Source: Leucoraja erinacea (lineage: Eukaryota). Taken from it: a DNA stretch of 64,000 nt. The stretch covers positions 6,448,001 to 6,512,000 of the forward strand of contig NC_073410.1 in NCBI RefSeq assembly GCF_028641065.1, written 5' to 3'. Under the pieces are notes generated by a model, which was not told the DNA's origin, searched no databases, and was given only the letters and a program-made list of their open reading frames with translations. Each line of letters starts with the position of its first letter. Position 1 is the first letter of the stretch. This document shows, piece after piece, positions 1 to 64,000 of the stretch. Both the position numbers and the translations under genes were made by a program.

Positions 1-85
1 AAACGTACAAACTCCACACAGACATCACCCGTGGCCAGGATTGAACTTGAGTCTCTGGCGCTGAAAGGCAGCAACTCTACCTCTG
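1..85 (-). mobile_element. tRNA-derived V-SINE (HE1-like) head fragment
   Basis: Similar to the copies at 2812 and 8545. Confidence 0.7.
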
Positions 86-614
86 AGTTCCTCCAGCATT
101 TTGTGTCTAACTTTGGTGTAAACCGACATCTCAGTTCCTCCCTACTCAAGAACTCTAAAATGGGAAAGGTTATGCCAAGGTTATCAGACTTCCTCTGCAG
201 CTGAAGTCATTAGTCATTTATTTGATCATGGGATTTAGATGCTGCTGGCAATGCTGCCATTTGTTTCCAGTTGGGGGCAGCTCAGTGTCAATGATATTGG
301 GCAGGTCTGGAGTCCTGTGTAGGACAAAACAAGTCAAGGATGATAGATTTTTCTACCTGTAGGAGATTAATGAACCTGATGAATTTTTATAACAAACTGG
401 AATTATCTTTTCTTTAGAACCCAGATTTATTTAATAACTTTCCTTTAATTTGGAGCACATCTATGAAATCTCATCATAACCATCGCAGCTCTTGGTAGAA
501 CAACCCCTCGTTCTGCACAATCCCCCAACTACAAGCTTTCTCCACAATTTCTTTGGCCAGGTTTGCTTGAGCATGAAAGTGATGAATCTGCCTGAGACTG
601 TTCTTGTATTTTAG

Positions 615-725
615 GTGAAAGGCGAGTTCGTATCTACACCTACTGCCTCCCGGTTGTTAGCTCCCCAGCTGATGTTTATGCAGGAGCCAATGTCGGCATT
701 ATTGTGGGCTTTCTTTCTAAGATGG
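615..725 (+). CDS. SEC24A/B-like COPII coat subunit, internal exon (gene begins upstream of the window)
   Basis: ttttag|...ATGG|gtaag boundaries; translates GERRVRIYTYCLPVVSSPADVYAGANVGIIVGFLSKM, matching the SEC24A/B GERRIRVHTLCLPVV motif. Confidence 0.92.
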
Positions 726-1149
726 GTAAGACCATGAATTAACCATTTGGCATTAGAGGGTTAAACCATAATTATTGAATAGAAACATAGAAAGTAGGTG
801 CAGGAGTAGGCCATTCGGCCCTTCTAGCCAGCACCGCCATTCAACATGATCATGGCTGATCATCCAAAATCAGTACCCCGTTCCTGCATTCAGGCTCTCC
901 AGCATTTTGTGTCTATCTACGGTTTAAACCAGCGTCTGCTGTTCCTTCCAACACATATGATGTGGTGCAGGTACAATGATAATCTGGCTTGTAGCAGCAT
1001 CAGCACAGGCACATATATGCAGAAAACACACTGACATGAATTATGCTTATGCATAAATTGTACAATTAAAAGAAAAAGACTGCTGAAACAACACAGCAGT
1101 GCAAAAACACAATTAGAAAATGAGTCCATGGTAGTGGAAAAGGTGGTCC

Positions 1150-1420
1150 GTAGTACTCCATTGTTGAGATGTTATTAGGGTTGTGCAGGTCGTTCAAGAA
1201 ACTGATGGTTGTAGGAAAGTAGCTGTCCCTGAATTTGGTGGCTTTGGACTTGGACTTCTGTATATACTGCACGTTGCTAGCAGCAAGAAGAGGGCATTGC
1301 CCAGATAATGAGGTTCCTTGATGACAGATGCCACCTTCACCAGGCAGCGCCTCATACAGATGCTGTCAATTGTCCCCGTGATTGTGTGGGACTGGGCTGA
1401 GTACACCCGAGTCTCATGCA
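1150..1420 (-). mobile_element. Rex1/Babar-type non-LTR retrotransposon 3' fragment
   Basis: Minus-strand peptides RRCLVKVASVIKEPHYLGNALF and KFRDSYFP, typical of this ORF end. Confidence 0.65.
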
Positions 1421-2076
1421 TTTGAACTACCATAGCACCCGAGGTCAGGATCGTGCCCGGGTCTCTGGCCCTGTGAGGTAGCCTGATGTACAAAGATCCC
1501 ACAGGGTATATGAGGAGATATTGTACAGATAGCTGAGCATAGGCAAAAATATTTCACATTCATAATAATACTTTATTAGCCAAATATGTTTTGCAACATA
1601 TGAGGAATTTCATTTGCCATTCAGCCATACCAATAAAAACACACAATTTTAATAATAATAATAAGTTTATTTATATAGCACATTTATAGTCAATTTTCAT
1701 TGACCCCAAAGTGCTTTACATAATTTAAAAATCAGTTCCATACAAAGCATAAAGATGGGTTAACAAAATAATAAAATGCATCAACAGGACACAACATGTA
1801 ACATAACATCCACCACAGCATTCATCACTGTGGTGTAAGGCACAAAAAATGTTAACATGAACATCCACCACAGTGGTTAATATTACTTTTGGTTCAAGGT
1901 TAATATTACTTACCTGTAACTGATATGTAAAGATATATTTTTAATATTAAACTTTTTATTATTGAAGTTGAAAACATTAAAAAATGCATTTTCCAGGGAG
2001 ATTACCAGCAATCTGTGGGTTAGTAAAATTGTTTTGTGTCTGTCTTTACAAGATCTCTCTGTGTGTTTTTCTGCAG

Positions 2077-2252
2077 CAGTGGATCGCTCAGTGAGGCAGT
2101 CGCTCTCTAGCAGCCGGGATGAGCTGATTAAGATGTTGACTGACGTTCTTGTTGCTTATCGCACGTCAGCACGCAGCCCACAGCACGCCACACTCCCCAT
2201 CCCCAACACCCTGCTGCAGCTTCCACTCTACGTCCTGGCCCTCCTGAAGCAG
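2077..2252 (+). CDS. SEC24A/B-like exon (helical domain)
   Basis: ctgcag|...CAG|gtgaga; AVDRSVRQSLSSSRDELIKMLTDVLVAYR...LPLYVLALLKQ; phase continues from the previous exon. Confidence 0.93.
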
Positions 2253-2811
2253 GTGAGAGCCACAGAATACGGAGAAGACTGTTCAGCATTAAATTAGATG
2301 ACATCTATCTTGCCTCAACAGGGAGAACATGCAAACTCCACACATGCAGCACCCATTGAACCCAGGTCTCTGAAACTGTAAGGTGGTGGCTCCACCACTA
2401 CACCACTGTATAGCCCAATTGTGCCACGGTGTTGCCCTTTTGTAAAGGATTTATTGAGCATTTACTGTGCAAAATCTCTGAGAAACATATACTAGAATCT
2501 AATGACATTTGGCAATATTTGTTTTATTGTGGTAATAATTTTGGTTTGAGTTTGTTCGAAAATTTTTATTTTATTTTAACTTTTAATTTAACGTTGCCCT
2601 TTCATAAACGCTAGGCTGTGTTTCTAAATTGAAGCCATGACACCTCTCACAATACCAGGGAGGATAGTGGTGCACATTCCTCTCTGACATGAAGGACACT
2701 AAGGGATTGTTTGAAATTAAAGGGTGAAATGGTCAAGTAATTAGTCCCACAATGTCTGCTCCTTCCACAACCCTTGTTATTGTAGATTATGCCCTCTGAT
2801 CCTTGGACTTT

Positions 2812-3094
2812 AGACGTCAGAGATACAGCGTGGAAACATGCCGCTCAGTCCATGCCGACCTGCGATCATCCCGCACACTGGCACTACCCGACACATCAGG
2901 GACAATTTTACAATTAATATACAAACCTGTACGTCTTTGTAGTGTGGGAGGAAACCGGAGCACCTGGAGAAAACTCACATGGTCACGGGGAGAATGTACA
3001 ATCTCTGCACAGACAGCACCCATAGTCAGGATTGAACCTGGGTCTCTGGCGCTGTAAGGCAGTAACTCTACCGCGGCGCCACTGTGCCGCCCCC
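2812..3094 (-). mobile_element. V-SINE (HE1-like), near full length
   Basis: tRNA-like head GGCGGCACAGTGGCG...GGTTCAATCC and V-domain GGTTTCCTCCCACA on the minus strand; multiple copies in the window. Confidence 0.8.
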
Positions 3095-4466
3095 TATAAT
3101 GAGAAAATAAATAGTAGTCCGTTACCATACTATGAGATGTTACAAATTTTAACAGACCTCCACGCTGTTAATGTGGAAATTCTGAAACAGAGTCTATCCC
3201 CAGACAAAACAATTTTTCTTTAGATTTTGACATGATTAGGGTTAATAAACAGGCCATCCAGGACGATGGTCGAGGGCAGCCTCTGGCAGTTCATCACGCA
3301 AGAACCAGATACTTTAAACCAACTGATAAGAGCACACTGAGATATGCTTTCAATATCAGATAACAAATCAGATCTGTGTGAGATCTGAGCATTCCTCCGT
3401 CTTTCGTGCAACAGTGTTGCTTTTCAACTCTGACCTGATGAATTCCGCAAGTACGTCTTGCAGATAATTGAACACTCTGAGCCGAGAATATTCCCAGATC
3501 TCCAGCCCTGTCCCAGCTCGATATTTAGTTCAGAATTTCCATACAACATGGAAACAGGCACTTACATCCACCAAGTCCACACCAACCACTGATCACCCAT
3601 TCACATTGAAAAAGACACAAAGTGTTGGAATAACTGAGTTACTCCAGAACTTTTTGTATATTTTTCAGTAAACCAGCTTCTGCAGTTCTTTGTTCCTACT
3701 CATTCACATTAGTTCCATATTATCCCACTTTTACATCAACTCCCTACACATTAAAGGCTCTTGACTCAACTCTTCCCTGTCTCAACACTGGATGGCCAAC
3801 TTCCAGAGGCTAATTAACATGCAAACTCTGCACAGTCAACACCCAAAATCAGGATTGATCCCAGGTCACTGACGTACGTTAGAGGCTCTACCGCTGCACC
3901 ACTGAATTTCCCAACTGCACCACTGTGTCGACCTTTTGTGAAGGATTTAATTAACATTTACTGTGCAAAATCTCTGAGAAACATATTCTAGAATCTAATG
4001 ACATTTGGCCATATTTGAATGGTTGTAGCAATCATTTTGGTTTTAGTTTGGACCACACAATTTAAATTTAAACTTTTAATTTAACGTTGCCCTGTCAAAA
4101 ATGCTAGTTTGTGTTCTTAAATTGAAGTCACGACATCTCCCACAATATCTGGGAGGGTGGTGCAGGAAGGAACTGCAGATGCTGGTTTAAACCAAAGATA
4201 GGCTGAAGAAGAGTCTCGCCCTTGAACGTCACCCATTCCTTCTCTCCAGAGATGCTGCCTGTTCTGCTGAGTTACTCCAGCATTTTGTGTCTATCTTTAG
4301 GGAGGGTGCTGGTGGACATTCCTCTCTGTCATCGAGGATACTAAGGGATTTATTTAAGATATAGCATTGGGCATGAAGTAGATAATTTTCCAAGTCTTCT
4401 TGTAAAGATATGCATCCTAACCTTTCTCTTACTGATTTTTAAAATGCATTATGTTTTGCCCTCCAG

Positions 4467-4619
4467 CCTGCCTTCCACACGGGTCTTACAATGACTCTGG
4501 ATGAACGGATCTTCAGGATGTCTCAGTTGATGGAGCAGCCTCTGAGTTTTGTGTTGCAGATGGTTTACCCAGATCTGTATCGCATCGATGATTACCTCAA
4601 TGGCGAGACTGTTGACAAT
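4467..4619 (+). CDS. SEC24A/B-like exon
   Basis: ctccag|...AAT|gtgagt; 153 nt, phase 0; PAFHTGLTMTLDERIFRMSQLMEQPLSFVLQMVYPDLYRIDDYLNGETVDN (LDER and PxLYRID motifs). Confidence 0.92.
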
Positions 4620-4676
4620 GTGAGTGTTGTGGTTACACTGTAAATGGGCTCTTCCTTCAATCAAGCCATGTATACT

Positions 4677-5110
4677 CAGAGAGAGACAGACAGACAGAGA
4701 GAGGGAGAGACACAGAGAGAGACAAAGAGAGAAACACAGAGAGAAAGACACAGAGAGAGACTGAGTGACAGACAAACAGACTGAGAGACAGAGAGAGACA
4801 GACTCAGACAGAGAGAGACAGACAGAGAGAGGCAGAGAGAGAGAGACAGAGAGAGAGACTGAGTGACNNNNNNNNNNNNNNNNNNNNNNNNNNNNNNNNN
4901 NNNNNNNNNNNNNNNNNNNNNNNNNNNNNNNNNNNNNNNNNNNNNNNNNNNNNNNNNNNNNNNNNNNNNNNNNNNNNNNNNNNNNNNNNNNNNNNNNNNN
5001 NNNNNNNNNGAGAGCAAGAGAGAGAGAGGGAGAGACAAAGAGCGAGGGAGAAACAGAGAGAGAGAGAGAGATACAGAGAGACACTGAGGGAGACCGACTG
5101 AGAGAGAGAG
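4677..5110. repeat. (GA)n/(GACA)n compound microsatellite containing an assembly gap (N 4868-5009)
   Basis: Seen directly in sequence. Confidence 0.97.
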
Positions 5111-5177
5111 ATTGGTCGTGGTAGTGAGTTTAGCGAACAGGGCATCAAACTGTTTTTATTTTTTTTCTTTCTAACAG

Positions 5178-5285
5178 CAGGGTTCTGTGGAAACAGACAC
5201 CAGGCCAGTAAAGAGGCCGGCCTTGATACCGCTGTCTGCAGAAGGTCTTACACTGGCAGGGGCATTCCTAATGGACTGTGGTAAT
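5178..5285 (+). CDS. SEC24A/B-like exon (start of gelsolin-like domain)
   Basis: Polypyrimidine tract plus tandem CAGCAG acceptor (start 5178 or 5181); QGSVETDTRPVKRPALIPLSAEGLTLAGAFLMDCGN|gtaagt. Confidence 0.9.
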
Positions 5286-5539
5286 GTAAGTGTAAATGCC
5301 ACATGGAAACAGTTCAAGAGCATGGGAAGGGAACCTACAGACGTGTAGCCTCTTTACCAGTCCCAGACACCTTCCTGTCATGGCCACCTATAAAAGTCAA
5401 TGGTTTTGTGGAGGTAACATGCAGCAAACAACTCCAGGCATCAAGCACGTGTGAAGAGAGAAACTTGCCCCATTGCCTGTTAGAAAGGTGAAGATGTTCC
5501 TGACAGGGAATACCAGTCCTGAGATGCGACCCAAATGGG

Positions 5540-6090
5540 TTTAAATTGGAACTATTAAGATTCTTTCATATTATGACCATCACCGTCTAGGCCATTCAAT
5601 CCATCGTCCACTCCGCCTTTCAATCATGGCTAATCTACCTCCCAGATCCCATCCTCTTCTCCTTATAACCTCTGACTAATCAAGAATCTATCTATCTCTG
5701 CCTTAACTATATCCACTGACTTTTCCTCCACAGCCTCTGTGGGAAAGAATTCCACAGATTCACCACTCCCTGACTAAAGAAATTCCTCGCCATCTCCTTC
5801 CTAAAAGAACGTCCTAGTTCTAGACTCCCCCATGAGTGGAAACATCCTCTCCACATCCACTCTTCCCAAGACTTTCACTATTTTTAACATTTCGATGAAG
5901 TCCCCTCTTATTCTTCTTAACTCCAGCGAATATAGGCCCAGTGCCAACAAACGCTCATTATAGGTTAACCCACTCATTCCTGGGATCATTCTGGTAAACC
6001 TACTCTGGGCCCTCTCCAAGACCAGCACGTCCTTCCTCAGATATGGGGCCCAAACTTGCTCACAATATTCCAAATGTGGCCTGACCGGCG
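5540..6090 (-). mobile_element. CR1/HER1-like LINE 3' fragment
   Basis: EYCEQVWAPYLRKDVLVLERAQSRFTRMIPG...LGLYSLE. Confidence 0.9.
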
Positions 6091-6629
6091 CCTGAAAGAG
6101 CCTCTGGTGTCTGGTTTCTCTGCACCTGGGAGTTTGGGAACCAGGTGGTTTCTGGTGGATTGATGTTTGGGGAGTGCGTGGCTGAGCTCTGGGGTCTGGG
6201 TGACTGAGGATTGGGTCTGTGTGATCAACAGTTGGGGACGAAGTGATCGGCTGATGATTGGGTCAGGGTCAAGAGTGGCTGATGGTTGAGGTCTGGGTGA
6301 CAGGATTGGATCTGGGTGAACAATAGTTGGGGGACGGGGTGACTGGGGGACAGTTGGGTGGGGTACTGAGTTAGCAAGGGTTGGGGTCTAGGTGACTGAG
6401 AGATGACACCACAAGTGTTGCCCACATATACCTCTCTCAAACCCCATGTTCAAAAGGCACTGCCACCTACCTAAAGGAATATATTAACTGAAATCATGAT
6501 TGGCTTACTACACATTTTTATAGCTGTTTTTTTATAATCAGGAATACACTTATGTTCTGGGCTTGCGAGCACATAGGGCTCCCATTCCCTATACATCAAC
6601 ACCACCCAGTGTTGAGACAGGGAAGAGTT

Positions 6630-7090
6630 GAGTCAAGAGTGTTTAATGTTCATACGCTCCAGTAATAGAACTATGAAATGTTTATTTGCTGCAGCTTCAC
6701 CGGCTCATTAATGCAAAGACGCAATGAATAAAGATACAATAAAACAACAATACAATAAACTATCAAATAGAATAGGTAACCAGACTATAATAGTGCCCGC
6801 TGAAGTACATTGTGCAACCTATTAGAAAGTCCATAGTAGTTAGTTGCTGAGTTAGCGCAGTGCAGTTTAGTTCATGAACCTGATCGTAGATGGGAAGAAG
6901 CTGTTCTTGAACCTGGAGGTCCGATACCTTCTTACCGATTGTAGCAGCAAGCAGAGATTGTGGCCAGTGTGGTGTGGGTCTTTGATGATATTAGCTGCCT
7001 TCTTGAGGCAGTGAATCCTGAAGATCTCTTCTGTAGCGGGGAGGTCAATGCTCATGATGGACTGGGCAGTGCCCACCACTTTATACAACT
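6630..7090 (-). mobile_element. Rex1/Babar-type 3' fragment with tail
   Basis: HCLKKAANIIKDPHHTGH...RRYRTSRFKNSFFP; tail acactcttgact shared with the copy ending near 31735. Confidence 0.7.
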
Positions 7091-7290
7091 TCCTTCCAGT
7101 TATTGAACCAGGCCATGATGCAACCAGTCAGTATGTTCTCCACCGATGGAGTCTAGCAGTTTTGGATGAAAGGTGCTGCTGAGCACTGCTGGATAGCTCA
7201 TATATCATGTATTCTAAAGCGAATGTGTTTTGTTGACCACTGGGACCATACAATAATTGTGTGACCAGGATTGTGGGCTGTGTTCCGCAG

Positions 7291-7383
7291 GCTCTGTATC
7301 TCTGGGTCGGCAGACATTGCAACACTAATTTCCTCATTGACGTACTGGGTGTGACCAGTTATACCTCGCTACCAGCCACTGTG
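7291..7383 (+). CDS. SEC24A/B-like exon (gelsolin-like domain)
   Basis: ccgcag|ALYLWVGRHCNTNFLIDVLGVTSYTSLPATV|gtaagt; 93 nt. Confidence 0.92.
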
Positions 7384-7489
7384 GTAAGTCCTGTGTCTGT
7401 GTTGCCACTCCCTTTACTTCTGACCAGGTTATTAAACAGTTCAACCCTCATTATATAAAAAGGATAATAAACATGGGAGAAACTGCAAG

Positions 7490-7830
7490 AATCGTGAGAG
7501 GACGAGATCGGGTAGATGCACTGAATCTCTTGCCCAGAGTAGGGGAATCGATGATCAGAGGACATAGGTTCAAGGTGAAGGGGAAAAGATTTAATAGGAA
7601 TCTGAGGGGTAACTTTTTCACACAAAGGGTGGTGGGTGTATGGAACAAGCTGCCAGAGGAGGTAGTTGAGGCTGGGACTATCCCAACGTTTAAGAAACAG
7701 TTATTCAATTACATGGATAGGACAGGTTTGGAGGGATATGGACCAAGTGCAGGCAGGTGGGAGCTGGGACATATTGGCCGGTATGGGCAAGTTGGGCCGA
7801 AGGGCCTGTTTCCACACTCTATGACTCTAA
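7490..7830 (+). mobile_element. CR1/HER1-like LINE 3' end
   Basis: RGHRFKVKGKRFNRNLRGNFFTQRVVGVWNKLP; near-identical to copies at 12530, 45780 and 60700. Confidence 0.9.
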
Positions 7831-8117
7831 TAATCTACGTCCAGCAGGGGAAATAAAATCTTTCAGGAAAGACTGAACAGAGGGGGCCCTTTTCTTCAAT
7901 GTCGGAAAAACTGATGTAATCTGATGGAGGACTTTAAAGTTGTGAATGGATTTGTTAGGTCGATGCAGGTGGTTGTTTCCACGTGAAGGGAAAACTAAAA
8001 CCAAGGGGCAAAATTATAAACAGGATTAGGGATTGGGATCTTGGGATAGATTTTGTCTGGGCAAACATGAGGAAATGCCAAACAAATGTCAACGTCAATA
8101 CCTTTGCTGTGTTTCAG

Positions 8118-8221
8118 ACTTTGCTGCCCATTTTGGAAAGTCCAGCTTCTAAACAAACCCATGCGCTGCTGGAATCTTTAAGGAAGGAGAGAATTTACTA
8201 TGCACCGTGCTTTATCATTAA
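8118..8221 (+). CDS. SEC24A/B-like penultimate exon
   Basis: tttcag|TLLPILESPASKQTHALLESLRKERIYYAPCFII(K)|gtgagt; 104 nt, ends phase 2. Confidence 0.9.
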
Positions 8222-8544
8222 GTGAGTACAAGGTTTCTTATAATCTCATTTAAACTCTTTGGACTTTATGTCTCATAGACACTATTGGCGCTGACATTTA
8301 AACTGATTGATGTACAGTATTGGTGAATTGGTCAAGCATCAAAACAGGGAAATGTGCACCCATGTCGTCAGATTTGTCCCCATATTAAAGGGCCATTTGC
8401 ATCATTAGATGTCTCTAGCTTTGAGAAGTGGAGCTGAGAATGTGCAACAGTTGCCATCACAGCCATCCCGTCATTCCAAATTTGAATATCTATATTTGAA
8501 TAGTCCAAACGCACACATAGGCAAAGCAACCGGTTTGGTTTACT

Positions 8545-8820
8545 TTAGAGATACAGCGTGGAAACATGCCCTTTGACCCACCGAGTCTGCGCAAATCAAC
8601 CATCATTCTCTTTTCTATGGACAATTTACAGAAGCCAATTAACCTACAAACCTGCACGTCTTTGGAATGTGGGAGGAAACCGGAGTTCCCCGGAGAAAAC
8701 CCACGCGGTCACAGGGAGAACGTGCAAACTCCGGGGAGTCTGCACCCGCAGTCAGGATCAAACCCAGGTCTGTGGCGCTGTAAGGCAGCAACTCTACTGC
8801 TGCGCTACTGTGCCACCCCA
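8545..8820 (-). mobile_element. V-SINE (HE1-like)
   Basis: Same family as 2812-3094. Confidence 0.8.
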
Positions 8821-9843
8821 ATGACACATTCCCGCAATCGTCCAAATTATAGGGCTGTAAAATATGGCGTCGGATGAGATATGAAGCTAATTTACAGGAA
8901 TTTGTTACTTGAATCTCTCTATGAGGAGATTGATTGATTGAGTTCGTCCTGCAGCCCATAGATTTTAGTCTTATGATTATGTAGCTGAATACCTCTGCTC
9001 AGAATACACTTTAAATGCTTCCACTAAAAGACATCTGGGAGCAATTCCTGGCAATGTTTTAAAGTTCACTCACTGTGGGTGAGAGTGAGCAACCTGCAGT
9101 AACTGAAGGTTCAGTGCTGCCCAGTGGCAAATCTAGAGTACTCATAGCCAGTCTGTGTCCAGCCCTTCACACCATTCGGGGCTTTAGTATAAGATTGTCC
9201 CCAATATATTCGGTACAGATATACTCTTACATTGATTGATTGAGACAAAAAAGTATGGAAGAATAACTTGGATAACTGAGCAAGCACGGAAAATGTTTAG
9301 TGCAGGAAGGAACTGCAGGTGCTGGTTTACACCGAAGATAGACACAAAATGCTGGAGCAACTCAGCGGGACAGGCAGCATCTTTGGAGAGAAGGAATGGG
9401 AAAAGGTTTACTAAGGACAAACTACTTCTAATGGTTGGAGTATAGGGACCAAAGGTCACAGATTTGTGATGAATGGTAAAAGAAGCAAAGAGGAGATGAG
9501 AATTTTCTTTTACTTGGTAAATGGCCGTGCCCTCCTCACGTGCTGAAAGCAGATGTCATTGCAAAGTTTAAGAATAAGTTTAAGGTAATGTAGGAAAAGA
9601 GCATGAGATTGGCCGCCCCGAACTCTGTCACAGCATCAGCAGAAGCACAAATAAGCCGAAGTTCAACAAACCATGCACGTCTACGGTGATTTTAACATCA
9701 AAATACCTGTTGCCTCCTGTACTGTAAGTGATAATACTGTCCGCTTCACTCTGTGATGTTGATGACCAGATATTGGAGTGTTTGACAATTCAGGAATAGT
9801 TAAGTAATGCCATGGATTAATTCTGCTGGCCTTTCTTCGACAG

Positions 9844-9952
9844 GGATGACAGTACTTCACGGTCCATATTCATCCAGCATCTGATCAATGACCGCACTGA
9901 ATCAGCAATGTCCTACTATGAATTTCTGCTTCACCTGAAGGAGCAGGTATGA
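9844..9952 (+). CDS. SEC24A/B-like terminal coding exon
   Basis: cgacag|G DDSTSRSIFIQHLINDRTESAMSYYEFLLHLKEQV* (TGA 9950-9952); matches the SEC24A/B C-terminal DRTESxxSYYEFLLH motif. Confidence 0.93.
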
Positions 9953-10302
9953 AAGCAATCTCCTCAATGGCTCCAGAGATGACTGGTTCACCTCTGGCTG
10001 GCCGCTGAAGGCACAAAGACTCCTAAACTCTCATTTCTTTATATTTTTGTTTGAAGCTCGTGGATTATATTTTAATCATGGAGCCTTTGAAATGAAGTAG
10101 AAAACACTTTAAGTATATATGCAAGAAGTTTTTTTTCGGATTTGTGTATAAAACCTATTTAATCTTCAACTGAATGGAGAGCTAAGTGAATGAAGTAAGG
10201 ATGGCAGAAGATGTCAAGTATGGAACCCTCACCCTTACATGTGGAATATTTGCTGCTCGTGGAGTCTTATCAGGTTTCTTAGAAGTTAATTGTGGTTTAC
10301 TG

Positions 10303-10513
10303 AATAAATAGTTTGACTAAAACTCAGAGACTCTGCACTGGATTCTGTTATAAGCTTCGATGAAATAATCTGCTGTGAAGTAAACCCAGCCTGTAGAATC
10401 TGTTTGCTGTTTGTACTAAACTAGATGATGTGTTGCTTGCTGCAAATGAGATTGTTTCACGTCTGACATAACGGGTCTCCCAATCAATTTACTATCTAAC
10501 AAAATACAATAAA
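10303..10513 (+). terminator. Candidate polyadenylation signals of the SEC24-like gene
   Basis: AATAAA at 10303-10308 and 10508-10513 in an AT-rich, repeat-free stretch after the stop codon. Confidence 0.5.
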
Positions 10514-10794
10514 CCTGTCAATGGCAATAACCATACTGTACATAACCAAATGTTCCAGTATTTTGATATACAGAGACCCATTTAGTGCACAGTGTGTGGG
10601 AAGGAACTGCAGATGCTGGTTTACACCGAGGTAGACACAAAATGCTTGAGTACCTCAGCTGGACAGGCAGCATCTCTGGACAGAAAGAATTGGGTCATCG
10701 GAATAAAGCAGGAAGCTAGGAGAAACAGTGCCCAAAGACATAACTACACATTTCTCAGTGTTGAAACGTGCAGCACCCTTAACAGAGCACAGAC

Positions 10795-10960
10795 TAAACC
10801 TAACCTGTACGTCTTTGGAATGTTGGAGGAAACCAGAGCACCCAGAGAAATCCCACGTGGTCACAGCGAGAAGGTACAAGCTCCACACAGACAATACCCA
10901 TCGTCAGGATCGAACCTGGGTCTCTGACCCTGTAAGGCAGCAACTCTACTGCTGTGTTGT
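10795..10960 (-). mobile_element. V-SINE (HE1-like) fragment
   Basis: Same family as 2812-3094. Confidence 0.75.
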
Positions 10961-11393
10961 ATAACCTCATAATTCTCATGAGTTCTTAAGGTCTTACCTC
11001 AAAACGTCAATCATCCCTCTGCCTCCACGGATGCTGTCTGACTTGCTGAGCACTTCCAGCAATTTGTTTTTGATCTTCATGCAGATATTGTGATGATGCC
11101 GAACTGCTGCCTGTGTGTGGCACTGTAGCCTACATCTGCAGTGTGATTCTCCTGCTCTCATTCTAAAATTGGACAGCACAGAAACATGTCCCTTTCAGCT
11201 CACCTTAAGCATGCATACTGCGATGTCTATCCATGTCATATATATCCTTTTGCTCTTGTATTTTATTTCATCCACATGTTTAAACTATAACGTTTTATTA
11301 TTAATGTTTTAATGTTTTATTCTTAATGGTTTACTGTATGTCGTGTTGTTACTTGCGAACGGAGCACCAAGGCACATTCTTGTAAGTGTACAT

Positions 11394-11567
11394 NNNNNNN
11401 NNNNNNNNNNNNNNNNNNNNNNNNNNNNNNNNNNNNNNNNNNNNNNNNNNNNNNNNNNNNNNNNNNNNNNNNNNNNNNNNNNNNNNNNNNNNNNNNNNNN
11501 NNNNNNNNNNNNNNNNNNNNNNNNNNNNNNNNNNNNNNNNNNNNNNNNNNNNNNNNNNNNNNNNNNN
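11394..11567. other. Assembly gap (N run)
   Basis: Run of n characters. Confidence 0.99.
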
Positions 11568-11604
11568 ACATTAGACATGTGTCCCCCAATGTCTTTCCAA
11601 TGAA

Positions 11605-12035
11605 AGAATGGGTCGACTGGGCTTGTATTCACTGGAATTTAGAAGAATGAGAGGGGATCGTATAGAAACATATAACATTCTTAAGGGATTGGACAGGCTA
11701 GATGCAGGAAAAATGTTCCCCATGTTGGGGGGGTCCAGAACTAGGGGTCACAGTTTAAGAATAAGGGATAGGCCATTTAGGAATGAGATGAGGAAAAAAC
11801 TTTTTCACCCAGAGAGTCGTGAATCTGTGGAATTCTCTGCCACAGAAGGCAGTGGAGGCCTATTCACAGGATGTTTTCAAGAGAGATTTGGAGATAGCTC
11901 TTCGGGCTAACTGAATCTAGGGATATGGGAAGAAAGCTGGAACGGGGTACTGATTTTGGATGATCAGCCATGATCATATTGCTGGCTAGATGGGCCGAAA
12001 GGCCTACTCCTGCACCTATTTTCTATGTTTCTATT
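11605..12035 (+). mobile_element. CR1-like LINE 3' end
   Basis: RLGLYSLEFRRMRGD..ETYNILKGLDRLDAGKMFP...RTRGHSL; tail ggcctactcctgcacctattttctatgtttctat. Confidence 0.9.
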
Positions 12036-12524
12036 TTTCCTCTGCTATTGCAATCAACGGGTCTCGGACAATACGTTTGGAGAATGGTCTCGACCCAAAA
12101 CGTCACTTATCCATGTTCTCCAGAGATGCTGGCTGACCCGCTGAGTTACTCCAGCACTTTGGGCATGAGAATCTGAATCACCTTCATGCACTGAGGAACT
12201 ACTGCTCTACTTGTGTTTAACCAGGTGGTGTTTTGTGGTTAGTGATGGCAGTTTCAATGCAGTGCCACAGAGTGGCTGAAATTAAATATTATAAACAAGA
12301 AGAAGCAGAAGAACGCTTTTTAAAAAGGTAAATAAACATAAAACATAAGGAAGTGACAAGTTTGGAAAGATAAGTTAAGTCGGATTGGTAGTAGCAGTTA
12401 GCCATTTTGCACTGAATACGCTCTGATATAAAAAATGCCTTTATATCAGAATCACAAGGATTGGTCTGTGGTTCAACATTCATGGTATTGCATCTTGATT
12501 TGTCTTCAGACTTTATTTGCTCAC

Positions 12525-12895
12525 ACCGTATATAAAATCATGAGAGGAATAGATCGGGTAGATGCACCGAGCCTCTTGTCCAGAGTGGGTGAACTGATGA
12601 CCAGAGGACATAGGTTTAAGAGGAAGGAGAAAAGATTTAATAGGAATCTGAGGGGTAACCTTTTCACACAAAGGGTGGTGGGTGTATGGAACGACCTGCC
12701 AGAGGAGCTAGTTGAGGCAGGGACTATCCCAACGTATAAGAAACAGTTAGATAGGTCCATGGATAAGACAGGTTTGGAGGGATATGGACCAAACGTGGCA
12801 GGTGGGACTAATGTAGCTGGGACATGTTGGCCGGTGTGGGTAAATTGGGCCAAAGGGCCTGTTTCCACACTGTATCACTCTGTGATTCTATGACC
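12525..12895 (+). mobile_element. CR1/HER1-like LINE 3' end
   Basis: VYKIMRGIDRVDA...RGHRFK...FTQRVVGVWNDLP. Confidence 0.9.
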
Positions 12896-14457
12896 GTCCT
12901 CCTTCAATGCTTTTCCAACATTTTCCAGCTGAAATGGGAATGTCGTTGCTTAGTTTCATTCTTCTTCCTCCAATCGTAGCTACCACCCCAAGACTTCTCT
13001 TCCTGTGTTGTGGGAGGCCAGCTCTCTCAGCTTCGGTTTTGTAAACTCCTCCTCAGTTTGATTGATTGTGCTGCTTTGCTGGCACCCGTTGGGAGATGAA
13101 CAACTTCTTATCGAGTCCACGTCACAAGATCAGAAGTTGTTCAGCCAGAACTGAACACACTTCTGAACACACTTCTCGGCATCTGCATACAATGGTGTCT
13201 GTCTTGCGCTTCTTGTGCGTGGTGGTGGAAAGATTGGTGGAAACAGGGCCGCGACATGAACGCACTTTCCTTGAACTAGACTGTCACCAATTAAATATTA
13301 TGAAGACCAAAGCTTTCATTGGTTATGTCACAAATTCCAATTACGCTATTGCCCACCAAGGCAAGTGTCTGAAATTGATCTGGGATTTGCTATCAGTTTG
13401 TTGTCATGTTTGACTGAATGCTGGGATTCCCAGCCAATATCCTCCTCAACAGACTGCCTGGTTTCATCTCCTTCATGTCTCCCATCTCCACACCATTAAA
13501 CTGTTAAGCGTGCCGTTGCTTCCTTTAACCTCGGTATTCCAAAATGCCCCGGCCCCCTCCTGGAACTGGATCTTCTCAGAACTCTTGTATGTACCCTTTT
13601 TTGCACAAAATCGCTTTCACCCATCATCTTTGCATTTTCTGACTGACCTAGTCTGGCAAATTAAATCTCATTCTTTTCAGATTTCTCAATAGTCTTGTCC
13701 CTTTCCATCTTCCAGTCTACAATTCTCTGAGATCTCTGCCCCTCTTTCAACCTCTTTCACAAATCTATTTTTTTTACGACTCCACTATTAGCAGCCATGT
13801 TTACAGCTATCTGGACCCTAGCTCTAAAATTTCCCTCTTTAAATCTCTCCACTTCCCTTTCTCATTTGAAATATTCCTTGAAATATACCTTTTCATTCTG
13901 CTTTTGTTCACCTACTCAACAATCTTTTTTTGAGTTCAAGAAGTAACTGCAGATGATGGAAAATCGAAGGTACACAAAAATGCTGGAGAAACTCAGCGGG
14001 TGCAGCAGCATCTATGGATCGAAGGAAATAGGTAACATTTCGGGCTGAAACTCTCCTGGTGCTTGATAACACAGCATATCACCAGATTCAAGAACAATGG
14101 GACTATGATAAACTGATACAATACACAAATAAATAAATGCAAGTTGATTGAGTGTACTGTCAAATATTTCTTGAATAATACAAGCATTCAAATCGTTCAG
14201 GAATGCTTTTAACCTTTATGAAATTGAGTTGTGATGCAACTTATGGTATCAAACAACAGAGAACAGTGAGTTTATTAAAATCTGTTGCAAGCAAGTTGTC
14301 TCATTTATTACAATGCAGAAAGCTGCATATGTTAAAAATATGAAACAAAAGCTTTTTCTCAATTCCTCAGGAGGAAACCAACTGCACATCCAAGTCGGTG
14401 CGAATCTGCCAGCCCAGTCTAACAAAGACACAAGAAGCTGGATAGGACAGGTTTGGA

Positions 14458-14485
14458 GACATTTCGGGTCGAGGCCCCTCTTCAG
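14458..14485 (-). ncRNA. Minimal type I hammerhead-ribozyme-like motif in a Penelope terminal repeat
   Basis: Minus strand CTGAAGA-G-GGGCCTCGACCC-GAAA-T-GTC: CUGANGA and GAAA core, short stem II, GUC triplet; stem I weak. Confidence 0.55.
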
Positions 14486-14889
14486 ACTGAGAGTCAGGAG
14501 AAAGGGGAACGTGAGTCAAAGACGGCGGTACTGTATATATATATAGATATAGAACAAATGAATGAAAGACATGTGAAATGTAAAGATGCTCAAGAGATGC
14601 CGTCTGTCCCGCTGCTACCCCAGCATTTTGTGTCTATTATTATTATTTAATCGGGAAAGGGACAAAAACAATGAAGGAAAACAGATACAATGCAAACTAG
14701 ATTTTGCAAAAAAAAACTGAAGGGGAGGCGAATGCAGGTAAAGCCCATGGTAACGTGAAATATTTGGCAGATGGGACGTGGCAACATCAACGTATTAAGT
14801 GAATAGGAAGGAATTGCAGATGCTGAAAGATCCTAGAGGAGCTCCTCTATAATCTTTGGTTTGAATCAAAGATTTGAATTGTTGCAGAA

Positions 14890-15436
14890 TCAGCGTTGCT
14901 CCCGCCCTCCGCCGCCTGCGATAGGCTGAGACCTGCCATTGTTTGGCTTCCTTCTCTCCACCCATTGGTTAGCCGCACTGTCACACAGCGGTCAGCACTC
15001 GTCATCCGGGACCGGTTGTTCATTGTCCCGCCCTCTCCACAGCGATGGTCCAGGCGTGGCAGCGGCTGAGGCCAGGCTCGGTTGCTGATTGGTTAATACG
15101 CCCGCCCATCAGGAAAGATCCCGCCCTCTCAATGACTATTGGTCAGGTGTGAGAGCGGGAGGGGAGCTTTCGCTGCTGATTGGCGAGAACACCCGTCAGT
15201 CAGACGTCTGTTCCCGCCCCACCATGACTATTGGCCAGATCTGGCAGCGGCGGCGGAGCCTCCGTTGCTGATTGGTTATAGTTCCCGCCCATCAGGCGGA
15301 GGTCCCGCCCTCTCCATCACTGTTGGTCAAGTGCGGCAGATGAGTGGGGCGGGCCTGTTGCTGATTGGTGACAGCGCCCGTCCATCAGGCGGACGTCCCG
15401 CCTCCGTCCCGCCCTCGTGCTCCAGCTCTTGTCAAG
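14890..15436 (+). promoter_or_regulatory. CpG-island promoter/5'UTR of the hnRNP gene: tandem ~93-bp units with GC boxes (CCCGCCC) and reverse CCAAT boxes (GCTGATTGG)
   Basis: TCCCGCC at 15026, 15119, 15212, 15303, 15396; GCTGATTGG at 15084, 15175, 15267, 15360; CpG-rich through about 15830. Confidence 0.88.
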
Positions 15437-15756
15437 ATGGCGGACTCGGCTCAGTTCACAGAAAACGGCAGCGCCGGGGCGGGTCCCGACGGTTTCGACG
15501 CCGCTTTTTACAGTTTCGGCGGCCCGGTAGACAACGAGGCTTTCGGCAACGCGACGGACTCGAAAGCCGATGCGTCCAAAGGCGTGGGCGGCGGCGGCGG
15601 TGGCGGTGGTGTCGGCGGCGGCCCAGGCCACGAGGCCTCGGGGCGGGCGGGCGACGGGAGCCAGGCGGCGCCGTCGTCGCAGCAGCTACAGCCGCCGACC
15701 AACAAGGAGATGGAAGGCTCGAAGATCAACGCCAGCAAGAACGAGGAGGACGAGGG
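15437..15756 (+). CDS. hnRNP D/DL/AB-family RNA-binding protein, exon 1
   Basis: caagATGGcg start; Gly/Ala-rich N-terminus ending EGSKINASKNEEDEG|gtgagt (CBFNT-like motif of hnRNP D/AB). Confidence 0.93.
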
Positions 15757-16599
15757 GTGAGTGCGGGAGGGAGCAGAGGCCGGGCTTGTGTTTGGGGCGC
15801 AGAGGCCTAGTCCTGGGCTGACCCGCGGGTGACCCCCCTTTGTGGAGCTCATTGAGGGTCTGGTGAGCCAGTTTGTAATGAGATTAAATGTCCCCCACCT
15901 TATTGCCTCGGCGGCTTAATGACAGGGGAATCTAACCACCAGAGACCAGGGTCCTGATCAAGCAAAGCAACAAAGGTAGTCTACTTTGAATTAACTATGT
16001 GAAATTAAATACTCATCCTGACCCTATTATTGAAAATGCCCTGAAGATGGACACAAAAAGCTGGAGTAACTCAACGGGACAGGCAGTATCTCTGGAGAAA
16101 AGGAATAGGCCGAGACCCTTCTTCAAAGTGCCCATATTACTCACGTTCCTCTCACGGCCCATTCATTGATCTTTGTGCAAAATATTAATTTAAAATAAAA
16201 CGCTGGAAATACTCATCAGCTCAATCAGTATCGGTGGTGAGGCAAACAATACTGACGATCAAATTCAAGAGTCCATAGTGTTTTATTCTCATGTCCCAGA
16301 TAGGACACTGAGATTCAATTTCATGATCTTTCACGACATCTGATTTACAGCAATGTCGTTGCTTCTACTGAAATGGCGTAACAACGTGCTGGGGTGTAAT
16401 AGACGCCGTGTTGACAAATGATCAAATAATGAACATTTAGAACAAAAAATGTTTTGAACTTCCATGGCCTTGATTTTTTTCAACTGGTCTGCACAATATA
16501 TGGCAGAGGCTTCTATTGTTTCCAAAATATTTTGCAGCTGAAGAAAAATATTTGTAGTGCAGGATAACATAGACACATAATAGCGATTTTTTTTGTCCA

Positions 16600-17530
16600 T
16601 GGGCATTGCATAATGTGAAAATCAGCAGCTTGATTTAAGATTGCTGACAGTACCAATATTGGAGGAGTTGCAGACAGTAAGGAAGGCTGTCGGAAGATAT
16701 AGCAGGATATAGATAAGTTGCAGAAATGAGTGGAAAAATAGCAGATGAGGTTTAACCTGAGCAAGTGTGAAGTGTTGCATTTTGAGAACTTGAATGTAAG
16801 GAGGGAGTATACGGTTAATGGCAAGACCGTAACAACATTAATGTGCAGAGGGATCTTGGAATCGAAGTTCATAGCTCACTAGAGGTGGCAGTCCAAGTAG
16901 ATAGTGGTAAAGAAGGTATATGGTGTGCTTGCCTCCATTGTTAGGGGCATTGAATATAAGAATCGGGAAGTCTTGATGCAGCTTTTTAAGACTTTGGTTT
17001 GACCACATTTGGGGAATTGTGTGCAGATCTGATTGCCCCATGACAGGAACGATGTGCAAGATTTGAAGAGGGTGCAGAGGTGGTTTACCAGGATGCTATC
17101 TGGATTAGAGGGTTTCAGCTATAGGGATAGGTTAGATAGATTTGGATTGTTTTCTCTGGAAAGTCAGATGTTGAGGGGAGACTTGATAGAAGTATACAAA
17201 ATTATGAGAGGCATAGGTAGGATAGATAGTCACAACATTTTTCCCCATGGTGGAAATGCCCAACATTACAGGACATAGCTATAAGGTGAGGGGAAAATAT
17301 AATGGAGATATACAGGCCGTTTTTTGGGGGCCTGGAATGCATTGCCGAGGTGGTGAAGGAGGCAGATGTGATGGTGGCATTTAAGAAACGTTTAGATAGG
17401 CACATGGATTTGCAGGGAATGGAGGGATATGGATCACTTGCAAGCCGATGAGATCAGTTCAGCTAAACATGTTTGGCGCAAACATTGGGTCAATGGGCCA
17501 ATTCCTGTGCTATACCATTCTATATTTTGT
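16600..17530 (+). mobile_element. CR1-like LINE RT C-terminal region and 3'UTR, decayed
   Basis: LKRVQRWFTRMLSGLEGFSYRDRLDRFGLFSLE...RGDLIEVYKIMRG; degenerate ADD motif near 16642. Confidence 0.88.
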
Positions 17531-19699
17531 GATCATGTTTTTGATGCTGGATGGGGGATAATATCCAGTATTCTCTTGAACTCCCTTTCTTGTGAATATT
17601 GCTCCTTTCTAATTACCTTGAAATGAGGTGGCTGTTAAAAGTTGACAATATTCGGGTGGATAGAGTCAGACATGGTCTGTACCAGGTAAGGTCGGCAGAT
17701 TTCCTTTTCAGATGGACATGTGAATAATGGGGTATGATCTGACCATCTAGTGGGTTTATGTTTACAGGCAATTATACTAGATTTTTTGGATTCATTTAGT
17801 TGCCTGTGTGGAAATTTAAGATGATATTTCAGATTATTGGTCCTGAATGAAGAAGGGTTTTGGCCCGAAACGTTGCCTATTTCCTTCGCTCCATAGATGC
17901 TGCCTCACCCGCTGAGTTTCTCCAGCATTTTTGTCAACCTTCCTTTGTTGCTAGTTAGGTGTTAATCGCCCCACTGTTGTATCAGTGATATTGTGGCACT
18001 GATCATTCAACTAGAATTGCAACCAATGCCTTGGTTTAACAACTTTTAAATTGTCTCCGACCACATGGTACTTACTCCCTCAGTACCAAACTTAAATGTC
18101 ACCCTAGATATTTGTGTTTGGACTTCTGGAGAAGGACTTGGACATGCTAGTTTCTTAAGTGAAAATGTTATGAGTTGATCCAAGGCCTTCAAGGCTGAAC
18201 TTAAAGAAAAATGCTCAAACGCCCAGCACATCGGACAATATCTGACATGCTGACATTTCCAGCATTTTCTATTTATGAATCTGATTTCCAGCATCTTCAG
18301 TTTTTTATTAATTCTGATTTTTCACCAGGCTAGGTTTCATAGTTTTTTTTTCTATTGTTAGACACATGTGATTGAAATGTGAATCCAAAATAGTAATTGT
18401 TCAGTATTTATTCTTGTAAATATTGCCACATTTTGTGTTCCACAGAAGTGTGCATGGGTGATGAAAATGTACAATAATGTAGGAAAATATAAATACTTTT
18501 TGATTTCTTGGAATTTGCACTGCAAATAGTAATGTCCTGCTGCTCTGGTCTGAGGTTGGCAGTGAGATGAATGTGCAGTTGAATCCTGATCAAAGCTGTT
18601 TAAATTCTCTAGTAGCAGGGATATTGAAGTGGCTTTCGACAAAGGTCTACATTTTTTTGGAACCATGTTGAATAGCTGTTTTCAAAATGTAATCCCTGCC
18701 AGCTTTAGTGGGGTTTTTTTTGTAATGGTTATCTTATTCTCTGCACTTTTACAATTACTTCATTTGGTAACTTGCCTCAATGATGTCCAATGTTAAAGGG
18801 CTATCAAGAGACCCCAGAAAACACGTTGCACTTCTGATATCCCAGGAACCATCTCTCGTCAAAAGCAGGCATTCATGCTGATGACATTCATCATTATCTT
18901 CAGTGTGTCAACATAGCCTGAGAGGAAATGTGTGTTTCTAGTTCTTGACCTAGCTCTGGAGCCATGGAAAACCTGCAGCAGACATCTCAGCACTGTAAGA
19001 AGTAGCACAGCCCTATATTTGTAAAATTCTCCAAATCCACTTGGAGGGCAAGCAAATAAGCATCTCCTAAAATCTTTGAGGGTTCCTTTACAATTGATGC
19101 TTACTTTTTAATCTTTAGGAGTTTTCTTTATATTCCATATCATAAAAATATCTGAACACAACTCTTCACACTAGATTTACTATGCACCATAGTTGGAAAC
19201 AAAAACCATAAATGCACTGTTAAGCTTATCTATAGGAGAATTTGTACAAATGCTTCTTGATCCCTTAAGTATTAAGCAATCTCCAGGGCATTAATTCCAT
19301 ACATAATCATGATTTAATCCCAGTTTAGTTGGATGTTTTGGCACACCCAACCCACATGATGATTTTGACTATTTGATTGCTCTAGCTGTTGCCTGTATGT
19401 TTCTTTGTAGCTATCTAGCATGTTAGAGGATTAATTAGTTCCTTTGGATGGAAATCATTTGGGGAGAGATTTTCAGTTTAATGGGCCATTTTAATTTTGA
19501 ACTTTGTTTCTTATTTCCATACATGGTGCTAATGAAAGTTGTACATCCAATGTGCTTGCCATCTACTGTCATTCTTTTAAGGTAGAATAATTGACTTTTA
19601 GTCGCCAAATATGCGCGGTGGTTATTTTTCAGTCTTTTCAGGAAATTACTAATCCAATTTGGTGGATTACTGTAACCTTATTTTGGTCTCGTTACTGCT

Positions 19700-19900
19700 C
19701 TCTCCAGTCAGAATGCTGCTGCTCGCCTTTTAACAGGGACTCGAAAGAGGGAGCACATATCGCCAATTCTGGCCTCCCTACACTGGCTCCCGGTAGGTTG
19801 CAAAACTTTGGTTTTTACTCTCTGAATGGGCTCAACCTGGCCCGGTCCCTCAGGTCAGCTTCAGCTGGGAACTTAGCTTTTCTGTGTGCTCCGGCACTTT
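19700..19900 (+). mobile_element. L2-clade LINE 3' fragment
   Basis: QNAAARLLTGTRKREHISPILASLHWLPV. Confidence 0.75.
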
Positions 19901-22187
19901 GAAAACAGTTGCACATCAGACAGTTGTCCATCTTCTCCACTGTTTACTCCCTGGCTTTTGAAGGCCAATTTGCTTCTGTTGCTAGATTTTTATTTTATTT
20001 TTTTCCTACTATTTTTTTGATTGTTATTTTTGATGGATATAACTTTTTTTGGTGTGTACAGCACTTGTGCAGCTATGTTTGACCTATAAATAAATTATTA
20101 TTATTATTGATATATTTTTTGTGTTGTTGTGATTGACCAAAGCCGTGGAATTTATTACACAATCCCTTTGCCGCCAGTATGAATGGCCTTTTAAAGATTA
20201 ATCAAGGACACAATTGTTGGTTTTGCTTTGTTTTTTAGCAAACCATTCTAAAATAGGCTGCCACATAATCAGGATTGTTGATTAGTTGGGATCAGTGCTC
20301 GAGTCCCAGCCACTCATAATCATTATCAGTCTGGCTGAGGAGATCAGTTATATTTCCGGGTTAGATATTAAATTAGGTTTGAGGGCCTGAGCTATAGTTT
20401 GGATTTGTGTCTCGGAATAAGGGCTGAACCATTTAAAAGTGAGAAATTGCTTCATGCAGAGTGGCAAATTTAAGAATTCTCTACCCTGGAAGAATGTGGA
20501 GGCTTAATATTCAGAAAACAATCTTGACTAAGGGAATTGTTTAAATCTTAACAAAATGACTAAGGGAATCGAGGTAATGGTTGAGGAAATTGGTCTACAG
20601 CAAGATGGACAGCCATAATCTTGATGAATGGCAGAACACACGCAAAGCGCCAACTGACCCTACTCATCTTATTTTTCTTTACCAGTAATATGCTGGGCAA
20701 TCATAATTTTCCATTGCTGTTTCCACCTTTGTTACTAGGTCTCTATTAACAGTACACGTTTGCTTCCTAATTCAATTAAACGGTCTATTTAATTATTCTC
20801 TTAAAACTGCCTGGTTTTTATTTCAGTGGCCTATTGCTAGCGTCTGTTGGAGTAGGTGAGAAGTTTATTGCAGCCATTTTTAACTTTTAATTTTTTTTCT
20901 GCACTGCTTCTGTGCGAGCTATAAGTTATTTGATGAGTAAACATAGAACAGTACAGCACAGTAATGGGCCCTTTGTCCACAATGTTTGTGCTGAACATGA
21001 TGCCAAGTTAAACTGACTTCATCTGCCTGTACATCATCCATATTCCTCTATTCCCCAGACTTCCACGCGCCTATCTAAAAGCTCTTAAATGCCACTATCG
21101 TATCTGCCTTCACCACCACCCATGGCAATGCATTCTAGGTACCCACCACTCTCCTTGTAAAAAAAACCTTGACCCGCGCATCTCCTTTATACTTTCTCAC
21201 TCTCACCGTATAGATTTATTTCTACCCCGGGAAAAAGCTCTGACTAGGCCACTCATAAATTTTATATGCAAAATAAATTATAAAAGGCACAGAAGGTAGA
21301 AAGTCAAAACTTTTTTCCCCTGGGTGGAATTGTCCACATGGGTCATTTCAACATTTTGCCGCAGATAAAGAATGGACTATTTGAGCTTGTAGTAGAGTCT
21401 ACCCGTGTTATTTTGAACCTCTTTGTAATGGATTTTGGTTATAGTGGAAAGAACGACTGCCAGGATAATGCTAGTGGTTTACAAATAATTGGTTGTGTTT
21501 CAGGTATGAACCTCTTTCCAAAGTCAGTGAAATCCATGATTGTATACGTGAGGCATTGCAGGAATTGGCTTTATTATTGTGCTGAATCAGTATCTGCAGT
21601 TCTTTGTTTCAGTTTTATTATTGTATGCATCCTTGCGAGGCACCGGTGTTGAGGATTATTGTAGATGATTTGTTGCCTATCATCACTGACTGTTGGTCAG
21701 GAAGTTGAGGATCCAGTTTAGAGTGGAACTTCTGTTGTTGGAATCCTCAACTAACGCTGGGAAAACCAATCCTTTCTTTTACCTTTTAATGCAAATTGCC
21801 TGCAATAGCTAGTATGGAGTATTCCTACAGGTGACTCTGCGAATAAATCATGCTTGGTATCTGAGATCTGCACGGACTTGCTTATAATAATTTGCTAGTA
21901 ATTGCAATGTTTTATCTTTTGTCACACTACAAAGTTTGGTACAAGTATAATGCTGCAATAATAGGTTGATGGATACAGGGATTTTCTTTACCTTCTTCTT
22001 TACTGCATATTTTACATTGGGTGGAAAAATGCAAAAAACAGATCTGGAAACCTATATGTTGATTCATGACTGGTTCATGACTATCTCATAAGTTTTGAAC
22101 TAGAATAAGAATCTATATTTTACATGAGTATGGGAAGTACCTACAGTGTCACTCCTGACATCAATAAACAACAACTATTGCCTAGGA

Positions 22188-22880
22188 TGTGTAGGAAAGA
22201 ACTGCGGATGCTGGTTTAAATCGAAGGTACACACAAAATGCTGGGGTAACGCAGCATCTCTGGAGAGAAGGAATGTGTGACGTTTCGGGTCGAGACCCTT
22301 CAGACTGATGCCAGGGGAATGGGCGGGATGGAGATAGAATGTAGTCGGAGATGGTAAGACTGGTGGGAGAACTGGGAAGGGGAGGGGATGGAGGGGAAAG
22401 CAAGGGCTATTTGAAGTTAGAGAAGTCAATGTTCATGCCGCTGGGGTGTAAGCTACCCAAACAAAATATGAGGTGCTGTTCCTCCAATTTGTGCTGGGCC
22501 TCACTCTGACAATGGAGGAGGCCCAGGACAGAAAGATCAGATTGGGAATGGGAGGGAGAGTTATGTGCTGAGCAACCGGGAGATCAGGTAGGTTAAGGCG
22601 GACTGAGCGTGGGTGTTCAGGGAAACTATCACCGAGCCAGCACTTGGTCTCGGTAGATGAGGTTGGAGGACGTGCAAGTGAACCTCTGCCTCGCCTGAAA
22701 AGACTGTTGGGGTCCTGGGGGGGGGGGGGGGGGGGGGGAAAATGGACAGGTGTTGCATCTTTTGTGGTTGCAGGGGAAAGTACCTGGGGAGGGGGTGGGA
22801 AGGAACGAGTTGAACAGGGAGTTGGGGAAGGAACGGTCTCTAAGGAAAGTGGAGATGGGAAGATGTTGCCAGTAGATGTT
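22188..22880 (-). mobile_element. Penelope-like element 3' portion (GIY-YIG remnants plus terminal repeat with hammerhead-like motif at 22279-22303)
   Basis: Minus-strand FTCTSSNLIY, HLIFCLGSL.PSGMNIDFSNF remnants; CTGAAGGGTCTCGACCCGAAACGTC. Confidence 0.82.
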
Positions 22881-23324
22881 GCCTGTTGGGTGGCTTGAGT
22901 GATTTCAAGTACTCTAAAAACAAAACATTACGCACAATTTTATAACTTTTGCTCTGCATTCCTTATTTGGCTGAAGAGAAATTTGATTAGTTGCACTGCT
23001 CTTCACTACTTTTCTGCGGGGGGTTTGTTTGGAGAATGATGAGTTGGCAGGATGCTTAGTGCCAACTTAGTGCCTGATCCCTTGCTGTCTTCAAAAAACT
23101 CTTTGCAAACTCAAAGTTATGTATTAATGTTGACAGCTATGCCTGGAAATGCACAAGAATAGGTTCTGGAAGTTCTCAGTTAAGTTGTCTTTATGCCAGG
23201 AAAGTGAAGTCGGCTCGGACAAAAGGAGAGATTCTGGCCTATCCTGTACTTCCCAAAGATTGACTATAGGGCTGAGTTGCATTCCATTTCCCTTTTTGAA
23301 CTTCACTGTTCATTTGTAATGAAA

Positions 23325-23680
23325 TATTGATTTCTCTAACTTCAAGTAACCCTTCCATCCCCTCTCTCTGTCCCTCCCCCACCCTAGTCTTTGTACTAGT
23401 TTCACTGTCATCCTGCCGAGTTTCACTGTTTGTATCATTTGTTATCACCTTCTCCACAGACAAAAATGGACCATTGTGGCTCCCATCTTCTCTTGATCAT
23501 CATTGGTAGCTTTGATTTGTCCCTTTGCATATGTTTCATTAATTTATTTATTCTATGTTCCTTTTCATATCTCGTTTCCCTCGCCCCTGATTCTCAGTCT
23601 GGAGAATGGACTTGATCGTAAACGTCATCTGTTGATTCCTTTTCTCCAGAGATGTCTGACCCACTGAGTTATTCTAGCTA
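23325..23680 (+). mobile_element. Penelope-like element 3' end
   Basis: atattgatttctctaacttcaagtaa (IDFSNFK*) followed by a UTR and a degenerate terminal repeat. Confidence 0.65.
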
Positions 23681-26445
23681 GCCTATCCTGAACCAATCAT
23701 CTAAAGTTAAAAAGAAAGAAGGTGAATGTTTTGGATAAAAAGGTTACATATGTAGAATACGGTCCACCCTCATTGTTGCTGATTCTTTGTAATGGATATG
23801 GACGCAAAATGCTGGAGTAACTCAGCTGGCCAGGCAGTATCTCTGGAGAAAAGGAATAGGTGATGTTTTGGGTCAAGACCGTTCTTCAGATTGAACCAAA
23901 ACTAAGCCTTTTTTTTTTTTTTTTTAAACAGAGATGCTACGTGAGCCACTGAATTACTGTTGCATTTTATGTTTATCTTGGGTGTAAACCTGCATCGGCA
24001 GTTTCTTCCTACACTCTTTTGTACTAGATTTTGGTTAAGTTGTAGGGAGCGTCCCCACAGTAATCAGACACTATTATCTCTAAGAACACAGGCTGTTAGT
24101 TACACTGCGAGAGGATTGTTGAAATAGACAAGTAATTGCTTCGATGGACATTTGTGGAATGATACTCTGTTAAACATTGTAACTTTTTAAAAAGTGTTTT
24201 TTAGTTTGAAGTAACAAAAATGTTTAGCTGTTCAAAATAACTTTTATTTGAAAACAACTTGTTTCATGGAGTGACTGCTAGGTGGTTGAAGCAAATTCTT
24301 TACTCAGTTGTAGCAGACGATCAATAACAGGCACCATTTCCATGAGAAGTTGTTCACGTGGAGAAAGAATAGAAAAGCTTTTTAAATATTGGTGTGGAGT
24401 GGAATGTTACTGGTTTGTGAAATGCAGAAAGTTGAGGTACAGTAAGCAGTTAGGAGGGATATGTGTGTAAGTTGGCTGGCAAGAATCTTTGGATGGTGTT
24501 GACATGACAACGATTTAGAAATTAGTTGGAGGAGCACAGTGACATAATTATTTAATATGCAGCCGGACACAGGGCCAGGATGGGTTCGTCTGGTAAGGTT
24601 GATAAGTGAGAAGATATTTGTGCAGTGAAGTTTGACAATTGATAATTTGTGCAATGGTGTTTGCAAGGTTGTAATGCATAATAACATTCTTGGCTCCTTT
24701 ACTAAACCTGGAGCAAAAGATGGGTTTTTGTTCACAGTATACTTGCTCCAATTATGTTGTAATGTTGTCTCTTGCATCATTCCTATAAACTAAACTATAT
24801 TATTGGCATCAGTGAAGGAAAATATTACCATTGGAAAATTGCATGGGCTGTTGATTATCATTTTGGCCTAGGACATTGTTTAAATTACCATGATGTCTGT
24901 TGCAAGCCAATGCATGGAATCTTTGTCAGTTGAGGTTTATGGCCAACTGTACCATTAAATATGTTTGTTATTTTCCCATATGCTACAGTGAACATTTGAA
25001 TAACCTTATAACAAAACTATTTTGAAAGCTATTTGGGACATTGCAGAGCTTTGTATAAGTTGCATTCCATTTCCCTTTGAGCTTCACTATCCGTCTTGTT
25101 TAATGAAATTGATATTAATTTCATTCAAACCAAAACTCTTCCCATCTCTTCGGTGTCCAGATCAGGTAATACAATTTAATACGACAATGACTGAACTCTG
25201 ATTATAAGAAATTATTTTTAATTGAAAGCATTTTAATTTGTCGTACTGGAGATTTTTTCTTGGCACGTTCAAGCCAAGAAGATGTATAAGTTTCATGACT
25301 CAATAACCCCACCAGTTGCTGGTCAAATGGTGGTCACCATGGTACAACTCTTTGAATCCAGGGGTTTGTACTCTATTAAACCTTTTGTCTCAACCAAAAT
25401 GGCATCTTGGAGGCTAATAATGCTGGATCCATTTCAATTTGATTATTTAACCATTGGTGCTGCTTTGTAGATCTGGAAGTAGTGATCTCTTTCTTTGGTG
25501 TGTGAATTATCTCTTATTGAACCAAAATTGCAATCAAAATACATTTCTGACTGTTTTCACTTGCCTTAGTAATTTCTGCTTTCATTGGCCATCTTGAAAC
25601 CATTTTTTTAATTCACAGTTTGCTTTAATCATAATGTGTTTGGTAATCCAAGTACCTTTTTTGATTGGAACCTGTGTGATGAGTGAACTGGGTACACATA
25701 GTCTGTCTTCCTTGCCCTTAAGAGCAAGGTACAACATGAAAGCATAGTTTGAACTGAGTAAAATCCAGGACAATGAGGGGAAGATATTTCACAATGCTGT
25801 TCACAGAAGTTGGGTAGAGTGTGCATGTATTATTTGGAATTGCTGGCATGACATAAGGGTTTGTGTTCTTTTAAGTACACAGGTCTTGGAATCTCTTTTC
25901 CAACTCTTGCACGATTATTATGGTATGTTTGTATATTAATATGATGAAGAAATAATGTTAGGCTAACAACTGCTGCTGTTGCTCAAAATCACAATATACA
26001 AAATTTCTACCATCCCAACTTCTGCTTAATAAAAAGAATTAGATCATGTAGTTTTCATTTGTCTACTTGGCCTGAATGTTACATGGGATTTGTCAAAGGT
26101 TATGGGTAGCTTGATGGTTGAAGTGTCTGATGCAAAGTACTTGGAGTTAGCATCCCTGATTTTTTTCTTTCTTTCTTTCTTGACAAACGCCTTCCATTGG
26201 AGTATAACATTTAAATTTCTAGGTAATGTAACATGGATAATGCTAACTAATTGCCAGAGCATTGGACGGAGAAACAAGATATTCACCTCTAAGCCAAGAT
26301 TGAGTTTGCACTAAAATGTCAGTGGAGGAGGTGACCAGTATTGGTAGTGCTGACTCCACCCCATCTGAGCTAAGTTAACATTCTTGTACTAGCGCTGTTC
26401 TCAAAACTGATTTGCACTTCCTTTTTTTATATTGTCACTGTGCAG

Positions 26446-26614
26446 GAAGATGTTTGTTGGTGGACTCAGCTGGGAAACAAGCAAGAAAGATTTAAGGGAC
26501 TACTTTTCTAAATATGGAGAAATTGTAGACTGCGTAATCAAAATGGATCCTGTGACTGGGCGTTCGCGAGGATTTGGGTTTATCCTCTTCAAGGATCCTG
26601 AAAGTGTAGAAAAG
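26446..26614 (+). CDS. hnRNP D/AB-like exon 2 (RRM1)
   Basis: tgcag|[56 protein letters not shown]|gtagga; RNP2 and RNP1 motifs. Confidence 0.96.
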
Positions 26615-28297
26615 GTAGGATTTGGTATTCACCTGGTTTTAACCTGACTTCATTCAGGTTAAATGAGGAAACCTAACTTCTTAAAACAATTCAACTCTGA
26701 TACTGCATAAGGTTGAACAGCAGGGTATTTTGGTTTCCATTTTACTTGTGCTCCTTTCTTTAGATCTACCGACTCCATTCTTCCACCAGGATGACAAATG
26801 AGTGATCTGTTCCTGGGTGTTTGCCCAAGTCATTTGAGCATATCATTTTAATTTGCACCATCTGTTTACCACATCTTCCTGTAGGGTGAAGTTGAACTGC
26901 AAAATTTACAAGTATAAAATACATTTACATTCATATACTGCCATTATATGACTGAACATCCAAAGTATTTGTGTGTTTATTTTTTTTTTTGGACAAATGC
27001 AGCTTCTGTATTGGTGTACGCAGAGTATAATGAATAATAAGATGAATTATTTTAATGTTTTTTGTTCTTGAGAGAAATAGCTTCAAGACATAGAGAACTT
27101 GCTTCTGATGGCAATTACACCATTTCCATTATCCACCTAAAGTCAGTTAAAAATGTCTTATCTGGCAAATGACTACTTCACCAAGCCACACTTTCTCGGT
27201 GCTCCAGTCATGTGCACACGTCCCAGTAGAATCTGAATCCACAACCGTTTGACCACGACAAACCATTGCATTTCCAGACACAAATTCTGCTTCATTTAAT
27301 AGAATACTGAATATATCAGGGAGATATAATGGGCACGTTCATGTCACAATCACCCAGTGGATTCCCTTTGGTGTTTCTCATTGGACTCCCGTCAGTTTGT
27401 TCAGCGATTGTTAAAAGCGCTCTTGTTGCCTTTTTATGATTCTCCTGCATTCATTGAGCCTTGAACCCACAGACCACAATAAAAAAACTGAATAGAAACT
27501 GCAATTGTGTTTTATCAGAATTTTTTTTTTTGGAAATGCAATGGTTATAGTTCACAGGCATGCTAATTAAATATTATAGTTCTGAATAAGTGTTTTAAAA
27601 TATCTTACACTGCTCTCTCAATTGCATGTGTTCGTTTTAAAGGGGGAAAAAAGTGCCCCGAAGTAGTACAAAGAACATTTAGGTGGTTCAGCTTGAAAAT
27701 GCCATTTTTGTAAATTGAAAGGTTCTAGTCCCACGGGCTCAGTAGATGGGGTTAGGGTAGAAATAATACGTGGTAATATATGCTCCTGCTTGATTAGATT
27801 ACGGACCAGACCTGACTAACTTTTGCATTTTATATTTGGGGAAACAAAGAATCCAGTTGTATTGGGTTGAGGTTTGTGTGGAATTTGTGTTGCAACATAG
27901 TGTGTTTAAATGACATTATCCAACACTTAAACTTTAAACATTTGTCTAATGGGGAGAGGGTATCCTGAAGTAGCTATTGTAATATGTTTAAAAGTACATT
28001 CAAATTGATTTTTTGTTAAAATTGCAGGTTGACTTGGTATTCCACAATCTTGGGAAGATTTCTATTCATCTTTGCACCTCAATTTTTTGTTTGTTTCTCG
28101 TTGGCTAATTTCTACTTTAGGCTACTTTTAGGAATCTAGTTTCTTTCTATGGACAATATTGATTTCTTTCATTGTGAATTCTTCAGTTGAGCTATCAACC
28201 ATCTCTGCTTGAGAGTATAAAGATGTATATGTTATCTCTATCTGGAGTGTCCTCAGTCCTGATGCCATTCTGATTAATACACACTATATTTGTTTTA

Positions 28298-31200
28298 AAC
28301 ATAGACATAGAATATAGGTGCAGGAGTAGGCCATTCGGTCCTTCGCGCCAGCACCGCCATTCAATATGATCATGGCGGATCATTCAAAATCAGTACTCCG
28401 TTCCTGCTTTCTCCCCATATCCCTCGATTCCATTAGCCCTAAGAGCTATATCAAACTGTCTCTTAAACATCCAGTGAAATGGCCTCCACTGCCTTCTTGG
28501 CAGAGAATTCCATAGATTCACAACTATCAGGATGAAAACATTTTTCCTCATCCCAGTCCTAAAAGACCTACCCCTTATTCTTACACTGTGACCCCTGGTT
28601 CTGGACTCTCCCAACATCGGGAAAATGTTTCCTGCATCTGTCCAATCCGTTAAGAATGGTATATGTTTCTATAAGATCCCCTCTCGTCCTAAATTCCAGT
28701 GAATATAAGCCCAGTTGATCCATTCTTTCCTCATACGTCAGTCCCGCCATCCTGGGAATTAATCTGGTGAACCTACGCTGCGCTCCCTCAATAGCAAGAA
28801 TGTCCTTCCTCGCATTAGGAGACCAAAACTGCACACAATCCAGGTGTGGTCTTGCCAGGGCCCTGTACAACTACAGTAGGAACTCCTGGCTCCTATACTC
28901 AAATCCTCTCGCTATGAAGGCCAACATACCATTTGCTTTCTTCACTGCCTGCTGTACCTGCATGTTCACTTTCAGTGACTGGTGTACAAGGACACGCAAG
29001 TCTCAATGCACCTCCCCTTTTCCGAATCTGACACAGTTCAGATAATAATCTGCAGCCTTGTTCGTGTCACCAAAGTGGTAACCTCACATTTGCCCGCATT
29101 ATACTGCATCTGTCCACTCACCAAACCTATCCAAGTCACCCTGTAGCCTCGTTGTAGCTCACCCCGCCACCCAGCTTTGTGTCATTTGCTAACTTGGAGA
29201 TGTTACTTTTTAACTCCTTTGTCTAAATCGTTAATATATATTGTAAATAGCTGGGGTCCCAGCACTGAGTGTTGCGGCACCCCACTAGTCACTCACTGCC
29301 TGCCATTTTTCAAACGACCCGTTAATTCCTACTCTTTGCTTCCTGCCTGCCAACCAGCTCGCCATGTCAATCTCCTACCCCCAATACCATATGATCTAAT
29401 TTTGCACACTAATCTCTTGTGTGGGACCTTGTCAAAGGCTTTTTGAAAATCCAGATACACCACATCCACTGGCTCTTCTTTTTCAATTCTACATGTTACA
29501 CCCTCAAAAAGATTCCAGAAGATTAGTCAAGCATGATTTCCCCTTCATAAATCACTGCTGGCTTTGACCGATCCTGTCACTGTTTTCCAAATGCGCTGCT
29601 ATTACATATTTAATAATTGACTCAAGCATCTTCCACACAACCAATGTCAGTCTAACTGGTTTATAATTCCCTCTCTTCTCTCTCCCTCCTTTGTTAAACA
29701 GTGGGGTTACATTAGCTACCCTCCAGTCCACAGGAACTCAGTCTATAGAACTTTGGAAAATGATCACTAATGCGTCCACGATTTCTAGGGCCACCTCATT
29801 GAGTAATCTGGGATGCAGACCATCAAGCCCTGGGGATTTATCTGCCTTCAGTCCCAACAGTTCACCTAAAACCATTTTCTGACTAACGTGCATTCCCTTC
29901 AGTTCCTCCCGACCACTAGATCCCTGGTCCTATATTATTTCTGAGCGATTGTTTGTCTTCCTTAGTGAAGACAGAATCAAAGTATCTGTTTAACTGGTCT
30001 GTCATTTCCTGTTTCCCATTATAAATTTACCTGTTTCTGACTAAGGGACCTACATTTTTCCTCACTAATCTTTTCCTCGTCTCATATCTATAGAAGCTTT
30101 CAGTCAGTTTTTATATTCCCCACAAGCTTTCTTTCATGCTCTATTTTCCGTATCTTAATTAACCCCTTTGTCCTCTTGAATTCTAAGTTTCTCCTAGTCC
30201 TCTGGTTTGCTGCTTCATCTGGCCAATTTATATGCCTCTTCCTTGGATTTAAAGCAATCACTAATTTCCTTCGTTAGCCACGGTTGAGCCGCTTTCCCTG
30301 TTTTATTTTTATGTCAGACAAGTATGAACAATTGTTATAATTCATCCATGCAATCTATAAATCTTTGCCATTACATATCCACTGTCAACCTTAAGTATAA
30401 TTTGCCAGTTTATCCTAGCAAATTTCTATCTCATACCTCCAAAGTTACCTTTCTTTACGTTCAGGACTCGTGTCTCTGAATGAACTATGTTGCTTTCCAT
30501 CTTAATGCAGAATTCTACCATATTATGGTCACTGTTGCCAAGGGGCTTTGCACTACAAGATTGCTGACTGATCCTTCCCCATTGCACAATACCCAGTCTA
30601 GGATGACATGCCCTCTAGTTGGTTCCTCTACATATTGACTTAGAAAACCATCTCGTATATACTCCAAGAAATCCTCCGTATTGTTACCAATTTGGTTAGC
30701 CCAATTTATGTAGATTAAAGTCACCTATGATAACTGCTATACCGTTGCTACATGCATCCCTAATTTCCTAATACCCCCAACTTCACTACTGCTGTTTGGT
30801 GGTCTGTACACAACTCCAACAAGCGTTTTCTGCCCTTTGCTATTTTGCAGTTCCACCCATACAGATTCTACTGCATCCAAGCTATTGTTACTCCTTACTA
30901 TTGTTACTCCTTACTATTGCATTAATCTCCTCTTTAACCATCTATGCCACCCCACCTCCTCTTCCTTTCCGTCTATTCTTCCTGAATATTGAATTCCCCT
31001 GCATGTTGAGCTCCCAGCCTTTGTCACCCTGGAGCCATTTCTCCATAATCCCAACTATATCATATCCATTAACAACTAACCACATTCAATTCATCCACCT
31101 TATTACGAATGCTCCTCACATTAAGGCACAAAGCTTTTGGGTTTATTTTAATATTCTTAGACCTTCCACTTCTACTTTTCTACCCTTAGATTCCGGCCCT

Positions 31201-32040
31201 CATTTTCTAGCCCCCCCTGCCCCCATTCCCCCCCAACCCCCCCCCCCCCCCCGCATTAGTTTAAAAACTCTTCCCAAAGCAGCACCAGCGAACACTCCCC
31301 GAGGACATTGGTTCCAGTCCAGCCGGGTGTACTGGTCCCAAGAACCGGTTCCAATGCCCTAGGAATAATGAATCCCAACCCCCTGGCACCATCTTTAAGC
31401 ATGGATCCCTCACCAAGGAACTATAGCCCTCTGTCTCCCTGCATTGGTTGCCATCATGAAGAAGGTGCAGGAGTCTGAATACTAACGTCCAGGTTCAGGA
31501 GCAGCTTCTTCCCCCCCACAGCCATCAGGCTATTAAACCCAACGAATAAGCTATGAGCTCTGAACTGCAAAAGACTATTATTATTTGGTATTTGCACTAT
31601 TTTTTTCTTTTATTGAACTTTTTCTTTTTTCCCCGTTGTATACAATGTTTACATATTCACATATTCTGTTGTGCTGTAGCAAGTAAGAATTTCATAGTCC
31701 CATTCGGGACATATGACAATAAAACACTCTTGACTCTTTTGAGATCCTACTTTTTAATTTACTTCCTAACTCCCTAAATTCGCTTTGTAAGACCTCATCC
31801 CATTTTCTACCTATGCCGCTGGCACCTACGTGCCCCACTAACACTGGCTGTTCGCCCTCCCCCTCCAGAATGCCTTGCAGCCGCTCCGAGTCATCCTTGA
31901 CCCTTGCACCAGGGAGGCAACATACCAACCTGGAGTCTCTTGCGACCGCCTATTGATTCCCGTTACATGGAATCCCCTATCACTACAGCTCTCCCTATCA
32001 CTATAGCTCTCCCACTCTCGTTCCTGCCCACCTGTGCTAT
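28298..32040 (-). mobile_element. Long decayed CR1-clade LINE (ORF1 esterase-like, endonuclease, RT, 3' tail) in hnRNP intron 2
   Basis: VCCLPGARVKDDSERLQGILEGEGEQP (ORF1); FLSQYVEEPTRGHVILDWVLCN (EN); LDFQKAFDKVPH region; YRALARPHLDCVQFWSP...; many frameshifts. Confidence 0.9.
31405..31736 (+). mobile_element. Rex1/Babar-type 3' fragment nested in the CR1 LINE
   Basis: gtccaggttcaggagcagcttcttcc (SRFRSSFF) and tail aataaaacactcttgact, opposite orientation to the host LINE. Confidence 0.65.
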
Positions 32041-35017
32041 ATTGCTGCTATCCCATTCCTTTTGGTCTTGTCACACATTGAAGCCAGTTTAAATAGTGAG
32101 TTGATAACTGGGTGATGCGTTGACTAGGGGGAATGATACAAGGATTTTACATATAAGTATGCTGGTATTGAAGTTACTGGTTTGAATTGATGCTGCTGCA
32201 CATCTTCATGTGCTGATCTAGATTTCATTTGTGTCGTCAGTTAGGACTGGGAAAAATTGACATTGTAACTTTGTCTTAGGGTCTTATTACAACAAGTGTC
32301 ACAATTTTATTTGGGAGGACAATGGAAGAGGTCTGGAATCAGGAGCTCTTCTCTGGAGCAAGATATTGGAGATTGACAGAAGAAAATAATATTTTGAAAA
32401 TGGCAGAAATCTGGAAGTGCTGTCTGAGAGCTATACATTCTAAATGGTCTTGGCAGCTGAAATTATCAATGTTTTACTTGAAGCAGTGACCAGGAGAGTA
32501 AAGGAACTATTGCAATGCAGTTTTGTCCTGCAGACCGTTTCAACAGCAAACTTAAAGTATTTGCGTTTTGAAGTTTCTTCAATATACCATCAAGATTTGG
32601 ACATGTTGGCAAACTGCAACAGCCAGTATTTGAACTTGATTCTGTTTTAACATGACTGTTTCCCTGTGGAAGGGATGTAAAACATGAAGGAAAATCAGTT
32701 GAATACAGTGAAGGAAGGCTTTGCTAAAACAACAGATTATAATCCCAAGTATATGCTTTCATTTTGATAGCTAAATATTACACATTTTATAGCAAATATT
32801 TGGATGTGTTATGCAGTGTGCAGATCACAGCAAGGTAGTAAATATATTGTTGAGGTCAAAATGGTTGAGGGGCTTCATGAAGTGCTCTTTCAGGTGACCC
32901 ATTATCACCATTGAATCACAAGGAAACGTTCACTTATCCCAAGGTGTTGGACACCATGATGCATTTTGCTTTGGGTTGTGAATTGAGCATTGAAACAATA
33001 CTAGGATAGGTGTACCTCTTGTTAATTGAGAGGGTAATAGTTCATTGTGGGGGGAAAAAATATTTTGGGCAAATGCTAATGTGCACCTAGTCTGCTTTCT
33101 GCATTTTATCCACTATTGGGTAAATAGGATGACTTCAGAAGTAGCTGTTAAATTGTTTTATACCATTTAATTTGAGTGTTTAGAATTTGGTCTCTTTCAC
33201 ATTCATCTTGTGACGAGGTTCCTTTTGCATTTTAGACGCAGGTATATGCAACTTACAAGTTTTCTTGCATTTTATATTAAGTAACATGTGGATAAAATTA
33301 AGTGCTAACAGGGGACGTAATGTTTTATGAAAAATATATTGTGTTTAACAAATTAGTTATTTTTGAAGATCTAACCAGAAGGTTAGGTAAAGGGTAACCC
33401 AAGAATGTATCTGGGTAAAATATTGATTCTTTATCTACTCCATCCTCTGCAATAAAGGTCAATATTCCGTTGTCAAAATCATTTGCTGTACCTGTATCAT
33501 AATTTTCTCTATGCATGACAAGGTGCCACAAGATAAGGACTTTAGGATTGAATATTTCTGGAAGATTGGTTAACAAATAGAGGTAGTGACAAATGGGTTG
33601 TTCTTCAAGTTGGCAAACTGTAAATCACCAATACACATCAAGTTGTGGTTATAATTATGAATAACTGATGGAACTGAGTGCCATATTTCAGAAAATCTGG
33701 ATACAAGGAGGCACAAGATACTACTGAAATCTGGAGCAAAAAAAACTGCTCAGTGATCTTGGCAGGTCAATCGGCATCTGTGGATGCTTGATGTTTCAGG
33801 TCAATACGCTGAATAAGGTTCTATATGTTTAGTTGCCAAAGCACTGCTTTATAACAGTTTTTGGTGGAATGAACTAATGTGTGGCTCATCAATAAAGTAT
33901 TGATCATTAAAGTATTGGTAAATTTGCCCCATATCAATAATATCAGGGTTCTGTTGATAAATGTCTTGAGGTATTTGGGTATTTTGGCAGTGCTGGCTTT
34001 AGCACATTGATTTCTCATGAAGGTTTGTGATAAATTAATATCTTGGAATGATTTAGTGCTTCTGAGAGGATGCTCCCAGTCTGTTGACAAAAAATAAACT
34101 GCTGGAGGAACTCTGAGACCGACACTTGTGGAGGAACATGGACAAACAACATTTCACTGAAACATTGCTGCCCACCTGTTCTTCTAGCAGTTTGCTTTTA
34201 CTCATAATTCCACTATCTGCAGTCTCTTGTGGCTCCTTGTCTGTTGGTTCAGACATATTAAGATTTAGACTTGGTGATGAGAAAGAGGGAAGTATAAATG
34301 TCCATATCCCATATAAATCACACATCTGTATTTTGGCCTTTGACAAGCTGGCATAGATATTTGATGCCAGGAGGGGCTGAGGCTAGCACTAAGAATAAAA
34401 TCTTCAAACAAATGCAAGGCTTGATGCACTGAAACACAGATGAATTCCATCCTTAATTTTTTTAAACATTTTTAAGTTTGATATATAGGATTTTAAAATG
34501 TGAAATAGTTTGTGGGATTTACAAATGATCCAAGATCTGAATGAAATAAAGGCACAGTGACAAACACTTGTATAGTGGGGAGCATTTCATCATGGAGTTC
34601 AGCTTGAAAATTGGAATACAAACAGAGACCACTAGTTAAATGGTGATAATGTTTGCACTGGTTTTCCCTCAACATAGCTTAATTGTTTTCTCTAATGCTG
34701 CTTATATTATACTATTTTTAGTACAACATTGTTAATTATTTCACTGAATTCCTTTGTATTGGTGACATTTAAAATTTGGGTGCACAAGAAATTTGGAAGT
34801 CAAATTATACCTTGTTTTTCATTGCAAGATAGTTTAAGTAAAAGAGCAGAAATACCATGCAATTAAATTCCTGGTGACTCCATGTCATGAATATTGTGTA
34901 CACATTTATTTCCCATGTTAGGAAGGATATATTTTACATGGAGGCAGTGAAAGGACGAGTTGCCAGAATCGAAGCAGACCGGGCTTGTACTCTAAAGTTT
35001 TAGCAGAATGAGAGCTG

Positions 35018-35055
<38 letters not shown>

Positions 35056-35519
35056 GGGGTGTGGTGGTGGAGTCGGTGTGGAGTCGGTTGGAGTCGATGT
35101 TTCCTGTAACTGTTCAGAATCAGGAGCTATGATCTCCAAATGGGACATGAGAAATTTCTTTACAGAGAGGGAAGTGAATCTTTGAAATTCTCTATTTGAG
35201 AGGGCAGCGGGGCTCGGTGACTATGTTTGTGGTCGGCCATGATCTCTTGGAGTAGTATAAGGGGCTGAGTGGCCTGCTCCAACTGTCATGTATTTAAGGT
35301 GGTTGTTGGAACAGAGTAAGAGATTCGGGAGATGGAGGATAAATTCTGAATTAAGCTATTATCACTTTTTCAAAAAGTACTTAACCAGGGATTTTAGAAC
35401 CTACAGAATTTACATGCATATTAATTTAATTTTGCTTGTTAAAATAAAATCACTTGCACTTGATCATTACATTAATTCAACAAAAGCATTATAAATCAGT
35501 ATTTTGTTTTAATGTTCAG

Positions 35520-35678
35520 GTATTAAATAAGGAACACAAACTTGATGGAAGAGTTATTGACCCCAAGAGAGCACAAGCTATGAAGGGCAAAGAACAAATC
35601 AAGAAAATCTTTGTGGGTGGGTTGGATCCTGACTGTCCGGAAGAAAAAGTGAGAGAATACTTCGGAACCTATGGAGAG
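35520..35678 (+). CDS. hnRNP D/AB-like exon 3 (RRM1 end, RRM2 start)
   Basis: ttcag|[53 protein letters not shown]|gtaaga. Confidence 0.96.
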
Positions 35679-36003
35679 GTAAGATCTTACTTTGCCCTCA
35701 GCAAAACAGTATGTAAATGTTTTGTAATAAGTGTATCATCATTCACAAATTAATCCAGGATGGAAACCATAATTACTTTCAGGCCAATAATTTGTTTAAT
35801 CCTTGTAACTTTCTTGCTGATCACTGTTGCCAGGTCTTTGGTATTCCTGGGGGTTTGGTAAGAAAGAGAAAATAATTTCCAAAAGTTTGCCTTGGACCAA
35901 CATGCTCAATGATGTAAAGGCTGTCTGAAAGAAATGTTAAGAGAACAGTAAAGTTGATTTCCCCAATTTAGATTTTTTTTTTTTTCCTTTGGTTATTTCA
36001 TAG

Positions 36004-36135
36004 ATTGAATCAATTGAACTTCCCATGGATACCAAGACCAACAAAAGAAGAGGGTTCTGCTTCATCACATTCAAAGAAGATAATCCAGTAAAGACGATTA
36101 TGGAGAAGAAGTTTCACGATGTGGGAACGAGCAAG
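36004..36135 (+). CDS. hnRNP D/AB-like exon 4 (RRM2)
   Basis: catag|[44 protein letters not shown]|gtatgg. Confidence 0.96.
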
Positions 36136-36413
36136 GTATGGTAATTTTCTAATGGTAGTTAAGAATCCTCGTTTCACAACACAAAATGGCCCTTTGGCCC
36201 ATCAGTAAATTACACTAATCTCATTTTCTGTGAATTGGTTAATAAATGCTGATTGTGTGTACATTATATTAGTATCTTGTCAATTACAAGAATAAATAAA
36301 TATCGAATCCATTTTTATAAGCCTCATTCACAGTTATTCTAAGCTTTCATATAATACATGATGTTTCTGGAACACAAGCACAACTTTTAATTGCTACTAT
36401 GTTTGTTTTAAAG

Positions 36414-36507
36414 GTGGAAATCAAATTGGCTCAGCCTAAGGAAGTGTACCAGCAACAGCAGTGGGGAGGCAGAGGTGGACTCACAGGAAGAGGAAGAGGT
36501 AGAGGAG
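36414..36507 (+). CDS. hnRNP D/AB-like exon 5 (Q-rich, RGG)
   Basis: taaag|[31 protein letters not shown](G)|gtataa. Confidence 0.93.
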
Positions 36508-36794
36508 GTATAATGTGTGGAGGACAGTGATCTTCACAGTAGGGAACAATGATTACATGCTGTAATAAATGTACAACCCTTGACAACCCTTTTTTTTTAG
36601 CAACACATTTTATGGTGGCTGCTGGCCTTTGAGGTTTTTCCATACATGGGAAGAGCAGTGTGGCCAAAAACAGAAGGGAAGTCACTGTAATTTCCTTGAC
36701 ATTTAACAGGAGGTGAATGGGACATGCAAAACTGCGTTTTTCACTATCTCGAAACACCCGACAATAATAATTTTGGAGCACATGAGATCTGGAC

Positions 36795-37262
36795 ATCAGT
36801 CATCGAGTCTTACGATGTGGAAACAGGCACTTCGACCCAACCTGCCCACATTGACCAACGTGTCGCCTCTACACTAGTCCCGCCTGTCTGCATTTGGCCC
36901 GTATACATTTAAACCTATTGTATCCATGTACCTGTCCAAATGTTTCTTAAACGTCGCTTCAACTACCTCGTTTGACAGTTCGTTCCATACACCCTTTGTG
37001 TAAAACCAAAAGTTACCCCTTTGGGTTCCTATTCAATCATTTCCCCCCTCACCATAAACCTGTGTCTTCTGGTTTTCAATTTCCTTACTCTGGGCGAGAG
37101 ACTGGAGTGTATTCATCCAATCTATTCCTCATGATTTTGTGTACCTCTATAATATCACCCCTCATCCTCCTACACTGCAAAGAATAGGGTCCTAGCCTGC
37201 TCAACCTCTCCCTGTAGCTCAGGCCCTCGAGTCCTGGCAACAAGCTCAAATCTTCTAAACCC
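36795..37262 (-). mobile_element. CR1/HER1-like LINE 3' end
   Basis: Reverse complement of the family at 7490 and 12525. Confidence 0.85.
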
Positions 37263-38249
37263 TTTCGTACAAGATGACACCACTTTCAAGAAAAGATCTG
37301 GCTGGATTGCGGCTTCTGAGCAACACATCTTAGCAGCAAACGGTTAAGCTGCTTTCTGAATAGCAACTTTCACAGGCAACGTCTTCATACTGAGCTATGG
37401 GCAGTTCTTTGCTGAGGGAACATCAGCAGAGTAGGTTTCCAGCAAAGTGGTATGTTGTGACAGGAAGGGTGGCAGTTTGTGCCTAGTGTTGTAATTCTGG
37501 GTGGGGGTGGGATGTCTAATTCACTACAGATTCCCAGCACAGCTTCTGTCTCTGGTGTCCGTTTTTATTGTTAAATCAATTAATCCTCTTGTTCTTGCAA
37601 ACATCCCAAGAGCTATGCAAGGTATCAGTGTGTCATAACGGAAATACTATGTTATTTTATCCCGTTGTCACGACTGCCACGATTGCAGATAATATATGAT
37701 GAAATGTTCACATATAGAAATGGCTTGCATTTAAATTGCATATCATTCCATCAGAATGATTGTGCATGCAGCCAATGGGAAGTGTAGTCATTTATAATGT
37801 ATTTTTTTAAATGATTCCCTGAGCAGCTGTTGGATGATTCAAATCGTTCATCTGATTTGGTTGAATGCGGATTGGCCAGAGATGGGGTAACTTGCAATAA
37901 TCTTGCAAACATCCAAATGTTCAGTCTTTCGCTTGCAAGCTATGGCCATGTTTCTGTGGGTCTGGACAGTATAGCTCCACATAATACTGTGCTGGAATTA
38001 AATTATTCTGAGGGTCTGGATTATAGGATCAAATTCCGTCTTCTGCCATGAGATGTACCAGCAACTCTGTCAATCTTATGCTTTATTTGCTTTCGTAGCT
38101 TTCTGTTGTTTATACATCTAATTCACAACTACAGTTAAGAATGAGGTGTATGGATTGCAGCCATAAAGATGAAATGTGTTCTGTACAAATTTTGATACTT
38201 TTTTTGTCCACTTTGAATTGTTAATAATTGTTTGTTTTTCCCTTTCTAG

Positions 38250-38417
38250 GACAAAGTCAGACCTGGAGCCAAAGCTACAACAGTAACTATTGGAACCCAA
38301 GTTATGGAAATTATAACTATGGCTATAACCAGAATTATGGTGGATATAGTGGCTATGACTACCCAGCATACAACTATGGCTATTATGGTTATGGACAGGG
38401 ATATGGTGATTATAACA
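38250..38417 (+). CDS. hnRNP D/AB-like exon 6 (GYN-rich low-complexity domain, frame-symmetric 168 nt)
   Basis: ttctag|[56 protein letters not shown]|gtaagt. Confidence 0.94.
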
Positions 38418-38859
38418 GTAAGTTTCAGTGACCAGGAGTCAATTCTCAATAGTTTACTTGACAAAATCCAGTAAGTAGTCCCATATTCTGTCAGTCTTCT
38501 GGGTTGCTGATCTTGGCTAATCTGAAGTAGAGAAATATTTTCAAAAAGAGTGGCAAAATGGAGAGTGGCTTGCTTTGTCTCTCTAGCAGGTGATTTGTTA
38601 GTCATTAATATTGAGTCACACCTACTCGGTATTTGTCTAGCTTGGAGAAGCCGACAGAGAACGTAGTTTTATCCCCCAAACTGTTGCCTGGATGATTGCT
38701 TACTAGGGAGACAATTGGATTTTGCAGAATCTGGTGTTAGATCATCTGCACTTGGACAGTGGCAGGTATAAATTAAGGACTTGTTTATCTTTTTATTTTT
38801 TTTGATAATTACATCGCTTCCTAACGCACTCGGCATCCAATTAAATGCTTTTTTTTGCA

Positions 38860-39185
38860 GTATAGTTAGTGTAATAGAGACAACTCAAGCAATTTGTGCA
38901 CAAATAACAATGCATTAAATAACTTGATCATCCCTTTTAGATGTGTTCTGAGGAATTATTTGGCTGGGCCACTGGGGAAACTCACTCAGTTTATGTCATT
39001 ATATATCCACCTGAGGGCAGTTACGGCCATCATTTAATTTCTGATCCAAACGACCGAGTCTCTGACGGTAGCATAATTTCTTTATTGTGTTGGGAGTTCC
39101 ATCTTAAATTTTATGCTCAATCCCTTGGGCTTGAACTCACAGCTTTGATTCTGAGGTGAAATTAACCACCTGAGCCATGGCTGAT
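38860..39185 (-). mobile_element. Old Deu-domain SINE (SacSINE1-like); related remnants near 18050, 27100, 37970 and 40420
   Basis: atccacctgagggcag...gcttgaactcacag..ttctgaggtga..ctgagccatggctga resembles the recalled shark Deu-SINE consensus. Confidence 0.5.
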
Positions 39186-40688
39186 GCCTTCAAGTGGGAC
39201 TGGTCTTTACATTTCCTTGGACACGGAGGTTATTGTTTAAGGTTTTTACCCTAGGTCAGCATTATACCAGATCCTTTGATGGACATATACTTGCAGACAG
39301 CTGAGAATACGATTAGGATTTGGTACATACATTAGAACAGTGATAACTTTGGCAAGGCCTGGGTATTTGTCAAGCAACAAGAGAATTAGATGCCCTCTTC
39401 CGAGCCGTTAAAGGACCCAGTGTGCATTTTTTTGATAGCATCCTCTGTCCAGGAAAGTTTGTAGTATTCCATAAATAACTCCTATTTTGTTATAGTGCCT
39501 TTTCTTACCACAAAATCAGAAAATCTTACTATTCCAGATTGATCTGGTGAAAATGAGAGATCTTGTTAATAATTATGTTCCCATAAGAAAAGGAATGCTA
39601 TAATGAGACAAATGAAAACCCCAAAATTGACTAGATATCCATCCAAATTTGATTGATGAATAGAACTGATATGATACCCATTCAAGGGTAAAATTGGGCA
39701 TCTCATTCAGTGTGTTTTATATTTAAATAGGATATATCTTCAGCCTAAGAACAATGTTTGTATGATGCCTTGTTAGAGCACGACCCAATGCTATCTTTGT
39801 TCACACCTCCTAAAAACAACCAGTGGATGTTGGTTGGATGAATTTTAACGTGAAATTTAATTTGAATGAAAGTACCTGCTGCTGTTGGCACTACTCTGCT
39901 GTTTAAAGTGTATTTGTATATTTATATTTGATTTCAACTTCCACGAAGAACTCGTACAGGATAGAATGTATGCCAATTTAATCTGAAGGGAATTTGGCTT
40001 TGATCCATACTTCTGTGTGATCAGGAGAAGCTGATACTTCCATGCTGTGAAGTATAAATGAAACCTCTGACATTGTAAAACTGCTACTGTATTTGATAAA
40101 GGAACAAAAACTTGATGCAAGTCTGTCTGTTTTTAAATTAGCTGCGTGGAAAGTTGCAACTTGCAGTGTGCATATTAATTAAAGCTATGTCAAAGAACTG
40201 ACTTGTAATAGCAATATTTTAGCTAGCTGTCCTAAAACACTCCTCAACCAACTACTTCCGAAATGAAGTTACTGTTGCGTAGATAAACTCATCCACTTTA
40301 TGCACAGCATGCCATCAACAACATAAAATGAATGGTCGTGGTTTGTTTTTTGTGCCAGTTGTGGAGTATCGTGAGCTGCTGGTTTCTTGGAATAGTACGA
40401 GAGAATCTTCTAGATTATACGCTGCCTCTGCTTAACATCTCATTTGAAGCATGGCACCTTTATCACTGCATAATTCAGCGCTGTACTGTAACAATCAACC
40501 TGGATTTTGCATTCCAATCTGATTAGGAGCTTGGAACCCACTGGTTCCTTACTGGAGATGAGGTTGCTACCAGCTGAGCCAAACTGACACTTCTGGCAAA
40601 GGTTTTGGCTGAACAACAGTTTAGTTCAAAAGGTAGTCAACAGCTGAAGAGTTGACAAATCCTTTTCTTCAACTAATTTTATTTTCAG

Positions 40689-40759
40689 GTCAACCAGGCA
40701 CCTATGGTAAAGCTCCTAGGAGAGGAGGAAGTGGCCAAACTCAGTATAGGCCTTATTAG
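40689..40759 (+). CDS. hnRNP D/AB-like last coding exon (PY-NLS-like C-terminus); exon continues to a donor after 40794
   Basis: tttcag|SQPGTYGKAPRRGGSGQTQYRPY* (TAG 40757-40759); CAAG|gtaaag 35 nt after the stop. Confidence 0.93.
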
Positions 40760-42850
40760 ATGACTTGACTGTTCCGAAGCTCTCCAGGAACAAGGTAAAG
40801 CTATGTTTCTTGGGTACTTGAGGCCACATTGCACATGTAGAATTAAAAAGCTGGTTCAATATTTTCTGAAATTGCCCTTATATTAAGCCTTTGCCGGTAC
40901 CCTAAAATCATAAACTCCACAGTTCATCTGAAACCTTCACTGTCCACTAACTTGTGCATACATCACCGCGTCTGTAATGTAATTTTTTTTTTAATGGCTA
41001 ACAGTTGATGGTAAGCTACCTACGTTTTGCAATATTAAATTCAACTTCGGAGTCTTAAACTGTTGCTGTGATGCAATGCCAAATGTGCTTGATTGCTATC
41101 CATGAACAATAAATTAGGCACATAGATTTAAAATTGTTAGATGTATTAGATGTGAGAAGCGGATAGCATTAGTCATTAGGTCACTACCCAAAAAATAGAA
41201 GTACAGGTTTATAGCATTATGTTAAATTAAATTAGATTAATTGGTTCTTTCACATTGCACAGGTATAAGGCCAATGGGATTCATTCTGTGCCATAAATGC
41301 CTGATCTCTTGAGTTGAAAAACAAGAAGAACCTTTTATGATAGATGTAAAAACTCAGCTTATTGAGGTTACATAGTACAATTTAGACTTGGATTTCATGG
41401 ACCCAAATCCTCCTTTCTTAGTCATTGAATTATAGCTGCATTTTTAAATGAATAGCATTAAAATGATGTACGTGAGACTAATTTCAGAGTTTGTAGGAGA
41501 GCGTGTAGTTTATAAATTGGTTCGTGGATCTGGCTGTTTGCGAGAGTGGGTTGTGGAGTAATGAGAGGACAACATGCCACGCTCCAATCCATTGTAATTT
41601 TAAGGCTACCACTGATGACGTACTGCTCTATATTGAATTAGTATGGCAGAAATGACAATTCAAATCATCATGTAAGTACTTATTTTTGGGGCGGAAGCAT
41701 TTCACTGGACAACCTAGAAGTAAAACTAGTGTTCTGAAATGGGCAGTACTTATCGGATTGTGAGATTATATAATGTCATCAATTGCTTTGGTGTGTACTA
41801 TTAACTTGACAATTTGTCACCAGATTGAACTAGCTCTTTAATTTCTGTGCTTAATATAATCTAGATTCATGAATTGCCTATTTTTATGCTGCAGATATGT
41901 AATTATTCTAAGTATTAAATATGGGTATAACTTTTTTTACTCTTACTCCCATTTAGCTTTGAATTTTTGCATAACTAGTTACAGCAGTAAATTGTGTAAG
42001 GATAACCTAGAGATATTTGAACACTTAATGAGTAAAAGATCTCAGGTAATGTACCATAATGGGTTTTAAGAACATCAGAGCAACAGCCTGATAAGAATTC
42101 TACCAGTCTAATTCTGACTTGTACCGTTATGTTTGTACCTGCCAGTGGGAACTTCATTGCAGGCCATGTCACCATGACCACACGATTCGTACAAGCCTGC
42201 ACATTGTGGACAGAATTCGAGATGCCCTGTGGTATGGTCTCTTCCAACCTTCTGTCTCACCATAAAGATTAAAGACAGTTTAAAAAAAAAACTCTAATTA
42301 TACACTTTCATTCACGCAGACATTGTTTTTCCTTTTTAGATAAAATTATGTAGTCATATTTTCTTTACAGGCTCAAGTTAAGTGGTAATATAGCCATGAC
42401 CTCCTGTTTCTTCAATGGATAAAGCCGTTCTTACAAAAGTGCTTTCTTTTAGTAGTGTGTAATTTGGTAATGTACTACCAATTGCTAAATAATGCTTGCT
42501 TTTTTCTTTCTATAGCTCAGTAGTGATGCGTGACTGATGTCTGTAATGTTAATGGACTTGTATATTTTTACAGCATCTGCAGTGTGTGATTATAGTTAAT
42601 ATATTGTAAATGCAGTTGGCATAACAACTGAAGGCTGGGCCCAAGAGCATGGAGGACTTGGGTAATTCCTTTGAAGATAACTACCAATCAAACAAAAATA
42701 TAGTTTTGCTCATCAAACTAATTCTTCTAATCCAATATTGATAAAACAGTAAACATGACTCGGCCAGCCCAGTACTTCACATGGTTACTGTCTGCTTCTA
42801 CAAAGCTGAGGTAAAAGCTTAACCTTGTGGTTGTCCCTTCTGTTTTTCAG

Positions 42851-43225
42851 GCGGCGGCAAATATAATAACAAGAGGGAATAGACATCTTTTGAAATCCTT
42901 TAAGTGAAGAAATCGGTCACAGATTTTTTTTGCATTATGGGCAGTGTTGAATTTGGACTTTTTACTTTTCCTTTGTATTTTTTCTTTTTAAATGCAAGTA
43001 ATACTTGACTGTGACATTGTTTTGTAAAGGGGACAAAAGTTCTTGTGTAAAGTTTTTAAACTAATATAATGTACCACCATTTAGTTTTACTGCTGGTGAG
43101 CACATCGTGGATCAGTGTGGCAGATGTAAGGGGAAAATGTGTTTTTTGTTGTATGAGCTCTGTGAAATATTTCCATTTGTAACTCCTCCTGCGTGATTAA
43201 ATAAAACGTTTGTACATGTTCTTGG
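42851..43225 (+). other. Probable terminal 3'UTR exon of the hnRNP gene
   Basis: Strong acceptor cccttctgtttttcag|; U-rich UTR; AATAAA at 43200-43205; a 3'UTR intron is typical of HNRNPD/HNRNPDL. Confidence 0.65.
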
Positions 43226-43504
43226 CATCTCTACTACAGTCCTTTATCTATCTATATATATTGAAAAAAAAATCAAAGCTTTGCCAACTTTGTGGAAGTG
43301 ATCAAAGTTAATAGCATTTAAGTTTTTCTACAGCATTGCTGTTGGATTGTATTGTAAGAACATTTTAACTTAATTTTTTTCTTGGAATTTCTTTAAGACC
43401 TCACTTGATCTAATTGAAATGGCATTTAATGCAGGAATGTTACTTTCATAAATTAATGGGGTAAAATTTGATGGGGGTGCAGAGATGGTGACTTTGGATT
43501 GTCA

Positions 43505-43775
43505 ATGGAAGCAGAGTTAATTAATTGGCAATCGGAAGATCGTGCAAGTCTGAGCAGAGGTGTTCAGCGAAACGATCGCAGAGTACTCCGTCTAGCCAAT
43601 ATATAGGATTCCACACCTGGAACAGCGGATACAGTAGATTAAGTTGGAGGAGGTGCAAGTGAATCTCTGCTTCATCCTCACCCCATTTCCTTCTCTCCAG
43701 AGATGCTGCCTGACTCGCTGTTACTCCAGTACTTTGTGTGTTGTATAAACCATATCTGCAGTTCCTTCCTACGCA
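43505..43775 (-). mobile_element. Penelope GIY-YIG fragment joined to an inverted terminal repeat
   Basis: Minus strand KQRFTCTSSNLIYCIRCSRCGILYIG*...DRFAEHL. Confidence 0.82.
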
Positions 43776-44259
43776 TTACTCTTGAGAACTTTGACTTTTC
43801 TGTGATATGTTAGCTGCATTTCTAGGGGAAGAGCAGATGGAGTCAGTGGGGTGAAATGCAGTGCACTTGAAGTGCATATAGAATTGCCGATGTTGGTTCC
43901 AGCATCTGCAGTTCCTTCCTACATATTTTGTCTGCTCCACTGCAAAATCTCCTCACGGTATGCCTACTTTGAAGTTCTCCGCTCTCCATTGAGAGTCATG
44001 CAACATCCTCGTCTGCTCCCTCTCTGTGGTATGAAAAGAGTCTTGACCTGAAATGTCCAATGTTCTTCACTCTCTCTTCAGAGATGCTGCCTATCCTGCT
44101 CAGTTACTCCAGCATTTTGTGCCTATTTTCTGAAGTGCAGATGGAGTCAGTGATGGTGAATCTGTGACATTCTTTGCCGCAGAAGGCTGGAGGCCGCAGG
44201 GTATTTTTAAGACAAAGATAGATAGATTCTTGATTAGTACAGGTGTCCGTGGTTCTGCG

Positions 44260-46085
44260 GAGAAGGGCATCCCTGGAGGAGTTTCGGGAACTAAGGAGCA
44301 AACTAAAAAAGATCAGAAGGGCAAAAGGGGGCCAGGAGAGGGCTCGAGCGGGTAGCATAAAAGACAATCCCAGAATATTTTATAAATACACTAGGAGGAA
44401 AAGGGTAACTAGAGAGAGAGAGTGGGACTTCTCAGGAATAAAAGTGGTCACCTCTGTGTGGAGCCACAGATGGGCAAGGTCCTCAATGTGCATTTACTGA
44501 GGAGAAAGACAGTAGGACATAGGAAATTGGAGCAGTCACTGGAAGTGTCATGAGAGCATTCAGGGTTACCGTCGAAGAAGTACTGAAGGTACTGTCGTGT
44601 TTGAAGGTAGACAAATCTCTGGGGCCTATTCAGATATATCCGAGGAGATTGCGGGAGCCCTGGTTGAAATTTATGAGTCGTTGTTAAATACAGAGCGATG
44701 CCAGGATTAGAGGGTGACAAATGTTGTACCTCTTTTCAAGAAGGGCTGCAGGGAAAATGCTGGAAACTATAGGCCGGTGAGCTTAACATCTGTAGTTGGT
44801 ACGTTACTGGAGAGTATTCCGAGGGATAGGAGTTACAGGCATTTGGATGGGCAAGGGCTGATTAGGGACACTCAGCACGGTTTTGTACATGGGAGGTCAT
44901 GTCTCACAAATCTGATTTTTTTTGAAGATGTGAGCAGAAAAGTTGATGAAGGCAGAGCAGTAGATGTGTACATCGACTTTAAGGCATTCAACAAGGTGCT
45001 GCATGGTAGGCTGCTCTGGAAGGTTAGATCTCATGCGATTGAAGGAGAGCTAGCTGAATGGATAGCAAAGTGTCTCCATGGAAGGAAGCAGAGGGTGATG
45101 GTGGAAGGTTGCTTCTCAGAATGGAGGCCTATGACTAGTGATGTGCCACAGGTTTCGGTGCTGGGCCCATTACTGTTTGTCATCTACATCAATGATTTGG
45201 ATGAGAACATACAGGGCAAGATTAGCAAGTTTGCTGATGATTAGTGGTTTTGCAGATAGTGAAGATGGTTGTGATCAATTGCAGCAGGATTGACCAGGTG
45301 GGCGGAGGAATGGTTGATGGAATTTAATACAGAGAAGTGTGAGGTGTTGCATTTTGGGATGTCGAACAAGGGCAGGACTTAATGGACAAGGGCAGGGTAA
45401 ATGGCAGGCCTCTGGGTAGTGTAGAGCAGAGGTCTAGGAGTACAAGTGCATGGTTTCATGAAGGTTGAGTCGCAGGTAGATAAGGAGGTCAAACAGGCTT
45501 TTGGCACTTTGGCCTTCATCAGTCAAAGTATTGAGTAGTTTAGTTGGGAGGTCATGTTGCAGTTGTATAAAACATTGATGAGACCGCATTTAGAATATTG
45601 TGTTCATCTGGGAACCATGTTATAGGAAAGATATTGTCCAGCTTGAAAAGGTTCAGAAAAGATTTAAGAGGATGTTGCCAGGACTGGTGGGTGTGAGCTA
45701 TGGGGAGAGGTTGAGTAGGCTGGGTGTATATTCCAAGGTGTGTAGGATGGTGAGGGGTGATCTTAGAAGTATACACAATCGTGAGAGGAATAGATAGGGG
45801 AGATGCACAGTCTTTTGTCCCGAGTAGGGGAATCGAGGACCAGAGGGCATGGGTTCAAGGTGAAGGGGAAAAGATTTAACAGGAATCGGAGGAGTAACTT
45901 TTTCCGCACAGAGGGTGGTGGGTGCATGGAACAAGCTGCCAGAGGAGGTAGTTGTGGCTGGGACTATCCCATTGTTTAAGAAACAGTTGGTAGACAAAAG
46001 TGCTGGAGAAACTCAGCGGGTGCAGCAGCATCCACGGAGCGAAGGAAATAGGCAACGTTTCGGGACCGAAACCCTTCAGACTGAT

Positions 46086-46121
<36 letters not shown>

Positions 46122-46565
46122 GGGAGGAGAAAAGGAAAAGGAGGAGCCCGAGGGCTGAGGGAGAGCTAAGAAGGGGAGGATACAGCAAGGGCTACCGGAA
46201 ATTGGAGAAGTCTATGTTTATGCCGCTAGGGTACAAACTGCCCAAGCGGAATATGAGGTGCTGCTTCTCCAATTTCCGGTGGTGCTCACTCTGGCCATGG
46301 AGGATGCCCAAGTCGGAAAGGTCGGATTCGGAATGGGAGGGGGAATTGAAGGGCTGAGCCACATGGATATCAGGTTGGTTAATACGGACTGAGTGTAGGT
46401 GTTGGGCGAAGCGATCGCGAAGCCTAAGCATGGTCAGGTACATGGAGAGGACAGGTTTGGAGGGTTATGGACCAAGCACAGGCAAGGGGGTTGAGGGTAG
46501 CTGGGACATGATTGGGCGAGTTGGGCTGAAGGGCCTGTTTCCACACTATTACGCTACGACTCTTA
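44260..46565 (+). mobile_element. CR1/HER1-like LINE RT region and 3' end, interrupted by a Penelope fragment at about 45990-46436
   Basis: NVVPLFKKG..NYRPVSLTSVVG..QHGF..RSCLTNL..KAFNKV..VPQVSVLGPLLFVIYINDLD..SKFADD. Confidence 0.93.
45990..46436 (-). mobile_element. Penelope-like 3' fragment (GIY-YIG C-terminus plus hammerhead-bearing repeat) nested in CR1
   Basis: RLRDRFAQHLHSVR...VAQPFNSPSHS..RKLEKQHLIFRLGSLYPSGINIDFSNFR*; CTGAAGGGTTTCGGTCCCGAAACGTT at 46079-46054. Confidence 0.88.
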
Positions 46566-47319
46566 AGGCAGTAATTTGGGGTTAGGAGGGAGAGATACAT
46601 ACATCAGCCATGATTGAATGCCGGAGTCGACTTGATGGGCCGAATGGTCCAATTCTGCTCCTATCACTTTCGTTGTCTAAATGATGGGCCGAATGGTCCA
46701 ATACTGCTCTTATCACTTATGGACAGGAGCGATGTGGACCAAATGCAAGCTTTTTCCATTGAGAGTAGGGAAGATTCAAACAAGAGGACATGACTTCAGA
46801 ATTAAGGGACAGAAGTTTAGGGGTAACATGAGGGGGAACTTCTTTACTCGGAGAGTGGTAGCGGTGTGGAATGAGCTTCCAGGGGGAAGTGGTGGAGGGA
46901 GGTTCGATTTTATCATTTAAAAATAAATTGGATAGGTATATGTATGGGAAAGGAATGGAGGGTTGTGGTCTGAGTGCAGGTAGATGGGACTAGGGGGGAA
47001 TAAGTGTTCGACACGGACTAGAAGGGCTGAGATGGCCTGTTTCCGTGGTTATATACAATATACAATATATGCAAGGGTTTATTTGTCACATTGCACAAAA
47101 AGTGCAAGTGAAATGATACGTCAGCAGCGATACAATGATAAAGGGCACACACAAAACCACAATAAATTTTTAACATAAACATCCACTACAGCATTCATCA
47201 CTGTGGTGGAAGGCACACAATTTGGCCAGTCCTCCTCCATTTAGGTGGGTCTAGTGAAGCTGGGACATGTTGGCCAGTGTGGGCAAGTTGGGCCGAAGGG
47301 CCTGTTTCATTCTATGACC

Positions 47320-47470
47320 GTATGACGTAAGCTGGGGGCAGCAGCCACGTGACCCCAGCACCATTAGCCCCACCCCCCATGGGGCGTGGCCACCCGCTCT
47401 GCATCACGTGGGGCCATGACGCAGACCGGCTGGTCATGTGACCCGTAGTCGGAGGCAAGATGGCGGAGGT
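47320..47470 (+). promoter_or_regulatory. BLOC1S2 promoter with clustered CLEAR/E-box, M-box, CRE-like and YY1-like motifs
   Basis: TGACGTAA 47323, CCACGTGAC 47345, TCACGTGG 47404, TGACGCA 47417, GGTCATGTGACC 47432, CAAGATGGCGG over the ATG; CpG-rich. Confidence 0.75.
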
Positions 47471-47589
47471 GGAGCCGCGTCCGTTGAGCGATGCCGGTGC
47501 AGGCCCAGCGCATGGGGTCGGCACGGCCGGCAACGGGCACGGGGATGCGGGGGAGCAGGAGGTGGCGGGGGGCGGAGGCAAGAGGACCG
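47460..47589 (+). CDS. BLOC1S2: BLOC-1 subunit 2, exon 1
   Basis: aagATGG start in a CpG island; MAEVEPRPLSDAGAG...GKRT then G|gtaagc; phase 1 joins exon 2. Confidence 0.85.
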
Positions 47590-48344
47590 GTAAGCAGCTG
47601 GAGCCGGTTAGTTATCTCTCCGCCCGGTCTCTCTCTGCCCGGGGTTGCCATGATCATATTGAATGGCGGTGCAGGCTCGAAGGGCCGAATGGCCTACTCC
47701 TGCACCCAGCAATTTTGTGTACCTTCGGCCTACTCCTGCACCTATTTTCCATGTTTCTATGTTGGTTCCCTCTCCCCTTGTCCCATGCACCGGGGAGGAG
47801 ACAGCAACGCAGCGTTGCATGGAACTAAAACAAATGCCGGGGACCGCTCGGTCTGTAGTCCCATTGCCTGCAACACCACACGCACTATAAAAACAACAAT
47901 GGCTGCTTTACAATATATTTACCAGTGATTTCCAGGGCATAACTGGTAAACAGTTATTTCCAGGCGTTAAAATAACTAAATCTAATCCTCCTACCAGTTA
48001 ATGTTGAGTTGCTAATTATATGCAACGGGAAATGTAGCTGGTTGGAAGTATTTTGTTCACTGGACCGTTCATCTTCCAAATTCAGACTTGCGCAACATCC
48101 ATTTGCTCAACATTCAAGCAAATACTGTTCCTTGTGTTAACATTTTCAAGTCCCATTCTAAAGATCCATGCAGAAATTTTGGCTGAAATTACATGGCATA
48201 ATATGAAGCAACTCGCTGTTTAATGTGGACATATACTCTACCCATGTAAAACCACAAGGGAATTCACCTTGCTGCTCGGTCATTATTTGTTTCTTGATTA
48301 ACATTATGGAAACAAACATCTGGGTATATTTACATTATCGTGTG

Positions 48345-48490
48345 TGGGGCAGCACAGCTGGAAGAGCTGTTGCCTCACAGTGCCAGAGACTATGTTCGAT
48401 CCAGACCTCAGGTGCTGACTGCATGAAGATTGCATGTTCTCCCTGAGACTGGGTGGGTATCCTTCAAGTGCTCCTGTTTCCTCTAGTTTC
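48345..48490 (+). mobile_element. V-SINE fragment in BLOC1S2 intron 1
   Basis: ggggcagcacagctggaagagctgttgcctcacagtgccagagac..gttcgatcc. Confidence 0.7.
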
Positions 48491-48795
48491 ACACCAATCT
48501 TTTCAAGTCAGAATTTATTATCTATGAAATTAAAAATCCATTTACATATGTTAAATAATAAAATACGAAATGCACATTAAACCTTTTGACTACCACCACA
48601 GTTTTATATAAAATACCAACGTGGAGGACTACACGTTTGTTTCTCCAACAACTGTACGTTTCCAAAGATGACTTATGATTGGAAATTTTCTAATTTGGAT
48701 TAAAAAAAATAAAAATTGTGGATCTTGGTTCTATTCTCTTATCACCTCCACATTTTGAGTCAATGGGTTTACTCGTTATATATTTTCTCTGACAG

Positions 48796-48912
48796 ATGAT
48801 TTTGGAGTGGAGACAGCAGAGGAAGCTACAGAACCTTCAGAACCAGACATAAATGAACTCTGTAAGGAGATGTTTACAAAAATGTCCGTCTATCTGCAAG
48901 GAGAGCTTACAG
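48796..48912 (+). CDS. BLOC1S2: BLOC-1 subunit 2, exon 2
   Basis: gacag|DDFGVETAEEATEPSEPDINELCKEMFTKMSVYLQGELT|gtcagt. Confidence 0.96.
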
Positions 48913-49950
48913 GTCAGTTGGTGGTTGGTTTTGCAGTGATTAAAATCCACAGCTGACCTCTGCAACTTGAGCAGTGTATGTCATGTTTCACACCATTGTA
49001 ATCATCCTTTGCACATTTCCAGGATAAGCTTTTTTAGAAACAACTGGATTTTTTGTCTTGTTGCATTTGGGATTGTTGCATTAGAAGCAGTCTGCATAAT
49101 TCAGTGCATTGCAAAAGTAAATACTTTTGAAATGATTTTGACATTAATCTGAAGTTATAATATCAAGGTGACATCGTACATCTTTAAGATGCTTCTGCTG
49201 GTCAATAATGTACTGATTTATCCTGCTTGATGTAAACTGAGCTATTTTCTGAGAAAACTAGTGCAGTAAAATTACATTTCCATTTGCCTTTATTATAGAA
49301 ACGAGGTAATGTCATTTTAGTATAAAAACAAGAGGAATTAACTGGAACACAAGAATCAGTTGAGGGAACCAAATAAATTAGTAACGTGTATGGGAAGGGC
49401 TGGGTGAAGAATTAAAACAGTTGAAAGATGTGACCATTATATGGTATAGTACATGATTGTGAAGATTGAGAATAAGGAGAGGGTAGTCGAGTGAAGGAAG
49501 TGAAAGGTGAAGTCTAAATGATTCATTTGCATTATTTTGTGGGTATGGGTGGTGGGAGAGAGTGTGTGTTCAAGGAGCTGGTATGTTGACTGAGGGATAA
49601 TGGAAGAACAAAATAAACACATTAATGTGAAAGGGTAAAATTATGACTGGATGTATTTATTAACAGAAAATACCAGGTTCTTGAAGACAGCTAACTGGTT
49701 CCTTTTTTAAAAAAAATTGAATGTTGCAGTAAAATAATGTAATGCTTGTTAATATGAATAATGAGTTCATGTAGGTTGATGAACTGTGTTTGTAATCAAT
49801 CTGACAACTTCAATTTGAAGGTAAACATTGTCAGCATCACTTTAGGTTGAGCATGAAAACTTACACCTATTGCTATCTTTAACAGACTATTGCACATTGC
49901 AGAAATAACTGATCACTGAGTTATTGATGTATGCCAAACTGTTTACTTAG

Positions 49951-50070
49951 CTACCTGTGAAGATTACAAACTATTGGAGAACATGAACAAAGTGACTGGC
50001 CTTAAGTACCTTGAGATGAAGGAGATCGCTGTTAATATTAATCGCAACCTCAAAGATCTAAATCAGAAAT
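49951..50070 (+). CDS. BLOC1S2: BLOC-1 subunit 2, exon 3
   Basis: cttag|ATCEDYKLLENMNKVTGLKYLEMKEIAVNINRNLKDLNQK|gtgagt. Confidence 0.97.
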
Positions 50071-50985
50071 GTGAGTAGTTGGTATTTCAAGTTTCTGGCA
50101 TGCAAAGGGACACACCACTCATTGTTTAATTGGTAACCACTTTAACTCCTTTTCAGAGATTTGTTTGAGTGAATCTTAGTGACTTATTTGAAGTTCTTTG
50201 AGATTAGCAACTGTTTGATGTTTCTTGATTAATACACTGTCAAGTTAATTACAAACTGGATTTTTTCCCCACTTCAAAAGCTGTGCGCTGAATGTTGCAT
50301 TCGTCTAGACAGGGAAGCCAGAGCTGAAACCAATTTTTATGGATGGTGCGCACAATGTCCTCGGCATTCTCATGATGAATGAGGATCTGCAGAGCTGAGC
50401 CCAATACGTTAATTAATCTGTGCTTTATTGCATTTTATAGCATAGAATTGTAGTTTGTCCAATATTCAACTTCACATTGAGGTGGTTGCTTTAGAAAAAG
50501 GACATTTCTGACACAAAGAAATTGGACAGTTCTCAAGAATGGGACCCTTATTTAATCCAGTGATCCACCTGTTTTAGTTTATGGGTAAATCTCCATTGGA
50601 AGTGGGAAAATGCAGCCTTATGACACAATTGTATGTACGATCTTAGCATCTTAGCAGTACAATCTTGTGTATATCAGCATGGATTTATCAAGGGGAAATC
50701 ATGCTTGACTACTCTTCTGGATTTTTTTAAGGATGTAACAAGTAGAATGAATAAGGGCGAGCTAGTGGATGTGGTGTATCTGAACTTTCAAAAAGCCTTT
50801 GACAGGGATAGTGTGCAAAAGCCTTTGACAAGAGATAGTGTGCAAAATTAGAGCACATGGTATTGTGGATAGGGGATTGATGTTGAGTGCAAATCATTTC
50901 AGTTTATTTCACAATAACATTTGTTTATGTTGGTTTTGTTAGGGGACATGTGGGTAATAAGATCTGTATGTTCCTTATCTCCTAG

Positions 50986-51090
50986 ATGCTAGCCTACAAC
51001 CGTACCTTGACCAGATCGGTCAGATTGAAGAACAAGTAGCGGCACTGGAACAAGCAGCATACAGATTGGATGCATACTCCAAGAAACTAG
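50986..51090 (+). CDS. BLOC1S2: BLOC-1 subunit 2, exon 4
   Basis: cctag|[35 protein letters not shown]|gtggga. Confidence 0.97.
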
Positions 51091-51812
51091 GTGGGAACTC
51101 ATGCCTTTAGTTTGTAACAATCTTCCAATCTCTGCAGTTCAGTGAACATCTACTTTTCGAGAATAGCATAGGATTTTGAATTTGTGTTCAATATAGCTAA
51201 CCAGAAATGTATAAATATATAATAAAATGCAGAGCTAACTAAGTGAGTAATTAGAGTGATAGAAAGTGGGCAATTAATTATGATAAACGGGGAAATGACA
51301 GGTGCAGTTAATGGGTATTTTACATTAGGCTTCACTATACAGCATCCGAAAAGTAGTTGTAAATTGAGAGTGGGGAGCTATGAAAAATATCATCACTAGG
51401 GAAATATTACTGAACAGATTATCGAAGTTGTGGACTGACAAGTTTCCAGGTCCTGATGGATTTCATTTTAGTCTCAAGAGAATTGGCTAGTGAGGTAGTG
51501 GATGTGTATTTAAATTTCCGATATTCATAGTACATTCCATTAGATTGAAAAATAGGAAGTACAACTCCTTTATTCTAAATGGGAACAAGACAAAGCCGGA
51601 AACTATAGATCAGAATTGAAAGATTTAATGTTTTCATGTGTTGGATGTCTATAGTTTATTTGTCCATGAAACTGATTTATCATGTTGTGTTACTGAACCT
51701 GCTGCGAGCATACACACTTACACAAACCCATTATAGACAAAAATTGACATCTTTGTTACAGCCCTTTCTAAGTTGTAACACAAAATTCTCATGCATTTTT
51801 TTTCTTTTATAG

Positions 51813-51844
51813 AAGCCAAATTTAAGAAATTAGAGAAGCGATGA
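51813..51844 (+). CDS. BLOC1S2: BLOC-1 subunit 2, exon 5 (stop)
   Basis: ttatag|EAKFKKLEKR* ; total CDS 504 nt = 167 aa. Confidence 0.95.
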
Positions 51845-54659
51845 CCTCCACTACACTGAAGGTGTCATGAATGATCGATGTCCATCCGTGGGTAGATGAT
51901 GTTCAAGCGATTGACAAAGAACTAGATAACTGATGAGACTGTGATGGAGCGAGTCTTTATTATTCTGCACTGAAAAATCCACAGCAAAGAGTGGTTGCAT
52001 TAGAGCATTCTTTTACCTGCACACATGGGCAAGAATCTCAGCTACAAGTAACCTATTTGGACTAGATACGTTGCAATTACTAACTATTTTGTAATAATAG
52101 TAAATATTTGCTGTACAAGTAGCTTGAAAGCTTAACTTTCTGTTGTGTTTGAATTTGGGTTTGAATGGGTTGTTCCTTCTCTGTCTCAATCTGTTCTGTG
52201 ACCATTGGAGCAAAGCCTCTCGATCAATCCTATGAGTACTGAGGTGGAGTGCGATAAGGCTCTCAATGCTTCAGCTCTCCCTGCACCTCCAACCACTGGC
52301 CTTCCATGGACAGAACCTCAGTCTTGTGAAGTAATTGCTTAGAAATGGTCTTGCTAAATTATGAAAACTTTTACCTGGTATATTGAATCTTCGTTAATTG
52401 TTTATAATAGTTCCTAAATTCTCATTGAAGATGCTGACGGCTGGTGTCAATTTTTTGTCAAGTCAGTTTGGTGTATTGAAGAGAGAAGTTTTGGTATTTT
52501 GTATAAAAGCGATTGAAACATAATCTGGAACAAGTGGTCTGTATCCCGTTGTAAGTATTGAACTGGTGTAGTTCTCCAGAATCTGTTCACGATACTGGTG
52601 GGTTAGTTCAACCATTGTACAATCTGGTACAATGCTGCACCCAACTTGGATTACTTATAATTTATATTAATTGCGACGTGTATGGCATATTGAAAATAAG
52701 GAGTGAATGAAATGATTTTTTTTACCTTGAACAGTGCAAAGCAAATACTTTACTGCCCCCCCTCCCCCTCAGTTTAGTTTTCTAAATCTTCAATTGCCAT
52801 GACATATTCTGCCACTGGTTTATATGAAAGTGTAATGCTGTTGGCTGCCTCTTCTCCCCTGCCTGTCCAAATTTCTGGCATGGTTTTCTTCCTTGTTCGG
52901 GCGCAAGTGGCAGTTCCTCTCATTATTTAATAACTCATACCTGGATGACAGGTCTCATAAGATGGTACTGGATGTTCACATTTCTTGAGCTATGCTGCTA
53001 ATTGAATGCATAAAAGTTGCCTCGTCCTTCATAAGTTCTGGGAGCAGAATCAGGCCATTCGGCCCATCAAGACTACTCCGCCACTTAATCATGGCTGATC
53101 TATCTTTTCTAAACCCAATTTTTCTGCCTTCGCCCCATAACCCCATGACACCCTTACTAATCAATGATTAGTCCCCTGTGGTCTTTGGTCAAACTTTCCT
53201 CCCTGGATCACTTTTGGACAAAATATGTGCAACATTACTGGCGGTTCTCCAGTGTTATCCTACAAAGGTGTTCTAAATCTTTGTAGACATTTATGAATGC
53301 GTTTGGGATGTTGTGAATTTAGTTGTGAAATATATCTCAAGTGTGTGAAGAAGGGTCCCGACACGAAATGTTCTCTATCCATGTTCTCCAGAGATGCGTC
53401 CTGACTCGCTGAATTACTCCAGCACTTTGTGTCTTTTTGACGAATTAACATTTGGATGTCTAGGAGAACAGGGTTCCATAGTTCATAAGCTTGGCTGCAT
53501 GCTATTTATAACAGGAGGCTATTAACCATAATGCCTAGTCCTGGTGTTGCTACTTAATATTAACCGTGTCCCATCCTGCTTCATCTCATCCCATCCTATA
53601 CCCATATTCTTTTTTATTGTGTTTATTTAGCCTTCTCTATAAATGCACATATACCAATCACCCCAAACCAAATCACCACAGCATTTCCCACATTTAAATT
53701 GCTTTCTCTACCAATAAAGATTTCTACTCCAATTGATATGCCCTACTTTTAAGTTCCATTAGATCTCATGGATAGAAAGAGAGCAAAGCCCTACTCTGTT
53801 CAATATTTTCTTACAGCTATAATGTGCACCATGTCAGTTCATCTACTTTGTACTTTTTCCAATGGTCCATTACTGGCTGCTTCATCATTTACACAGCTTC
53901 CCCTTTGTGATAATGTACAGCTGATTAATATGGTACAGTAAAAGTTAAAGTACCCTTTACACATTTGTACGAGTTGCAAAATGTTTTGCTTACATCTTTA
54001 TGATGGTGCAATAGAGAATGGACTTGAACCTGGTATTTTTGAATAATCTTTTACAAAAGTATGAAACAATGCAAATCTGCAACTCTTGGCTATGAATGCA
54101 CTAGGTATATTTAAAAGTCACTTGCATGGCAGATTCGTCTGACCTTGATACACAAGTGAAGCTTGAGAGTAGCAAATTATACCTGTTTTTTTAAATAATC
54201 TGATGTCCATTTAACTTATAGTTGGTCTGTATTGAAAAATATGCATTTGGAAGTGAGTTTTAAGGGTTTCGCAATATCATGGAAATCTGTGGTGTAATGT
54301 TCTGATTTGATACTAACATTTGGGTCATTGCTTTTGTATCCAAATGCATCATATCTGTAAAATGATTGACATAAATGTTCCTTATCCTTTGAGTAAAGCA
54401 CATGGAGGATAAAAAGTAAGTAGTGTGAGTGTGTGTATTCTCCAGTTAAATCTCTTGCTGTTCTTTAAAACGACCCTCTCCAACTAACCTGCCAGATTGT
54501 GGTTAAATTAAATTATATCTTCATTTTACATACATTTCTCCTGTAGCTGCAATCTTTGTAACTGTTTTGAAACCATTTATTTATTAATGTGTGAATTAAA
54601 CAAGTTAGATCAAGATGCAAGGAACTGCAAATGCCGGTTTACAAAAACACAGAGCATTG

Positions 54660-55055
54660 AATTCTCCGATTTTAAGTAGCCACTACATACACCGCAAATC
54701 TCTTTTCTTACCTCTCTTCCGTATACCCCACCGGGATTCGCACCAATTTCCCTCTTCCCCTTCCACCTCAATTCCTTCCTCTGGCTTCACAATCCAAACC
54801 TCCTATCCTTATCTTACGCTTTTTTTTTCCCCATCTGTGGCCTTTGTCCAACCGTGTGCCAGTCAAAAAACCCTCTCACCTGGATCTACCTGTCACTTGC
54901 CAGGCTTTGTCCCACCCCCACCTCATTTCCACCTTTCGCCCTTTCACCCCCACAGTAAGTCTGAAAAAGGGTCCCGACCCGAAAGGTCACGTATCCATGT
55001 TTCCAGAGATGCTGCCTGCTGGACCTGCTGAGTTACTCCAGCACCTTGTATCTTT
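54660..55055 (+). mobile_element. Penelope-like 3'UTR and terminal repeat with a degenerate hammerhead core (54961-54988)
   Basis: CTGAAAAAGGGTCCCGACCCGAAAGGTC followed by the family repeat ccagagatgctgcc...gagttactccagca. Confidence 0.7.
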
Positions 55056-55689
55056 AATAATAAGATCAGTTATTTGCAACCATTTGGTCCAATGTGTGTG
55101 AAGTTTGAGAAATTGTTGCACATGTACAATGTAGTCGACTTGATGCCTCCGGACCAAAAACACAATCAATTTGAAGGATTCTGCTATTGGGGGAAGGTAA
55201 AGGTTAGCTTGTTTCAATGCAGTCCTGAAACATTTGAGATGTTCTGGTGATTGTAGACATTGTGTTGTTAGCATGGAAGTCCAAACAGAAATGGGCTGTA
55301 GAGTCAAGAACCAATCTATAAAGAAAATATTCATTTGTTTATTTTGTGAAATGGAGTAGCTGAGTTTAGCTACTTGAGTGTGCTTTGCTCACTCTAAATA
55401 GAACCACTAGATGGAGTCCGTGTTATTTGCTTAGAACAGTGTATTTTAGGTGAGCATAAGATCAAGTTTTAACGTGCATTCCAAGGCCTCCATTGCGATT
55501 TTAAAAGCAGATGAGAAATAGTGACTTTTGCTTGTGTTGTCCTATTTCTAATGTACAGCATAATTTAGACGGCTCATATTCTTGCTGAATTGCTTGGTAT
55601 GTGCACAATACACATTTTCAGTTCTTTCTCAGCCCATTCTCTTAAAATGGATCAGAGTTTTACTATGATTTGTTTTTCAAGACAATTTA

Positions 55690-56270
55690 GATGGCAAAGG
55701 AAGCTCGGCATATCCCCTGCAACCCTCACCAATTTCTACAGATGGGCTGTAGAAAGCATTGTATCGGAATGCATCACAGCATGGTTTGGGGCAGCTCCAT
55801 CCAAGACTGCAAGACATTGCAGAGAGTAATGGACGTAGCCCAGATCATGGCGCAAACCAACCTCCCATTTCATTGACTCCATCTACCCTTCATACTGCCT
55901 CGGCAAGGCCACCACCAAGGTCCAGTCTCACCCCGCCATTCCCTCTTCTCTCCTCTCCCATTGAGCAAGAGGTATAGAAGTTTGAAAACGCATATCTCCA
56001 GATTCAGGGACAGTTACTTACAGGCTGTCATCTGAACCATGCTATCAGCTGCTAGAGAGCGTTTCTGACCTCCCATCTACCTCATTGAAGACTATCTTGA
56101 ATTGGACTTTACTGGACTTTATCTCTTGCGCTGAACTTTAATCCCTTTGTCCTGTGTATATGGACGGCTTGATTGGGATCATGTATAGTTTTTTCACGAC
56201 TGGACAGCACGCCACAAAAAAAGCTTTTCATTGTACCTCGGTACATATGACACTAATAATAATAATAAGC
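55690..56270 (+). mobile_element. Rex1/Babar-type 3' fragment with (TAA)n tail
   Basis: RKLGISPATLTNFYRWAVESIVSECITAWFG...SRFRDS. Confidence 0.8.
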
Positions 56271-57299
56271 TAATATTACTATTAGAATATTTTCTGCAGA
56301 CAAGTGTTGCAAGTTAGAGCTGATATTTGCCTTTAGAGGAGTCCAATAATCAAACATTTGGAATAGTCCACAGGCATTATATCAAACTATCTCAAGGCTA
56401 CACACTCCAGCTTTGCGGACTTTTGTTTGAAAATAATAAACTTTATTGCAATTTTTACTGAAGTAATTTTCTTAAGTGTTGGAATTAGTTATTGGGTTCA
56501 ACAAGAATCTTTGGGAAAGAATAACGAATAAAGAATAATGTGTTTTTTGGAGGATTATCGCCATGACATTAACATCCTAGGTTTTCTGTTAGGTCTCTAT
56601 AAATGTCTTTAAAAGTTACAACATCTTTAGATTTATGTTCTCTAGCTCAATGTTTAATTGTTACGGTGCGATATTTGTGTTTGGGTTCAATGTTTTTATT
56701 GGTAAAGGCAGGGAAGAATGTTAAAAGGAGACACAAGGAACTGCAGATGCTGAAGAGGATCCTGTCCTGAACGTCGTCTGTCCTTACCTACCACGGATGC
56801 GACCTGATCCGCTGAGTTCCTCCAGCACGGAATGCTAAGAAGATAATGTGAGAAACCCATCTTCTGTTAGGTAATGGAGTCATAGAGTGATACAGTGTGG
56901 AAACTTCGGCCCAACATGTCCCAGCTACACTAGTCCCACCTACCCGCGCCTGGTCCATATCCCTCCAAACCTGTCCTTTTCATGCACACGTCTAACTGTT
57001 TCTTAAATGTTGGGATAGTCCCAGCCTCAACTACCTCCTCTGGCAGCTCGTTTAATACACCCACCACCCTTTGTGTGAAAATGGTAATGGTTGTGGAATA
57101 TCAGTCACCGAACAGAGGGTTAACATAGAACTTTGATTGAATGTACATTAAATACTGAAGAATGGTACTTTAAATATGCAGCGGCATCTTGCTACCGGAT
57201 TGCATTGTCATTTGATAGCTGCCCATTACCTTATAGAGGTGCTTGAACCTACCATCTTTTAAAGGTACTGCTAACCATCGAACTATTGCAGCCAACACT

Positions 57300-57895
57300 G
57301 GCAGTGATGTAATGCGGAGGCTCTGTAAGGCGCTGGTCAGGCCGCATTTGGAGTACTGTGAGCAAATATGGCCCCCATATCTGTGGAAGGATGTGCTGGC
57401 TCTAGAGAGGGTCCAGAGGAGGTTTACAAGAATGATTCCAGGAATGAGTGGGTTAGCATATGATGAGCGTTTGACAGCACTGGGCCTCTACTCGCTGGAG
57501 TTTAGAAGGTTGAGGGGGAACCTCATTGAAACTTACTGAATAATGAAAGGCATGGATTGAGTGGATGTGGAAAGGATGTTTCCACTGATGGGAGAGTCTA
57601 GGACAAGAGGTCATAGTCTCAGAATTATAGGGCGCTCTTTTAGAAAGGAGGTGAGGAGGAACTCCTTTAGTCAGAGGGTAGTTAATCTGTGGAACATATT
57701 GCCACAGATGGCTGTGGAGGCTGTTGGATATTTTTAAGGCAGAGATAGACAAATTCTTGGTTAGAACGGGTGCCAAGGGTTGTGGGGAGAATGCAGGAAA
57801 ATGGGATTCAGAGGCAGAGATCAGCCGTGATTGCATGGCGGAGTGAACTTGATGGGCCAAATGGCCTAATTCTACTCCTATAACTTGTGAACGTA
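57300..57895 (+). mobile_element. CR1-like LINE 3' end
   Basis: [41 protein letters not shown]. Confidence 0.92.
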
Positions 57896-59624
57896 TGACA
57901 CTGATATAGGAATGGTGAACATTGGAGCCTAGCATGCCGCACTAAATAATAAGTTTAGTATGGATTAAATGATGTTTGATTTTTTTCCACCCCCTCTCTG
58001 AACAGTGATATTTTGGTTGAATCCTTTGTGATGTCACTATTACTTCAGTTGGTAAGATATTTAGCATTCTAGCAAATATAAATAAATATCATGGCATCAA
58101 GCACGTTATTGACTACATTGTTAAGAAAGGAATCCAGATTTTCTGGTATGGTAATTCACCATGGAATATTTGATAAGATTTGGGCTTTAATAACTATGGA
58201 TTATATCAAAAATTGTATATCCGAGCAGCTGATTAGCTATTTAATCATTTCATTCAAGTGCACATCAACATATTGAAGTGCCTGGGTTTTAAGTGGTACT
58301 GCCCAATCGGCAGCTGTAATCCTGGAGGTTTCATCACCTCGGCTGTTTCATCTTATTCTCTTGCTCAATATGTCCATACTAACTCGAAGGGCCAAATGGC
58401 CTACTCCTGCACCTATTGTCTATTGTCTAACCCCCTCTGCCTTTCCAAGCTATTTGGAACACGGATAGACTCCGCTACCCAATTTGCTCTTGGTCAAACA
58501 ACGTTTGGTATTTTAAAACCTTTCTAAAGTTGGTACGATCTTCAGCTTCTCTTTACAATGACCCCGTGGATTAATTTTCATTTCATGGTGACTCCTGAGC
58601 AACATGCGCTATTGTCCTCCAGAGATGCTGTCTGACCCGCTGAGTTGTCCTCCAGAGATGCTGTCTGGCCCGCTGAGTTACTCTAGCCTTTTGTGTCTTA
58701 TGTGCTGCATTGGCAGCCTAGTTATAATGTCAAATGTTAAAACCGCACTGTCCATTATTCTTGCGTTACTGCTTCCCACCTTCAGTTGAGCAATGAATGA
58801 TACTTCATTGTCACATGTACCTAGGTACAGTGAAATGCTTTGTTTTGCATACAATCTAGGCAAGTACACAAGTGCCATCATGTTTTGACGCTGACAAATT
58901 TGTGAGAGTTTTGTATAACATTTTCTGGACTTTAAATCCACAATTTAAAATACCAATCTTCCTATTAATTCTGGTGATTGTCATTGATGTTATGCAGGTA
59001 ATGATACAATCCTTTACTCCACTATGTATTTTACTGGAGAAATTACCCTTGAGGTAGCATTGCTGTTGCTTCTGTTTCCTCAGTCTAACCTTGATGTATT
59101 ATAGACTAGTTTCCATCAGTAATCCATCCCAACTCACCTCCAACTCATTGGACAATACTGTGCAATTAATCTGTGTTAAAAAAAAAAAAAATCCATTCTG
59201 TTTTCCCCATTGACTTCTTAAAAAGGGTCATCATTCTTTTCCGTCTGCTTATGTCCTTTTTTCTTTAGACCTGCCTAAATTGTAAATGTGAAAGAGTTGC
59301 ATCAAGTCAAGTCAAGTCAAGTCAAGTTTATTTGTCACATACACATACGAGATGTGCAGTGAAATGAAAGTGGCAATGCTCGCGGAACAACAAAACAACC
59401 AAACAAATTATAAACACAATCATAACACACATATTATTTTACATAATTACATTGCCTTCTGATTTTGAAGTAAAGACTGAGGGAATTTTCTGGTGTTGGA
59501 GTTGATGCATCTTTGCATTGCTATAGTTTTTCGAGGAAACTATACTTTGTTTGGTTCGTGAAAAAGCAACGGAAAATTCAGTTTATGGAATATCAGTTTT
59601 CTGATCAAATTTTCAACTCAAAAA

Positions 59625-59760
59625 GAGACACAAAGTGCTGGAGTAACTCAGCGGGGTGAGGGGGGGATGAGTAAACTAAGGAGTCACAGAGAGAGTGGTC
59701 TCTGCGGAAAGCAGAGCGAGGCGGGGTCGGAAAAATGGGACTGGGATTGTTCAGATGAAA
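59625..59760 (-). mobile_element. Penelope RT-endonuclease linker fragment
   Basis: IFPTPPRSAFRRDHSLCDSLV fused to the terminal repeat. Confidence 0.65.
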
Positions 59761-60316
59761 TCTAATCCATTTGATTTTTCTAGAACGTGAATGTAACCAC
59801 CTACTCTCATTGTAGGCCCTTGTATCCACCTGTGCTAAACTGAAGCCTTTGGTGGTGCACTGTACACCAAGTATTGCATGAGAATGGAGGTGGTCTTGGA
59901 ACTTGCATCCTTTTGACCTGAAGGTGAGGCAAGTAAGTCCAGCTGATACGGCAGATATCCATAAAAGGTTATTACAATTGATCAGAAAGAGTGACATAAT
60001 GCCTGCTTTCCTATACCTCTCTTGAATTTCAGTTATTCGTTGTGAGTGCCATTTTTTTGTGGTTTGAGAATGGATGAAACTAGCGATGAGTTCAAAGCTC
60101 CCACATGCATTTAATTTACGAGATGTGCAATCATGACCCTGAGTTTCTTGCCCTTAAACTGCTATATGATTATTAAGTTAAAGCGCTATTGACTTTGACT
60201 CGTTTTCTGATTAACATGGTGCACGGATGAACAAAAAAATTAAAGCAACTGCTTGTAGCTTTCATTCAAAATTGGTAGAGTTTGAATGGTTCTTTTGTGT
60301 TTCAGGAGCCATCGCA

Positions 60317-60463
60317 ATGTTGTCGTGTTTCAAGGACATCTTTCATGGTGACCCGAAAAACGTGAATGTTTTGTGGGAACGTCTTTACAAAAAGCTAAAT
60401 GTTCACAAAGATGGCCGTGTGGATGTCCAAGACCTGAGGGAAGAACTGGAACAAATTGGAAAG
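60317..60463 (+). CDS. SCaMC-type (SLC25A23/24/25-like) mitochondrial carrier, first coding exon (EF-hand 1-like)
   Basis: Acceptor ttcag| before 60306, ATG 60317; MLSCFKDIF...WERLYKKLNVHKDGRVDVQDLREELEQIGK|gtatag resembles SCaMC YETLFxxLDxNxDGxVDIxEL. Confidence 0.75.
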
Positions 60464-60699
60464 GTATAGTGTGAGGAGGTGGATCATTTGTCAGATGTCA
60501 ATAAGCTGACATCATTTTTTCCATGTACTGCAGAAATTAACCGGGGGGGGGAGGGGGGGGGCTTTCCTATTCTTTCATTCTTTCAACACATCCTCGGCTT
60601 CTCTCTATTCTTTTAAATAGACTATTCATCACAAGGCATACTATTTAGTAGACCTACTTAGGCCACCAGTCAGGTCTACCTTGTTCTCATAGAAGGAGA

Positions 60700-61035
60700 G
60701 TCATTGAGTGATACAGTGTGGAAACAGACCCTTCAGCCCAACTTGCCCACACCGGCCAACATGTCCCAGCTGCACTAGTCCCACCTGCGTTTGATCCATA
60801 TCCCTCCAAACCTGTCCTATCCATGTACCCGTCTATCTGTTTCTTAAATGTTGGGATTTTCCCTGTCTCAACTACCTCCTCTGGTAGCTTGCTCCATACA
60901 CCCTCCACCCTTTGTGTGAAAAAGTTACCCCTCAGATTCTTATTCAATCTTTTCCCCTTCACCTTAAACCTATGTCATCTAGTCCTTGATTCACCTGCTC
61001 TGGGCAAGAGACTCTGTGCATCTACCCAATCTATC
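60700..61035 (-). mobile_element. CR1/HER1-like LINE 3' end
   Basis: KGKRLNKNLRGNFFTQRVEGVWSKLPEEVVE. Confidence 0.9.
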
Positions 61036-61444
61036 TTGATTTGACCTTACATCTTCTGCAGTTGTATAGGGCTCTGGTGAGACCACATCTCGAGTATTGT
61101 GTACAGTTTTGGTCTCTTAATTTGAGGAAGGACATCCTTGTGATTTAAGCAATACAGCGTAGGTTCATGAGATTGATCCCTGCGATTGTAAATTTGTAAA
61201 TTGTCCCTCGTGTGCGGGGATCACTAGTCGGTGTGGACTCAGTGGGCAGAAGCGCTGTATCTCTAAACCAAAGCTGTGGGGACAGAATGGTATATTTCAC
61301 ATCTGGAATCTAGACACAGATCTATGGTTGAGTAAAATGAATACTCCTTACAGGTGGCTTCTGTCTCTTTGCTCTCTGTGAACTGGGGATTGATGGTCAG
61401 TAAGCGATGGCATTAAAATTTATTCTTTTCCACAAATATCCCAG

Positions 61445-61547
61445 GATGGCTTCGACGGAAGAGACTTTGAAGCATTCCGGAAATATCTGAAGAGCCGGCA
61501 AAAGAAATTGAAACTTGGCTTCGGGAAAATCGCAAATGAGACAACCG
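61445..61547 (+). CDS. SCaMC-type carrier, second coding exon (degenerate EF-hand 2/3); gene presumably continues beyond the window
   Basis: cccag|DGFDGRDFEAFRKYLKSRQKKLKLGFGKIANETT(G)|gtgagt aligns by eye to SCaMC [33 protein letters not shown]; phase 0 to phase 1. Confidence 0.78.
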
Positions 61548-63059
61548 GTGAGTCTGCCAATGAAATGGTTGCCATTGAAATAGCCCATCAGCTTGTCCAA
61601 ATTCAGCCCTGTAAAAGTGCAATTTGTGTTCAGCATTAACATGGCTTTGTAGGTGATACAGCATTGCACTCTGTGACACTGATTTCTATCATTTCAAAAT
61701 CTAATTAGTCCATATTGTGTTGTTTAAAGGGGCACTTGGGCTGCGGGTGGTGAGTGGGTCTGGGGAGATACCTATATTTATAGCTAATCCTGTGATTTGT
61801 TTTTGCTTAAGATAATTAAATGTAATAAATCTGGCACAAAATAACAATGACATTTGGTAGAATACCAATAATAACCAAATGCCTCATCTTTCTCTTTCCT
61901 GGCCCATTTCTGACTTTAGTTCCCATTACATGCTGACTCTTACTTTCCCTGTTGCAATAAGAGAATGAGCATTAAATGTCTTTAGATCAGCATTGTCCCA
62001 TCAGTGAAACAAAATGCTTCAGTGCCCTCTTCATCCAGCTTATCCAGTTTCTCAAGAGCCTCCCGTATACTTTCTGATGGAAGATCATTGACCCGAAGCT
62101 TGTACTTTCTATACCCAAAAAAGTCACAAAGTGCTGGGAGCACAGTAGGTCTGGTAGTATTTCTGGAGAACGTGGAGAGGTTGACGTAACAGGTTGGGAC
62201 CCTTCTTCACTGATTGTGTGTGGGGGGGAGAGGGGGGATGATGTGTGAAGCTGGAGGAGAGGTGGGGACAGGACAAAGTCTGGCAAGTGATAGGTGAATA
62301 CAAGTGAGGAGGGTTTTTCATTTGGCAGATGGTTGAAGATACAAGCCAAGTTCCTGATCCACGTACTCCAGAGATGCTGCCTGACCAGCTGAGTTATTTC
62401 AGCACTGTGTATCCTTTTCTGTAAGCCCGCATCTGCAGTTCCTTGTGACTACACTCCCTACATCAGCTGGTTCATGTGGTGAGCGTTTAGCACGGTTTCT
62501 ATTTCAAATTTCGAGCCTCTATCTTTTTGTTTGGAAACAAATTTAACGTGAATTAAAACTCCCAAGATAGCAAATAGCGCCTGTGAGGTGGGGAGTTGAA
62601 TGCTTCCGGTTTTTTCTACGTTAATTTCATATTTTTCTCATCTGCACTGTTTTGCTATTATTTTGTTAAATTTGTAGGCAAAGTTGGAACATTGAAAATT
62701 ATTCATGTCATGGGAAAACTACATGTCAGTCTTGGTCTCTACCAAGCGAAAAAGATTAAACGACAGTAAGTAGCGTAGCATTTCAATTACTGGATCCAGA
62801 AATCTGTGCTAATTATTCATAGGCAAGAGTTACAATTCTGCAATGGTAGTTGGGGAAATTAAATTCAGCTAATTATGGGATCTAGAATTTTTTTTTTTTT
62901 TTTTTTTTTTTTGCAAATTTCCAGAACTCATTTGGCTCACAGATGGCAAAGTAAGCTGCAGTTCTTATCTGATCTCACCTGTGAACAACCATGCAACCAA
63001 TGCAACATGGTTGACTCTACGAATTGATTAAACAAATCCCTCTATTGTGCCAAACAATG

Positions 63060-63390
63060 AAACTTACTGAATAGTGAAAGGCCCAGGTAGAGCAGACGTG
63101 GGGAGAGTCAAGGACCAGAGGCCATAGCCTCAGCATAAAAGGACAGTCTTTTTGGGAGGAGATGAGGAGGAATTTCTTTAGTCAGGGGCTGGTGAATCTG
63201 TGGAATTCATTGCCACAGAAGGCTGTGGAGACCAAGTCAATGGATATTTTTAAGGCAGAGATGATGGATTCTTAATTAATACGGGTGTCAATGGTTAGGA
63301 GAATGGGGTTGGGAGAGAAAGATTGATCACCCATGATTGTTTGGCGGAGTAGACTCGATGGGCCTAATTCTTCTTCTCTAACATGAATTC
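63060..63390 (+). mobile_element. CR1-like LINE 3' end
   Basis: Same family as 57300-57895 (RTRGHSL..., FFSQ..VNLWNSLP). Confidence 0.8.
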
Positions 63391-64000
63391 ATGAAACCAA
63401 ATGCAATTAAGAATATGGGATAAATGCTGGCTTTGTCAATGATACCCAAGCCGATAAATAAACTTAAGAGTTCAAATAAGTGAATGATTTGCTTTACCGT
63501 TAAACTAAATTTGCATTGTGCAATGGTGGATGAAAGGGCGATTCACAAGACACAGATGAGATAATCCATTTAAGATCACATCAAATCACTGGGAATCTTT
63601 TTTAAACAAGATACAGATCGCTGGAAGTGCTCTATGGGTCAGGAAGCATCTGTGGAGGCAAAAGATGTAAAGATGTTTTGGTTGATAACACGGACCAAAA
63701 CATTGTCCAAAGATAGATAGACACAAAATGTTGGAGTAACTCAGCGGGACAGGCAGCATCTCTGGAGAGAAGGAATGGGTGACATTACAGATCAAGACCC
63801 TTCTTCAAACCAAAGAGAGTTCCACCACTCGCCCATGCTCATTCCCTAACATAAAAGGGTCACACGCTGCTTCCTCCCTGGTATGCCATACTGCTTTAAA
63901 AACCCTACCTGGTTGCATTTTTTAGATTAGATTAGATTAGATTTGTTTATTGTCATTCAGACCTTTCGGTCTGAACGAAATTCTGTTTCCCTGCAGTCAT

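Follow-up and report, generated by a model that had tools for sequence, protein, structure and literature searches.

In the literature on cargo specificity, the four SEC24 paralogs of mammals stand for the whole vertebrate set (PMC3622177). The hnRNP D/DL/AB subfamily has three human members, located on chromosomes 4 and 5 (PMC2453138), and the paralogon to which these chromosomes belong has been paired as (4,5),(8,10) (PMC8040251, PMC2453138). A published skate table (PMC10115646, SI Table 3) equates chromosome 34 (with 15) with 1-alpha and chicken 6, chromosome 1 with 2-alpha, and chromosome 11 with 2-beta. The same paper reports 68 cases of differentially retained 2R ohnologs in chondrichthyans, such as wnt6b and cspg5. 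Extra ohnologs in cartilaginous fish are a general phenomenon already known, and ohnolog retention in skates is known as such; no description of the SEC24 paralog presented here was found in the literature.

The window is a 64,000-nucleotide stretch of chromosome 34 (C34) of Leucoraja erinacea, and it holds, all on the + strand, a SEC24A/B-like gene, which we call SEC24X, an hnRNP D/DL/AB-like gene and BLOC1S2. A preliminary description had seen these genes as adjacent, intact and co-oriented, and spliced models with open frames and GT-AG introns agree. Its bounds are exact, as 615 is the first SEC24X exon start inside the window and 51844 is the BLOC1S2 stop. SEC24X has 20 exons (C34:6,417,997-6,457,952) encoding 827 amino acids, of which the window takes in only the last seven (exons 14-20, 615-9952), and its spliced product is identical to a named RefSeq protein (P0001). 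The hnRNP gene has seven exons (15437-40759), and its product of 367 amino acids is identical to P0435; both genes already carry automatic "like" annotations. BLOC1S2 (five exons, 47460-51844, 167 amino acids) is the sole BLOC1_2 locus found in the genome. The features of the window are as follows.

615..725, + strand, SEC24X exon 14 of 20 (exons 1-13 lie upstream, C34:6,417,997-6,447,641)
2077..2252, + strand, SEC24X exon 15, helical domain
4467..4619, + strand, SEC24X exon 16
5178..5285, + strand, SEC24X exon 17, start of the gelsolin-like domain
7291..7383, + strand, SEC24X exon 18
8118..8221, + strand, SEC24X exon 19
9844..9952, + strand, SEC24X exon 20, TGA stop at its end
15437..15756, + strand, hnRNP D/DL/AB-like exon 1, start codon, within a CpG island
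26446..26614, + strand, hnRNP D/DL/AB-like exon 2, RRM1
35520..35678, + strand, hnRNP D/DL/AB-like exon 3, end of RRM1 and start of RRM2
36004..36135, + strand, hnRNP D/DL/AB-like exon 4, RRM2
36414..36498, + strand, hnRNP D/DL/AB-like exon 5, end of RRM2 and RGG-rich linker
38250..38417, + strand, hnRNP D/DL/AB-like exon 6, Gly/Tyr-rich tail
40689..40759, + strand, hnRNP D/DL/AB-like exon 7, PY end and TAG stop
47460-47589, 48796-48912, 49951-50070, 50986-51090 and 51813-51844, + strand, BLOC1S2 exons 1-5, single copy

Both SEC24X and the hnRNP gene are extra copies, as the preliminary description had held. The skate genome has three SEC24A/B-type loci, SEC24A (C11:49.8 Mb), SEC24B (C1:140 Mb) and SEC24X (C34:6.4 Mb), and four hnRNP D/DL/AB-type loci, with HNRNPAB, HNRNPD and HNRNPDL located elsewhere. 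The notion that the window genes are the genome's only members of their families, or an assembly artefact, has practically no probability left and is refuted by these loci and by the SEC24 tree: the canonical paralogs are all found and spliced elsewhere in the skate, SEC24X is only ~48% identical to SEC24A/B, and orthologs occur in many species.

SEC24X is of the A/B type, scoring 826 and 792 bits with SEC24A/B and 325 and 281 with SEC24C/D. In the SEC24 tree (25 rows, 744 columns), the skate protein forms a clade with shark, chimaera, coelacanth and bichir proteins (support 100/100). This clade lies outside both the SEC24A and the SEC24B clades, each of which has its own skate member, and is sister to SEC24A+SEC24B (96/90), with the vertebrate sequences held together at 100/99. 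The duplication is placed after the invertebrate outgroups and before the gnathostome split, with the order relative to lamprey and hagfish supported only at 76/75. The SEC24X lineage is older than the split of sharks and bony fish, and its presence in coelacanth and bichirs means that it is not shark-specific. Among the rows listed, which were compared with SEC24A and SEC24X references only, it was not found in most bony vertebrates. The positions and phases of 16 of its 19 introns agree with SEC24A and SEC24B, and a retrocopy origin is rejected because these introns are shared.

The branch leading to SEC24X is long. Its root-to-tip distance is 1.03 compared with 0.22-0.26, a rate about four times faster, and the stem carries 0.47, about half of the excess change. 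As a result, long-branch attraction could explain part of the placement outside A+B. SEC24X might then be a segmental duplicate or transposed copy of SEC24A or SEC24B, made after 2R and before the split of sharks and bony fish, which fast evolution has dragged out of its parent clade. Besides the branch length, this is favoured by the AU test, where the rejection of the X+A and X+B groupings is borderline (p-AU 0.047 each). We nevertheless consider such an origin quite improbable, since SEC24X and SEC24A each stand head-to-head with a SAR1 gene, since SEC24X is on the chromosome expected to carry a copy from the first genome doubling (1R), and since the tree topology fits a 1R origin.

The SAR1A-SEC24X pair sits just upstream of the window and is the telling synteny of the region. 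Two SAR1 loci were found in the skate, each head-to-head with a SEC24A/B-type gene (SAR1A-SEC24X on C34, the other SAR1 with SEC24A on C11), while no SAR1 remnant was found in the 140 kb searched around SEC24B. The occurrence of the pair on two paralogon chromosomes implies that the arrangement predates the first genome doubling and suggests that human SAR1A formerly had a SEC24 partner. The preliminary description had placed the region on the equivalent of human chromosome 10, and gene mapping and the published table both bear this out, with C34 corresponding to chicken 6 and human 10; the scaffold is not a 4q/5q equivalent into which BLOC1S2 was transposed. SEC24X lies on a paralogon chromosome, and its topology matches (4,5),(8,10). 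The conclusion of the preliminary description holds up, but its argument from BLOC1S2-PKD2L1-SCD-SEC31B synteny is not supported, since PKD2L1 maps to C15 and the closest flanking genes are SPOCK2, DDIT4, TYSND1, SAR1A and CDH23. A search for SCD (PF00487) brought up no SCD-like locus, its two matches being single-exon desaturases on C9 and C5, and a search for CWF19L1 (PF04677) gave matches on C22 and C6 only. Accession numbers hint weakly at the same SEC24X neighbourhood in bony vertebrates. The association of SEC24 with hnRNP genes is not a conserved multi-gene block across the paralogons: on C11 a distance of 4.3 Mb separates SEC24A from HNRNPAB, and on C1 SEC24B is 45 Mb from HNRNPD/DL.

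The hnRNP gene belongs to the D/DL/AB subfamily by its CBFNT motif, two RRMs, Gly/Tyr tail and common exon structure. It represents a fourth clade (support 100/96 to 100/99), outside D, DL and AB and found so far only in cartilaginous fish. This clade is older than the split of sharks and bony fish and lies on a paralogon chromosome. Two proteins considered as further members were rejected as score-summing artefacts (in the tree P0135 joins D, and P0158 is a lamprey protein). The trees asked for by the preliminary description give SEC24X its own clade, sister to A+B, but do not settle the hnRNP branching order. With the tail included, the window gene groups with AB (94/87); with the RRMs only, it lies outside D/DL/AB (80/79); removing the chimaera row gives a polytomy; and constraining it to AB, D or DL is never rejected (p 0.19-0.21). 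Beyond the chromosome, no paralogous neighbour links it to HNRNPAB or HNRNPD/DL. Of the two ohnologs that had been claimed, SEC24X branches as expected, and the case for the hnRNP gene is made by its age and its chromosome.

These disagreeing trees leave some room for a history in which SEC24X is an ohnolog but the hnRNP gene reached this locus before the gnathostomes radiated, as a duplicate of either AB or the D/DL tandem pair. It matches DL in the sizes of its last two exons (168, 68) and AB and D in that of exon 3 (159), and a nearby SCaMC-like gene of apparently foreign origin indicates that the region takes in transposed genes. Such a move is unlikely in our view, because the gene lies outside D, DL and AB, all three of which include rows from cartilaginous as well as bony fish, because its paralogon chromosome has no member of the family in humans, and because consecutive accession numbers suggest that it adjoins SEC24X in seven species.

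The SEC24X protein has all five Sec23/24 Pfam domains above cut-off, in the order zinc finger, trunk, beta-sandwich, helical and gelsolin, with all four zinc cysteines kept. Its alignment-based predicted structure (pLDDT 83) superposes on SEC24B with a TM score of 0.96 and 1.8 Å. In the skate protein, the B-site residues Y437, Y496, R750 and R752 are retained, and glutamine occupies the positions of R430, R435 and both C-site residues, R541 and K813. Across the SEC24X rows, R435 has given way to another residue in 11 of 12 but in none of the 26 other rows, R541 is replaced in 7 of 12 and kept in five shark rows, K813 is kept in two bichir rows of the 12, and R752 is serine in the three coelacanth and bichir rows. 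The N-terminal region has ~80 residues instead of the ~300-480 Pro/Gln-rich residues of SEC24A/B. It bears a basic motif common to elasmobranch and bichir SEC24X and missing in 250 other SEC24 proteins. The last residues of this motif, K-[V/I]-H-P, resemble the (K/R/Q)VxP signal that polycystin-1 uses for cilia; this is a lead only, and a very improbable one. One RNA-type contig spans six consecutive SEC24X exons, and a pseudogene is rejected because the frames are open and the RNA is spliced.

The altered cargo-site residues predict that SEC24X exports different proteins from the ER. The same changes could instead be decay, in a redundant copy with the history described here that is under relaxed selection and has no cargo of its own. 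The failure to find it in most bony vertebrates of the listed rows, the patchy replacement of R541, the loss of R752 in the bony-fish rows and the low RNA depth on the exons point that way. This too seems unlikely, since SEC24X is intact in every chondrichthyan group sampled, shows 98% identity in a comparison of two skates and 65% with chimaera, keeps its zinc cysteines as well as an N-terminal motif that sharks and bichirs alike retain, and acquired about half of its excess change on the stem.

We therefore favour, at a probability of about 80%, the reading that the third SEC24A/B-type gene and the fourth hnRNP D/DL/AB-type gene are ohnologs from the first vertebrate genome doubling, and that SEC24X, by prediction, works as a COPII adaptor for an altered range of cargo. 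An ancestral SAR1-SEC24 pair would have been doubled at 1R; one copy would have given SAR1B-SEC24A (C11) and SEC24B (C1) at 2R, while the other stayed next to SAR1A on C34 as SEC24X. The latter would have changed fast and then disappeared from most bony vertebrates, so that SAR1A stands by itself in humans. SEC24X is predicted to join SEC23 on membranes that carry SAR1-GTP and to bind export signals through its retained B-site core. With glutamine in place of both basic C-site residues, the skate protein would take up C-site cargo such as SEC22B inefficiently, and its short basic N-terminus would shift the site or timing of recruitment. Like its paralogs, the hnRNP protein would bind RNA in the nucleus through its two RRMs. 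A bolder proposal, possible but doubtful, is that the jawed-vertebrate ancestor had six SEC24 adaptors rather than four (SEC24X on C34 and a third SEC24C/D-type on C35), with SEC24X neofunctionalised by the exchange of its long disordered N-terminus for a short basic targeting motif and by re-cut cargo sites, so as to serve an ER-export route lost in tetrapods and teleosts.

As a fifth SEC24 lineage, SEC24X offers natural substitutions at residues that cell biologists have mutated (R541, K813, R752) and a ready-made test for the divergence of COPII cargo sites, and the hnRNP gene fills that family's empty chromosome-10 slot. Compared with SEC24A and SEC24B (the Sec24I class, PMC4419792), SEC24X has the same domain order and fold, most of the same introns and, in the skate, the B-site residues, but it is far more distant from either than they are from each other (75% identity) and differs in its N-terminus and in the four glutamines. 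The hnRNP gene shares with HNRNPD, HNRNPDL and HNRNPAB the CBFNT motif, two RRMs (74-80% identical), the RGG linker, a Gly/Tyr tail ending in PY and matching exon sizes, but forms a separate clade. Like the 68 chondrichthyan ohnologs of PMC10115646, SEC24X is kept in cartilaginous and some early-branching bony fish and apparently lost elsewhere. Both extra genes may be among those 68; what sets this locus apart is that two such genes adjoin, beside a conserved SAR1-SEC24 pair.

The SEC24-like, hnRNP-like and BLOC1S2 genes of the window (C34:6,448,001–6,512,000) are adjacent, intact and co-oriented, as the preliminary description had stated; all three are on the + strand. The SEC24-like gene (SEC24X) has 20 exons, GT-AG throughout, of which exons 14–20 lie inside the window; its product is identical to the RefSeq 'Sec24B-like' protein P0001, to which the exon at window 2077–2252 is a 100% match. 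The hnRNP gene (hnRNP X) has 7 exons and a product identical to P0435.

BLOC1S2: window 47460–51844, + strand, 5 exons; the sole BLOC1_2 locus found in the genome search

Both SEC24X and the hnRNP gene are extra copies, since SEC24A, SEC24B and three other D/DL/AB-type loci are present elsewhere in the genome; the locus count, which finds all of these separate, bears out the earlier claim. Sec23/24 trunk matches in the genome family search lie at C34:6.44, C11:49.8, C1:140.0, C34:9.31, C1:104.8 and C35:10.84 Mb (C-numbers denote contigs), in addition to loci read as SEC23-like, and splicing identifies C11:49.8 Mb as SEC24A and C1:140 Mb as SEC24B. Several SEC23-like matches, on C128 (two places), C996, C1482 and at C9:37.5 Mb, are possible tandem copies or uncollapsed haplotypes; three are on small unplaced contigs and have near-equal scores. 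Four genomic loci match hnRNP exon 3: the one in the window, D at C1:94.61, DL at C1:94.66 and a fourth at C11:45.48. Around the last lie collagen, class-III aminotransferase, Wnt and NDK domains, which we take to be the HNRNPAB setting. A PIF1-like helicase match beside this locus (C11:45.458 Mb; L052:8610–8948) is either PIF1 itself or a Helitron-type element. At C5:83.75–83.84 Mb, four strong single-exon RRM matches inside 93 kb may be a tandem array or one gene with several RRMs.

Among the best 120 of 494 matches, the close relatives of SEC24X (62–86% identity) are from batoids, sharks and chimaera, and the remaining rows, mostly named SEC24B, are 43–49% identical. A representative search (150 of 4,380 listed) adds coelacanth and bichir proteins. 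Eight of 258 listed proteins, six from chondrichthyans and one each from coelacanth and reedfish, score closer to SEC24X than to SEC24A, which suggests that SEC24X is absent from tetrapods and teleosts. The ML tree was built from 25 of 38 aligned rows, leaving out 13 redundant, unnamed or distant ones. It supports the X clade (100/100), A+B (96/90) and the vertebrates (100/99), with cyclostomes placed without firm support. Trees constrained to group X with either A or B are 6.6 log units worse (p-AU 0.047 each), a borderline value, and the X branch is long. Orthology of the bichir protein is supported outside the tree by the motif FPxxxKQxKxK[V/I]HP at the N-terminal start of elasmobranch and bichir SEC24X, which occurs in 18 of the 30 X proteins compared and in none of the 250 others. 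Sixteen of the 19 SEC24X introns coincide with SEC24A and SEC24B introns. Consecutive or near-consecutive SEC24X and hnRNP accessions in two skates, Narcine, Hemitrygon, Mobula hypostoma and two Chiloscyllium species suggest that the adjacency is kept across these batoids and sharks; in Hemiscyllium the two are on contigs of equal length, yet ~470 numbers apart. The SEC24X and INA accessions of reedfish lie 56 numbers apart, a weak indication because FGFR1/FGFR2 accessions show that numbering is not strictly by chromosome.

X-type hnRNPs make up 11 of the best 120 listed proteins (143 hits, 152 candidates); ten of them are named chondrichthyan proteins and the other is an unnamed fragment. The search was shallow, with human HNRNPD not among the 120, so that it is a weak test of the putative loss of hnRNP X from bony vertebrates. 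D, DL, AB and X each form a well-supported clade, and because D, DL and AB each hold skate and bony-vertebrate rows, hnRNP X is older than the cartilaginous/bony vertebrate split. No single branching order of X relative to D, DL and AB is supported. The Callorhinchus row P0131 (UniRef V9KVZ5) has X-type RRMs (95%) and a tail 83–87% identical to AB and 67–69% to X, and is a chimeric transcript model or the result of gene conversion; this AB-like tail probably caused the X+AB grouping in the tail-inclusive tree.

Along C34, SEC24X is preceded by SPOCK-type domains, a DDIT4-type RTP801 gene, a trypsin-domain gene read as TYSND1, and SAR1, and is followed by the hnRNP gene, BLOC1S2, a SCaMC-like carrier and CDH23. 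DDIT4, TYSND1, SAR1A and CDH23 presumably lie at human 10q22. SPOCK2 is at human 10:72 Mb (Lamb table, PMC8040251). The genome search finds two SAR1 loci:

C34, coding exons up to 6,406,165, − strand: SAR1, ~12 kb from the SEC24X start
C11, + strand: SAR1, with ~39 kb between it and the SEC24A 5' end; SEC24A is on −

We assume that human SAR1B and SEC24A are likewise arranged head-to-head. Both are near one 5q31.1 marker (PMC5085221). PKD2, PKD2L2 and PKD2L1 family matches, named by chromosome, are on C1, C11 and C15, respectively. BLOC1S2, NDUFB8 and PKD2L1, which we take to be neighbours at human 10q24, are split in the skate: BLOC1S2 is among 10q22-type genes, NDUFB8 is 7 Mb off at C34:13.4 Mb, and PKD2L1 is at C15:35.75 Mb. 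A divergent SCaMC-like (SLC25A23/24/25-type) mitochondrial carrier on the + strand, with eroded EF-hand-like exons, runs from window ~60,300 to C34:6,523,500 (L011, L012), and one carrier exon shares 55–58% identity with copies on C925, C31 and C39. The SCaMC family belongs to another paralogon, so this gene may be transposed.

In the skate table for linkage groups I/Q, chromosomes 15+34 are 1-alpha (= chicken 6), 35 is 1-beta, 1 is 2-alpha and 11 is 2-beta (PMC10115646, SI Table 3); contig numbers were read as published chromosome numbers, and gene content fits. These assignments make SEC24A (C11) and SEC24B (C1) 2R sisters with SEC24X (C34) as the 1R outgroup, matching the tree obtained. SEC24X is very probably a 1R ohnolog; the hnRNP gene is a likely ohnolog. 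The proposal of a chr10-equivalent duplicate retaining two ohnologs lost in mammals thus largely holds: the genes are real, intact and extra, the SEC24X tree fits a 1R copy, and C34 is assigned to the chicken-6/human-10-type 1-alpha, but PKD2L1 is on C15, the neighbours are instead of SPOCK/DDIT4/TYSND1/SAR1/CDH23 type, and the hnRNP branching order is without support. A third SEC24C/D-like gene with 13 collinear exons lies at C35:10,833,000–10,850,000 (L055–L056). It has 348 of 613 residues identical to C34 SEC24C versus 318 to C1 SEC24D, and 61 versus 31 shared sites, and is a candidate 1-beta ohnolog; if it counts as a SEC24C/D-type ohnolog, there would be six SEC24 genes. The literature search, with subscription journals mostly outside its coverage, found no description of the SEC24X paralog. 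The rows listed from one supplementary table include one 'sec24' row (Sec24a) and 43 'hnrnp' rows (PMC10115646), and SEC24, HNRNPD/AB and SAR1A are absent from the rows listed, for bony vertebrates only, in another (PMC8040251).

One contig of run X1, taken as RNA by guess, spans six consecutive SEC24X exons with a depth of 12. In runs X18 and X22 raw reads cover the SEC24X exons at low depth, and most reads are repeats. Four Logan proteins in the SEC24X cluster are on 2.3–3.2 kb contigs. All five Pfam domains are kept, and the predicted fold (pLDDT 83; residues 1–78 low-confidence) superposes on SEC24B with TM 0.96 and 1.8 Å. In human numbering, taken from the PDB chain, the named B-site residues are R750, R752, Y437 and Y496 and the C-site residues R541 and K813 (bioRxiv 2022.01.31.478454). 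All four of these B-site residues are retained in skate SEC24X, and positions 541 and 813 are Gln. Gln also occurs at 430 and 435, presumably B-site rim positions. R435 is substituted in 11 of the 12 X rows, K813 in 10, R541 in 7, R430 in 5 and R752 in 3; R430, R435, R541 and R752 are invariant in 26 non-X SEC24 rows. We take R541 to be a SEC22B contact. SEC22B is a SEC24A/B cargo bound at the SEC23–SEC24 interface (PMC5007090). With domains, fold and B-site kept and positions 541, 813, 430 and 435 changed, SEC24X would be a working adaptor with changed cargo, and a cargo function distinct from that of SEC24A/B is plausible.
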